Source of the DNA: Leucoraja ocellata
Taxonomy: Eukaryota
Direction: 5' to 3'
DNA length: 64,000 nucleotides
NCBI GenBank assembly: GCA_036785375.1
Contig: JAWMAR010000007.1
Coordinates: forward strand, 10,912,001 to 10,976,000
The notes under the pieces were generated by a model, which worked only from the letters and a program-made list of their open reading frames with translations, made no database searches and was not told the origin of the DNA. Every line of letters begins with the position of its first letter. Position 1 is the first letter of the stretch. Position numbers and translations under genes: made by a program. Shown one piece after another: positions 1 to 64,000 of the stretch.

Positions 1-725
1 CACCACTAACTGCAAATGGTGGCATTAAGTTGAAATGCACTACTTACTGCAAATGGTGGCTTGGGAGCTTTGACTTGAAGTTGAAAGGCACTACTTACTG
101 CAAATGTGGGGCGTGGCTTGAAGTTGAAAGGCACTACTTACTGCAAATGGGGGCGTGGGTGCATCTGCTTGAAGTTGAAAGGCATTACTTACTGCAAATG
201 GTGGCATGAAGGGGGGGGGGGGGGGGGGAAGGGGTTATAAAACCCGGAAATGTGGGTGGGGCTCAGTCTCTGCAAGATGGAGGAGGGAGAGGTCACGACT
301 CGCTATCTTTAGTGGCTTTGCACCCTACCTCAAATGGTATGAAACTGCACTTGAATTTGGTGGCCTTGCACCCTGCTAGAAGTGGTAAGAAACTGCACTT
401 GAATTTGGTGGCCTTATTGAAATAGAATTTCAAGAATTTGCCGCGAGTCAACTAGCAGCCCAGCAGCCGTGAGCGAGTGAGTTGCCAGCACAACAAGCTT
501 GATTGACTGAGACGCCAGCCTAAGAATCCATTTGGCACACAATTTGCATACTAGCCCTCTGGAAACCAGTCCCTTCAGCCCACAACACCCATACTAGCGC
601 TCCAGAAAGCACCCCCCCCCCCAACTGGCCACCAATATTAGAATTGGTGGAGAGGTGGAATATTGCGTTGGATGACCAGCCCTCCTGTGTGATGCTGGGA
701 CCCAACAGGTTCCACTTAGTCTAGT
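1..725 (+). mobile_element. Putative Helitron-like non-autonomous element, 3' part, with internal ~45-50 bp tandem repeats
   Basis: Ends in a degenerate hairpin (gggaccc-aac-aggttcc, 697-713), then 7 nt, then CTAG|T (721-725), the Helitron 3' signature. A related end lies on the minus strand at ~21656-21690. 'cactacttactgcaaatg' recurs in 1-200. Confidence 0.45.
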
Positions 726-1088
726 AAATATTGTGGGTTGTAGGACCCGTTGCTATGTTGCACTGTTCCATGTTCTCATGCAAAGCGTATCAGCATAAAT
801 GATCGTAACTTAACCGAGAACGGTCAAGGTCACAATAACCTGTTATTAGTCACAATATTTATTATGATACTAAAAAACACTGTCCTATTCACAATCAATG
901 TTTATGCTTACAGTATTACACTTAAAAATCTGTCAAAACTGTAACCAATGGAAATCTGAAATAAAAACAGCAAATGCTGGCAACACTCAACAGGTCAATC
1001 TATGGGAAGAGAAACAAAATTAATGTCCAAAGCACAAAGTGCTGGAGTAACTACGCTGGTTAGGCAGCATCTCTGGAGGACATGCACA

Positions 1089-3984
1089 CAATGCCCTCCA
1101 TAATGTTTGGGACAAAGACCCATCATTTATTTATTTGCCTCTGTACTCCACAATTTGAGAATTGTAATGAAAAAAAAACACATGTGGTTAAAGTTCACAT
1201 TGTCAGTTTTTAATAAAGGCCATTTTGATACAGTTTGGTTTCACCATGTAGAAATTACAGCTGTGTTTATACATAGTCCCCCCATTTCAAGGCACCATAA
1301 TGTTTGGAACACAGCAATGTCATGTAAATGAAAGTAGACAGGTTTAGTATTTTGTTGCATATTCTTTGTATGCAATGACTGCTTGAAGTCTGTGATTCAT
1401 GGACATCACCAGTTGCTGGGTGTCTTCTCTGGTGATGCTCTGCCAGGCCTGTATTGCAGCCATCTTTAGCTTCAGCTTGTTTTGGGGGGTAGTCCTCTCC
1501 AGTTTTCTCTTCAGCATATAAAATATATGCTCAATTGGGTTCAGATTCAGTGATTGCCTTGGCCACTCAAGAATTGACCATTTCTTAGCTTTGAAAAACT
1601 CCTTTGTTGCTTGAGCAGTATGTTTGGGCTCATTGGCTTGCTGTAGAGTTAATCGCCGGCCAATGTTTTAAGGCATTTGTTTGAACTTGAGCAGATAGGA
1701 TGTGTCTATACACTTCAGAATTCATTATGCTACTACCATCAGCAGTTGTATCATCAATGACAATAAGCAAGTTTCTTCAGCAGCCATACAAGCCCAGGCC
1801 ATACCACCCCCACCACTGGGTTTCACAGATCAGGTGGTATGCTTTGGATCCTTCTCTTCTCCATACTTTGCTCTTGCCATCACTCTGATACAAGTTAATC
1901 TTCATCTCATCAGTTCACAAAATCTTTTTCCAACACTGTGATTGCTCTTTTACATACTTCTTGGCAAACTGTAACTTGGCCATCCTATTTTTGCGGCTGA
2001 CCAGCAGTTTGCATCTTGCAGTGTTGAGGAAATATTATACAAATAGAACCGCTTGGATAGTGACTTTTATATAAGCTAGGTAATTTGCAAAAGAAAAGCT
2101 AAAAGCTTTCCTGAACCGAAATAAAGTGCAAACAGACACATACACACAGGCAAAGATGAATCAAAACATGGAGGCCTGAACCAGAACCTGCTTAGCTTAG
2201 GTTATTGTTTGGGGCAATTATAGCACTGAAAGAAAAATTGTATTTGATATGGCTTTGTGTTGAAGATTCGGAAGCTGAATAAGGGGCCTCTTCTTAGGCC
2301 ATCTGCTCTGTCTCTATGGTACATTTTTGAGCTCTGAATGTGACATAAAGGTGAAGAGTTATGGCTTGTTTTGCTAGGTTTGAGAGAATTCAAGGCTGAG
2401 AGATGATAGACTGCAGTTAGCTTTGGATGTGTACAATTATAATGTGTGATAAGGAATAAGATGCAAGTGAAAGAATAGTTGCTTTGAGAAATAATTAGAT
2501 TGAGGGAGTAGTTTATAGAAGGTTGAAGCAGATGGAATTCTGAGGTAATGGTCTGAGATGTAGTCTCTTGTGTTCTGCCTGGTACATGAGATTGGAAATC
2601 CTACTTCCCGATAACAGGAAAGGCACCAAACTCGTATTAAGTAAATTGACAGATTTACGACCCATGTATCTTTGGATGGGAGGTGGAAATGTGCGTTTTG
2701 AACTTAGAAACTGTAATTCAGCAAACATATAATTAATGTTTTAAAGACATAGGTAATGGTATTTCCAAATGTGTAAAATTATAGTAACACCAATTATGAA
2801 ATGTATTGGCTTAATAGAAAGGTACACTTTAGACTTATAGAAATTGTTTAGATTTATAGAAATATATTTTCTCTTGGTATAGACAGTGTGTATGACTTGT
2901 GTGATCATTGTGTTATATACGTATCTTGTATTTTGAGGAATGGTCTTTCATAAGAGCCTACTGGGGTTTTGCTGTGTTGAAATAAAATAATTCTAAAACA
3001 GTTATAAAGCACAGGCAAACAAAGGCTGTAATGAGGCCAGGGAAGGGGGATCATGCGACTGATGTTGTAAATCACCAGAAGGACTCAGATGATTGGTTAC
3101 TAGCTTGTCATACCCTCTGTATCTGAAATGTCTAATACCTATATAAATGCCATGAGTTTGTATCAAAGTTACTCCTCTCTGGACCCGCCCCAGAGCATCA
3201 GCTCTGTGTTGGAAGGTTCAAGAGACTAGTCTCAGCTGAATAAAGAATTGATTTTAACAGCAACAAGTGTTTGAGTCAAGTTGACTTTAGATTGAAAGAA
3301 CTCAGTTTAACAGTGTAGCCTCTGTATTTCGGTTCATGAAGTCTTCTGCGGACAGTGGCCATTGACAAATCCGCACCTGACGCCTGAAGAGTGTTTCTGA
3401 TCTGTCGGACAGGTGTTTGGGGATTTTACTTTTTTTTTATATAGAGAGAAGTCTTCTGTCATCAGCTGTGGAGATCTTCCTTGGCCTGCCAGTCCCTTTC
3501 CAATTAATAAGCTCACCGGTGCTCTCTTTCTTCTTAATGATGTTCCAAACAGTTGATTTTGATAAGCCTAAGGTTTGGCTGATGTCTCTAACATTTTTAT
3601 TCTTGTTTCTCAGTCTTTGACTTTCATTGGCACAACTTTGGCTCTCACATTGATAAACAGCAATAAAAGTTTCCAAAGATTATGGAAAGACTGGAGGAAA
3701 GACTAGGTGCTGAGAGCTCTCTTAAACCAGCATTAATGAGGCAATGGGAGTAATTACAAATGCCTGTGAAGTCATGTGCCCCTGAAATAGGGGGTACTAT
3801 GTATAAACACAGCTGTAATTGCTACATGGTGAAACCAAAATGTATAAAAATGGTCTTTATTAAAATTTGACAATGTGCACTTTAACCACATTTGATTTTT
3901 GTCTATTACACGTCTCAAATTGTGAAGTACAGAGGAAAATAAATAAATGATGGGTCTTTGGCCCAAACATTATGGAGGGCACTG
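1089..3984 (-). mobile_element. Degenerate Tc1-like DNA transposon, interrupted by a solo LTR
   Basis: Long terminal inverted repeats (caatgccctccataatgtttgg at 1089; ccaaacattatggagggcactg ending 3984, then TA). Minus-strand HTH remnant VRDISQTLGLSKSTVWNIIKK...GRPRK within 3437-3676. Confidence 0.9.
2025..3312 (+). mobile_element. Solo LTR (ERV/Gypsy-type), ~1.29 kb
   Basis: TG...CA ends (TGAGGAAA...TTTAACA) with 4-bp TSD gtgt splitting the Tc1 sequence gcatcttgca-gtgt-agcc. TATA-like tatataaa at ~3140 and AATAAA at ~3239. Confidence 0.75.
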
Positions 3985-4061
3985 TAGGTGATGTTTGGAG
4001 ACATAACCCTTCTTCAGACTAATTGTAGTAGTAGGAAGGGTCCCAACCTACAACGTCATCT

Positions 4062-4948
4062 TGGAGGGCGCTGCCCTGTGCATGGCTGCCCAGCCAGCAG
4101 CTGTCTGTCTTTTCATCTTTTTTTTTAATTTTTAGTTAGTTAGTGTTTTGTTTGGAGGTCTAAACTTTATGTGTGGGGGGGGGGGGGGGGGGGGGGGGGG
4201 GGAAACTGTCCTTCAGGGTCCCTACGTGGTCAGAGAGGCAGCTTTTCTCCGGGCTGCAGTTTCGACCCGTCCTCGCGGCCTACCAGCGGGCCTGGAGCGG
4301 CGTTTCCTGTCGGGGACCTCCCAGTATCACGGCTTCGGCGGCGGCACAGCGCTGGAGCGCTAATGCGGAGCGGGCGATGCTTTGCCCGGGTCGCTGCGCT
4401 GGAACTCCGGTATGCTGGGACCGGCAATAAAAAACATCGCGGAGCTGCGGGTCTGAGGAGCGGCCAGCTGCGGGCGGCAGCGCTGACTTTACATCGGGAG
4501 CCTGGGATCTCTCGACGAGATCACCAGTTGTGGAGCTCCATCCAGCACAGCCTTGTTGGCTTCGGAAGCCGCAGTCTCCAGTACGGAAGCGGCCGTTCCA
4601 GGGTTCCCATGCCGCTGTGAGGATTCTCCCGACGCCGGAGCACCATCACCCGACGAGAACGGCCTGGAACATCGGGCCTCCGTGGAGGCAACTGTGGAGG
4701 CCTCAATGGGCCCCGACCATGGGTGAACTGGGGATGGGGACTGGACTTTGTGCCTTCCCTCATAATGGGAACCATTGTGGGAGGATGTTTTTATGTTTAA
4801 ATGTCTTTTTTATTGTTATGTCTGTATTCTGTCCGAGGACGCTGGCGCTGTTTGTTCGCCGCTTCTCCGTTTGCTATTGTCTGTTACTATTGTAAAGCGA
4901 CTTTGAGTCTTAGAAAAGCGCTATAAAAATTAAATTTATTATTATTAT
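4062..4948 (+). mobile_element. GC-rich non-autonomous retroposon with L2-like (tta)n tail
   Basis: Ends aaagcgctataaaaattaaattt(att)n. An internal segment recurs inverted at ~15830-15963. Confidence 0.55.
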
Positions 4949-6381
4949 CTTGCCACATGCTTCAGAAATGCTCCTATCCCATTGAGTTAATCCACCACTT
5001 TATGTTTTGCTCAAGTTTTCAGCAATTGCAGTTCCTTGTTTCTCAACAGGATTAATGCTTCATGCTGAATACTCTACCCCCAAACTGTGGAAGAAAAAAA
5101 CAATTACAGAGAGTGTGGAGAGGGAAGGACAAATCAAAGAGAATATTTATCAGAGAGTGTGGCAATAATTGATGGAATACCTGTGATCTGTGCTACCTGT
5201 GTTTGCCACATTCATTCCCCATCTCATTGCCACTCTGACCCATTTGTCGATGGATTCCTGCAATGTCATGAAATGGCCCAATAAAAGCTTCAGGAACAGC
5301 ATCTTATCGTTCACCAGGGGAAGTTCTAACATTCCAGGCTCAATATCCGATTCCAATATCTTACGTAACTACCTTTTACGGAATCAGAGGCATTGGCGCA
5401 TTAAAGCAGGGAAACATGCTTTTCGGCTCACCTTGCCCATGCCAACCGTTAACATTGCAGACTAGTCCTATTTGTCTGCATTTGGCCAATAGACCACTAA
5501 AACCGTTCTATCCATATTTCTGTTGAGATGTTTTTTTAAAGGTCGTAATCGTGTCTTCTGGCAGCTCATTCCAGATACGGACCACACCGAGTAAAAACCG
5601 AGCGGAGGTCCCATCTCTCTCGGCTCACCTTAAGCCTATGCCCTTTAATTTTAGAATCCTCTACCCTGGAAAAAAGACTGCGAGCGTTCACTTTATTCAT
5701 GCACTCATGGTCTTCTACACTCTAAAGAAAACAGTCCCAGCCGATCCAACTCCCCATTACCCAAGCCTGTTTTCCTCTTGGTTATTTACCTATTCTACTG
5801 CTTCAGAAGTACTCCCTCCATTATCTGAAAGTGACCTGCTGGATGTTTCCTTTAGCTCGGCATTTTACAGATTAAATATATCTCTATCTCAATTTAACCC
5901 ACTCCCCACCCCCTCCTCTCCCCCTTGCTTCATTTCATGGTGTTTATGTTCCTTTCTCTCTGATGCCCTCATTAATCTGTCAACTGAAGAATTCCATATC
6001 CATAGCTCATCACCATGGCAACCCTACTCTATAAAAACAGATTTAGTCTACAACTAAATCTGACTATCAGAGTTTCCAGCATTTTTGTCCTTTGAATTTC
6101 GACATCAGAATAATCTATGGCGCAAATGCTGCAACCTTTTCACTACAACACATACTGCACTATTCTACAGATTGATAATGTATAATATTTAAGACTAGTT
6201 TGTCCAATCCACAAAACTGTTTAATACTATCCACAGAATATTTTGAAATTCGTACAATTCAACTAATAGAGTCATAGCGCCACATAGCACGTAGCAGACC
6301 TTTCAACCCAACTCATCATGCAAACAAAATGCCCCATCTCAGCTTGTTGCATTTACTCACATTGGCCCCTTATCCCTCTTG

Positions 6382-6693
6382 TGGGGCTGTCCCACTACGA
6401 GCTAATTCAAGAGCTTTCCCGAGTTTAAAAAAAAAATCAAACTCGTGGTAAGCACATAGAATGTACGTTGCAGGTACGTCGGAGCCCGGGACATCTCTTA
6501 GCGGCTCGTAATGCTAACGGCAGGTACTCTGGAAACGCGGTAAGCTCGGGAAGGCTCGTGAAGATTTTTTCAACGTTGAAAAATGTCCACGAGAGCCCAG
6601 AGTACCTACGAGCGGCTATTACCGTAATTCTCCGAGTTCGTATCAGGGGAAACTTGGGAAAACTTGAATTAGCTCGTACAGTGGGACAGCCCC
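6382..6693. mobile_element. Harbinger/PIF-type MITE
   Basis: Imperfect TIRs ggggctgtcccact-acgagctaattc ... gaattagctcgtac-agtgggacagcccc; same TIR family as 26266-26477, 40860-41484 and the end at 49277. Confidence 0.7.
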
Positions 6694-7169
6694 ATAAGCC
6701 TTTCCATTCAATATATCTGTCCAAATATCTTTTGAATGGTCTTATTTAACGTGCTTCAACTATTTCCTCTGGTAGCTTATACCATATACCCACCACTCTC
6801 TGTGTGAAAACGTTGCCCCACACGCTCTTATTAATTATTTCCCCTTTGACCTTAAACCTATGCCCTTTTGTCCTCTTTATTGTCCTACCATGCAAAAAAG
6901 AGGATGTTCATATCTATTCCCCTCATAATTTTATGAACCTCTTCTCAGCCTCATGTAATGCAAGGAATTAAATCTAGCCTGTGCAATCTCTTATTTAGTT
7001 TAGTGATGGGGTCAAGGAAAGAGTGTTCATGTCGCGGCCCTGTTTCCACCAAGCTTTCCACCACCACGCACAAGAAGCGCAAGACGCAACTGCATGTAGA
7101 TGCCAAGAAGTGTGTTCAGCTCTGGCTGAACAATTTCTAATCTTGTGATGTGGACTCTAAGAAATTTAG

Positions 7170-7455
7170 TGATACAGCATAGAAACAGGCTCTTCAGCTC
7201 ATCGTGTCCACGTCGCCCATCAATCACCCATATACCATGTTATCCCACTTTGAATTCCTACACTCTCGGGTGAATTTGTAGAAGCCAATTAACCTACAAA
7301 CTTTCACATCTTTCGAATGTTTGAGGAAAACGGAGCACCCAAAGATCCACGTGGTCACAGGGAAAATGTACAAACTCCACAGAGATAGCACCCTTAGTCA
7401 GGATCGAACTCGGGTCTCTGGTGCTGTAGGCAGCAGCTCCACCGCTGCGCCACTT
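7170..7455 (-). mobile_element. HE1-like tRNA-derived SINE
   Basis: Reverse complement reads gtggcgcagcggtggagctgctgcc...cccgagttcgatcctgac (A/B boxes) plus a CR1-like tail. Further copies at ~8980-9075, 34570-35055, 53430-53640, 56520-56610, 57180-57370. Confidence 0.75.
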
Positions 7456-7777
7456 CATTTAACTCGGGCCCTTGAATCCTGACAATATAAAACTTATCTT
7501 CACTCTTTTCAGCTAAATCGCACCTTTCCTACTGCTGATTTACCAAAGGCTCACAGTGAGTGCCAATCATTGTGGGAAATTGGTAATGGCCGATAAATGG
7601 GTCTTGCTACCCATCAAATGAATGAATTAGAAGAAGTCAATGACCAGTAAGCTATACATGGGCAGCCAAGAACTGCAATTTTCAGATGTAGTAGAAAAAG
7701 CTGGCTTATCTTGATATAAACATCTTGAAATTAAGCTTCCAATATATATTTTTTTAATCCATCAAAATGTTACTTAC

Positions 7778-7872
7778 CAATCTCAATCCCTAGTCCACCA
7801 ATACCACTTAGGAAAACATAAGACTGAGCCATCTGGCACATTGCATGGTCTCCGAGGACATAGCGTTGACGA
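7778..7872 (-). CDS. uba6: Ubiquitin-like modifier-activating enzyme 6, second coding exon (exon 3)
   Basis: ttgcAG acceptor, 95-nt exon (phase 2 to 1), GTAAGT donor. Encodes (S)RQRYVLGDHAMCQMAQSYVFLSGIGGLGIEI, matching recalled UBA6 SRQRYVLGDTAMQKMAKSHVFLSGMGGLGLEI; UBA1 has RQLYVLG here. Confidence 0.95.
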
Positions 7873-8189
7873 CTGCAATAAAAAGGAAGAACATAAGAAA
7901 CAGGCCCAGGCCATAAAGATCCTTGTCACTTGATAAAATGCTGCATTGAAATTAAATTTCCCACTCAATTCCCGTTCCCTGATCTTCCTCGTCCAAAGTC
8001 TATGATATGTACAATAAAACTAAATGACTGAACATCCACCGACCACTAGGGCAGAGAATTCTTAAGATTCCTCACCTACCTTAGAGAAGACATTTTTCAT
8101 TTTAGTATCATTTGGCAGATTCTTAAACTGCAAATATGTTTGTCTAGTTAAGACTTTCCAGGGAAAACAGCTCTCAACATAGTTTAGTT

Positions 8190-8975
8190 TAGTTTATTAT
8201 CACGTGTACCAAGGTACAGTGAAAAGCTTTTTGTTGTTGTGTGCTATCCAATCAGTGGAAAGACTATACATGATTACTATCAAGCCACCCACAGTGAACA
8301 GATACAGGATAAAGGGAATAACGTCCAGTGCAACATAAAGACCAGAAAAGTCTGAATGAAGATATTCAGAGGGTCTACAATTGGGTAGATGGTGGGTCAG
8401 AACCACTCAGTAGTTGGTGATAGAATGGTTCAGTCTGCTGATAACAGCTGGGAAGAAACTGTCCCTGAATCTGGAGGTAAGCATTTGTACACTTCTGTAC
8501 CTCTTGCCTGATTGGAGTGGGGAGAAGAGGGAATGGCCAGGGTTGAGACTTGTCCTTGATTATGCTGATGGCAGCATGAAGTGTAGATGAGTCAATGGAA
8601 GAGGTTGGTTTGTGTGATGCTCTGGGTTGCATTCACAATTCGCAGCAAATTCTTCCTGTCTTAGATGGAGCTGTTCCCAAACCATGCTGTGATGCATCCT
8701 GATAAAATGCTTTCTACGATGCATCTGTCAAAGTTGATGCGAGTTGTTTGGGACATGTCGAACTTCGTAAGCCTTCTAAGGAAGTAGAGGCATTGATGGG
8801 TTTTCTTGGCCATTGCTTCGATATGGCTAGACCAGGACAGGTTGCGGGTGATATTTACTGCTAGGAACTTGAAGCTTTCACCCATCTCTACTTCGGCACT
8901 GTAAACGTCTACCACTTCGCTTCCTTAAGTCAATCACTTTTCCCTTTGTCTTGCTGACATTGAGAAAAGGGTCAC
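8190..8975 (-). mobile_element. Rex1/Babar-type LINE 3' fragment
   Basis: ESFKFLAVNITRNLSWSSHIEAMAKKTHQCLYFLRRL...VESILSGCITAWFGN (8661-8915). Related 3' ends at ~10010-10445 (-) and ~50430-50805 (+, LLPSGRRYRSLKTATTKFRNSYFPTAIRLLN). Confidence 0.8.
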
Positions 8976-9472
8976 AGGGAGAACGTGAAAACTCCCTACA
9001 GACAAGTACCCATTGTCAGGATCAAACTCAAAACCCTGGTGCTGCAAGGCAGCAACTTTACCGCTGCGCCACTGTACCTGCTGATGATCAGGTTAAAGCA
9101 TTGATTGGAGGTGTGGATCTGACAGAGCATGAACTGGAGTTGATGGAGATGAGCGAGGCCCAGATGTGCAGGAGCCTCTGGGTAATAGCCAGAAGGTGAA
9201 GGGTATCCCCACACTCTCTCTCCCCGTGTCCCTCACCTCAATGCATACCCATTTCTCCTACAATCTCACCCCACCTTTCCTCTCCCATGAAATATCGCCT
9301 AACCATGTCCTTCAAAGATGCTGTCTGACCTACTAAGTTCCTCCTGCATTTTGAGTTCCTCTGTTTAATTGGAGGAACCAGAATCACAATATACCTAGTG
9401 GGAAAATACCCATTACTAATTCACCAAATCAGGAATATTTTGCTTCCTCAGTGTCGAATGTTCAAGATTTAC

Positions 9473-9513
9473 CTGTATAAGGAATCATCAATTTCCATAT
9501 TGTCAGTTGCCAT
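9473..9513 (-). CDS. uba6: UBA6 first coding exon (coding part of exon 2; whole exon 9473-9536)
   Basis: ttttgcAG acceptor at 9537-9538, strong-context aaaATGG at 9513, MATDNMEIDDSLY(S), GTAAAT donor in phase 2 joining 7872 to give IDDSLYSRQRYVLG. Confidence 0.93.
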
Positions 9514-10543
9514 TTTCTGTTGATGTTTATCAAAATCTGCAAAATAAGAAATTTAAAAATAATTAATCCCTATTTTCCGCTCTTTTAAAATAATCTACTT
9601 CCCTAGCTTAGTCTCCCCAGCCTTTAAATTTTCAGAACTTAGAACAAATATTCTCAAATAACACACTCAGTTCAGAGAAAAGGAAATAAGAACTGCAAAC
9701 AAAAACAAGAATTAAAATAGAAAAGCATGTCAATCTTATATTTCACACGGTTATAGAATTATGAGCTGTTTTAGAAAGGATAGTAAGAAACATTTTTTTC
9801 CCCCAGAGCAGAGGTGTCGATAATTAGAGGCCATAGGCTCATGTTAAGGGACATGATATTTAGAGGGTATCAATGGAAGAGATGAGAATGGTATGCATGG
9901 ACTCCTCTGCTGCAAGAAAAACACTCAAACCTCAAAACTGAAACATTCTATCCCAGGCAGCATCCAAGTAAATCTCCTTTACATCATTTCCAATGCAATC
10001 AAGATTTAAAGAGTTTATTGTCATGTGTCCCTGATAGGACAATTAAATTATTGCTTTGCTTCAGCACAACAGAGCATAGTAGGCATGACTACAGAAGAGA
10101 TCAGTGTGGCCATATACCATTATATAAATATATACACACATGAGTAAATAAACTGATAAAGTGCAAATAAACAGATAATGGGTTATTAATGTTCAGAGTT
10201 TTGTCCGAACCAAAATTAATAGCCTGATGGCTGAGGGGAAGTAGCTATTCCTGACCCTGGTTGTTGCAGTCTTCAGGCTCCTGTACCTTCTACCTGAAGG
10301 TAGCGGGGAGATGAGTGTATGGCCAGGATGGTGTGGGTCCTTGATGATACTGCTAGCCTTTTTGAGGCAGCGACTGCGATAGATCCCCTCGATGGAAGGG
10401 AGGTCAGAGCCGATGATGGACTGGGCAGTGTTTACTACTTTTTGTAGTAATCATGTCCTTCCGATCCTGTGCCAACCGGAACTGCACACAATACTCCATT
10501 GGTGGCTTAACCAAAGATTTATGACATGCACGTTTCTACCAGT

Positions 10544-10765
10544 AATAATAATAATAATAATCTTATTTATATAGCACATTTTTAGTCAACTTGCATTGAC
10601 CCCAAAGTGTTTCACATAATTACATTACATTTACACACAGGCAAAGGTGGGTGAAGTGTCTTGCCCCAAGGACACAACGACAGTATGCACTCCAGCGGGA
10701 TTCGAACCGGCTACCTTCCGGTCGCCAGCCGAACACTTAGCCCATTGTGCCATCTGTCGTCCCAG
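10544..10765 (-). mobile_element. tRNA-derived SINE with central core and L2-type tail
   Basis: A box TGGCACAATGG, B box GGTTCGAATCC, core gtgtccttggggcaagacactt, (tta)n tail, TSD ccagtaat on both sides. Confidence 0.8.
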
Positions 10766-11119
10766 TAATCACTCTTTGAAGGGATATCCTTGGACAAATA
10801 GTCAAAACCTAAAAGTTACAGTGTGCGAGTGAGAGGGGAAAGACAAAAGTGTTGGGAGGAGATTTTCAAATTTGTCCATGGGCTGCCAAAGGCATATATA
10901 CCACTGGGTGTATGGAACGAGCTGCCATGGGGGTAGTTGAGCCAGGGACTATTGCAATGTTTAAGAAACAATTAGACAGGTACATGAATAAGACAGGTTT
11001 GCAGAGATGTGGGCCAAACGCAGGCATGCGGGACTAGTGTAGATGGGACAAGTTAACCGATATGGGCAAGTTGGGCCAAAGGGCCTGTTTCCATGCTGTA
11101 TGACTATGACTCTCATCTT

Positions 11120-11650
11120 AAAAGCTATGCCATAGAGTTTTTCAACTACTTCCTCCGGCAGCTCATTCCATACACCTGCCACCCTTTGCATGAAAAAGTG
11201 ACTCCTCAGATTGCTATAAAATCTTTCCCCTCTCACTTTAAACCTATGTCGTCTGGTTCTCGATTACCCCACTATGGGTAAGAGACTCTGTGCATCTACC
11301 CAATCTATTCCTCTCATGATTTGATACACCCTTCATCCTCCTGCACTGCAAGGAATAGCCCGACCTGCCAAGCCTCTCCCTATAGCTCAGGTGCTCGAGT
11401 CCTGGCAACATCCTCGTAAATCTTAGCCAAACCCTTTCCAGCTTGACAACATCTTTCCTATAAAATGATTCCCAAACCTGAACACAATACTCTAAATGCA
11501 GCCTCACCAACGTCTTATACAACTGCAACACACCCTCCCAACCTCTATACTCAATGCTCTGTCTGATAAAGGCCAATATGCAAAAAGCCTTTTTGACTAC
11601 CCTATCTACCTGTGATGCCACTTTCAACTAACTATATACCTATACTCCTA
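11120..11650 (-). mobile_element. CR1 (HER1-like) LINE 3' fragment
   Basis: VLQLYKTLVRLHLEYCVQVW...RFTRMLPGLEHLSYRERL (11244-11627). Confidence 0.85.
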
Positions 11651-13005
11651 GGAGTACAGTGGTGGTATATGGGTTATATGCAGACAGATAAGAGTTGTCT
11701 TGGCATCATGTTCGGCCCAGTGATTATGGGCCAAAAAGTCTGTTCTTGTGCAATACGGTTCTATGTTCAACAGGAAATATTTGTATGGTTAGCAATAACA
11801 TTTAACAAAAGGATTCACCATTGAGCTGAAAATAAAATTCAGAGTAACTGTTGAATTGAAAGATGCAGGATGGAAATAGGTCCCTCGGTCCACCAAATCG
11901 ACACCAACCATCACTAGTTCATACTAGTTCTATGTTATTCCAATTTCTCATCCACTCCTGACACACTAGGGGCAATTTGCACAGGCCAATCAACTTACAT
12001 ACCATCTTAAAGAAGCACATAGGATTGCTGCTGAGGATTATTATTGAAAATATGCTATGTCCTATAATCTTTTAGTTCTCTATGCGCCTCTATCTGACCT
12101 TTCAAAGGAGAACCTTTGCAACTGACTCCACAGAATAACTCACACACAACTCTCGTAACCTGGGTTCAATCCAGACCTCTGGTGATTGTAGTTTATACAT
12201 TTTTGCTGTGGGTGTGCGGGCTTCCTCATGGTGTACTGGTTTGTCCCATATCCCAAAGATGCAATTTCACTGACACCAGTGATGTCAATGGCAAGGAACT
12301 GCAGATGCTGGGTTATACCAAAGATGGACACAATGTTGGAGTAACTCAGCAGATCAGGCAGCATCTCTGGAGAGAAGGAATGGTGTTTTTTTCAGACTGA
12401 GAGTCAGAGAAGGGGAAAACTGGAGATATGGAAGGGTACAAAGTGAATGTAATGTGTGAAAAGAACAGATCAAAGCAGACGACGATCTAGGAAATGTATT
12501 GTTGGCCGAGAGGAAGGTGACAACCAGGTATACAAACAGTAAAAATAATCAGGAAGACAGTGAAACTGGGAAGAGAACTAGGATGGAGGAGGGACATAGG
12601 GAGAGGTGATGTAGGGAGGGTTACTTGAAGTCAAAGAAACCATGTCATATCGCTGGGTTGTAAACTGAAATGAAATACGAGGTACCGTTCCTCCAATTTG
12701 CGTTTGGCCTCACTCGTTCGCCGGCATTGACGCCGCCAACCATTCAACCTCCTGATAACGGCGAGACCACACGGAAATCTGTCACGTCCGTGGGTGGGTT
12801 TGCACCAAAATGACGGGACCGAGCAACACCAGGGATATTGATGTGAATGAGTCTGCACTCTCCATCTACCCTTCTGAGTGTGCACCTGACTACATGCCTC
12901 TGTCTCTGCGTCTGTCTCCTTTTCCCCAAGTGTATGGACACACAAAATTACTCAAAGTGCTGGAGTGATTCAGCAGGTTATTCAGCATCTCTGGAGAGCG
13001 TGGAT

Positions 13006-13362
13006 CTTCCCTCTCCTCCCTCTAGTCTCCTTCCTTCTCTCATCTCCTTTCCTTCCCCCTCCTCTCCTCTCCTTTCCTTCCTCCTCTCCTCTCCTTTCCT
13101 TCCCCCTCCTCTCCCTCCTTTCCTCCTTTTCTCCCTCCCTCCTCTCCTTTCCCCTTTCCTTCCCCCTCTCCTCTCCTTTCCTTCCCCCACTCCCTCTCCT
13201 TCTTTTCCCCCTCCCTCCTCTCCTTTCTCCTCTCTCCCCCCCTTTACTTCCTGTCTTCCTCCTCCTCTCCTTTTCCCCCTCCCTCCTCTCCTTTCCTTCC
13301 CCCTCTCCTTCCAGTCTCCTTCCTCCTCTCCTCTCCCCTACCATCTCTCCTTTCCTCTCCAT
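13006..13362. repeat. Polypyrimidine/polypurine (C/T-rich) low-complexity tract in uba6 intron 1
   Basis: About 350 bp of almost only C and T on the + strand. Confidence 0.95.
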
Positions 13363-13398
13363 TCCGGGCCCACTCGTGCTCCACCAACCCCAACTCAC

Positions 13399-13770
13399 CG
13401 GACGACGGTGACACCACGAAGGAGCCCAGCGACAGTGGAGTCGCCGCCCGCAGAGGCGAGGCCCGGCCCCGGCCTGTCGTGTGGTGTCGTGTCCCGCCGC
13501 TTGTTGCTGCTGCTGCAGCCGGTCCGGTCCTGGTCTGTCCTGTCCGAAGATTACAGAGCAGCTGGATAATCTTTGGTCCTGTCCTCTCCTGTCGTGTCCC
13601 GCACTGCTGCAGCCGAGCCGGTCCTGTCGTGTCCTCTCCTGTCGTGCCTGTCCCGCCCCCTCCGCCATTGACCCGGACGTGTTACGAGGCCGGGGTGACG
13701 GTGAGCGACGTTCAATGGCGGCGGGGAGCGGGGCCTGTAGCAAAGATACTAGAGAAGCTCCTTTATAATC
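13399..13770 (-). promoter_or_regulatory. uba6: CpG-rich promoter and probable non-coding exon 1 of uba6
   Basis: CpG-dense, ends in CCG|GTGAGT donor (exon ends 13399), TATAAAG at 13767-13761, GC box at ~13652-13660, YY1-like motifs. It is the only such donor-bearing CpG segment seen upstream of exon 2. Confidence 0.7.
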
Positions 13771-14529
13771 TTTGGCCTGAAGTGGCGACACTTTGACCTG
13801 CTGGTGTTCCCTGTCTTGCTGACAGTCTGCAGAAGATAGACACAAAATGCCGGACCAACATCCGCAGTTCCTTCCTACACATTTAGTCTGAAGAAGGGTC
13901 TCGACCCCAGAAACGTCGGTCCTTCTCTCCAGAGATGCTGCCTGGCCCAGAGTTACTCCAGCATTTTGTGTCTGTCTTAATAGATAATAGGGGCAGGAGG
14001 AGGCCATTCGGCCCTTCGAGCCAGCACCGCCATTCACGGTGATCATGGCTGATCATCCCCATTAGTACCCTGTTCCTGCCTTCTCCCCATACCCCCTGAC
14101 TCCGCTATCTTTAAGAGCAATAAAACTCTCTCTTGAAAGCATCCAGAGAATCGGCCTCCGCTGCCTTCTGAGGCAGAGAATTTCACAGATTCCCAACTCT
14201 GGGTGAAAATGTGTCCTTCCTATACATTTTGTCTGCGTCTCTCCTCAGGGCAAACCTATTTCAAAGAGGTTCTCCTTCTCTCTCAGTCCAGACTTCTGCA
14301 ACTCCCTCTCTCGCTGCTTCCCCTCTGATTCCTCCTGTTCTTAAGCTCCACCACCACGTTTTAACCTAGGAGTCTGAAGAAGGGTGTTGACCCAAAACAT
14401 CATCCACTCCTTCGCTCCAGAGATGCTATCTGTCCCGTTGAGTTACTCCAGTATTTTGTGTGTATGGTGTAAACCAGCATTTGCAGTTCATTCCTACACA
14501 ACTCTGGTCTTTCAAACTACTTTTCCTCG

Positions 14530-15670
14530 GGCTCACCTCAAGAATGGGAGGAGGCCTTGGCAGATAGAGCACAAGTATTCATCCAAACAGTGGCCTAAGG
14601 TAAGCTTGGTCTCGCCAATGTAAAATAGGCCACTTTGCACTAGATGTGTAAGAAGAGCCACCTGGAAGGGCTGCTGGGGTACATGTATGGATGTGAGGGT
14701 GGGTAAGAACAGGTGGTAGGTCTCCTTCAGTTGCATGGGAAAGTACCTGCGAGAGAGTGCTTTGGGTGGGAAGGGATGAGTGAACCAAGGAGTGGCGGAG
14801 TAAATGGTCTCTGTGGGAAGCGGAAACGTATGGTGATGGGAAGATGTAACTGGTAGTGGGATCACGTTGAAGATGGTGAAAATAACAGAATGATGTAGGA
14901 TGCAGAAGCTGGTGGGGGTAAAGGAAAGCTTTATCCTTGTTCTGTCTGGGGGAGGGGGAGCGAGAGCTGAGCTACAAGATACAGAAGACATGTGAATGAG
15001 GGACCCATCTTCAACAGCAGAGGGGAATTCATGTTTGCTAAAGAAACATCTCAGATGTCCTCGAGGTGAAAGGGTCACCTTGGGAGCAAATGCAGAAGAG
15101 ACCTGGAACTGAGAGTAGGGAATGGCATCTTTGCAAGAGGTAGGTTGGGAGAAGATATAGTCCAGATAATTGTAGAATTCAGTGGATTTATGGTAGACGT
15201 CAGTTGATATTCTGTCCCCAGTGTCAGAGATAGCCCAAGTGAATCTGAGGACTGGGTGGAAGTTTGTGGTAAAGTTAATGAAATAAACTAGTTCTGCCCG
15301 GATGAGCCCCAACGCAATCATTAAACTAGCGGAGAAAGAGGTAGGGGGTGGTGTCAGATAATGCTATCTGTGGGAGTCAGTGGGATTACAGTGGACGTCA
15401 GTCAATAGTCTGTCCCCTTTGTTGGAGAGAGCGAAAAAAATGGGAGAGATGTGCCAAGGATGCTCCAAGTGAATTTGAAGGCAGGGTAAAAGTTAGTGAA
15501 AATGTGAATGAATTCTGCATGGGTACAGGAGGCAGCCCTGTTGCAGCAATTGACATAGTTGATTTGGGGGTGGTGCTCGTTTACATTTGGAACATGGACT
15601 GCCACGTAACCAACAAAAAGGCATAGCTGTGACCCATGCCCATGGCAACTTCCATGGTATAGATGAATCA
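14530..15670 (-). mobile_element. Degenerate Penelope-like retroelement (RT thumb plus GIY-YIG), with a duplicated RT segment
   Basis: FINFTTNFHPVLRFTWAIS...STDVYHKSTEFYNYLDY...CKDAIPYSQF and GLFYIGETK. Second copy EFIHIFTNFYPAFKFTWSI at 15402-15671. Further fragments at ~12600-12715, 17040-17315, 37050-37420, 59100-59330. Confidence 0.85.
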
Positions 15671-17865
15671 ATGGGACCTAAGAATTGAAAGACATGTGAG
15701 GTGTCTCGAATGTAGGTCGGAAGATTCTGGACATGGGGAACAAGATGGAATCAAGCTATTTGGATACGAGTTCTATGGGACAGGAGCAAGCAGAAAGAAT
15801 GTATCTACCGGCAGTCCTGTTTGTGGATTTTGGTCGGGCCTATTGAGGCCTCCACAGTTGCCTCTACGGAGGCCCGATGTTCCTGGCCGTTCTCGCCGGG
15901 TGATGTTGCTCCGGCGTCGGAAGAGTCCTCCCAGCGGCCTGGGAACCCTGGAACGGCCGCTGGGACTATTGAATGTGACAAAGACACTCTATATTGGCAA
16001 TGCCTGCATAGACTTCTTGCAGTAAGTAAAACGTTTTTCCATACGGTTGGCAATCATTTTTCCAAGGAAGCTTGTGTAATCAAATAAATGTTACCAATCG
16101 ACTCAGCACGATGAATTACATCAACTACAATTGTTTGCAACAGGTTATTGTGAAAGTCTGCTGAAATAAGGTGATTGAATGTGACGCAGCTACTGCCTAT
16201 TGGAAACGCCTAAACTGCTTGGACCGAGTAGAACGCTTTTCCATACGGTTTAGCAATAACTTCCTTGGAAGGTTGTACACCAAATCAGCCACGATCACAT
16301 TGAATGGTGGTGGTGGCTTGAAGGGCCGAATGGCCTACTACTGCACCTATTGTCTAAATAAATAATACCATTTGATTAAGGAGCATGAATTACATCAAGT
16401 AAACATGTTTGCAACAGATTATTGTGAAGGTCTGATGAAATAAAGGCAATTGAATGTGAAATATTACACTGTATGGGGAAATACCTAACTGCTTGCACTA
16501 AATAGAAAACTTTTCCATACAGTTGGCAATAACTTTCTAGGAAGGTTGTACTATACAAGTTACAATTCAATTCGGAACCATGAATTACACCAGCCAGGTA
16601 AGTTGCAGAGTTTTTTATGAAAGTCTGCTGAAATAAAGGCAATTGAATGTGACATAGCTTCACAGTTTTGGAAATGGCTGACTAGACTGCTTGCACTAAG
16701 TAGAAAATGTTTCCATACGGCAGGCAATAACCATACAACCAAATACATGTTAGGAGTCGAATACGCAGCATGGGCTACATCAAATAGACATGTTTGCAAG
16801 AGGTAGATGCAAAATGCTGGAGTAACTCAGGCAGCATCTCTGGAAAAAAGGAATAGGTGACGTCTTGGGTCGCCACCCTTCATCAGACTGAGAGGGAAAC
16901 TAGAGGTATGAAAAGGTACATGAACAGGTCAGAGACTGCACCGATGACCAAAGAGCCCATAATGGTCCATTGTTGGCTGCGGAGGAGGTGATAATGAGGG
17001 GACATGAGCAGTTAAATTAGCAGGACAACTAGGACGGGGGAGGGACTGAGAGAGCGGGAATGCAATCAGAGAAATCAATATTCACACCACTGGGTTGTAA
17101 GCTACCCAAGCGGAATATGAGGTGCTGTTCCTCCAATCTGAGGGTGGCATCTCTCTGACAGTGGAGGAGGCCCAGGACAGAAAGGTCACTATAGAAAAGG
17201 GAAAGGAAGTTAAAAAAAAGCAACTGGGAGATGGCGTAGGCCAAGGCGGACTGAGCATCTACTGGATCCGTTGTTCCAAGTGTGGACTCCTATATATTGT
17301 TGAGACTAAGGGCAGAATGGTGTACAATCAAATAAATGTTACAATCCATTCTGCACCATGCATTACATCAACTAAACTTGTTTGCAAGAGGTTATTTAGA
17401 AGGTCCAATGAAATAAAGCCAATTGCATGTGACATAGCTACTTTGTATTGCTATGACTAACCAGTCTGCATGCACTAAGTGTAGACAAGGATAGACAAAG
17501 GAGAGTCGGTGGATGTGCTTTACCTAGATTTTCAGGCCTTTAATAAGGTGCTGCACGTGAGGCAGCTAAAGAAGATGAGAGCCCGTGGTATGAGAGGGAA
17601 GGTACTATTATGGAAACAGGTTGGCTGAATGGCAGAAGGCAAAGATTGGCAATAAAGGGGGCTTTTTCCTTGTTGGCTGCCAGTTACTAGTGGTGTTCTG
17701 CAAGGGTTAGTGCTGGTTCCGCTACTCTTCACATTGTCTATCAATGATTTGAAATATAACAGCTTTGGAAACACTGACTTACTCTGTTTACAGCAAGCAG
17801 CGTTCACTTCCATGAATCTTCAAATAACTTTTCAGGGCAATGTGCTGCAATCAAATAAACTACTC

Positions 17866-18631
17866 CATATAACCATATAACAATTACAGCACGGAAACAG
17901 GCCACCTCGACCCTTCTAGTCCATGCTGAACACGTATTCTCCCCTAGTCCCATATACCTGCGCTCAGACCATAACCCTCCATTCCTTTCCCGTCCATATA
18001 ACTATCCGATTTATTTTTAAATTATAAAAACGAACCTTCCTCCACCACCTTCACTGGAAGCTCATTCACCACAGCCACAACTCTCTGAGTAAAGAAGTTC
18101 CCCCTCATGTTACCCCTAAACTTCTGTCCCTTAATTCTCAAGTCATGTCCCCTTGTTTGAATCTTCCCTACTCTCAGTGGGAAAAGCTTATCCACGTCAA
18201 CTCTGTCTATCCCTTTCATCATTTTAAAGACCTCTATCAAGTCCCCCCTTAACCTTCTGCGCTCCAAAGAATAAAGCCCTAACTTGTTCAACCTTTCTCT
18301 GTAACTTAGTTGCTGAAACCCAGGCAACATTCTAGTAAAAAGGTACACAAAATTGCTGGAGAAACTCAGCGGGTGCAGCAGCATCTACGGAGCGAAGGAA
18401 ATAGGCGACGTTTCGGGCCGAAACCCTTCTTCAGACTGTTGCATCATCAACACGTCAGTCTGAAGAAGGGTTTCGGCCCGAAACGTCGCCTATTTCCTTC
18501 GCTCCATAGATGCTGCTGAACCCGCTGAGTTTCTCCAGCAATTTTGTGTACCTTCGATCTTCCAGCATCTGCAGTTCCTTCTTGAACACAACATTCTAGT
18601 AAATCTCCTCTGTACTCTCTCTATTTTGTTG
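17866..18631 (-). mobile_element. CR1 3' fragment inserted in the array, itself split by a palindromic Penelope-derived insert
   Basis: LSYRERLNKLGLYSLERRRLRGDLIEVFK (18022-18384). actcca flanks both sides. Confidence 0.85.
18340..18588. mobile_element. Penelope-derived inverted-repeat insert with two minimal hammerhead motifs
   Basis: ~100-bp arms around a 17-nt spacer; TSD caacattctagtaaa (18325-18339 and 18589-18603); CTGAAGAAGGGTTTCGGCCCGAAACGTC on both strands. Confidence 0.8.
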
Positions 18632-18914
18632 ACTCCAATCGATTCAGCTTCATGAGATACATCAGAATGGTTAGTTTACAACACGTTATTACTAACTACA
18701 TGGTAATCCAAGGCCAATGTATGAAAAATAACACTACTGCTTAGAAATCACTGAATTAGTCTGTTTGCAGCAAGCAGCATTCACTTCTTTGAATCTTGCA
18801 ATCACTTTTCAGGGCAAGGTGCTATAATAAAATAGATGAATCCAATGATTCAGCTTCATGAGTTCTCTGAAAATTTAGTTTACAACCCAGTATTACTGAC
18901 AGCATGTGCGATAG

Positions 18915-19672
18915 AGGATAGAAACATAGAAACATAGAAATTAGGTGCAGGAGTAGGCCATTCGGCCCTTCGAGCCTGCACCGCCATTCAATATGATCAT
19001 GGCTGATCATCCAACTCAGTATCCCGTACCTGCCTTCTCTCCATACCCCCTGATCCCCTTAGCCACAAGGGCCACATCTAACTCCCTCTTAAATATAGCC
19101 AATGAACTGGCCTCAACTACCCTCTGTGGCAGAGAGTTCCAGAGATTCACCACTCTCTGCGTGAAAAATGTTCTTCTCATCTCGGTTTTAAAGGATTTCC
19201 CCTTTATCCTTAAGCTGTGACCCCTTGTCCTGGACTTCCCCAACATCGGGAACAATCTTCCTGCATCTAGCCTGTCCAACCCCTTAAGAATTTTGTAAGT
19301 TTCTATAAGATCCCCTCTCAATCTTCTAAATTCTAGAGAGTATAAACCAAGTCTATCCAGTCTTTCTTCATAAGACAGTCCTGACATCCCAGGAATCAGT
19401 CTGGTGAACCGTCTCTGCACTCCCTCTATGGCAATAATGTCCTTCCTCAGATTTGGAGACCAAAACTGTACGCAATACTCCAGGTGTGGTCTCACCAAGA
19501 CCCTGTACAACTGCAGTAGAACCTCTCTGCTCCTATACTCAAATCCTTTTGCAATGAAAGCTAACATACCATTCGCTTTCTTTACTGCCTGCTGCACCTG
19601 CATGCCTACCTTCAATGACTGGTGTACCATGACACCCAGGTCTCGCTGCATCTCCCCCTTTCCCAGTCGGCC
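18915..19672 (-). mobile_element. Young 5'-truncated CR1 LINE
   Basis: Open 3' RT frame (QRDLGVMVHQSLK...GYGEKAGTGY), (tttctatg)n tail, nearly identical to the 3' end of 61490-64000. Confidence 0.92.
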
Positions 19673-22282
19673 AATGTATGGAAAATAATACAGCTTTGAA
19701 AAATCTGAATTAGTCTGTTTCGAACAAGCAACATTTACTTCCATGAATCTTGCAACAACTTTTCAGTGCAAGGTGCTACAATCAAATAAATGACTCCAAT
19801 CTATTCAGCTTCCTAAGATACATCAGAAAAGTTAGTTCACACCACGTTATTCCTAACTACATGTTAGTTAGAGGTCGATATATGGAAAAGCACTCTATAG
19901 CTTTGGCAACACTGCCTCAGTCTATTTGCAAGAAGCAGCATTCGCTTCCATGCCAGCAGCGGGCCGGGACACCAGCCGCAGTCAGACTGTAGAGGAGGAT
20001 TCGCCCCACAGGGCGCCGCTGCCGACAGAGAAGCTGGCGCAGAGCGAGTGGTCAAAGTGAGATCGTCAAGACGGAGCCTCGAGGTTGAGGCGGAGTCCCT
20101 GCAGTCGAGATCGGGTCGGATCCTGGAGGTCGGGACATATCGCCGAGAACAAAGGGGGTCCCGACGTGGGTGGACCGGAGACATATGTAAATAACTACAG
20201 CTTTGGAAATACTGGATTAGTCTGTTTACAGATAACGCATTCGCTACCATGACTCCTGAAATAACTTCAGGGCAAAGAGCGACAATAACTAAATAACCAA
20301 TCAATTCAGCCTCATGAGATACATTAGAAAGGTCGGTTTACAACATGTTATTACTAACTACATTTCAGTTAGAAACCGATTAATGGAAAATACCTCTGCA
20401 GCTTTGGAAAGACTGAATTAGTCTGTTTGTGGAAAGCAGCATTGACTTCCAATAACCTTGCAGGGCAAGGAGTTGCAATCAAATAAATGTCACCGATCAA
20501 TTCAGCTTCATTAGAAAAGTAAGATTTCAAGATGTTATTACTAACTACATTTTAGTTAAAGGCCGATATATGGAAAATAACTACAGCTTTGGAAATACTG
20601 AATTAGTCTGCAGAAAACAACATTCACTTCAAGTCTGAAGAAGGGTTTCGGCCCGAAACGTTGCCTATTTCCTTCGCTCCATAGATGCTGCTGCACCCGC
20701 TGAGTTTCTCCAGCATTTTTGTGTACACTCACTTCTATGAACCTTGCAGTAACTGTTCAAGGCAAGGAGCTACAATCAAAGAAATAACACCAGTCGAGTC
20801 AGCTTCATGAGATACATCAGAAAGATTAGTTTACGACAAGTAATTACTAACTACGTTTTAGTTAGCGGGCGATATATGGAAAATACTTCTACAGCGTTGG
20901 GACACTGAATTAGTCTGTTAGCAGAAAGCAGCATTCACTTCCATGAATCATGCAGTAACCTTGCAGGGCAAGGGGCTACCATCAAATGAATAACACCATT
21001 CAATTTAGCTTCACGAGATATATCAGAAAAGTAAGATTACAAGATGTTGTTACTAACTACATTTTTATTTAGAAGCCGATTGAGTTGTGTGTGGAATTCT
21101 CTGCCTCAGAGGGCGGTGGAGGCCAGTTCTCTGGATACTTTCAAGAGAGAGCTAGATGGGGCTGTTAAATATAGTGGAGTCGGGGATATGGGGAGAAGGC
21201 AGGAAAGGGGTACTGATTGGGGATGATCAGCCATTGAATGGCAGTGCTGACTCGAAGGACCGAATGGCCTACTCCTGTGCCTATTGTCTATTGTCTAAAT
21301 ACTTCTAGAGCTTTGCAAACACTGAATTAGTCTTGGGCAATAACAAGCAGGTTGGTACAATCAAATAAATGACACCAATCAGTTCAGCTTCATGACATAC
21401 ATTAAAAAAGGTTACTTTACAACGTTATAACTAACTATGCTTGTTCAAGCAGATATATGGAAAATAACTGCTGCTTTAGAAACTGAATTAGTCTGCAGGA
21501 AGCAACATTCTCTTCATTATACCTGCAATAACCAAGTAAGGTGCTACAATTAAAGAACTTACTCCAATCAATTCAGCCTCATGAGATACATTAGAAAAGT
21601 TAGTTTACAACATTATTACTAACTATATTTTATTTTGAGGCAGATATATAGAAAACTAGGCCAAGTGGGGCCTATTGGGTCCCGTCCCGTCAATGCGCTG
21701 TTGCAGGGGGGGGAGGGGGGCAGCCTGTTGGAGCATACACACACACTAACCACCCCCAACACACACACACACACACTAACCCCCCTCCCCCCCACCTCCT
21801 TGATATTATATCAATATTATAATTAATACTTAATTAAGCGAGAGACAGAAGGAACTGCAGATTCTGGTTTACCAAAAAAGACACGCTCCACAGCAAGCAA
21901 TGTTCACTTCCATGAATCCTGCAATACCTTTTCAAGGCAATCTGCTGCAATCAAATAAATGACACTAATAAATTCAGCCTCATCAGATACATTAAAAAAA
22001 GTTAGTTTACAACGTGTTATTACTAACTTAATTTTAGTTAGAAGCCGATATATATGGAAAATAAGTCTACAGCTTTGTAAATACTGAATGTGTCTGTTTG
22101 CTGAAGTAGTATTCACTTCCATGAATCTGGCAATAACTTTTCAAGGCAAGTTGCTGCAATCAAAGAAATAACACCAATCGAGTCAGCTTGATGAGATACA
22201 TCAGAAACGTTAAGGTACAACATGTTATTACTAATTGCATTTTAGGTCGAAGCCTATATATGGAAAATAACAACAGCATTGG

Positions 22283-23140
22283 TTGGTGGCGGCACCTAAT
22301 GGCAGCGGCTCCACTACAGTCGTCCGTCTTTTTTTTATTTTTGTCTTGTTAAATGTATGTTTTGAGCTTAATAAAAACTAAGCTCAAAACATACATTTAG
22401 CTGTGTATATGTGGGTGGAGGGGGGGATGTGGGGGAAACCGTTTAATCTCTTCCCTGTACTTTTCCCTGTCGGGTCTCCAGTGTCGTTGGGCCTAACACT
22501 GAGGAGCCGTCGGCGGACTCCGGCCGGGACCAACCGGGGGATCCAGTCGCGGAGCCTGTGGACCTGACAACGCAAAGCTGGCCGACTTCAGAGCGGGGAG
22601 AGCTGTGGTGATGCGCAGTTGCGACCCGACTTTGGAGCATCGGAAGCTCCGGCTGCAGGCGCGGTGGACAGGAACATCGGGAGCTCCAGGTCCCTGGTGG
22701 GAGACCGCTTTTCGGAGCTCCCGCAACGGCAGCTTCTCCCGCTGGAATCGCGGGGTTGAAAGGACACGAAGCGAGGCCTAACATCGCCCGGTGCTGATTA
22801 GTGGGCACGGGACTTACCATCACCCGCCGGGGGCTCTAACATCGGAGCCCCAGTTCGCCTAGACGCTACAGTTGGACTGCTGGACCGCTGGTTGGTCTGC
22901 TAAATGGCCACAGGACTTGCCATCGTCTTTAACATCGGAGTCCCAGTTCGCCTAGACACTGCAGTTAGACCGCGGGTGAAGAATAAAGGGAAGAGATAAG
23001 GCTTTGCCTTCCATCACAGTGAGGAGGTGTTGGAGACTCACTGTGATGGATGTTTATGTAACCTGTGTTAAGTGTGGGCCTTGGGTTTTTTTGTAATGTA
23101 AAAAACTAGTAAATGTAATTTCGTTCAAACCTAGATTTCG
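22283..23140 (+). mobile_element. GC-rich non-autonomous retroposon (family also at ~43180-44040 and ~46030-46820)
   Basis: Shared blocks gggagaccgcttttc..gct..cgcaacggc, gccttccatcacag, gtgatggatgt across the three loci. Confidence 0.6.
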
Positions 23141-24602
23141 CATTCCATTCGAAACACTGAATGAGTTTATTTTCAGCAGGCAGCATTAATTTCTATGAAT
23201 CCTGCAATAAATTTACAAGTTGCTACTATAACTAAATGCCACCAATCGATTCAGCCTCATGAGATACATTAAAAATGTTGGTTTACAACATGGTATGACT
23301 AACTATTTAGTTAGCAGTTGATATATGGAAAATATCTCTTGAGTGTTGGAAACGCTGAATGAATCTCTTTGCAGAAAGCAGCATACACTTCCATGAATTT
23401 AGTAGTGACTTTTCAAGGCAAGGTGCGACAATCAAAGAAATGACTCCAATCGATTCACCTTCATTTGATACATTAGAAAAGTTTGTTTTCAACAGGTTAT
23501 TACTAACTATATAACTTTAATATATCTCTAACTAGAGGCCTAAATATGGAACATAACTACAGTTTTGGAAACACTAAATAAGTCTGTTTGCAGTAAACAA
23601 CATTCACTTCCATAAATCTTGCAATAACTTTTCAGGGCAAGGTACTACAATCAAATAAATTAATCCAATTGATTCAACTTCATGAGATACATTAAATAAG
23701 TGAGTTTACATCATGTAAACTGCAACACCTCTCCCTTTTCTGTAATAAATTCTATTAACCATTCCTCAGCCCATCCGATCAAGATCTTGCTGTAATTTTT
23801 GACAACCATTTTTATTATCTACATTTCCACCCACTTTTGTGCCATCAGCAAACTTGCTGATCATGCCTTGTACGTTCTCATCCAAATAATTGGTATAGAA
23901 GACAAGCAGTAATGGGCCCAACATTGAACCGTGAGGAACACCACTAGTCACAGGCCCCTGAAAAGCAACCTTCCACCATTCCTTCCATTAAGCCAATTTT
24001 CTATCCATTCAGCTAACTCTGTTTTGATCCCATGCGATCTAACCTTTCGGGACAGCCAACCATGCAGAACTTATTTGAATGCTTGTACTTGTATATGGCT
24101 TGATTGAACGCATGTATGGTGTGATTAGATGTAAACAAAGCTATTCACTGTATCTTGCCATACCTGACAGCTATAAACCAATGTCAATATGTATTACGAA
24201 GACTGCCTTCTACACCGCCACCGCCCCTCTCGATCCCCTATGATACTGAGCCTACGTATGAAGCCCCACATTTTATTTACCCATTCTTCAGGACCTTGGC
24301 ATCAACACAAAGCCTGGCAAATATTGTCCCTTCCTTATTGCTCTCCAAGAGGGAATTGCTAGTCAGTCATATGGTATTTAACAGTCAACAGCATTGGTGT
24401 AGAAACAAAGAACTGTAGATGGTGGTTTATACCAGATATAGACACAGTGTAGGAGTAACTCACTGGGTTAGGCGGCATCTCTGAAGAAAAAGAAGAGATG
24501 ACGTTTCAGGTTGGGACATTTCTTCTTTCTCCAGAGATGCTGCCTGATGTGTTAAATTATTCCGGCATGTTGTGCCTTTCAACAGCATTGAGTAGGTTTG
24601 GA

Positions 24603-24741
24603 ATGTTGGGAGATTGCAACCTTCACGTGGTCCACCCTGTTTCGACAAATGCAATCAGCCTGGTGTGCACAATCAAATAAGATCAAATAGAACAAGTTGT
24701 CCTACAACTTTAGTCTGAGCACGCCATACGCAAGAAGAAGA
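24603..24741 (+). mobile_element. Short retroposon with (gaa)n tail, RTE-like 3' end
   Basis: 12-bp TSD agtaggtttgga (24591-24602 and 24742-24753). Second copy at ~45171-45298. Confidence 0.7.
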
Positions 24742-26265
24742 AGTAGGTTTGGAGACACAAGAACCTCTGCCCAGGTTCATAAGTTCTAGGAGCAGAGTTA
24801 GGCCATTCAGCCCATCAAGTCTACTACTCCATCATTAAATCATGGCTGATCTATCTTTCCCTCTCAACCCCATTCTTTCGTCTTTTCCTCATAACCTCTG
24901 ACACTCATACTAATAAAAAATCTGTCAGTCCACCTTAAAAATATCCATTGACTTGGCCTCCACAGCCTTTTGTGGCAATGAATCACCACTCTATGACTAA
25001 ATAAATTCCACCCCATTAGGTAATGCTGGGCAGATGTCCTCTACTGAAGGTGTTAAGTGAACCAGATGGATTTTACAGCAAACATTTCTTGAAGTTATCA
25101 ATGCTGTTGACTAGTTGTAAATTCAAGAATTAACTGAATGCAAATTTTGCAGCTGCTGTGGTGTAAGTCAGATTCAGTTCTCTATTTTAGTCCAGGCCAC
25201 TGTATTACCATTTCCATAAGGCACCAGCGCACGACTACCTTTTGTGGGCAGGGACTTCCCAAATCAGTGCTAGCACTAAAGATAGACACAAAATACTGGA
25301 GTAACTCAGCGGGTCAGGCAGCATCTCTGGAGAAAAGGAATAGGTGACGTTTCGGGTCGAGACCCTTCATCAGACTGAGAGTCAGGGAGGGGGAAGCTAG
25401 AGGTATGGAGGAGGTAACTTCACATACCTCATTTCCCCCTCCCTGATTCTCAGTCTGATGAAGGGTCTCGACCCAAAACAGGTTCTGTACCTTCCCATAC
25501 CTCTAGTTTCACCCTCCCTGACTCAGTCTGATGAAGGCTCTCGATCTGAAACGTTTCACCTTTTCATTTTCTCCTTTTGCTTGACCGGCTGAGTTACTCC
25601 AGCATTTTGTGTCTATCTTCAGTATAAACCAGCATCTGTAGTTCCTTCTTACACAGTGGTAGAACTTCCCGCTTTGGTACTGATGCAGTTCTAAGTTGAG
25701 CAAATTCCCTCATTGTGATGATGTGACACATAAAACATGGAACAGTGCAGCACAGTACACACATAATGTCCAATAACGGACTTGAGTAGTTAAACTAATT
25801 CCCTCTGACTGCACGTATTCCACATTCTTCCATTCCCTGCATATCCTTGTGCCTATGTGAAAACTTCACAAATGCCACTATATGCCTCAACCACCACCCT
25901 TGGCAACGTGTTCCAGGCACTCACCACCCTCTGCGGTGTTAAAAAAAACTTGCCTTGTACATCACGTTTGAACTTTGCCCCTTTCATCTGTTACATGAGC
26001 TCATTGTGAAATTTATAAATCTATAAACAATTCCTCCACGAACAGTTAATTCCTTTAGGTATTAGTCCGTGAGTCATTACATTTCAGGAAGTTCCCTGAG
26101 CTTGCATGAACTTCCCCCACATTTAACCTCAAATTTAAAACTAGTTGTGCTAGTTTCCAAACAAGTATGTAACATACAAGGAATTTCATTGGCCAGGTCA
26201 GTCATACAATTAAAAGCAACAGATCACTCAAAAACACATTTTAACAAGAACATCAACCACAGTGA

Positions 26266-26477
26266 AGGGCCTGTCCCACTTGGGCGTAATTTGCGCGTCA
26301 CGACACACAACGCGTGCGTCGTGACGTGCACGTGATGTGTGCATTACACGTGCATGGTGTGTGGTGACATAAGCAGTGACGTGCGATCACGCGTGCTGCC
26401 CCAGGATTTTGGGATGTACAAAATCTTTGCGCGACATCTGCGTAACGCGCAAATGACGCCCAAGTGGGACAGGCCCT
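26266..26477. mobile_element. Harbinger/PIF MITE
   Basis: Perfect TIRs agggcctgtcccacttgggcg / cgcccaagtgggacaggccct and a 3-bp TSD TGA. Confidence 0.85.
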
Positions 26478-28729
26478 TGACTGCTCACATTCCTCACTGT
26501 GATGGAAGGCAAAATAAAGTTCAAGTCCTTCCCTTAGTTCTTCCTCGAATTTAATAGGAATCTGAGGGGTAACCTTTTCACACGAAGGGTGGTGGATGTA
26601 TGGAATGAGCTGCCAGAGGAGGTGGTTGAGGCTGAGTCTATTGCAATGTTTAAGAAACAGACAGGTACATGGATAGGACGGGTTTGGAGGGATATGGACC
26701 AAACTCAGGCAGGTGGGAATAGTGTAGCTGGGACATGTTGGCCGGTGTGGGCAAGTTGGCCGAAGGGCCTGTTTCTACACTGTATCACTCTATGACTCAA
26801 CAACGTTCAGAAAAAAATAAGCAGACGGTGACCACAGCAATTATGTTGCCGGAAGTTCAAATCTCCAGGTTACAATTAGTTGACCGAGGTGAACTAGACG
26901 TGGACTAAAAGCCCTAGCCCTGCTGCATCCTTCCTATCTTTATTCACAGAGCAAAGCACAAAATGCAGAAGGAACTCAGCGGGTCAGACAGCATCTGTGG
27001 AGGGATGGACAGACGATGTTTCGGGGCCGTAAAGACAAGGAACTGCAGATGCTGGTTTACAAAAAGAAGCCACAAAGTGCTGAAGTAATAATGCCGGTCA
27101 GGCAGCATCCCTGCGGTGCATGGATAGGTGGCATTTCGGGCCAGGACCCGTCATCAAACAGCCTATTCAGAAGTCCCAATCCCAAATGTCACGTATTCGC
27201 GTTATCCAGAGATGCTGCTTCCGCTGAATTACTCCAGCGCTTTGTGATGTTTGGCAGCAAAGATCTTACTACGGATCTTTGTTTGGCAGGGCGGGGATTG
27301 CACGCAGCTCAGCTTCCTGGAGCCCGCGGAGAACGGAATTCCCCTCTGGGGATTCGGCCAAAGTGCCCGAGTTACAGCACACGCGTCTGATTCTGCTTTC
27401 CAACGCCAAGCGATAATAGACGGGAATCTGCTGACCAAACTTAACACGTCCACGTCTCCTGATAACGCGGAATGCCATTATCCCCATTACCTTAATATTT
27501 TGCCCTGGGGGGGGGGGGGGGGGGGGGGACTGTGGGCGTCCATGTTATCTTTACCCCCTCATGATTTTATAAACCTCCATTAGGTCACCCCTCAGCCTCC
27601 CATGTAGAAAACCCCAGCCTATCTATCCAGTCTCCAATGACACAAAAATGCCCTTCCTCCAACATTCACTATCTTCCGAGGGATTCTCCCCACGACACCA
27701 AGTTCCACAGAACAAAGTGAACGAATATTACCGGGGATATGTTTCTCCATTCCTCTGCTAACGCTTGTTGGCCTCTCTCTAAACACTTTCTGTGTTTACG
27801 TGTCTTTGAAGAATATTATTCCCTGGGAGTTGCCGAGGGGACAGATGAAATAGGGATCACATTGACTCTCGGTCTGGCTAGATGACGAAACCATACGATA
27901 GAACTTTATTTATCCCATGAGGGAAATTGATCTGCCAACAGTCATTAAAACTCAAGATACACGAAACATGAAATTAAAGTGACGATTGGAAAGGCTTGGG
28001 GGATGTGCAAAGATTGGAGGGGGGGGGGGGGGAGTCAGTCTCAGTCTACCCCACGACAGAAGGGGGAGGAGATGTAAAGTTTGATAGCCACAGGGAAGAA
28101 GGATCTTCCACTCGGATTTACCACTCGTGGGAGATAGGGTATATTTCCCATCAGAAGGGGTAGATAGCTGAGGCGAGCTAGTCTGAAGAAGGGTTTCGAC
28201 ACAAAAACGTCACCCATTCTTTCTCTCCAGAGATGCTGCCTGACCCGCTCAGATACTCTGGCATTTTGTGTCTATAGACGGCCAGATTACCCCGTCGAGC
28301 CGAAAGAAGTATAAAATTATGAGAAGCATAAATAGAGTCTGAACTTTGTTTCCCCAGGCGGGTAATGTCAATTGGAAGCGGTGGGGGGGGGGGGGGGTAA
28401 ACAGATGTGCAGGGCGAGATTTTGTTTTGTTTTTGCAAAGAGAGTGGTGCGTGCGTTGAAGGGGTGGTGTTGAAGCCAAATATGACATTGACAATGAAGG
28501 GGCTTTTAGATGGCACATGAATATACAGGGAATGGTGTGATATAAATCACGTGCGGACAGAGGAGTTTCCGTTATCTTGGTATCTTGAATGGGACAGGTA
28601 TCAGAGGTTAAGGGGAGAAAGCAGGATAATGGGGTTAGGAGGGAGAGATAGATGGGCCGAATGGCCTAAGTACCCTTATTCCTCATGACTTTATGTATCA
28701 TTTTCAGAGCAGACATTGTGGGCCGAAGG

Positions 28730-30570
28730 ACGCTGTCCCCTCTGCCCTTCTGATGGATATCATTGCAATAGCCGGTCCCAGCATCCTCGCCATCATCAAC
28801 AGTTCTCTGGCCACTGGCACTGTTCCTACCTGCTTCAAGCACGCGGTGGTCCAGCCTCTCCTGAAAAAACCTAACCTAGACCCCACCTTGCCCAGCAACT
28901 ACAGACCTATTTCCAAACTGCATTTTTTTCAAAAAGGTCCTTGAAAAGACAATTTTGTCAACATGCCTTATCTTCACCAAAATACCATCCTTGAAACTTT
29001 CCAATCAGGTTTCAGGGCCCACCACAGCACAGAGTCTACCTTGTTGAAGGTACATAATGAACTACTTCCCACCATTGACTCCGGCTCCTTATCGACCTCA
29101 GCACAGCATTTGATAAAGTGGACCACACCATCCTAATTGGCCTTCTCCGGTACGGGATTGGTATTGATGGCATTGCCCCTGAGCTGGTTCGTCTCCTACC
29201 TCAAAGATAGGAGTTTCTGTACAAACATAGGCAACTCTTTCTCCTCCCTAGCTAGCCTTTGCTGTGGGGTTCCACAAGGCTCCATCCTAGGCCCCATTCT
29301 CTTCTCTCTGTATATGTTCCCCTTCGGCCAAGTCATTCAAAGGCACAGCATTTCTTTCCACTGCTATGCAGACGATACCCAACTCTATCTCCCCTGAAGC
29401 CCAACAACCGTTCTAATCTACTCAGCCTTATCCACTGCCTCGAGGATATAAAGTGTTGATGGTCCAGAACTTCCTCAACTAAACGGAGAGTAAGTCTGAG
29501 GTCATCCTACTCGGCCCCTCTGACTCAATCAAAACGATAGCAGGCAGCCTTGGAAGCCTTACCCCATTACTCAAACCTCACGTCGAAAACCTTGGCGTGG
29601 TATTTGACTCCGTGATGAAATTTGACAAACAAGTCAATGCTGTGGTAAAAGCTAGCTTCTTTCAGCCTTCGACGATAGCTAAAATAAAACAATTTCTCCA
29701 ATTTGACGACCTCAAAAAGATCATGGAATCTCTGGAATTCTCTGCCACAGAAGGTAGTTGCAGCCAGTTCATTGGCTATATTTAAGAGGGAGTTAGATGT
29801 GGCCCTTGTGGCTAAATGGATCAGGGGGTATGGAGAGAAAGCAGGTACAGGATACTGAGTTGGATGATCAGCCATGATCATATTGAATGGTGGTGCAGGC
29901 TCGAAGGGCCGAATGGCCTACTCCTGCACCTATTTTCTATGTTTCTATGTTTGTATCATCCTCACATTTATCTCCTCCCGCCTTGATTACTGCAACTCCC
30001 TTTACACTGGCATCAGCCAATCTTCCCTGCAATGGTCCAAAACGCCGCAGCAAGACTCCTGACGGGCACCCGAAAAAGGGACCACATCACCCCGATTCTG
30101 GCCTCTCTCCACTGGCTCCCTGTGCGGTTCCGAATCAATGTCAAGCTCCTTCTATGTATACAAAGCCCTTAACGGGCTTGCCCCCACCTACATGAAAAAT
30201 CTGCTAACCCACCACACCACCTCCAGGTCCCTCAGATCGGCCGACTTGGGGTTACTGTCCATCCCAGGTCCATGCATAAGCTCAGGGGCGACCGCGCTTT
30301 TGCGGTTGCAGCTCCTAAATTACGGAACAGCATCCCTCTTCCCATCAGAACTGCCCCCTCCATCGACTCTTTTAAGTCTAGACTTAAAACTTATTTCTAC
30401 TCTCAAGCCTTTCTTGAGGTCCTCTTAGGGAGCGGTGTATGTATGTATCTGTGTATGTATTGTTGATCCATGTACCGCTGTTTGTAGCACGTTAGTGTCT
30501 GCACCAATGTAAAGCACTTTGGTCAACGAGAGTTGTTTTAAACGTGCTATGGAAATAAAATTGACTTGAC
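28730..30570 (+). mobile_element. L2-clade LINE (frameshifted RT), interrupted by a CR1 3' fragment at ~29722-29950
   Basis: FKHAVVQPLLKKPNLDP...NYRPISKL, GVPQGSILGPILFSLYM, HCYADDTQLY, RGDRAFAVAAPKL; aataaaattgacttgac tail. Confidence 0.9.
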
Positions 30571-30769
30571 AGCTTGACCCGTTCTAGTGCTGTGCTGTTA
30601 TTTGCTGAACACAACGTGCTGGAGTAACTCAGCGGGCCAGGCAGCATCTCTGGGCGACATGGATAAGGTGACGTTTCGGGTCGGGACCCTTCCTCAGTCA
30701 GTACTGTTCTGTGTCCAATGAAAGTGACTGCACACCAGCCCCTGGGTATTATAATATAACTACAACAAG

Positions 30770-31097
30770 CCGCGGACCGGGAAGAGGCGCCGATCCTCCG
30801 CCAGTGGCGAATGTGGAGGGAGATTGTATCTAGGCGACCTCTGAGGAGAGGGCTCGGCACTCACCTCCCTCCCTCCACCCTCGGCCCTCACCTCCAGCTC
30901 CCCCCCCCCCCCCCCCCCCCCGGAACCAGTGCGGGGCGGAGAAACGCCGTCACTCAAATGCCTTCTATGGTTCCCCGAGATTTGGTACTGCTGGCGCGGG
31001 AAAGTACACCAGTCTCACTTTCGCTTCTGCGACTAAGGAGGAAGCGATGCGTTTTTCTGCTCGATCCGGCCTTCGAGGCAGCGTGCCCGGCGTGAGG
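30770..31097 (+). promoter_or_regulatory. CpG-rich promoter/5'UTR of Siglec-15-like gene A
   Basis: CpG-dense, GC box ggggcggag at ~30933, ETS-like ggaa cores, ISRE/IRF-E-like tcactttcgcttct at ~31015-31028, directly upstream of the leader ATG. Confidence 0.6.
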
Positions 31098-31155
31098 ATG
31101 GTGTCCCGCTCCCTCTTGGTCTTCTTGTTGCTGTTATCGGCGGTCGCTGTCTCCG
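31098..31155 (+). CDS. Signal-peptide exon of Siglec-15-like gene A
   Basis: aggATGG context, MVSRSLLVFLLLLSAVAVS + G, phase-1 donor GTATGT at 31156, in phase with the exon at 35177. Confidence 0.88.
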
Positions 31156-32898
31156 GTATGTCCCGTTCCCTTCTCTCCATCGCAGGCTAACGGCTGGGCT
31201 CGGTCCGGGTTAGGTCAACCGACCCACAAGACTAGGGGACCCTTGGCTAGCTACCTCTCTCTCTCTCTCTCTCTCTCTCTCAGACGCTCAACCATTTTAC
31301 AATCCTGTCATAGCGTTTTTCATTTAGAGGACTGTACCGAGTTCAATGTATTAGTAAACGCTGCAAACTTTCGGCGGCTTAAAAAGTGTGCCATGGGTCT
31401 GAAGAAGGGTCTCTACCCGAAACCTCACCTATTCATGTTCTCCAGAGATGCTGTCTGGCCTGCTGAGTTATTCCAGCACTTGGTGGCTTTTTTAAGAATT
31501 GTTATTGTTCAAGTGTCAGTCCCGTGGCAATTAAACACTGCATCACTGACCTCTCTTCGAGCCCCCCCCCCACCCCATCCCTTACTACCATCAGTGTGAA
31601 CAAGGGCCCTGACCCGAAATGTCACCTATCCACGTCTGCCAGCGATGCTGCCTGAGCCGCTGAGTTATACTACTTTAAACTCCTTTCAGATCTCACCTCA
31701 CCGCGTTTCCTATTCCTTCTGAGACAGGAAGGTAGACAGCGAAAATTATGTATCCTCTGGCTTTGGAGAGGTGAAAAACTAAGTTCAGTTGAGAAACAAG
31801 AATTCCAAAATTATGCATTGAAGGGATCAGACAGTCAGAACGTGTTTTTTTCCCCCAGGGTGGAAATATCAAATACTAGAGGTGAGAGGAACAAAGTTTA
31901 AAGGAGATGTGTGGGGCAAGTTTGTTTTACACTGAGGGTGATGAGTGCCTGGATCACACTGCTGGAGGTGGTGGTGGAGGTAGATGCGGTAGTGGTGGTT
32001 AAGATACTTTTTTTTTGACAGGATAGACACATGGATAGGCAGGGAGTGGAGGGATATGAATGATGTGCAGACAGATTAATTTAACACCAACATGTTCACC
32101 ACAGACATTGTTAGTATAAGGGCACGTTCCTGTGCTCTTCTGTTCTCTGTTAAAAGTGTTGTAGAATTCGAAGTCTCTCCCCTCTGTCATCTCCCTCTGT
32201 ATCTCTCTCTGCTTTTTGCTCATTATTGTCTTCCCTTTATGTCTCTCTTTTCTTTCTCTCTCCCGCTGTCTCCCCTTCATTCTCTCGTTTTTTCTCTGTC
32301 TCTGTTTATCCCCCTGTTTCTGTTTTTTTGTTTCTTTCTCTCTCTCTCTCTGTTTCTTTCCCCCGCTGTGCTGAAAGGGGGCTCAGCGGTGCTGTGCTTT
32401 TCTAGTGTTATGTGTTGTGTGTTCTAAGATCTAAATGGTTTGTGAGGGGAATTATGGTGAGAGCCGGAGGGAAAATCCTTTCCTCAAGAGAGTCGCTGGC
32501 CGAATGATTTCAGTCCCCCCGGGTGGGTGGTGATGATGTGGGTTGGAATTTGTGGGGGTTCCCGCCTGTACATACCTTGTGATAACTGACTCCCATTCAT
32601 TCACCGGGGCTGGCTGATGAGTAAAGTGCACTACATGTGGCGTCAGCTGTCCATCATGAGATCATCACAACTTCCCTTTGATTCATTCTTTCACTGTGTC
32701 GTTTATGACTCTTGTACAATGCGACAGCCCAGAAACAGACCCATTGACCTACCGAGTCCATGTTGTCCACATTGCCTATCTACAGTCAATCCTTTGCCGC
32801 CGAGAACAAACAGGGTCCACCGGGACTCTAATTAGTACTTTGTAACCTTGTTGGCACTGGATACGTGGTGACTATTTGCGCGCTATGTGTATTGTAGC

Positions 32899-33450
32899 AA
32901 TGTTACAACATTTTGAGATTAAAAAAATCAAGTCTTTAAGTTATCCCATCAGATAAAGCATAAAAAGAAGTTTAATTTGACACCTAATTCACTTTCATAT
33001 GGAGAGTCATGGAGTGATACAGTGTGGAAACGGCCCCTTCGGCCCAACTCGCCCACACCGGCCAACAATGTCCCAGCTACACTAGTCTCACTTCCCTGCG
33101 CTTAGTCCATAACCCCCAAAACTGTCCTATCCATGTAATTGTGTAACTGTTTCTTAAATGATGGGATAGTCCCAGCCTCAACTACCTCATCTGGCAGCTT
33201 GTTCCATTCACCCACTACTTTTGTGCAAAAAGGTTACCCCTCAGGTTCCTATTAAATCTTTTCCCCTTCACCTTGAACCTTGGTGCTCTGGTCTTCGATT
33301 CTCATACTCTGGGCAAAAGACTCTGTGCATCTATCCGATCTCTTCCTCTCACGATTTTGTATGTCTCTATAAGATCTCCCCTCATCCCCCTGCACTCCAT
33401 GGAATAGAGACCCAGCCTCCTCAACCTCTCCCTATAGATCACACCCTCTA

Positions 33451-33485
<35 letters not shown>

Positions 33486-34430
33486 CTGTATTAAAAAGGT
33501 TATGGCCATTTTCATACTCGGAAATAAGCATCTTGTTCCCTATTGATTTTTAATTGGCTTAACACAAAAGCTGTGATCGAGAACATTTAAAAGCCGATAA
33601 CTGTCTTAAAATTTAAGAGAACTGAAATAAATTTTCAGTTATTGTAGATTGATGCATTCTGAAACAAATATGAAACAATCATACTTAGATGAAATTAAAG
33701 CATATAATTAGTTAGTTGCCTAATTGTAGCTAATTACAAAATTCAATTACTAGATCTAAACATCTATCCATTTCTTAAGAATAGATTAACATTTTTAAAT
33801 AGCCTAAGTGTCCAAATAACATTCACACAAGAATTCAGAATATAACATAATTTTTAAATCTCATTGTCATGGGTTTATAGGCCAAATGGAAGGAATTTAA
33901 TGTTTAATACCTGTAAATTAATGGCCATTTAAATCAGCTTGCGAGTGGGGATTTTCTGGAACGGGACCATTTGGAACATTCAGGATGCGGTGAATTTAGT
34001 CCCCCATATCGGCAGCAAATACACTGCCAGTTCTTCGGGGAGAAAAATACCGTTTTGCAACATAAAATGTGAATTAAATACATCTTAAGAAACACTTTTA
34101 TACATTAAAAAAAACTACTTTCTTTTACCTGGTCCTCCATAAAATCCGTCCCAGTTGTCGGCATTGACGGCTTCAGAAGCTGATTTTAAAATCATTCCAG
34201 CGATTAACTTGTCGGGTGAATTTGTTTTTAAAACACACAGAATGGCTGTAGGAACAATTCTTTAGCACCATCTTGCACTCCAACAAAATGTAATTCAGGA
34301 AGGACCAGGTCGGAAAAAACCCCGTTTTAACCCCGCCCGTCCTCCCCCCCCCCCCCCTTAAACGCGCCCAAATCGCACACACGGCCAGTGGCAGAATTGC
34401 AGCGCCGCTGAAGGTAAGTTTTGTAACATA
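32899..34430. mobile_element. Non-autonomous DNA transposon of unassigned family, with a CR1 3' fragment inserted at ~33000-33452
   Basis: Short inverted ends atgttacaa ... ttgtaacat around an AT-rich non-coding interior. Confidence 0.4.
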
Positions 34431-35176
34431 CATATGTATTGTATGCACAAACAAAGAATTTCACTGTACCTTGGTACATGTGACAATAATGCATCATTGA
34501 TCTTGGTGCATTGGGCTCATACCGTTAAGATAAAGGGTGATTGTTTAGTTTAGTTTAGTGATACAGTGTGGAAACAGGCCCATTGGTCCACCAAGTCCAA
34601 CTCCAACGAGCTATCAAAGGTACGCTAGTTTTATCCCACATACTAGGGACAATTTACAGAAGGCAATTAACCTACAAGTCTTTTGAATATGCGAGAAACC
34701 TGGAGCACCCGGGAAAAACCCACGGGGTCACAGGTAGAATGTAAAAACTCCACACTGACAGCGTCCATAGTCAGGATCAAACTTGCGCTGTAAGGCAGAT
34801 CCTTCTTCAGACTTTGGCCCGCCAAGTCTGCGTCAACCAGCGATCACCCCGTACACTAGCACTATCCTACACAGCAGGGGCAATTTACAATTTCACCAAA
34901 GTGGTACGTCTTTGGAGTGTGGGAGGAAACCGGAGCACATGGAGAGTACCCACGCAGGTCACGGGTAAAACGTACAAACTTCATACAGACAGCACCCGTA
35001 GTCAGGATTGAACCCGGGTCTCTGGCACTGCCATGCAGCAAATCTACCACCGACCCCTATGTCGCCACTGGCATTGTATTCTCTTTTGCGTTGGAGGCTT
35101 TTGATTTCCAGACGGATTTGATACAGTGATGTAGATTGTCGGATAGACCATTCTTTGACTCTCTCTCTTCCCGCAG

Positions 35177-35584
35177 GAGGCGTGGGGGAGCCGGTGGCCG
35201 TGTTAGTGCATGTCCGGGACAGGGTGACCAGTACTGTCGGAAGCTCCGTGGTATTGCCCTGCAATTTCAAATCCGACTACTCCGACTACACGACCATGGA
35301 CATTACTGTCATCTGGAAGGTGAAGGTGTTTTACACCGGCTCGGTGTTGTTCAACGTGACCAACAGGAGCAATGGCGGCAAGGACTTCGTGGACGAAGTT
35401 CACACAAATGTCAATGGCCGCTACAAACTGGCCGGGGACCCGAGGCAGAAGGTCGCCTCGCTGGAGGTGGAGAATGTTACACTGGGTGACAGCGATCAAT
35501 ACTTCTGCCGCGTCGAAATCAAACGCCAGGGATTACGCGCGTTCATGCACGAGTCCAACCCTGGAGTCACCCTGGAAATTATAG
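35177..35584 (+). CDS. Ig V-set exon, Siglec-15-like gene A
   Basis: ctcttcccgcAG acceptor, 408 nt, phase 1-1, GTAAAA donor. VVLPCNF...VIW...GRYKLAGDPRQKVASLEVENVTLGDSDQYFCRVE...HESNPGVTLEI parallels recalled Siglec-15 VLPCTF...AIW...GRFRLLGNPRRNDLSL...YFCRVE...YESRHGVRL. Confidence 0.9.
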
Positions 35585-37771
35585 GTAAAAACCACAAGCA
35601 CCGCTCAGTTTACCACTGTCTCTGTCAGTTGATCTCTCCCCTCTATTTATTGCTTTTGTCTCTCCTCTTGTCAGTCTCTCTGTTGGTCCCTCTCTCTATT
35701 TCTGTTGTATTGTCCCCATCCTCTTTTCGCTCTCTCTTACCCTTTCTTATACTGCTCCTATAAGTCTCTCCTGCTTTCAGACTCGCTTTCCTATCTGTGT
35801 AAGAAGGAATTGCATAAGACATACGATTAGAAGTAGGCCATTCGGCCCATCCGGTCTACTGCGCCATTCAATCATAACATTGACCATGTGGGTTTTCTCC
35901 GGATGCTCCTACCACACTCCAAAGATGTGCCACTTTGGTTAAATTGTAAATTGTCCATGGTATGTTTTTCCCTCTCAACCTCATTCTCCTGCCTTCGCCA
36001 TAAAACCTCTGATGCCCTTCCTAATCAAGAAGCTATCAATCAGCTACCCAATGACTTGGCCTCCACAAGCAATGAATTCCACAGATTCACCACCGTCTGG
36101 CTAAAGACAGTGGTGCATGTGACAATAAATGTGAATTTGAACTTGAACTTCAACTTGAAGAAGTTCCACCTCACCTCCATCCTAAAGGTACCACTTTTTA
36201 TTCTGAGGCTGTGTCCTCTGGTTCTGGCCTCTCCCCTTATTGGAAACATCCATTCCATGTCCACTCTATCTAGGAATTTCATTATATGTTAGATATCAAT
36301 GAGGCACCACCTCACCCTTCTAAAAATCCAGCAAGTACAGGCCCAAAGTCTTTAAAGGCTCCACATGAGCTCCTCAAAGCTGAGAATGGAAAGAACGCTT
36401 CCTCCACCATCAGACATTAGTGATCTAGACTGAGTTCATCAACAATCCATTTGTTTCATGGTCATAAATGGCTTTTTAGTCCAGATTTAATTAATTAACA
36501 ATTTCAATTTCTCAGCAGCCAGGGTGATGTTGAACTAATGTCAATAGAGCCAGTGAAGACAGGGGGCTGGAGTAGCTCAGCGGGTCAGGCAGCATCTGTG
36601 GAGAACATCACAGGAGGGAGCCGTGAGAGAAGGAATCACAGAACTGTTGGATAGAGGAGGAGAATGTCTTCAAAGTAGGCATACCCCGAGGAGATTTCAC
36701 AGTGGAGCAGTGAAGTATAGAAATAAGGAGTTGCAGATGCTGGTTTACAAAAGAAGACACAGATCACTGGAGTAAATCCCTAAGTCAGACGGTCTGACCC
36801 GCTGAGCCATTGCAACACTGTCTCTCAGTAGAGCAAGTCTCTGATCCTTTGCTTCTGCATCAGTGATGTCCACCTCAGTGATTTCCCCCGTCTTGTATCT
36901 GGTCACTCACACAGGAATGCTTGTGGTTCCATAACCTTATCAATATATGGAATAGGAATACTTTATTGTTACATGTGACCAGGCACAGTGAGAATCTTTG
37001 CTGCATAACCAATGAATGTAAATACACTGACAAAGTTACAAAGCATGCCGGCTCCTCCAAAAGGATGGGGTGAAAGGTGAGGACTAGGGGGACACTGTCC
37101 CTGTTGCGAATGGGGGGGGAGGGGGAGCAAGAGTGGAGCTGCGGGATAACGAAGAGACACATGTGATGGCCTCGTCTATGATGGAAGAGGAGAATCCCTG
37201 TTCCCTGAAGAATGAGGACCTCGGATGTCCTGGTATGGAACACCTCATCTTGGGCACAGATGCGACATAGACAGAGGAATTGGATAGAGTCTTTGGAGGA
37301 GGCAGGGTGGGAAGAAGTGTAGTTCAGATCGTTGTGGGAGATGGTGGGTTTATAATAGATGTCAGTCGACTGTCTGGCTCCAGTAATGGAGACGGTGAGA
37401 TCGAGAAAGGGGAGGGAGGTCAGAGATAACTACCAGCACGTTCCATACACCCACCTCCCTCTGTGTACATAAGTTGCCCCTCAGGTTCCTATTAAATCAT
37501 TCCCCTCTAACCTTAAACTGATGGTGGATGAGGCATCAGTTGTATGCTGCATCTGCCACACTTCTATGCTGAAGTGTCAGCCTCAATAATGAGCTTAATT
37601 CTCTTGTGTTCTGTAACTTCCCTTTCTTTGAGCTCTAGTTTTGGTCACTTGCTTGTTCCCACATCCACGGGTTCCTGTTTAATATACCAACCCCATCACA
37701 GAACATTGCAATTTGTTTATGCAATTTGCTGGCAACTTCCTTTAACCTTTGCTTTGTTTCTATGTTCCCAG

Positions 37772-37785
37772 GCTCACCCATCATC
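37772..37785 (+). CDS. Probable start of the next (C2-set) exon of gene A, cut off by the assembly gap
   Basis: Strong pyrimidine tract ctttgctttgtttctatgttcccAG. Phase-1 join gives ...LEIIG-SPII, comparable to Siglec-15 ...LHVT-AAPRI. Only 14 nt visible. Confidence 0.55.
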
Positions 37786-37985
37786 NNNNNNNNNNNNNNN
37801 NNNNNNNNNNNNNNNNNNNNNNNNNNNNNNNNNNNNNNNNNNNNNNNNNNNNNNNNNNNNNNNNNNNNNNNNNNNNNNNNNNNNNNNNNNNNNNNNNNNN
37901 NNNNNNNNNNNNNNNNNNNNNNNNNNNNNNNNNNNNNNNNNNNNNNNNNNNNNNNNNNNNNNNNNNNNNNNNNNNNNNNNNNNNN
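37786..37985. other. Assembly gap (200 N)
   Basis: Run of N; the round size suggests a placeholder of unknown true length. Confidence 0.99.
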
Positions 37986-38184
37986 TGGCGTGATCCTTGA
38001 TGGCTCTTTGGGAATGGTGCGATTGTAATGTATAGTCTTTCCACTGACTGGTCAGCACGCAACAAAAGCTTTGCACTGTACATCGGTACACCTGCCAATA
38101 AATTGAAACTGGTGGTCGGCAAGGATAAGGTGGGCCAAAGGGCTTGTTTCCGTGCTGTATAGCGCTATGATCCTTCTTATTTAG

Positions 38185-38212
38185 ATGGTTATGTGTCCTC
38201 ACCACTGACGGG
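38185..38212 (+). CDS. Candidate 28-nt cytoplasmic-tail micro-exon
   Basis: ccttcttatttAG acceptor, (x)GYVSSPLT(G), phase 1 to 2, weaker donor GTGGGA; phase fits the exon at 38341. Confidence 0.35.
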
Positions 38213-38340
38213 GTGGGAGTTGACCAACTGTGGGTTATATGAGCCCAAAATAGCACTGGGTTCGGGGTGATGGGGGATGAGTGAGCTGCAGTGTTAGTTA
38301 TCACAGTTGTCTAACTCAATCTCTTGCTATCCTCCCACAG

Positions 38341-38405
38341 GGCCCAGCGCAGTTCGCAGCAGTATTCAACAGTTAGCTTGTGCCAGCAGCAGCAAATACC
38401 ATTAG
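38341..38405 (+). CDS. Candidate cytoplasmic-tail exon
   Basis: Branch point CTAAC (38311) plus ctatcctcccacAG acceptor; AQRSSQQYSTVSLCQQQQIPL, phase 2 to 1; donor AG|GTAACT. Confidence 0.55.
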
Positions 38406-38798
38406 GTAACTGGGCCATCAATGGAACCACCGGAACTGGGGCAGAAACTACAGGGGCGGAAACTACAGGGACAATATTTGGCTGGGATGCGTGCGGGCAA
38501 TTGCGAGGCGAGGGTAGTGCACTCGAGAGATTTCCAAAGAAGGGGCGGATTGCGGACGGGAGTTCCCGGGTGGGGGGCACAATAAGTCCGTGAGATTTAG
38601 GGTGGACTGACCAGGGCTCTTGTTGGTTTTGTGTGTTCCAGTGGGAGTAGGTTGGTTGGGACTTTGGGACTCGGTGGCAGAGGTGGGACCGGAGCTGAAG
38701 TTCAGGGGTGTCGGGGGCAAGGGGGAGGTGGGTGGGTGGGGTGTGGTGATCGCTGCTGGGCTCAAGATGTTGATCTGAAATGAACGCCTCTCTTTCAG

Positions 38799-38860
38799 TG
38801 GTGCCCTGCGCGTCAGTGCAGGATACTGAGGGCAGCGATAAAGTACCAGAGGCTGGCACC
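38799..38860 (+). CDS. Candidate cytoplasmic-tail exon
   Basis: cctctctttcAG acceptor, (V)VPCASVQDTEGSDKVPEAGT, phase 1 to 0, donor GTGAGT; frame-compatible with 38341-38405. Confidence 0.55.
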
Positions 38861-38939
38861 GTGAGTTAACACAGCAGCAGAGAAACACAGCTCGGAACCC
38901 ACTTCATCGGACAGACTCACTTTCAGAACAAACGGTCTT

Positions 38940-39530
38940 GTGTGAGTCTGAGTGTGTGTGTGTGTGTGTGTGGGGCCACTGAGTGTTTGAGTGATGAGCG
39001 TACGGGCGAGAGGTTGTGATTGTGTGAATACAACTGAGTGTGTGTCTGTATGTCACTGTGTGTATGTGTTAGTGTGTCTAAATGTGTGTGTAGGTGAGGA
39101 GTGTGTTTGTGCGGAGTGTGTGTTTTTACCAGCATTTGCGTCAGTGTGCGTGAGAGATGGGAGAGAGAGAGAGTGAGAGAGTGAAAATATTCCAAGGAGT
39201 GTGTTTACCAGTGCATGTGTATGTGTAGCAACAAGGAACTGCAGATGCCAGTTTACCAAGGAAAGACACAAAGTGCTGGAGTAACTCAGCAGGCCAGGAA
39301 GCATCTGTGGAGAATATGGACAGGTGACGTGTGTCTGAGTGAGAGGGTCATTGTGTTTACTGACAAACACCATGTACAGTGTGTGTCAATGTGTATGTAT
39401 GTGTATCTGTCAGTGAGAGTGTTTACTGTGTCAGACTGTGTTAGTCTGTCTGTGCGTAAGTAAGTGTGTGCGTGCCAGTGAGTGTTTACGGGTGGGAATG
39501 CTGGTGTGTGTAAGTTTGAGTGTGTGGAAA
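38940..39530. repeat. Degenerate (TG)n-rich region
   Basis: Many interrupted tgtg runs. Confidence 0.8.
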
Positions 39531-40859
39531 TGCAGTGAGTGCCCGGGATGAATTGCTGCCTTTAAAGATTCCGCCGATGTGTCCAGCACACAGGGAGGCT
39601 TGGAGCGACAACGCATGCTCCCGTGTGCTCCGCTCCCCGCTTCAGCCGCCTGCTCTCAGTGTCGCATGGACAAGGAAGCACAAATCTGCAGCGCCGAAGG
39701 TCGACGGGATCAGCAGCCCCTGGTACCGGTGGGAAGACGCCGGCGAGCCTTCAGACTGTGGGGTCGTGCCCCCTTGTGCAGCGGGGCAGGGCTGGAGGTC
39801 ATGAAGGGCTGTTCTAATCTATCATGTTCTATGTTCTAATCTAATCAGGCGCTCTAATCTATCAACATACGACAGTCCCGGCATCCTGGGAATTAACCTT
39901 GTGAACTCCCTCAATAGCAAGAATAGGGCTCAGGGCTTCAGTTCTGAAGGTAATACACTGGGCTGCAGGCAGTCAATGGTTCATTATTACCATCATGTGG
40001 TGTCAAGGTGCAGTGACATTCTTTTTTTGCATATAGATTAGTAACCATATACCCACACATAAGTAAAATCCCCGATTACTCACATAATGCATGGAATCAG
40101 CCCACATAGCCCGTATGCAAGAGTTGCCAGGTTTTGGCGCTACTTTCAAAGTCCCAGCTGCAGCTGGCCATAAAGGCCTGTTGCAGCTGTCGCCTCCATC
40201 CAGCTAGTCCAGAAAACCATCGCCCCTCTCCTCGCCCAGCCATCTTTAACCTTTATGGCCCAAGGGGGCATCTCCCGCAGTCGACCTTATGGGCGCGGAA
40301 GGTAAGATCCCCCCTCCCCCAGTTCTTTTACTGGCCCTTTTTCCAGCATCCGCCACGTTGCCGTCCTTCCACCCTCCTCTACGCTTCCCGGTCTTCGGGG
40401 GCGAACGGGAGATGAGCCTTCCACTCTAGGCTGGGTTTCACGATCCCGCGGCAGGCGAACCAGGCCCCGCAGCCTGCTAGGGTACGGCAGCAGAACCATC
40501 AAAGCAGCCTTCCAAAGACATGGGAGTTAGCAGGTTAATCAGCATCTGTAAATTGTCCCTCGTGAACAGGGTGATCGCTGGTCAGTGCTGACTCGGTGGG
40601 CCGAAGGGCCTGTTTTCACACTGTATTTCTAAACTAAACGTAACCACTACATGGGTATCAACGCAGGGCTACACAGGGACCCAATCGCCATGTGATGGCA
40701 TCGACAGAGCTAGGTTTGGGGGGGATGAGTTGAGATGCAGATTCACCATGGTCTGGTCACTCCAGCAGCCCAGATTCCCCCAGCCTCGGTGGACATTCCC
40801 GCCAGTCGCTGGATGCTTTGCAACCACCAGTGGAATTGCTGCTTTGGGATTCATCATAA

Positions 40860-41484
40860 AGGCCCTGTCCCACTTAAGTGACCCTGGCACGCAAATTACG
40901 CGACCTTGTCGTCACGTTGAGGCGCACGGGCAACGTATGGCCGCGCGGGGCCGGTCCCACTGAGAAGCGCGGAGGGGTATGGAGTTGTGCGGGGTACCGC
41001 GCGGCGCTCCGAAATTTTGTGGCGAACAAAATCTTCGCTCGCCACCGGCCTGATGCGTAACTAACGGCCAAAGTGGGACAGGCCCATCACCCTGGCGCGA
41101 TGCAAACTCAGCCTGCGGCTCACGGCCATTGCGGATCCGGATCCGCCCCTACCCCTACTACCAGAGCGGGGCCAAGAAAATTGAAGATAGACACAGAATG
41201 CAGGAGTAACTCAGTGGGACCCGCAGCATCTCTGGAGAGAAGGAATGGGTGACGTTTCGGGTCAGACTGAAGAAGAGTTTCGACACGAAACATCACCCAT
41301 TGCTTTTCTCCAGAGATGCTGCCGGTCCCGCTGAGTTACTCCTGCATTATGTGTCCAGCTTCAACTGACGTCATGCGCTCCAGACGGCTGTGTGGGCGCA
41401 TGAAGTCGCGCGGGGCTGTCACGCCTCAACGCGACCACGAGGTCATGTAATTAGCGTGCCAAGGACACGTAAGTGGGACGGGAT
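40860..41484. mobile_element. Harbinger-derived non-autonomous element containing a palindromic Penelope-type insert (~41185-41360)
   Basis: Long imperfect TIRs (gtcccactta..tggcacgcaaattac / gtaattagcgtgcca..taagtgggac), TAA flanks; right end matches the end at ~49230-49277. Confidence 0.75.
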
Positions 41485-42132
41485 TAAGACATGGGAGTTG
41501 GCCAGTCGGCCTCTCAAGCCTGGATCACCAGTAAATAAACTCAGCGATGATCCAATATTGGAGTCAACTCCACTGTTACACCCTCTACCCATAAACGTTA
41601 CCTCTCTTGGGTTCTGTCAGTCTGTGGTGAAAATAGAGTCATAGAGGAGTACAGCATGGGAATAGATCCTTGGGACAACCTCGTCCATGCCAAACTAGTT
41701 GGCTTACTGAGCTGCTCACATTTGTCTGCATTTGACACATGGCCCTCCAAATCCTTCTTACCCATGTATCTATCCAAATGTCTTTCGGCAGTCATAACTG
41801 TATCAGCTACGATATTGAAAGATATTGAATTAAATTATTTCCAGCAACCTTTCTTTAATGTTTCTGTTGAATGGCATTTAAGTATTCTGAAGAAGAGTCT
41901 TGACCCGAAACGTCGCCTATTTCCTTCGCTCCATAGATGCTGCCTCACCCGCTGAGTTTTTTATCTACCTTCATGTATTCCAACTGTTGCTTTACAAGTC
42001 AGCATTGAGGATAAAAATCAGAGCGATTTTCAGGTTTTCACAAAAGACTTCCCAAGCAACGCACAATATGGAATCTCTGTTTAGAGGCCTATCCTTTGTG
42101 CAGAATCGAAATTCATATTTCATATGAAATCC

Positions 42133-42770
42133 AAATTTCATAGCGAGAGGATTTGAATATAGCAGCAAGGAGGTCCTTCTGTAGTTGTACAGGGCCCTGG
42201 TGAGACCGCAACTGGAGTATTGTGTGCAGTTTTGATCTCCTAGTTTGAGGAAGGACATTCTTGCTATTGAGGGAGTGCAGCAAAGGTTCACCAGGTTAAT
42301 TCACGGGACGGCGGGACTGGCATATGATGAAAGAATGGATCGATTGGGCTTATATTCACTGGAATTTAGAAGCATGAGAGGGGATCTTATAGAAACATAA
42401 AATTCTTAAAGGATTGGACATGCTAGATGCAGGAAAATAAAACCCCGATGTTGGGGGAGTCCAGAACCAGGGGTCACAGTTTAAGAATAAGGGGTTGGCC
42501 ATTTAGGATTGAGATGGGGAAAATCTTTTTCATCCAGACCATTGTGAATCTGTGGAATTCTCTGCCACAGAAGGCAGTGGAGGCAAATTCATTAGATGTG
42601 TTCAAGAGAGAGTTGGATATAGCTCTTTGGGCTAACGGAATCAAGGGATATGGGGGGAAAGCAGGAACAGGGTACTGATACTGGATGATCAGCCATGGTC
42701 ATATTGAATGGTGGTACTGGCTCAAAGGGCCGAATGGCCTACTCCTGCACCTATTTTCTGTTTTTGTTTC
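42133..42770 (+). mobile_element. CR1 LINE 3' fragment
   Basis: SRTRGHSLRIRG...VNLWNSLPQKAVEA...GYGGKAGTGY. Confidence 0.85.
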
Positions 42771-44565
42771 CTGTCCTGTGATTCACAGTGGAGGATTTAT
42801 CCACTACAGTGTAATGCACAGTTGCACTTTAAACTCGTTGCACTCACTGCCCACTTTACTGAGTGAATGCATTGCTGCCGGGAATGGGTCATGCCAGAGT
42901 ATCGTTGTTATGTCAACAATCATTGGTTAACATAAATAAAGAATGCTATTGGTTCACACTGTGTAAAACATTAACCGATATGTAAAGGCGAGTTAGTACT
43001 AAAAGACACGCGAAGAGAAGGAAATTACACTTTTTTTGAGGAATCAGCACACTATGGATGCTGGTTTACTAAAAGAACACAGTGCTGGAGTAAGCAAGTC
43101 AGGCAGCATCTCTGGTGAACACGGATAGATGACGTTTCAGGTTGGGAACCATCTTCAGACTGATTGGTGTGGGTGTGGGTAGACGGTAGGCGGCGCGACT
43201 CTCGTCAGCAGCGGCCTCTGCAGCCCGTCTGCGTTTTTATTATTTTTTGTCTATGTTTTTATGTAGTTTTTGTTATTTTTTGTTGGGGTATGTGTCTGGG
43301 GGGGTTGGGGTGGGGTGGGAGGGAGGGGGTAACCTTTAATCTCTCCCTTCACGGGAGACCCGACCTTTTCTTTGTCGGGTCTCCGTTGTCGTTGGGGCTG
43401 CAACGAGGAGTGGCCTCCAACAGGAAGACCGGGGGCTCTGGTGCCGACGCGTCGCGGAGCTGGTCGAGTCCAGAGCGGGTGTAGCGGTGGTGGGGCGCTG
43501 CTGCTGCTGCGGCCCGACCTCCGGAGATTCGGAGGCTGCAACTGCGGGTCTGGCGGACGGCAGCACTGGGAGCCCGCGGGTCCCTGGAGGGAGACCGCTT
43601 TTCAGGGCTCTCGCAACGGCCACTTCTCCCGCCCGAGTTGCGGGGTCGAAGAGCTCCTGGAGCGGGGCCTGACATCACCGCCCCGCGCGGCTTGGAATGG
43701 CCGCGGGACTCTGCGAGCGCACGCCGGGGGCTCTAACATCAAGAACCCGGCGTGCGACCTTGCATCACCCGGCGTGGCTTTAATGGTCGCGGGACAATCG
43801 CCATCGCCAGCCGGGGGCTTTGTCTTTGACTCTGACATGAGGGGGGGGGGGGGGGGGGAGAGTGCAGTGGAGAGATAAGTTTATTTGGCCTTCCATCACA
43901 GCAATGTGATGGATGTTTATGTAAATTATGTTGTGTCTTGGGTCTATTTGTTTGTAATGTTTGGCTGCAGAAACGTCATTTCGTTTGGACCTCAAGGGGT
44001 CCAAATGACAAACAAATTGTATCATGTATCTTGTATCTTGTGTGGGTGGGAGAGAAAGCTGGAAGGGCAGGATAAAGAGGCAGGATAAGTATGGTAAGCG
44101 AGACAAAGTGCCGGTGAAACTCAGCAGGTCAGACAGCATCTCTGGAGAACATGGACAGATAATGTTTCAGGTCGGGACATTTTTTTCAGACCGAAACGTC
44201 ACCTATCCATGAATTCCAGCGATACTACCTGACTTACTCCAGTACTTGGGTCCTTTTTGCGTATTCACGAGATTTGCAGTTCTTTGTTTCTACACCTGGT
44301 AAATGAGAGGTGGATACAGGTGAGAGGTCGGGTTCATTGACAGGTGGGTATAAGTGACAATGGCTAGAGAGGAAAAGGAAACAATAGGATGGCAGATGAG
44401 GAGAGAAGAAAAGTGCAACGTGAAGCCAGAGGAAGGGATGTATGTGGAAGGGGACGGTGGGTGGAAATGGGAAATATGTGTGCGCACTGGGATAGGGCAA
44501 AGAGAGGGTAAAAAGAGGGGTGGGGGGGGGTGTTAGCTAAAATTGGAGAATTCACGATTCATACC

Positions 44566-45395
44566 TGTGGCAGATTAATTTAGAGGGAAATAAAAGGAAA
44601 AACACAAAGTTATAGACTTTGCAGGTTTGCTTCAAGAGACCTTATTGCATGATATCATGGAGAGACGGTGGCAGAAATGTCTGACTTCACAGCAGAAATG
44701 GCCGACAGTTATACTGTGCAATAAACAACGTTTGTATTTTGTTATATTCAGCCATATGAAAATATATTATCTACCTCATGGAGATCAATTATTTCATTAG
44801 ACATAACATACGTTTTGCTTATGTTAATCTTATTCCAACACCAGAAGGTTAATACAAGTCAAGCACAATACAAGGGCATCTCGACATTATTATATATCAC
44901 CTGTCAGGTGGCCCACGCCACCATCCCCTCTCGGAGCCAATCATAAGCCTCTCATTTACTGCTACATATCTATGCTACTAGCGGTAGGAGGCGTGGGTGA
45001 TCTACTGTGACTTTTCACAAAAGAAAAGAAACTTCCTTATCTCCTCTACTACTATTTCATGTTTACATTTACCGTCCATCCTTCAACACATTCCCAGACA
45101 AGAGGTAATACGTCTAATCTTTGCCGATTCCCCCAACCTCTTCCGCACCTGGTTAAGCGAGACCTGGGGTGGGAGATTGCATTCGTCAGGTTGGACCACG
45201 TGAAGGTTGCAATCAACCTGGCGAGCACAAACAGAAGATCAAACAGAACAAGTTGTCTTACAACTTTAGGCTGTGCACGACATACGCAACAAGAGGAAGC
45301 GAGAGCTGCCAATTGTCACATCCAAAATACCCTTCCGTTACCTTTTCAGTTCCAATCAAAATTAAGTAAGGAAGGATATTAACTTTTCTTCCACA
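44566..45395 (-). mobile_element. 3' LTR of an endogenous retrovirus
   Basis: On the minus strand a polypurine tract AAGGAGGGAAC (45406-45396) directly precedes TGTGG...CCACA termini. Contains a small retroposon insert at ~45171-45298. Confidence 0.75.
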
Positions 45396-47320
45396 GTTCC
45401 CTCCTTGATCTCTATGATCAACACATAGTAAGAAAGGATTTTAATATTTTCTCTCATTAATCAGTTGCAAAAATGGAGGCATACATGTCCGATTATAATT
45501 TTGGTTGGAACCCGTCCTTGAGCAAGCAAAGAGATACCTCTTTGTACATGCAAAGGGATATGAGCACACACCAAACATTCTAATCAGATAAGGAAGCTTG
45601 TTTTTCTTATAGCAGCAAGTTCACTGTGTTCTGTGAGGAAGTTGTTTGTAGGATTTCATACTGCAACAAACTTTCTACCCTCCTCATATTTCTTGCAACT
45701 ATCAGGATGCCTCACTTCTCCGTCATATCCTCTCTGATCCCACACGGTGTTAGTATATTCATAAGAATTCGATTCTACTAAGATAGTTAATAACACTTTT
45801 TTTTATCACTACAAAGTATTACGGTTCTTGTGTTTTCTTCTCTTCGAGGGTTCCGTCTGAGTGATGCAGTTTACATCTGGTGACATGTACCCAATCAGGT
45901 TTTTCTTTTACTTTTACTGCTATTCTTAATAGCAGCACCAAATATGGTCCTTTCCATCTAGAGGAGGGAGAATCTTTACTCATTGCTCGCACATAAACCT
46001 GATCTCCTGGTTTAAACGGGTGCATATTTCCTTCTGTTTTTATTTTTATTTGTTGTGTATGTGTGTGGGTGTGTGTGTGGGGGGCGGGGGGTGGGGGAAA
46101 CTTTTAAAATCTATCCCCTGCACGGAGAACCCGGCCATTTCCCTGTCGGGTCTCCGTTGTCATTGGGGCCTAGCACCGTGGAGCGACCTCCAGCAGGAAC
46201 GACCTGGGGCTGCAGTCGCGGAGCCTGCGGACCTACTCACCATCATGGAGCTGGCCGAGTTCGGAGCGGGAGGAGCGGTGGTGGCGCGCTGCTGCATTCC
46301 GACCCCGGGGATTCAGAGACTTACCGCAGGTCTGGTGGACGGTGACACCGGAGCCCGCGGGTCCCTGCTGGGAGACCGCTTTTCGGGGCTTCCGCAACGG
46401 CGACTTCACCCGCCCGAGTTGCGGGGTTGAAGAGTACCTGGAGCGGGGCCTTACATCATCGCCCGGCGTGGCTTGGAATGTCTGTGGGACTTTGCTAGTG
46501 CCCGCCGGGGGCTCCAACAACAAGACCCGGAACGTGGCCTTGCATCGCCCGGCGTGGCTTTAATGGCCGCGGGAGAATTGCCATCGCCCACCGGGGGCTT
46601 TGACTTTGACTCTGACATTGGGAGAGGAATGGGAAGTGCAGGGGAGAGATAGGTTTTTGCCTTCCATCACAGCGAGGAGGAGATGCGCTGTGATGGATGT
46701 CTGTGTAAATTGTGTTGTGTCTTGGTTCTTTCTTGTGTGTATGACTGCAGAAACAACATTTCGTTTGAACCTCAATGGGGTTCAAATGACAAATAAATTG
46801 TATTGTATTGTATTGTATTCTGCCGGAAGGACCTGCGCCTGCTTAACCTTCTCATAGATTTTACCACCTGTTTCACTCATGGCTTGAGCATATTTTAAGG
46901 ATTTTTCATCATTCCAAATTAGGACTACCTTCTCAGGAGTCATCGAGGGTCGGGTTCCTCTTGTCATAGGTCATCCCATCAAAATCTTGTGAGGTATTAG
47001 GCCCGTGTTTCTATTTTTCTGATTTCTCAGGGCATACATCGCTATGGGCATGGTGTCTGGCCACAACAACCTATTTGGCATACTTTAGCCAAAGTTGCTT
47101 TTTCCCCTCCATTTACTCTTTCTACCATCCCTGAGGGCTATGGTTGATATGGTATGTGTAATTTCCACTGGAACCCAAGAGCCTTCGACAAGTTCTGAAC
47201 CAATTTACTGGTGAAATGAGTTCCTCTGTCACTGTTTATTCCCATGGATATCCCGAATCTAGGTATTATTTCTTTCATTTAAAATATTGACTACCGGCCT
47301 TACATCATCCCTTTTTGTGG
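45396..47320 (-). pseudogene. ERV (class I/epsilon-like) pol integrase remnant, interrupted at ~46030-46820
   Basis: IIPRFG...NSDRGTHFT...SGMVERVNG integrase core (~47110-47275) and GPY/F module HPFKPGDQVYV...RWKGPYLVLL...DWVHVTRCK (45819-46025). Confidence 0.85.
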
Positions 47321-47329
47321 GGTGTGTAG

Positions 47330-49277
47330 CGGCAGATTTTTATATTGTTCAAGAGATTGCTCCCTCTAGCCACCAAGGAGACTACATGGTTAAGGAGAAT
47401 GTCATAAGACGCATGTGAGCTCTCCGAGAAACCTTCAGAGCTTCTTCACTGATCTCTCCTATTTCTTCCGCGTCTCCATGCGTCACACAGCGCGTGATGT
47501 CATTTACACATATAAAGGGGGTTGCTGGCTGCTAGATGGAACTTCTTGCACACATGTGGGGCCGTTGACGGGAAGCATGTGGCCATCTGGTGTCCACCCA
47601 GGGTGGTTCTATGTACTTTAACTACACAAAGTTCCATTCCATCGTGCTGTTAGCTGTGGTCCATGCAAACTACAACTTCCTGTTTGTGGATGTGGGCACA
47701 CCTAGCAGTGCCGCAGATGGAGGGATCTGGAGAGAGACCTCCCTTGGGCAAGCACTGGAAGAAGGGAGAGCAGGCCTTCCTGATCCTTCAGTGTAACCTT
47801 TTCGAGTAGGGGAAAAAGCAGTACCTCTGCCGGGAGAAGACAACCCTGACATCCCCCACGCACTGGTTGGTGATGATGCCTTCGCACTCAGGCCATGGAT
47901 GATGAAGCCATCCCCTCAGAGGCGGATGTCATGGGAGCGAAGGATCTTTAATTACAGGCTGTCCAGGGCTCAGAGGGTCGTGGAAAATGCCTTTGGTATC
48001 TTTGCTAGCAGATTCAGATTTCTGCTGACCACAATGGAGCATGAGCCTCGAGAATGTGCAGACCATTGTCTACATGGCCATGTGTCCTCCACAACCTGAT
48101 CTGCAGCAAAGGTGCAGCAGCAGCCATGGTGGAGGGTGGCACAGTGGACAAACAGACAGGAAACGTCACACCAGGTTCATGGCGAGCTGGAGGACAGGCT
48201 GCACCAATGGTGGCACGGGGCACATTGCAAGGAAACACCTGCAACAAAAGAGCCAAGGAGCAGAGAGACCATCTCTGCGCTTACTACAACTAGACAGTGT
48301 ACCCTGGCAGAACGACATGTGCTGAAGATCAGCAGCAAACATCCCACACCACAAACGGAGGACCTCCACTACAGGAACTGATCTAATAAAAGGAGGATCT
48401 ATGTATGTTAATGGAGGATTTTTGTATGTGAAACTAGTAATACTGTGATAATAATAATACCTCACGCATCGGACTTTCTTTGAAATGCCATACTTTTAAA
48501 AACGGTTAAATGCCTTTGTCTGCTTTATATGACGTTTCATGACACATTTTGCATTTCAATGCAGTTCAATGTCTGTGTGTTTTATTTATCTAGTAAATCG
48601 AGCTTTTTATATGTGAGATGCATTCCATGATTAGACGTGGTTTCCATATGTGAGATCAATGCCATGATTAACAAACTGCTTTTTCCACTACACGAAAAGG
48701 TTACACTGAAGTTAAATAGTCAAGTTGTAGGTGATATTTATTTGACTTTATAAGAATTAAATTATTTAGTGCAAACAATCAAATAATGTATTGAAAAACA
48801 AGAAACAAAATTTTAATGTGCAACACAAGTGAACAGAATAGTGAATGTTGGTTAGAGAGCATCATTCTGGGAAGAAAATCGATTCCGTGGCAAGAAACGC
48901 GGTGAGTGTGGTCAGGATTTTCAAATCGCGCGCGCTTTTATTGCTAACGCGAAAAAGGCGGGCCGACTGATTTTGGGCGTCACACGGTGTCTCGCGGTGA
49001 CATCATCGCGCAACGCCACGCGTTACGTGTACGACATCAAGACACTTGCGTGCGACCGCAATACGCCTGCGTATGCGCTACGTCAGGGCGGAGGCGAGCG
49101 AAGATTTAATTCGCTTCAAAATCCCGGAGCGCCCAGCAATACCGCGCACAACCCCATACCGCTCCGCGCTTCTCCATGGGACCGGCCCCGCGAGGCCACA
49201 TGATGCTCGTGCGCCTTAACGTGACGACGAGGTCACGTAATTAGCGTGCCAAAGACATGCAAGTGGGACATGGCCTT
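47330..49277 (+). mobile_element. PIF/Harbinger transposon with frameshifted DDE transposase (~47540-48290)
   Basis: DGKHVAI, GSMYFNYTKFHSIVLLAVV, VGDDAFALRPWMMKP, FNYRLSRAQRVVENAFGIFASRF, CVLHNL; right TIR ...aagtgggacatggcct|TAA. Confidence 0.88.
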
Positions 49278-51103
49278 AAGACGGCTCCCAGTTTCCATAG
49301 AGCCTGTCTTCCCAGTTACGTGAGTTTCATTTAACTCGATACACGGGGCAATGATAAACCTAAATTATTGTGATGTTGCAGGATATAGGAGCTCCTTTTT
49401 CGTGCAACATCCCACTAGTTTACATTTACTATTGTCAAGTAACCCAGGGACAGTGGAAACCTAGACAGAGAAATAGACAGTGATGGCTTTGTTTTGCATG
49501 CTACCCATACAGAATATATGTTATACAAAAATGCAATCAAGTCAAGCTGTCAATTTTTTCAGTGACAAATTGAAAGGAGCAGCAGAAGATGACAGAAGAT
49601 TTGCCTGGGTAACTCAACTCCCATACTGTAAATATGTCAGAGATTCAAACTTACACCCAATACACAGTATCACATAAAAGGAAGGTTGATAGTGTTGAGA
49701 CAACATTCTTCTCGTGTGGTCTTTCTTGTACATCACAAGCATAAGCAAGGCTATTAAAGCATGACCACTGACTGCTCAAACCCAAGCCAAGTCAGTGGAT
49801 ATATTTAAGGCAAAAATAGATAGATTCTTGATTAGTACAGGTGTCAGAGGTTATGGAGAGAATGCAGAAGAATGTGGTTAGGAGGGAGAGATACTGTAGA
49901 TCAGCCATAATTGAATGGTGGAGTAACTTGATTGACCGATTGGCCTAATTCTACTCCTATCACTTATGACCTGCGCAAGCACATTTAACTGCAGACATGA
50001 GAGGCATAGATAGGGTAGATAGTCAGAACCTTTTACCCAGGATGGAAATGTCCAAGTTTAATGGAGATGTGGGGCAAGTTGTTTTACACAGAGGGCGAGG
50101 GGGCCTGGGGCACATTCCCCAGGGTGGTGGTGGAAGCAGATACGATGGTGGAAGCAGTGGTGTTTAAGAAGCTTTCAGACAGGCACATGGATAGGCAAAG
50201 AATGAACAGATATGGATCAGTTGCAGGCAGATGAGATCAGTTCAGCTGTTTGGCATGTTTGACACAAACATTGTGGGCTGAAGGGTCCATTCCTGTGCTG
50301 TGCTGCTTTATGTTCTTCAGAGGTTGGGTTAATTGGCAGGAGGGTTTAAGTGACAAAGGCTAAAGATGAAAAAAGGAGACAAAAGGGTGTCAGGAGATGA
50401 GGAGAGAAGAGAAGTGCAATGTGATCACAGTCGCTGCCTCAAAAAGGATGGCAGTGTCATCAAAAACCCACACCATCCTGACCACACATTCATCTCCCTG
50501 CTCCCTTCAGGTAGAAGGTACAGGAGCCTGAAGACTGCAACAACCAAGTTCAGGAATAGCTACTTCCCCACAGCCATCAGGCTATTAAACCTGGCTCGGA
50601 CAAAACTCTGATTATTAATAACCACTTTCTGTTATTTGCACTTTACCAGTTTATTTATTCATGTGTGTATATATTTATATCATGGTATATGGACACACTT
50701 ATCTGTATTGTAGTAAATGCCTACTATTTTCTGTGTGCTTAAGCAAAGCAAGAATTTCATTGTCCTATACAGGGACACATGACAATAAACTCACTTGAAC
50801 TTGAAGCCAGAAAGAGGTGGAGTTTGTTGTTGAAATCCCCACAGGTGGAATTAGTTGTGATGTGAATTTATCCTTCAAGGGCTAATCATATTATAAAAGT
50901 TCTTCTAAAAATGCTAACTGATGGTAACCAAATGGTAACACCATCTTAGTTGTTTACAACAATTATCCTTTATCTTAACTGCATCTTAAAGAAGTTGATG
51001 ACATTTCCTCATCACCCACAACAAATGTGTGTTGCAATCTCTGCATTGATTAAGATCTTGCTAGTTCCTCCCTGAAGAAGGAACTTGGCCCTAAATATCA
51101 TCT

Positions 51104-52515
51104 ACAATGCATTCAGAAAGTATTCAGACCCCTTCACTTTTTCCACATTTTGTTACGTTACAGCCTTATTCTAAAATGGATTAAATTCATTTTTTTATCA
51201 TCAATCTACATAAAATACCCCATAATTAAAAAGCGAAAACAGGTGTTTAGAAATTTTTGCAAAGTAATTAAAAATAAATAACTGAAATATCACATAAACA
51301 TAAGTATTCAGACCCTTTACTCAGTATTTTGTTGAGGCACCTTTGGCAGAGATTACAGCCTCAAGTCTTCTTGGGTATGACGCTACAAGCTTGGCACACC
51401 TGTGTTTGGATAATTTCTCCCATTCTTCTCTGCAGATCCTCTCAAGCTGTCAGGTTGGATGGGTAGCGTCGATTCACAGCTATTTTCAGGTCCCTCCTGA
51501 GATGTTCGATCGGGTTCAAGTCCGGGCTCTGGTAGGGCCACTCAAGGATATTCACAGACTTGTCACAAAGCCACTCCTGCATTGTCTTGTCTGTGTGCTT
51601 AGGGTCATTGTCCTGTTAGAAGGTGAACCTCTGCCCCAGTCTGAGGTCCAGAACGCTCTGGAGCAGGTTTTCATCAAGGATCACTCTGTACTTTGCTCCG
51701 TTCATATTTCTCTCGATCCTGACTAGTCTGCCAGTTCCTGCCACTGAAAAACATCCCCACAGCATGATGCTGCCACCACGTTTCACCGCAGGTATGGTAT
51801 TGGCCAGGTGATGAGCGGTGCCTGGTTTCCTCCAGACGTAGCACCTGGCATTCAGCCCAAAGAGTTCAATCTTGGTTTCATCAGACCAGAGAATCTTGTT
51901 TCTCATGGTCTGAGAGTCCCTTAGGTGCCTTTTGACAAACTCCAAGTGGGCTGTCATGTGCCCTTTACTGAGGAGTGGCTTCCATCTGGCCACTCTACGA
52001 TAAAGGCCAGATTGGTACAGTGCTGCAGATATAGTTGTCCTTCTGGAAGGTTCTCCCATCTCCGCAGAGGAACTCTGGAGCTCTGTCAGGGTGACCATCG
52101 GATTCTCAGTCACCTCCCTGACCAAGGCCCTTCTCCCCCGATTGCTCAGTTTGGCCGAGCGGCCAGTTCTACGAAGAGTCCTGGTGGTTCCAAAATTCTT
52201 CAATTGAAGAATGACAGAGGCCACTGTGCTCTTCGGTACCTGCAATGCTGCAGAAATTGTTTTATACCCTTCCCCAGATCTGTGTCTCAACACAATCCAG
52301 TCTCGGAGGTCTACGGACAATTCCTTCGTCTTCAGGGCTTGGTTTTTGCTCTGACATGCACTGGCAACTGTGGGACCTTATATAGACAAGTGTGTGTACC
52401 TTTCTATATCATGTCCAATTTAATTTACCACTAGGGGACTCCAATCAAGTTGTAGAATCATCTCATGGATAATCATTGGAAACAGGATGAACCTAAGCTC
52501 AATTTTGAGTGTCAT
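51104..52515 (-). mobile_element. Tc1 transposon (Sleeping Beauty/Tdr1-like group), one end lost
   Basis: ORF 51616-52320 with GEGYKTISAALQVPKSTV, ILWSDETKIELFG, GGSIMLWGCF; TIR ta|caatgcattcagaaagtattcagacc with an internal direct repeat at ~51303. Confidence 0.93.
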
Positions 52516-52916
52516 AGGGGATGTCAGGGTTCTGTCAGACCCGCTGAATTACTCCAGCACTTTGTGTGCTGCACAAGATCCTAGCATCTGCAATTTATTG
52601 TCTGAGAAGCTCTCAGAACTGTTTTTATATGTTTAATCCTTTGTTATATAATGCTTTTGTTATAAACAGGGAACCATCTTGCTTGTTCCTTCCTGGTCTA
52701 CTTTCTGAGAATTTTGCAAAATTAAAAAATGAAGATATCAGTGAAGTACGGTGTTGATTTGAAATGTTGCTGGTGTATTTTGCAATGCACCAGAAACAGC
52801 TCAGCAGCCAGAGGAAACCACAACATTCAGAGAACTGCAGGAAGCAGCAAGGAGTCTTGGTTCCACCGAGCCAAAGAGAACGCCAGTGGCATCTGAGAGC
52901 TCTATGAGAGAGGAGA

Positions 52917-52965
52917 ATGCTGTTCATTCTGCTTTGCACCATTGCCCTGCCTATCTCCGCTACTC
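52917..52965 (+). CDS. Signal-peptide exon of Siglec-15-like gene B
   Basis: agaATG, MLFILLCTIALPISAT + C, phase-1 donor GTAAGT at 52966; joins 57797 as ...SAT-R-CSSSGWSM. Confidence 0.82.
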
Positions 52966-54289
52966 GTAAGTTTGCTTGGGTATGGATATGGTTTAATTGT
53001 TGTTAATAAGAACATTTTATTGTTAGAGTTCAGAACGTTTGGGCAAGAGCAAATAAAATGGGCCAGAGGCAAATTGGAGGCTGGGAAGCTACGTGCAATT
53101 GTGGACTCTACAATGCAACACTGAGCAAATGGTCCTCGAGGGGCTGAGAGCAGGTTAATCCTCGGGCTGAAAGTTCTGTGGGATGGTTGAATAGACTGGG
53201 CTTGTGTATCCTTCAGGAGAGAAGGGGGTACTTCATCAAGCAGTTTAAATTGATTTTTACTTGAAAGGGTCAAATGAGTGAAAGATTTCCTCTAGACGAG
53301 AGTTGAACCGAGGGAGTTGGGAGTACCGAGGAAAAGCAAGACGTTGTGTGCAAGTCTGAGCTATTCTGAAGGTTATGGCACAGGTAGATAATATGGTTAG
53401 CTGGGGCACAGAATAGAAGAAAAAGGGTGGCACAGTGATGCAGCTGGTGGAGTTGCTGCCTCCATGCCCCAGACCTCGGTTCAAATCTGATCTTATGGGG
53501 AAGTTTGCGTGGAATCTGCACAATCTACCTGTAACCGAGTGAATTTCATCTGACGTGCCACAGGTGTGTAGGTTTGCCTGTTAATTGGCCTCTGTAAAAT
53601 TGGCGCTAGTATGTAGGAAGCAGATGCGAATGTGGGACATCATAGATCTATGTTATGAGCCGGAGAGACCATGTTATGAGTAATAGCTGTTACTGGCATT
53701 AACCCTACAGGATTCAGAGCTGGGTCCTCTGATTCATAGTGTCGTGGAGCATAGAAACAGGCCCTACTTGTCCATGCCAACCAAGATGCTCCATCTGTGC
53801 TAGTTCCACCTGCCCGCGCGTGTCCAATATCCCTCTGAACCTTTCCAACACATCCATCTGTCCAAATGTCTTTTAAATGCTGATATAGTACCTATCTCAA
53901 CTACCTCATCTGGCAGCTATTCCATATACCTTCTGCCCTCTGTGTGAAAAAGTTGCCCATCGGGTTCTATGAAATCTCTCCCCCTCACCTTAAAGCTATG
54001 TCCAGTGGTTCTTGATTCCCCTACTCTGGGAAAAATAGTTTTATATTACTAACACAGGGGAAAAGACGGAGTGTAACCTATCGAGTTTGCTGGTGACCTA
54101 AAACTGAGTGGGAATGTCAGCTGGGGGCAGGGCGTAGTGGGTCAACAAAGAGAGACGGGTTAGATATGAGGGAAAGAAAGTACAGATGGGGTAGAACGAG
54201 GGAAAATTAGGTCATGCATGGAAGAACACGACAACCGAGAATAAACAAAGACACAAGAAATTGCAGGTGCAATTGCAAAATAATTATTA

Positions 54290-56140
54290 TAACAGTTGGA
54301 GAGGGGCCAATTTATGTTGTATGAAAATGTTGAATAAATCTTCCCTAGGTCCTATCAAATTTAACCAAGAGTTCAACAATATCACTCATCATTTTTTCTA
54401 AATTTAAACATGATATCGTTTCAGAATACCAATGGCGTGTGATCGGAGGATTAGAGTCTTTCCCTTTAAATAAAATAGATCTTCTGGCAATTAATGTTGT
54501 AAACGCAATCAGCCGATGGGCGGATCGGGACAGATGAATAAAATCTAACATTGGTAGCCCAAAAATTACAGTAATATGATGAGGTTGTAAATCAATACCT
54601 AAAACTACAGAAATAGTATCAAAAATGTATTTCCACTATTTTTCCAAAAGTGGGCAGGACCAAAACATATGAGTCAATGAGACCACGTCAGAATTACATC
54701 TGTCACAGGTAGGATTTATATGACCATAAAAACGAGCTAACTTATCTTTTGACATATGAGCTCTGTGAACCACCTTGAATTGTATCAAAGTGTGTTTTGC
54801 ACACATTGACGAAATATTAACTAATTGAAGAATCCTCTCCCATTTCTCTATAGATAGAGAAACGTGTAACTCAGTGGGTCAGATAGAGAAATGTGGAGTT
54901 CTCTTTCCCAGTCATTCTTAATTTTATTAAATGTATCTTTTTTAGATTTCAAAATCAACTCATAAATAGTCATTATTAAGCCCTTCTGATAAGGGTTCAA
55001 ATGTAAATTTTTTCCCCAAGATTTTGGTTTGATGTGGTAACGGAAAAAAGGGTAGATTAGCCCTCAAAAAATGGCTAATTTGTAAATATCTAAAGAAATG
55101 TGAATTTGGTAGATTATATTTATTGGAGAGTTGTTCAAAAGACATAAAACAACCATCCAAAAACAAATCATGAAAAGTTACTAATCCCTTCCTCTTCCCT
55201 AACAGAAACACTTGATCAGTACTAGAAGGTTAGAAGTAAAAATTAGATATGATAGGACTCGATAAGATAAAATCATTTAATCCAAAAAACTTACGAAATT
55301 GAAACCATATTCGGGGTGTATGTCTTATTATTGCGTTAGTCGTATATTTATTCAATCTCGTAATTGTAAAAGGTAACGAGGCCCCTAGAATAGAAGCCAA
55401 TGATAGCCCTTGCATAAGTCCCAGATTTATCCATCCTGGGCATTGGGTATCTTCTAAATCTTTTGTCCACAACGTTAGATAGCGAGCATTAACTGCCCAA
55501 TAGTAGAATCTAAGGTTTGATTTCTGTAAGTATTTTTTACTTAGTCTGGAATTTTTATTCTGCCATATATATGAAGAAATGTTGGAGACAATAATATCAA
55601 AAAAAGATTTAGCAATTGGTATCGTCTGAAATAAATACAAAAATGTAGGTAAGATAAACATTTTTAATAACATTGATTCGGCCTATTAAAGATAAGGTGA
55701 CCATTTATTGAACTGTTGTTTGATATGGTCAATTAGAGGTGTAAAATTTGCTTTAAATAAATCCTTGTAATCTTAATGACTAATCACTTACCAGTAATCA
55801 GAGATCCCTTTTTTTTGCAGGCTCTTTCGAGATACGAGACAGGGCTGTCCTTTAAGTCCTTTATTGTTTGATATCGCTTTGGAACCTTTGGCCACCGCTA
55901 TTAGGGATTCCCCTAATATTTTTGGTATTGTCCATGGGAATGAGACACATAAGCTATCTCTTTATGCAGATGATCTGTTATATGACCTGAGAAATCTATT
56001 CCAGCAATAGTAGCACTACTTAATCAATTTAGTAGTTTTTCTGGTTATAAACTAAATCTTAGTAAGAGTGAGCTTTTTCCATGAAACAATCTAGTTTCGA
56101 ATTATGGACAGTTTCCATTTAGATTGACTACCGAAGAGTT
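54290..56140 (-). mobile_element. L1-clade LINE ORF2 remnant with an inverted 5' part
   Basis: Minus strand: KMFILPTFLYLFQTIP, LRFYYWA, CCHC knuckle (CDRC...HMFWSCP). Plus strand ~55800-56130: [20 protein letters not shown]...LSLYADDLL. Confidence 0.85.
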
Positions 56141-57796
56141 CATACTAACCATGGAGCACATTAACCCCACGTTAGCTCAACATCAGTGTCCCAGATCAAT
56201 CGGTTATTTAGTCCAGTGTTTATTGAATCTTACTGTTCAAACTTTGTCTTCTCCATTTTCCACATTTGAATCAGAGATTCCCAAGGTCTACAAGTCCCCT
56301 TTTGCTGGCACCGGTAATAACAGTTTCTACATTCACATAACTTCACATAACCGAGAGAAGGTGAAGAGAAGATTTATGAGGATGTTGCTAGAACCTGAGT
56401 GCCTGAGCTAGAGGGAAAGGTTTGGCAAGCTACAACTTTATTCCTTGGAGTGCAGAATAAAGTGATCTTATAGAGGTGTATAAAATCATGGGGAATATAT
56501 AATGTGAATGTTTGGGCACACACGTGGTCACAGGGAGAATGTACAAACTCCGTACAGACAGCAGCCGTGGGGAGGATCGAACCAAGGTCTCTGGCATTGT
56601 AAGGCAGATCCCAAAGTAATTCTTGATAACCATTTTGACTGTCTATGTTATGAGCAATTTTTAAGTCATTAGCAAACTTATTAATCATTCAAATTGATAT
56701 AGATGACACATAGCAAATGGCCTATCAACAATCCCTGAGACACACCACTAGCTACAGGTCTAACTGGCTACTGGTGGATCATGTTAACCTGATCTGTTTA
56801 GATCTCGTGCAATCTAACCTACTATGCGGAACCTTGTCAAAGGCGTTTCTGAAGACCAAATAGATTACATCTACGACCCAGCCCTCATCAACCTTGATTA
56901 CCTCTTCAAAAAACTCAATCACATTCATGAGACATGATCTCCCATGCACAAAACGATGTGACTGTCCCTAATCAACCCTTATCTTTCCAAGTGGGTGTTT
57001 GTCTAATTCCTCAGAATCTACACCAGTGACGATGTTAGGCACATTTCCAAGGTGTTTCTTTGCAGCCCTTCTTAAGTAGAGGCACAAAATTAAGCAACCT
57101 CTAGTCTTCCTACCCTAACCCAATATTATTCTCCACATATTTCCCTCGATTCCCAGTTCAAACGACCCACATATACACGAGCGGCAACATACAATGGTCA
57201 ATTAAATAAAAATGCATGTCTTTGGGATGTTAGAAACGGCATACGAAGGAGAAAGCCCATGCAATCATACATAAAATATGCAAACCACACACAGTACCGA
57301 AGGTCAGGAGTAAACTCTGGTTCATGGAGTTGTGATTCAGCAGATTGACTAGCTGCTCCACTGTGCCAGCTGTGGAAACCAATGACTTGCGGTCAGGTAC
57401 TTCCTTGGTGAGATCTTTCTGTGCACTACTTGCCTGTGGCATTCCCAACGCTATTTCACCGCCAACACTTCAAACCTGTGAAGCTCTGTGGACCACCCCC
57501 TGTCTGTGAGGGAAGTGATGTAAATGCAAGGTTTCTCCCGGACAGCAGCTTAGAGCTGTGAGAGATGTGGCTCCAGTGAAGAGCCAGCACAGCCCGGAGG
57601 AGGGGAACCACTGTTAGTGTCACAGTCCCACCTCCCCATTTCTCACAGCTCACCACATAGTGACGGTGACAAACAGCACAGCAGCATCACAGTTCAACTG
57701 TCTTCCACAAGGGCAGGGACCCAGGGTGGGCGCAGCCTCCTACAGTGACTGTGGCCCTCAGTTCAGTCTTAACGTTACATCTCTATGTCTTCACAG

Positions 57797-58180
57797 GCTG
57801 CAGTAGCAGTGGTTGGTCCATGGAGACACCAGACGAGGTGATGGGGACGGAGGGGAAGCTCGTGGTTCTGTACTGCAAGTTCACTCACCCTCACCATGAA
57901 TACAAAGGCAACATCAACATCATCTGGAGTGAGTGGCAGACCAAGAAGACCCTTTTCAAATACAAAAATTATCAATCGAGCGGCACGTATAAAAATGAGA
58001 TCGTGGATAATGTAGGCGCTCGCTACAGACCAATGGGGGACCCTCGGAAGAACGATGCTTCCATAATCATTAATCAGCTGAGAACGACGGATACAAACAA
58101 GATCCTCAACTGTCGTGTTGCGCTCACGGGGCAAACAGGGGCAACGTTTGGATGCCCACATGGGCGAATCACAGCATCAG
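57797..58180 (+). CDS. Ig V-set exon, Siglec-15-like gene B
   Basis: gtcttcacAG acceptor, 384 nt, phase 1-1, GTGAGG donor. WSMETPDEV...VLYCKFTHPHHEYKG.I..IW...RYRPMGDPRKNDAS...CRV...HG closely follows recalled Siglec-15 WSMQVPPEV...VLPCTFTHPHRHYDG.L.AIW...RFRLLGNPRRNDLS...CRV...HG. Confidence 0.92.
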
Positions 58181-61100
58181 GTGAGGAATGATTGTGCTGC
58201 AAACAAACAATTTGTCTTCCTTCCTGCTTCCTGTGATTCCGATGTTACTGGCATGGCTGGCAATTGTTCAAGCTGCGGACTTGTTGGCTACATCACTGGG
58301 AGATCATGCCCTGGTTTGACTGTCTAAAATACATCACGTTGCACTAAACTGAATTTTAACTCTATTAACCAACCCTCAACCCACTTGCCCCGCTGATCAC
58401 GATCCTGCTGTAGTTTTGATAACCATCTTCACTCATACTACTCATTTCTACCTTGACCATGATGTACAGTCACTGTGGAATGGGGGTGATGTCATTGCCA
58501 CATCTGGCCTGCTGTTATAGTCACATATTATATCTCCTCCAGTTAAGTTTCAGATATTGGTATTGGTTTATTATTGTCTATTGCACTGAGATACAGTGAT
58601 ATTTTTCGAGTGCCATCCAGACAAATCATCCCATTGAGGCACTAGAAACTGCAGATGCTGGAACCATGAGCAAAACACAAAGTGCTGAAGACACAGTGGG
58701 TCAAGCAGCATTGGTGGAGGAAATGGACAGGCAATTATCCGGGTCGGTTCCCTTCAAACTGATGGAGTAGTAGGGAGAAAGATGGGAACGGGGCAAAGCT
58801 TGCCCAATGATAGGTGGATGGAGGTGGGAGGGGGAGGGGGGGGGGGGCACGGGGGAGATGCTTATCAGATGGGTGGAGACAGTGATAATGGCGAGTGGTG
58901 AAAAGTGGTAAAAGGTGTCAGACAAGGAAACAAAATGTAAAGGTGGAGGCAAATGGATGGAATGGGCCAGGGGAGATGGGCAGGTGAAAGACGTGATAGA
59001 AGGAACTATGGGATTCGAGGATGGGAGATGAATACGGGAGAGGAAAGGAGCAGTGTGACAGGGATAATGGGAGCAATGTGTGCACAGTGGGCTGGTGGAG
59101 GGGGCGGGGAGGGAGGTATTACTTGAACTTTGAGAGTCAGTGTTCATACGGTTGGGTTATAAGTTACACAAGCTGACCATGAGGTGCTGTTCATCCTGTT
59201 TGCGTGTGTTCTCACATTGATAATACACAAGGCCAGTGACAGTCAGGTCAGTGTGGGAACAGAAAGAGGAGTTAAAATGCGTCGGAACCAGGAGCTCCAG
59301 CAGGCCTTGGCAGACTGAACACAAGTATTCATGATAATGGGGACACAGAATGCAATAGATGAGGTTGGAAGAATCATACCTTAGATGTGTGCATCAGGCA
59401 CTGTAAAAGATAAAATAAGCAAAGTGAAGAATGTAGTATGACAGCTACAGTGAAAGTGCTACTAAAGAGTAGTGCAAGCGTTTAACGTGGTAGATTGGAA
59501 GATCGCGTAATTCAACCCTAGCATTTGTGAGGTCCATTCAAGAATCTAACAATAGGTAAGAAGTTGTTCTTCCATCTGGTGGCACCTACTTTCAAGTTTT
59601 TGTATCTTCTGGGTGTGAGAATGTCAGGGTATTAGTTGTCCTTGATAATGTGGTTGCTTTCTCGAGGCAGCATTAAGTGTAGAATGGTGAAACGGAGAAT
59701 CAAAATTGACCCTGGCAGATTGGAGAGACAGCATTTGTTCAGGCAGTGTTAGTGAACAGGAAGGGGTAGTCCCTGGTTTTTAAAACAATGCTTAGACTAT
59801 TACGTGAAATGGGAGAAGGAGTCAGAACACAGATGCTCGAACCAACTCTCATCCATAAAATCATGTCTAATTCTGGACCTTGTTCATTCACTGAGAGATC
59901 CCCCAGACAGTGATCTCCATGAGACCCAGACAAACTGTGGACCTTTGGTTTGAACTTACTCAACTACGTTTTACCCACAGCTTCTGCATAATGTGGATTG
60001 TTGATTGTAATCATGTATAGTCTTTTCGTTGACTGGTTAGCATGAAATAAAAGCTTTTCACTGTACCTTGGTACAGGTGACAATAAACTAAACTCTGGGA
60101 TGGAAAATTCAGAAGGTTCACACACATTCTTGGAGGGAATTTCTTGATCTCAGTCCTGAATGTCTGACTTCTTTTTCCCTGACATGTGGTTTTTGAATCA
60201 TAAGCAGGAGGAAATAAACTTTCCACAAGTATTTGTGAAATCCATCTATTCCCCAGAGCCCTCTGTCCATTGACATCCATCAGTCCCAGTCCCCCTATTC
60301 TTTCCACACAATCCCCCAAATTATTCCAGTCAGGTGTGTTTAATAGTCATATGCACTGGGATTAGAACAACACAATTATTCATTGCTGCAACTTTGCAGG
60401 CACATTGATGCAACATAATAATACATTTACAACAAACATTAATACAATATCAGTTATACATGGTAATAGCATTTGATTAACATTTGAAGTATTTAAAGCA
60501 ACCTTATACAAAGTGCATAATAGTTTGGTGCAAGAGCCTGATGATGCCACAATGAACCTAAACACAACCAAACTTCAGCACTGATCTGTTATGGACAAAT
60601 AACGGGATTGCTGAATCACAGTTCGGGAGGGAGATCTTTAGTGAAATCAAAACAACCTGTTAAATGGCAAAATTGTCTTCTTGAACCTGGAGGTAAAGGT
60701 TCACATTTCCTGAACCTTCTACCTGGCAGTAGCAACAAGAGGAGATCAAGCCGTGTGATACTGTTATATTGGCTGACCTCAATATTTACTCTCATTCACT
60801 TACCAATCAAGTGACCACAACAGCCCATCACCAGGGCAATCCTGTCCCCAACCTATCATAGATTCCTCCACATTCCCACTTCTCTGCAACGTAAAAGACC
60901 TTTGGTTTATTGTAACTTTTCCCAGTTCTGATCATCAACCTGACAATCATTTGTTTCTCTCCTGATTTTTTCTATGGCAATGTAGCTATCGTAATCTTGT
61001 ACTTCATACTTTCATCATTGAGCCCAGCGTCTCGCACTTCACTAACCATTGCCTCAATGTGTCACATTTGTTTTAGTTAACTGTGTCTCAGAAGGAGTTT

Positions 61101-61489
61101 TCCACATGTTCCTTGGCATCCTGGAGCATTGTTCTGATTAACTATCTTATCTCTCATTTCTGTGTAGGTATTATCACTCGGTGCGTGTCTCTGTTAATTT
61201 TTATCTCACAAACCTTCTCCACCTCTTCATATTCCATTTGCAATCTTCTTATAATTCAATGGAAAATGACCATGTAGTAGAATATGCAGTAGAAAATGTA
61301 GTAGAGGTATACTACATCGACTGGATCCTTCCTTATCAATTCTGTTAGATATATTGTCCACCCTAACCCTAAACTCCACTTAAATTGTCAACAGAACTTC
61401 CCCTTCATCAAGAATTAAAACATAAATTGCTGTAAAATTAATCAGGTCTGATTGCAAGTCAACTGGAGGGGCGACAATATCCATGTAGG

Positions 61490-64000
61490 ACATAGAAACA
61501 TAGAAATTAAGTGCAGGAGTAGGCCATTCGGCCCTTCGAGCCTGCACCGCCATTCAATATGATCATGGCTGATCATCCAACTCAGTATCCCGTACCTGCC
61601 TTCTCTCCATACCCCCTGATTCTCTTACCCACAAGGGCCACATCTAACTCCCTCTTAAATATAGCCAATGCACTGGCCTCAACTACTCTCTGTGTGAAAA
61701 AAGTACTTCTCATCTCGGTTTTAAAGGATTTCCCCCTTATCCTTAAGCTGTGACCCCTTGTCCTGGACTTCCCCAACATCGGGAGCAATCTTCCTGCATC
61801 TAGCCTGTCCAACCCCTTAAGAATTTTGTAAGTTTCTATAAGATCCCCTCTCAATCTCCTAAATTCTAGAGAGTATAAACCAAGTCTATCCCGTCTTTCT
61901 TCATAAGACAGTCCTGACATCCCAGGAATCAGTCTGGTGAACCTTCTCTGCACTCCCTCTATGGCAATAATGTCCTTCCTCAGATTTGGAGACCAAAACT
62001 GTACGCAATACTCCAGGTGTGGTCTCACCAAGACCCTGTACAACTGCAATAGAACCTCCCTGCTCCTATACGTAAATCCTTTTGCAATGAAAGCTAACAT
62101 ACCATTTGCTTTCTTTACTGCCTGCTGCACCTGCATGCCTACCTTCAATGACTGGTGTACCATGACACCCAGGTCTCGCTGCATCTCCCCCTTTCCCAAT
62201 CGGCCACCATTTAGATAATAGTCTGCTTTCCCGTTTTTGCCACCAAAATGGATAACCTCACATTTATCCACATTATATTGCATCTGCCAAACATTTGCCC
62301 ACTCACCCAGCCTATCCAAGTCACCTTGCAGTCTCCTAGCATCCTCCTCACAGCTAACACCGCCCCCCAGCTTAGTGTCATCCGCAAACTTGGAGATATT
62401 GCCTTCAATTCCCTCATCCAGATCATTAATATATATTGTAAATAGCTGGGGTCCCAGCACTGAGCCGTGTGGTACCCCACTAGTCACTGCCTTCCATTGT
62501 GAAAAGGACCCGTTTACTCCTACTCTTTGCTTCCTGTTTGCCAGCCAGTTCTCTATCCACATCAATACTGAACCCCCAATGCCGTGTACTTTAAGTTTGT
62601 ATACTAATCTCTTATGTGGGACCTTGTCGAAAGCCTTCTGGAAGTCCAGATACACCACATCCACTGGTTCTCCCCTATCCGCGCTACTAGTTACATCCTT
62701 GAAAAATTCTATGAGATTCGTCAGACACGATTTACCTTTCGTAAATCCATGCTGACTTTGTCCAATGATTTCACCACTTTCCAAATGTGCTGCTATCCCA
62801 TCTTTAATAACTGACTCTAGCAGTTTCCCCACTACCGATGTTAGACTAACTGGTCTGTAATTCCCCATTTTCTCTCTCCCTCCCTTCTTAAAAAGTGGGG
62901 TTACGTTTGCTACCCGCCAATCTTCAGGAACTACTCCAGAATCTAAAGAGTTTTGAAAGATTATTACTAATGCATCCATTATTTCTGGAGCTACTTCCTT
63001 AAGTACTCTGGGATGCAGCCTATCTGGCCCTGGGGATTTATCGGCCTTTAATCCATTCAATTTACCCAACACCACTTCCCGGCTAACCTGGATTTCACTC
63101 AATTCCTCCAACTCCTTTGACCCGCGGTCCCCTGCTATTTCCGGCAAATTATTTATGTCTTCCTTAGTGAAGACGGAACCAAAGTAGTTATTCAATTGGT
63201 CCACCATATCCTTGTTCACCATGATCAACTCACCTGTTTCTGACTGCAAGGGACCTACATTTGTTTTAACTAATCTCTTTCTTTTCACATATCTATAAAA
63301 ACTTTTGCAGTCAGTTTTTATGTTCCCTGCCAGTTTTCTTTCATAATCTATTTTTCCTTTCCTAATTAAGCCCTTTGTCCTCCTCTGCTGGTCTCTGAAT
63401 TTCTCCCAGTTCTCCGGTATGCTGCTTTTTCTGGCTAATTTGTACGCATCATCCTTCGCTTTGATACTATCCCAGATATTCCTTGTTATCCACAGATGTA
63501 CTACCTTCCCTGATTTATTCATTTGCCAAACTGGGATGAACAATTATTGTAGTTCATCCATGCAGCCTTTAAATGTCTTCCATTGCATATCCACCGTCAA
63601 CCCTTTTAGAATTAATTGCCAGTCAATCTTGGCCAATTCACGTCTCATACCCTCAAAGTTACCTTTCTTTAAGTTCAGAACCATTGTTTCTGAATTAACA
63701 ATGTCACTCTCCATCCTAATGAAGAACTCAACCATATTATGGTCACTCTTGCCCAAGGGGGCACGGACAACAAGATTGCTAACTAACCCTTCCTCATTAC
63801 TCAATACCCAGTCTAAAATAGCCTGCTCTCTCGTTGGTTCCTCTACATGTTGTTTTAGATAACTACCCCGCATACATTCCAAGAAATCCTCTTCCTCAGC
63901 ACCCCTGCCAATTTGATTCACCCAATCTATATGCAGATTGAAGTCACCCATTATAACTGTTTTGCCTTTGTCGCACGCATTTCTAATTTCCTGTTTGATA
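61490..64000 (-). mobile_element. Young CR1 (HER1-like) LINE, ORF2 (endonuclease + RT) with one in-frame stop; continues beyond the window
   Basis: Endonuclease motifs GDFN, LDWVL, SDHN (63544-63951) in frame with RT (NYRPVSLTS, LDFQKAFDKV, FADDTK; 61582-63543), separated by a single stop at 63544-63546; (tttctatg)n tail. Confidence 0.96.

What the first reader, a model, noticed from the sequence alone, without database searches (positions are those of the whole stretch)
31098..58180. Tandem cluster of divergent Siglec-15-like receptors next to uba6
Seen: two same-strand genes, each a phase-1 leader exon plus a V-set exon with Siglec-15 hallmarks (B-to-F strand Cys pair, RY/F-x-x-x-G-D/N-P-R, C-R-V with the sialic-acid-binding Arg position). 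By eye they share only roughly a quarter to a third of residues, and both lack the extra inter-strand Cys pair of Siglec-15. Known: SIGLEC15 is normally single-copy in mammals and lies by EPG5/SLC14A1, while human UBA6 is flanked by STAP1 and GNRHR/TMPRSS11. Inference: an old, lineage-specific, diversified Siglec-15-related lectin/immune receptor family at a non-canonical locus in cartilaginous fish, possibly extending past the window and possibly forming paired activating/inhibitory receptors.
Basis: partly seen in the sequence, partly recalled or inferred. Interest (0 to 1): 0.82.

Follow-up and report, generated by a model that had tools for sequence, protein, structure and literature searches.

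The report
Two Siglec-15-family receptor genes beside uba6
The window from a skate-like genome holds one Siglec-15-type immune receptor gene, interrupted by an assembly gap, and the first two exons of a second, very different relative, both belonging to a large shark-and-ray receptor family that gene-prediction pipelines have listed but that I found described in no paper.

Summary
Two same-strand genes each have a phase-1 leader exon and an intact V-set exon. Gene 1: 31098-31156 and 35177-35585. Gene 2: 52917-52965 and 57797-58180. Human Siglec-15 is the best solved-structure match for both V domains, by sequence and by predicted fold. Both keep the Arg aligned with Siglec-15's sialic-acid Arg and lack its extra Cys pair. 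They are 28.6% identical. One spliced uba6 exon lies at 7778-7872 on the minus strand.

Gene 1 belongs to a one-per-species elasmobranch group that NCBI names siglec-15 (96% to Amblyraja radiata). Its C2 and TM exons are absent from the read letters. The N gap lies where they should be. Its orthologs have no mid-membrane Lys but a tail tyrosine.

Gene 2 is the start of a VA-VB(n)-C2-TM family found in sharks, rays and chimaera. That family has Lys/Arg-TM forms and Tyr-tail forms. V-domain trees cannot say which gene, if either, is the Siglec-15 ortholog.

RNA evidence is very thin. The scan's other first-stage notes place further family exons just beyond this window.

The parts
31098..31156 (+). 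Gene 1 leader exon (MVSRSLLVFLLLLSAVAVS + 1 base, phase 1). An in-frame upstream ATG at 31047 is an alternative start.
   Evidence: Sequence read. tblastn of A. radiata P0114 residues 4-50 hits 31011-31157 at 90%. Orthologs in other species start at the position of 31098.
35177..35585 (+). Gene 1 V-set exon (phase 1 at both ends), with the B and F strand Cys, GRYKLAGDPR, and FCRVE carrying the Siglec-15-type Arg.
   Evidence: It is 96% identical to A. radiata 'siglec-15'. AlphaFold model pLDDT is 93.3; the best PDB fold match is 7zoz_A Siglec-15 at TM 0.84/0.90 and rmsd 1.6.
37786..37985 (.). Assembly gap (200 N) inside gene 1. It lies in the interval where the C2 and TM exons (P0114 residues 187-321) are expected and are not found.
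   Evidence: One search gives the N run. Searches find no match to the C2 or TM parts anywhere in 35586-57796. The gap was not filled or looked up.
38341..38405 (+). Gene 1 cytoplasmic exon ((R)AQRSSQQYSTVSLCQQQQIPL), holding the single conserved tail tyrosine.
   Evidence: Acceptor ag at 38339-38340, donor gt at 38406-38407. It matches P0114 residues about 322-344.
38799..38869 (+). Gene 1 last coding exon (VVPCASVQDTEGSDKVPEAGTVS, stop TAA at 38867-38869).
   Evidence: 16 of 16 residues are identical to the C-terminus of P0114. The window's frame runs 8 codons further than the A. radiata protein.
52917..52965 (+). Gene 2 leader exon (MLFILLCTIALPISAT + 1 base, phase 1, donor GTAAGT).
   Evidence: It is 70% identical to the leader in A. 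radiata P0007 residues 354-373 and 56% to Rhinoraja P0183 residues 252-283.
57797..58180 (+). Gene 2 first V-set exon, type VA (WSMETPD..FTHPH..ARYRPMGDPR..NCRVA). The rest of the gene lies beyond the window.
   Evidence: It is 83-84% identical to three A. radiata paralogs and 76% to L. erinacea P0171. Model pLDDT is 95.5; the best PDB fold match is 7zoz_A at TM 0.85/0.87 and rmsd 1.9.
7778..7872 (-). uba6 exon (equivalent of human UBA6 residues 44-78), head-to-head with gene 1 and about 23 kb from its ATG.
   Evidence: UBA6 chains at E 2.3e-11, UBA1 chains at 1e-5 to 1e-4; splice sites.

Best explanation
The window holds two separate members of a Siglec-15-derived receptor family of cartilaginous fishes, lying head-to-head with the 5' end of uba6.

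Gene 1 (31098 to 38869) is the skate member of a one-per-species elasmobranch group. Its build is signal peptide, one V-set domain, one C2-set domain, an uncharged transmembrane helix and a roughly 50-residue tail with one conserved tyrosine. In this assembly the C2 and TM exons are missing from the read letters. The 200-N gap sits where they belong.

Gene 2 (from 52917) is represented only by its leader and its first V exon. Its relatives continue with one to three further V domains (type VB, with His where Siglec-15 has Arg). After these come a C2 domain, a TM helix and a tail.

Mechanism, inferred and not shown. The N-terminal V of each protein presents the F-strand Arg that in human Siglec-15 (R143) is needed for sialic-acid binding. 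Both are therefore most likely sialoglycan-recognising surface receptors of immune cells. Gene 1 probably signals through its own tail tyrosine and not through DAP12, because its orthologs have no mid-membrane Lys. Gene 2, judged by its nearest full-length relatives (uncharged TM, LIYSIV-type motifs), is more likely an inhibitory form. Arg-TM and Lys-TM activating forms exist in the same family, so this is open.
For: Siglec-15 likeness:
- By phmmer against PDB, the best hit for both V domains is 7zoz_A Siglec-15, at E 1.3e-12 and 2.7e-14. The next hits are at 7e-07 and 5.6e-06.
- By Foldseek on AlphaFold models, 7zoz_A ranks first at E 1e-11 (gene 2) and 1.3e-11 (gene 1), TM 0.84-0.90. The next hits are at 2e-07 (gene 2) and 1.4e-08 (gene 1).

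Separate genes:
- Each gene has its own ATG and signal-peptide exon.
- Gene 1 has its own terminal exons with a stop at 38867-38869, upstream of gene 2's leader.

Gene 1 group:
- It is 96% identical to A. radiata siglec-15 and 58-70% to single proteins of eight other elasmobranch species (Pristis, Mobula, Hypanus, Pristiophorus, Heptranchias, Carcharodon and two Scyliorhinus).
- These form a clade of 9 rows with support 100/99.
- In the C2-TM part, gene-1-type proteins score somewhat higher against bony-vertebrate Siglec-15 than gene-2-type proteins do. Examples: Latimeria 69-72 against 46-60 bits; frog 54-76 against 51-60 bits.

Gene 2 group:
- Of 116 representative proteins at E up to 1e-3, the top ones are multi-V proteins.
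- The VA clade has 11 rows (99/98) and the VB clade 15 rows (98/95). Both include Callorhinchus.

Arg column:
- Gene-1 type 9 of 9; VA 11 of 14; VB 0 of 12; bony vertebrates 31 of 34.

TM and tails:
- Gene-1 type: no charged residue in the helix in 8 of 8. A tail motif fits [SIVLT]xYxx[IVL] in 5 of 8.
- Gene-2 family: nine elasmobranch proteins plus Callorhinchus P0013 have Lys in the TM and a tail of 4-19 residues.
- P0171, P0183, P0170/P0010, P0008 and P0121 have an uncharged TM and tyrosine-rich tails. Four Rhinoraja proteins have Arg in the TM.

Linkage:
- Gene-1-type and gene-2-type proteins come from contigs of identical length in 7 of 7 species where both were returned with a contig length. 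One of these is a 141,275-bp S. torazame scaffold with consecutive gene ids.
Against: - Gene 1 cannot be shown to be intact here. 135 residues of the ortholog (C2 and TM) have no counterpart in the read letters, and I did not look into the gap.
- RNA support is very thin. In 4 RNA runs the V exon had depth 0 in two and 0.19-0.89 in two. No splice joint of the gene reached the listing threshold, and almost all laid reads were repeats.
- The species label of those runs is coded and not verified.
- Gene 2's TM and tail are outside the window, so its signalling type is extrapolated.
- The window's own tail motif (QQYSTV) does not fit the ITIM pattern.
- Orthology to Siglec-15 is unresolved. The four clades form an open polytomy (90/78). 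AU tests reject neither gene 1 + bony (p 0.44) nor gene 1 + VA (p 0.31). VA + bony stands in the best tree at support 28/6.
- All comparison proteins are pipeline predictions. Some are clearly chimeric, for example P0007 and P0008.
- The structure models were built with alignments that contained Siglec-15 orthologs, which may pull them towards that fold.
- No sialic-acid binding has been measured. By the passage of PMC7226832 that I read, cloned zebrafish Siglec-15 bound tested glycans poorly.
Confidence: 0.8

Rival explanations
1. Gene 1 is simply the skate SIGLEC15 ortholog and nothing more unusual. Gene 2 is a later chondrichthyan offshoot. The finding then reduces to a normally annotated gene plus a paralog.
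For: NCBI names the gene-1 group siglec-15 in seven elasmobranch species. It has the same V-C2-TM layout as Siglec-15. Its C2-TM similarity to bony-vertebrate Siglec-15 is slightly higher than that of the gene-2 type. The AU test does not reject gene 1 + bony as one clade (p 0.44).
Against: The best tree instead joins VA with the bony clade, though at support 28/6. The gene-1 type lacks two Siglec-15 features that other chondrichthyan relatives keep. One is the mid-membrane Lys, present in the gene-2-family K forms in a P-L-I-K-F-L-L-L context like bird and Latimeria Siglec-15. The other is the extra Cys pair, present in 10 of 10 'type C' first V domains. No gene-1-type protein from Callorhinchus was returned.
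Confidence: 0.35
2. One or both loci are non-functional in this genome. Gene 1 would have lost its C2 and TM exons, so the gap hides nothing relevant. Gene 2's V exon would be a fossil cassette like those the scan's other notes describe just downstream.
For: The C2 and TM exons are absent from the read letters. RNA depth is near zero. The family shows rapid duplication and chimeric or partial models. First-stage notes s1-885036 and s1-885395 speak of fossil exons nearby; these are unchecked.
Against: All found exons of both genes are open and have canonical splice sites. Gene 1's V is 96% identical, and its last exon 16 of 16 identical, to an annotated A. radiata protein. Both V domains keep the invariant Cys, Trp, Gly and Arg positions. 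The few RNA reads lie on the exons only and on one strand: bins 35200-35599, 38200-38399 and 38800-38999, against 0 to 0.03 in neighbouring intron bins. A direct V-to-tail splice would shift the frame, so the gene needs the missing exons to make the conserved tail.
Confidence: 0.15
3. The two V exons are alternative first cassettes of one long transcription unit and not two genes.
For: First-stage note s1-884664 proposes interchangeable V exons feeding one C2-TM exon just beyond the window (unchecked). NCBI models such as P0007 run across neighbouring units.
Against: Gene 1 has its own conserved tail exons and a stop codon between the two V exons. Gene 1's group is a V-C2-TM protein in nine species, without VA or VB domains. 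Each V has its own leader with an ATG.
Confidence: 0.05

Closest known systems
Siglec-15 (human/mouse SIGLEC15; structure 7zoz)
   Same: It is the best sequence and fold match for both V domains. Shared features are the canonical B-F disulfide, the RY/F-x-x-x-G-D/N-P-R motif, the Arg in C-R-V at the place of human R143, and, in gene 1's orthologs, the V-C2-TM order. The role of R143 and of the TM Lys is taken from passages of PMC7226832.
   Different: There is no extra Cys pair between the B and F strands. Gene 1's orthologs have no mid-membrane Lys and carry a conserved tail tyrosine instead. Gene 2's family has two to four V domains, the later ones without the Arg. Identity to human Siglec-15 is only about 30%. 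Orthology is unresolved. The gene is many-copy here, not single-copy.
CD33-related Siglecs of mammals (rapidly evolving, clustered, paired inhibitory and activating forms such as Siglec-5/14; the pairing is recalled, not from a call)
   Same: A clustered multigene family on one chromosome. An N-terminal Arg-bearing V domain. ITIM/ITSM-like tails in some members and charged-TM short-tail forms in others. Loss of the Arg in some members: Leu in 8 of 8 elasmobranch K-TM forms.
   Different: The V domains are not of the CD33 type. CD33 and Siglec-5/7/8/10 chains are much weaker hits, at E 1e-5 or worse. The disulfide pattern is B-F. The extra domains are V-set and not C2-set. The family is rooted in the Siglec-15 branch.
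PILR alpha/beta (paired immunoglobulin-like type 2 receptors)
   Same: A single sialic-acid-dependent V-set with an Arg, and paired inhibitory and activating forms. PILRA chains are among the next fold hits for gene 1's V, at E 1.5e-08 and TM 0.73.
   Different: The hits are clearly weaker than Siglec-15: E 1.3e-11, TM 0.84-0.90 for Siglec-15 against sequence E 2e-4 for PILRA. PILR has no C2 domain.
Multi-V Siglec-15 relatives of bony vertebrates (lungfish LOC122808572 with 7 V; salamander 'siglec-12'; gar SIG15; characiform proteins)
   Same: Tandem Siglec-15-type V domains, then C2 and TM, with either Lys-TM or ITIM-like tails.
   Different: Their V domains fall inside the bony-vertebrate clade. 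The repeated V domains are near-copies of one another that keep the Arg and the extra Cys pair. They are not a distinct Arg-less VB type. These look like independent duplications.

Membership tests
Siglec-15 (orthologs of SIGLEC15) | N-terminal V-set domain closest to Siglec-15 among known structures | tested here: met
   phmmer against PDB gives 7zoz_A first for both, at E 1.3e-12 and 2.7e-14, with a margin of 5 to 8 orders of magnitude. Foldseek gives 7zoz_A first at TM 0.84-0.90.
Siglec-15 (orthologs of SIGLEC15) | Arg on strand F needed for sialic-acid binding (human R143) | tested here: met
   FCRVE (gene 1) and NCRVA (gene 2) align with the RYFCRVE of 7zoz_A. Column counts: gene-1 type 9 of 9, VA 11 of 14, bony 31 of 34. 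That R143 is essential is taken from passages of PMC7226832.
Siglec-15 (orthologs of SIGLEC15) | Extra Cys pair between strands B and F of the V domain | tested here: not met
   There are 0 Cys between the B and F Cys in both window domains, in 9 of 9 gene-1-type rows and in 11 of 14 VA rows. There are 2 in 31 of 34 bony-vertebrate rows.
Siglec-15 (orthologs of SIGLEC15) | One C2-set domain after the V domain | tested here: inconclusive
   It is present in gene 1's orthologs (P0114 and others). No C2 exon is found in the window's read letters, and the N gap lies in that interval. Gene 2's downstream exons are outside the window.
Siglec-15 (orthologs of SIGLEC15) | Lys within the transmembrane helix (DAP12/DAP10 coupling) | tested here: not met
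   This holds for gene 1's group only. 8 of 8 orthologs have an uncharged helix; in sharks a Lys or Arg sits at its outer edge, and in rays it is replaced. The window's own TM exon is unread. For gene 2 the feature is not testable in the window; its family has Lys, Arg and uncharged TM forms.
Siglec-15 (orthologs of SIGLEC15) | Orthology by phylogeny | tested here: inconclusive
   In the careful V-domain tree of 73 rows, the gene-1, VA, VB and bony clades are each supported, but their order is an open polytomy. AU tests reject none of the three groupings tried.
Siglec-15 (orthologs of SIGLEC15) | Conserved neighbourhood (EPG5/SLC14A in mammals, recalled) | not tested
No other tool gives eukaryotic gene context. 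The scan's notes hold no entry for epg5 or uba6.
Siglec-15 (orthologs of SIGLEC15) | Sialic-acid-dependent ligand binding | not testable with these tools
   This needs Fc-fusion glycan binding with Arg mutants.
Paired activating/inhibitory receptor family | Members with near-identical ectodomains but either a charged TM with a short tail or an uncharged TM with ITIM-like tyrosines | tested here: met
   This is met at family level only. Callorhinchus P0013 (Lys-TM, 19-residue tail) and P0121 (VIYSVV, VIYAVV) are in one 90% cluster. Rhinoraja P0183 (LIYSIV, SLYSNV) stands against P0189, P0194 and P0195 (Arg in TM). For the window's gene 2 the TM is out of view.
PILR | V-set closest to PILR alpha/beta | tested here: not met
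   PILRA chains score E 2.2e-4 by sequence for gene 1 and are absent from gene 2's list. The fold E is 1.5e-08, against 1.3e-11 for Siglec-15.

The most novel reading that the evidence does not exclude
In cartilaginous fishes the Siglec-15 branch, not a CD33-like branch, was expanded into a chromosomal cluster of rapidly duplicating receptors. The expansion predates the chimaera-elasmobranch split.

The cluster would consist of three parts:
- A conserved single-V gene with a tyrosine tail (gene 1).
- A conserved Lys-TM gene whose first V has lost the sialic-acid Arg.
- A variable set of multi-V genes that keep the Arg at the tip and carry ITIM-like tails or an Arg-TM (gene 2's kind).

This would be a convergent counterpart of the mammalian CD33-related Siglec cluster. 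The uba6-linked position might be the family's ancestral home, from which tetrapod SIGLEC15 moved.
Probability: 0.4. Interest if true: 0.62.

Novelty: new variant of a known kind. Interest (0 to 1): 0.45.

Why it matters
Siglec-15 is treated as a conserved, single-copy, DAP12-coupled receptor, of interest in bone biology and as a tumour immune checkpoint.

Suppose the shark and ray relatives are real, expressed receptors. They would then show that the same V-domain scaffold was used very differently early in jawed-vertebrate history:
- as a tyrosine-tail receptor without the TM lysine;
- as the tip of multi-V receptors with activating and inhibitory versions.

That gives comparative immunologists three things:
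- a natural series of Arg-keeping and Arg-losing domains to test what Siglec-15-type domains bind;
- a second example, beside the CD33-related Siglecs, of a glycan-receptor family evolving as paired receptors;
- markers for myeloid-type cells in cartilaginous fishes.

For this assembly, it also flags that the gap at 37786-37985 probably hides at least two coding exons.

Tried and rejected
C2 and TM exons of gene 1. I searched 35586-57796 with tblastn (word size 2, E up to 1000), using the C2, TM and tail parts of P0002, P0003, P0004 and P0114. Only chance-level hits came back. I conclude the exons are not in the read letters.

More uba6 exons. A screen of minus-strand open frames with short generic E1 motifs found nothing. 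uba6 exon 1 was not identified. The CpG-island-like stretch at 13001-14000 and its open frame had no Pfam hit.

Synteny with uba6 or epg5 in other species therefore stayed untested.

RNA evidence. No run on record as RNA held the V exon. Four raw-read RNA runs with the same species label were laid on 35000-40999. They gave mostly repeat-derived reads, only a handful of reads on gene 1's exons, and no joint or loose end at the exon borders. The test of the gap by reads was uninformative.

Orthology. The V-domain trees and AU tests did not resolve which chondrichthyan clade is sister to bony Siglec-15. Rows dropped between the 109-row and the 73-row tree were long-branch or redundant rows, listed in the script. 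Mammalian fragment proteins were never put into a tree.

Rejected readings. PILR, CD33-type Siglecs, CAR/MPZ and other V-sets are much weaker hits. 'One gene with alternative V cassettes' is rejected because gene 1 has its own tail and stop.

Literature. Searches for Siglec-15 with cartilaginous (7 papers), with shark (15), Siglec with Callorhinchus (4), with elasmobranch (6), and a five-term fish-evolution search listed no paper on this family in cartilaginous fishes. For these I saw search listings only. Of PMC7226832 I read the found passages, not the whole text. They might hold gene lists that bear on the claim of 'not in print'.

The suggested extra disulfide of gene 2 (N-terminal Cys to FGCPHG) is therefore untested.

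Full report
What is in the sequence

Two genes lie on the + strand.

Gene 1 starts with a leader exon at 31098-31156. It reads MVSRSLLVFLLLLSAVAVS plus one base, with donor GT. Its V exon is 35177-35585, with acceptor cag and donor gtaaa.

Gene 2 starts with a leader exon at 52917-52965. It reads MLFILLCTIALPISAT plus one base, with donor GTAAGT. Its V exon is 57797-58180.

- Both V translations pass Pfam's V-set threshold.
- tblastn with 20 or more family proteins found no other V exon in the window.
- The two V domains share 36 of 126 aligned positions, 28.6%.

The uba6 claim

A minus-strand exon at 7778-7872 has a polypyrimidine tract, a cag acceptor and a gtaagt donor. It matches human UBA6 residues 44-78 at E 2.3e-11. 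UBA1 chains score 1e-5 to 1e-4.

I recognised no second uba6 exon in the window. The rest of the gene presumably lies beyond the window's start. uba6 and gene 1 are head-to-head, about 23 kb apart, with no N between them.

The gap

The only N run is 37786-37985. It lies inside gene 1.

The A. radiata ortholog P0114 (360 aa) maps onto the window as follows:
- Residues 4-50 map to 31011-31157.
- Residues 49-186 map to 35173-35586.
- The tail maps to 38341-38405 and 38799-38842 (16 of 16 identical).
- All these pieces lie on the same strand and in the right order.

Residues 187-321, the C2 domain and the TM helix, match nothing in 35586-57796, even at very permissive settings.

Four points follow:
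- Both sides of the gap belong to one gene, which argues against a false join.
- No exon is cut by the N run, so no reading frame crosses it.
- At least 405 coding bases plus intron are unaccounted for. That cannot fit in 200 bases, so the written length is an underestimate or the exons are lost.
- A direct splice from 35585 (phase 1) to 38341 (which needs two bases from the exon before) would shift the frame and meet TAG at 38403-38405.

The reads test was uninformative.

What the domains are

By sequence against all PDB chains, human Siglec-15 (7zoz) is first for both. For gene 1 it scores E 1.3e-12, with the next hit, MPZ, at 7e-07. For gene 2 it scores E 2.7e-14, with the next hit, CD33, at 5.6e-06.

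AlphaFold models were built with alignments of 44 and 46 family proteins. Their mean pLDDT is 95.5 and 93.3. By Foldseek they again put 7zoz_A first:
- Gene 2: TM 0.85/0.87, rmsd 1.9, with the next hit at E 2e-07.
- Gene 1: TM 0.84/0.90, rmsd 1.6, with the next hits (Nav beta2, PILRA) at about 1.5e-08.

The Arg of FCRVE and NCRVA aligns with the Arg in RYFCRVE of Siglec-15. By the passages of PMC7226832 that I read, this is R143, whose change to Ala abolishes sialic-acid binding.

Neither domain has the Cys pair that 31 of 34 bony-vertebrate rows carry between strands B and F. Gene 2 has two other extra Cys, at its N-terminus and in FGCPHG. Both are present in the A. radiata protein that covers both positions (P0007), and both are absent in sharks and chimaera.

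Gene 1's relatives

- A search with the A. radiata protein returned one gene-1-type protein each from Pristis, Mobula birostris, Hypanus, Pristiophorus, Heptranchias, Carcharodon and two Scyliorhinus species, at 58-70% identity.
- These proteins are V-C2-TM-tail.
- In 8 of 8 the 21-residue helix is uncharged. Sharks have a Lys or Arg at its outer edge, and rays have lost it.
- The tail holds one conserved Tyr, which fits [SIVLT]xYxx[IVL] in 5 of 8.
- The window's tail reads ..SQQYSTV.., which does not fit that pattern.

This differs from Siglec-15. Its mid-membrane Lys couples to DAP12/DAP10 (PMC7226832, passages). That Lys is visible in the golden-mole, bird, Latimeria and lungfish proteins in my set.

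Gene 2's relatives

A full scan of 1.84 billion representatives gave 116 proteins at E up to 1e-3. The top ones are multi-V proteins:
- lungfish, 7 V domains;
- A. radiata LOC116971578 (VA + 3 VB + C2) and LOC116971575 (a chimeric model);
- proteins of Mobula, Heptranchias, Narcine and Callorhinchus.

The window's VA is 83-84% identical to three A. radiata paralogs. It is 76% identical to L. erinacea P0171 and 51% to the conserved Lys-TM gene of L. erinacea.

A profile search listed 43 family proteins from 18 chondrichthyan species. At least ten of them are on one Rhinoraja contig.

TM and tail types:
- Nine elasmobranch proteins share an almost invariant Lys-bearing TM and a tail of 4-9 residues. 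Their first V has Leu in place of the Arg, in 8 of 8 with that domain present.
- Callorhinchus P0013 has a Lys-TM and keeps the Arg.
- P0171, P0183, P0010/P0170, P0008 and P0121 have uncharged helices and tyrosine-rich tails with motifs such as LIYSIV, ILYSSV and VIYSVV.
- Four Rhinoraja proteins have Arg in the helix.
- Callorhinchus P0013 and P0121 fall in one 90%-identity cluster. This is the signature of paired receptors.

The second and later V domains (VB) have His at the Arg position in 10 of 12 rows and Arg in none.

Phylogeny

A careful IQ-TREE run was made on 73 V domains and 128 columns. It gives:
- the gene-1 clade, 9 rows, support 100/99;
- the VA clade, 11 rows, 99/98;
- the VB clade, 15 rows, 98/95, including the second V of a third 'type C' group;
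- a bony-vertebrate Siglec-15 clade, 28 rows, 94/89.

The order of these clades is unresolved. AU tests do not reject gene 1 + bony (p 0.44) or gene 1 + VA (p 0.31). VA + bony is in the best tree at support 28/6.

The C2-TM parts of gene-1-type proteins score a little higher against bony Siglec-15 than those of the gene-2 type. In contrast, the Lys-TM motif is kept in the gene-2 family, and the extra Cys pair is kept in type C first V domains (10 of 10).

I therefore do not name either window gene 'the' ortholog. The multi-V proteins of lungfish, salamanders, gar and characiforms fall inside the bony clade and look like independent duplications.

Linkage

Gene-1-type and gene-2-type proteins come from contigs of identical length in A. 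radiata, Pristis, M. birostris, Hypanus, Heptranchias, S. canicula and S. torazame. That is 7 of 7 species where both were returned with a contig length.

In S. torazame the two are consecutive gene ids on a 141,275-bp scaffold. This is indirect, but it fits an old tandem arrangement like the one in the window.

Whether uba6 flanks the cluster elsewhere, and what lies beside epg5, could not be tested.

Expression

No indexed RNA run held gene 1's V exon. In four raw-read RNA runs with the same species label:
- the exon bins had depth 0 in two runs and 0.19-0.89 in the other two;
- those reads were all in the first-mate-on-minus orientation;
- the neighbouring intron bins had 0 to 0.03;
- no joint reached the listing threshold.

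This is compatible with low expression from the + strand, but it is not proof. Gene 2 was not tested.

Earlier notes of this scan

Unchecked first-stage notes place further family exons 2.7-7.6 kb beyond the window's end. These are three V exons, a C2-TM exon and fossil TM exons with a TM Arg codon. The notes also place a four-V inhibitory-type gene 60 kb further on, and a V-V-TM(Lys) cluster on another piece.

My results from other species' proteins fit these descriptions: Arg-less VB domains, Arg-TM forms, four-V Tyr-tail proteins and type C proteins. I could not read that DNA. The scan has thus noted this family several times in this genome.

Verdict

The finding is a part of a large family that pipelines have annotated and that appears undescribed in print, judged by five searches seen as listings only.

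It is a new variant of a known kind: Siglec-15-type V domains on a tyrosine-tail receptor and on multi-V paired receptors.

Open points are the integrity of gene 1 across the gap, expression, gene 2's signalling type, orthology, and the meaning of the uba6 neighbourhood.

Noticed in passing
window 12985-14052 (-) and 13001-14000: A CpG-island-like stretch (GC 0.56-0.61, CpG o/e about 0.67) holds a 356-codon Gly/Glu/Arg-rich open frame with no Pfam match. It lies upstream of the uba6 exon on uba6's strand, so it could be the uba6 promoter or first exon.
   Followed up: partly
window 43266-43999, 46036-46779, 22576-22843: A CpG-rich repeat of about 750 bp occurs in two copies 76.5% alike between the two receptor genes. 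A partial third copy (73%) lies between uba6 and gene 1.
   Followed up: partly
window 51619-52320 (-): A Tc1/Sleeping-Beauty-type transposase remnant (HTH_Tnp_Tc3_2 at E 2e-18, HTH_SB at 7e-18) lies 600 bp upstream of gene 2's leader exon.
   Followed up: yes
window 61585-63951 (-): A LINE element with a reverse transcriptase (RVT_1 at E 3e-31) and an endonuclease part fills much of the stretch after gene 2's V exon. No C2 or TM exon of gene 2 was seen in 58181-64000.
   Followed up: yes
window 38403-38405 and 38840-38869: Two codon differences from A. radiata affect gene 1's ends. The normal frame runs 8 codons past the A. radiata stop (..GSDKVPEAGTVS*). The shifted frame used by A. radiata's TM-less isoform X3 meets TAG here, where A. 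radiata must have CAG.
   Followed up: partly
related proteins P0177, P0178, P0173, P0174, P0175, P0176, P0185, P0188, P0014: A Lys-TM member of gene 2's family has a nearly invariant TM and a tail of 4-9 residues in nine elasmobranch species. Its first V has Leu at the sialic-acid Arg position, in 8 of 8 with that domain present. The Tyr-tail relatives keep the Arg.
   Followed up: partly
related proteins P0025, P0027, P0032, P0058, P0060 ('type C'): A third chondrichthyan group is built V-V-TM without a C2 domain. Its first V keeps the bony-type extra Cys pair (10 of 10) and mostly keeps the Arg (7 of 10). It has Lys-TM forms (Rhinoraja P0058) and ITIM-tail forms (Leucoraja P0025). It sits on the same contigs as gene 2's family in six species.
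   Followed up: partly
window 35800-36800 and 39200-39400: There is very high RNA read depth (up to about 220) with many mismatches, and apparent 'joints' between 36600 and 39267. These are copies of an expressed repeat family and not splicing of gene 1.
   Followed up: no
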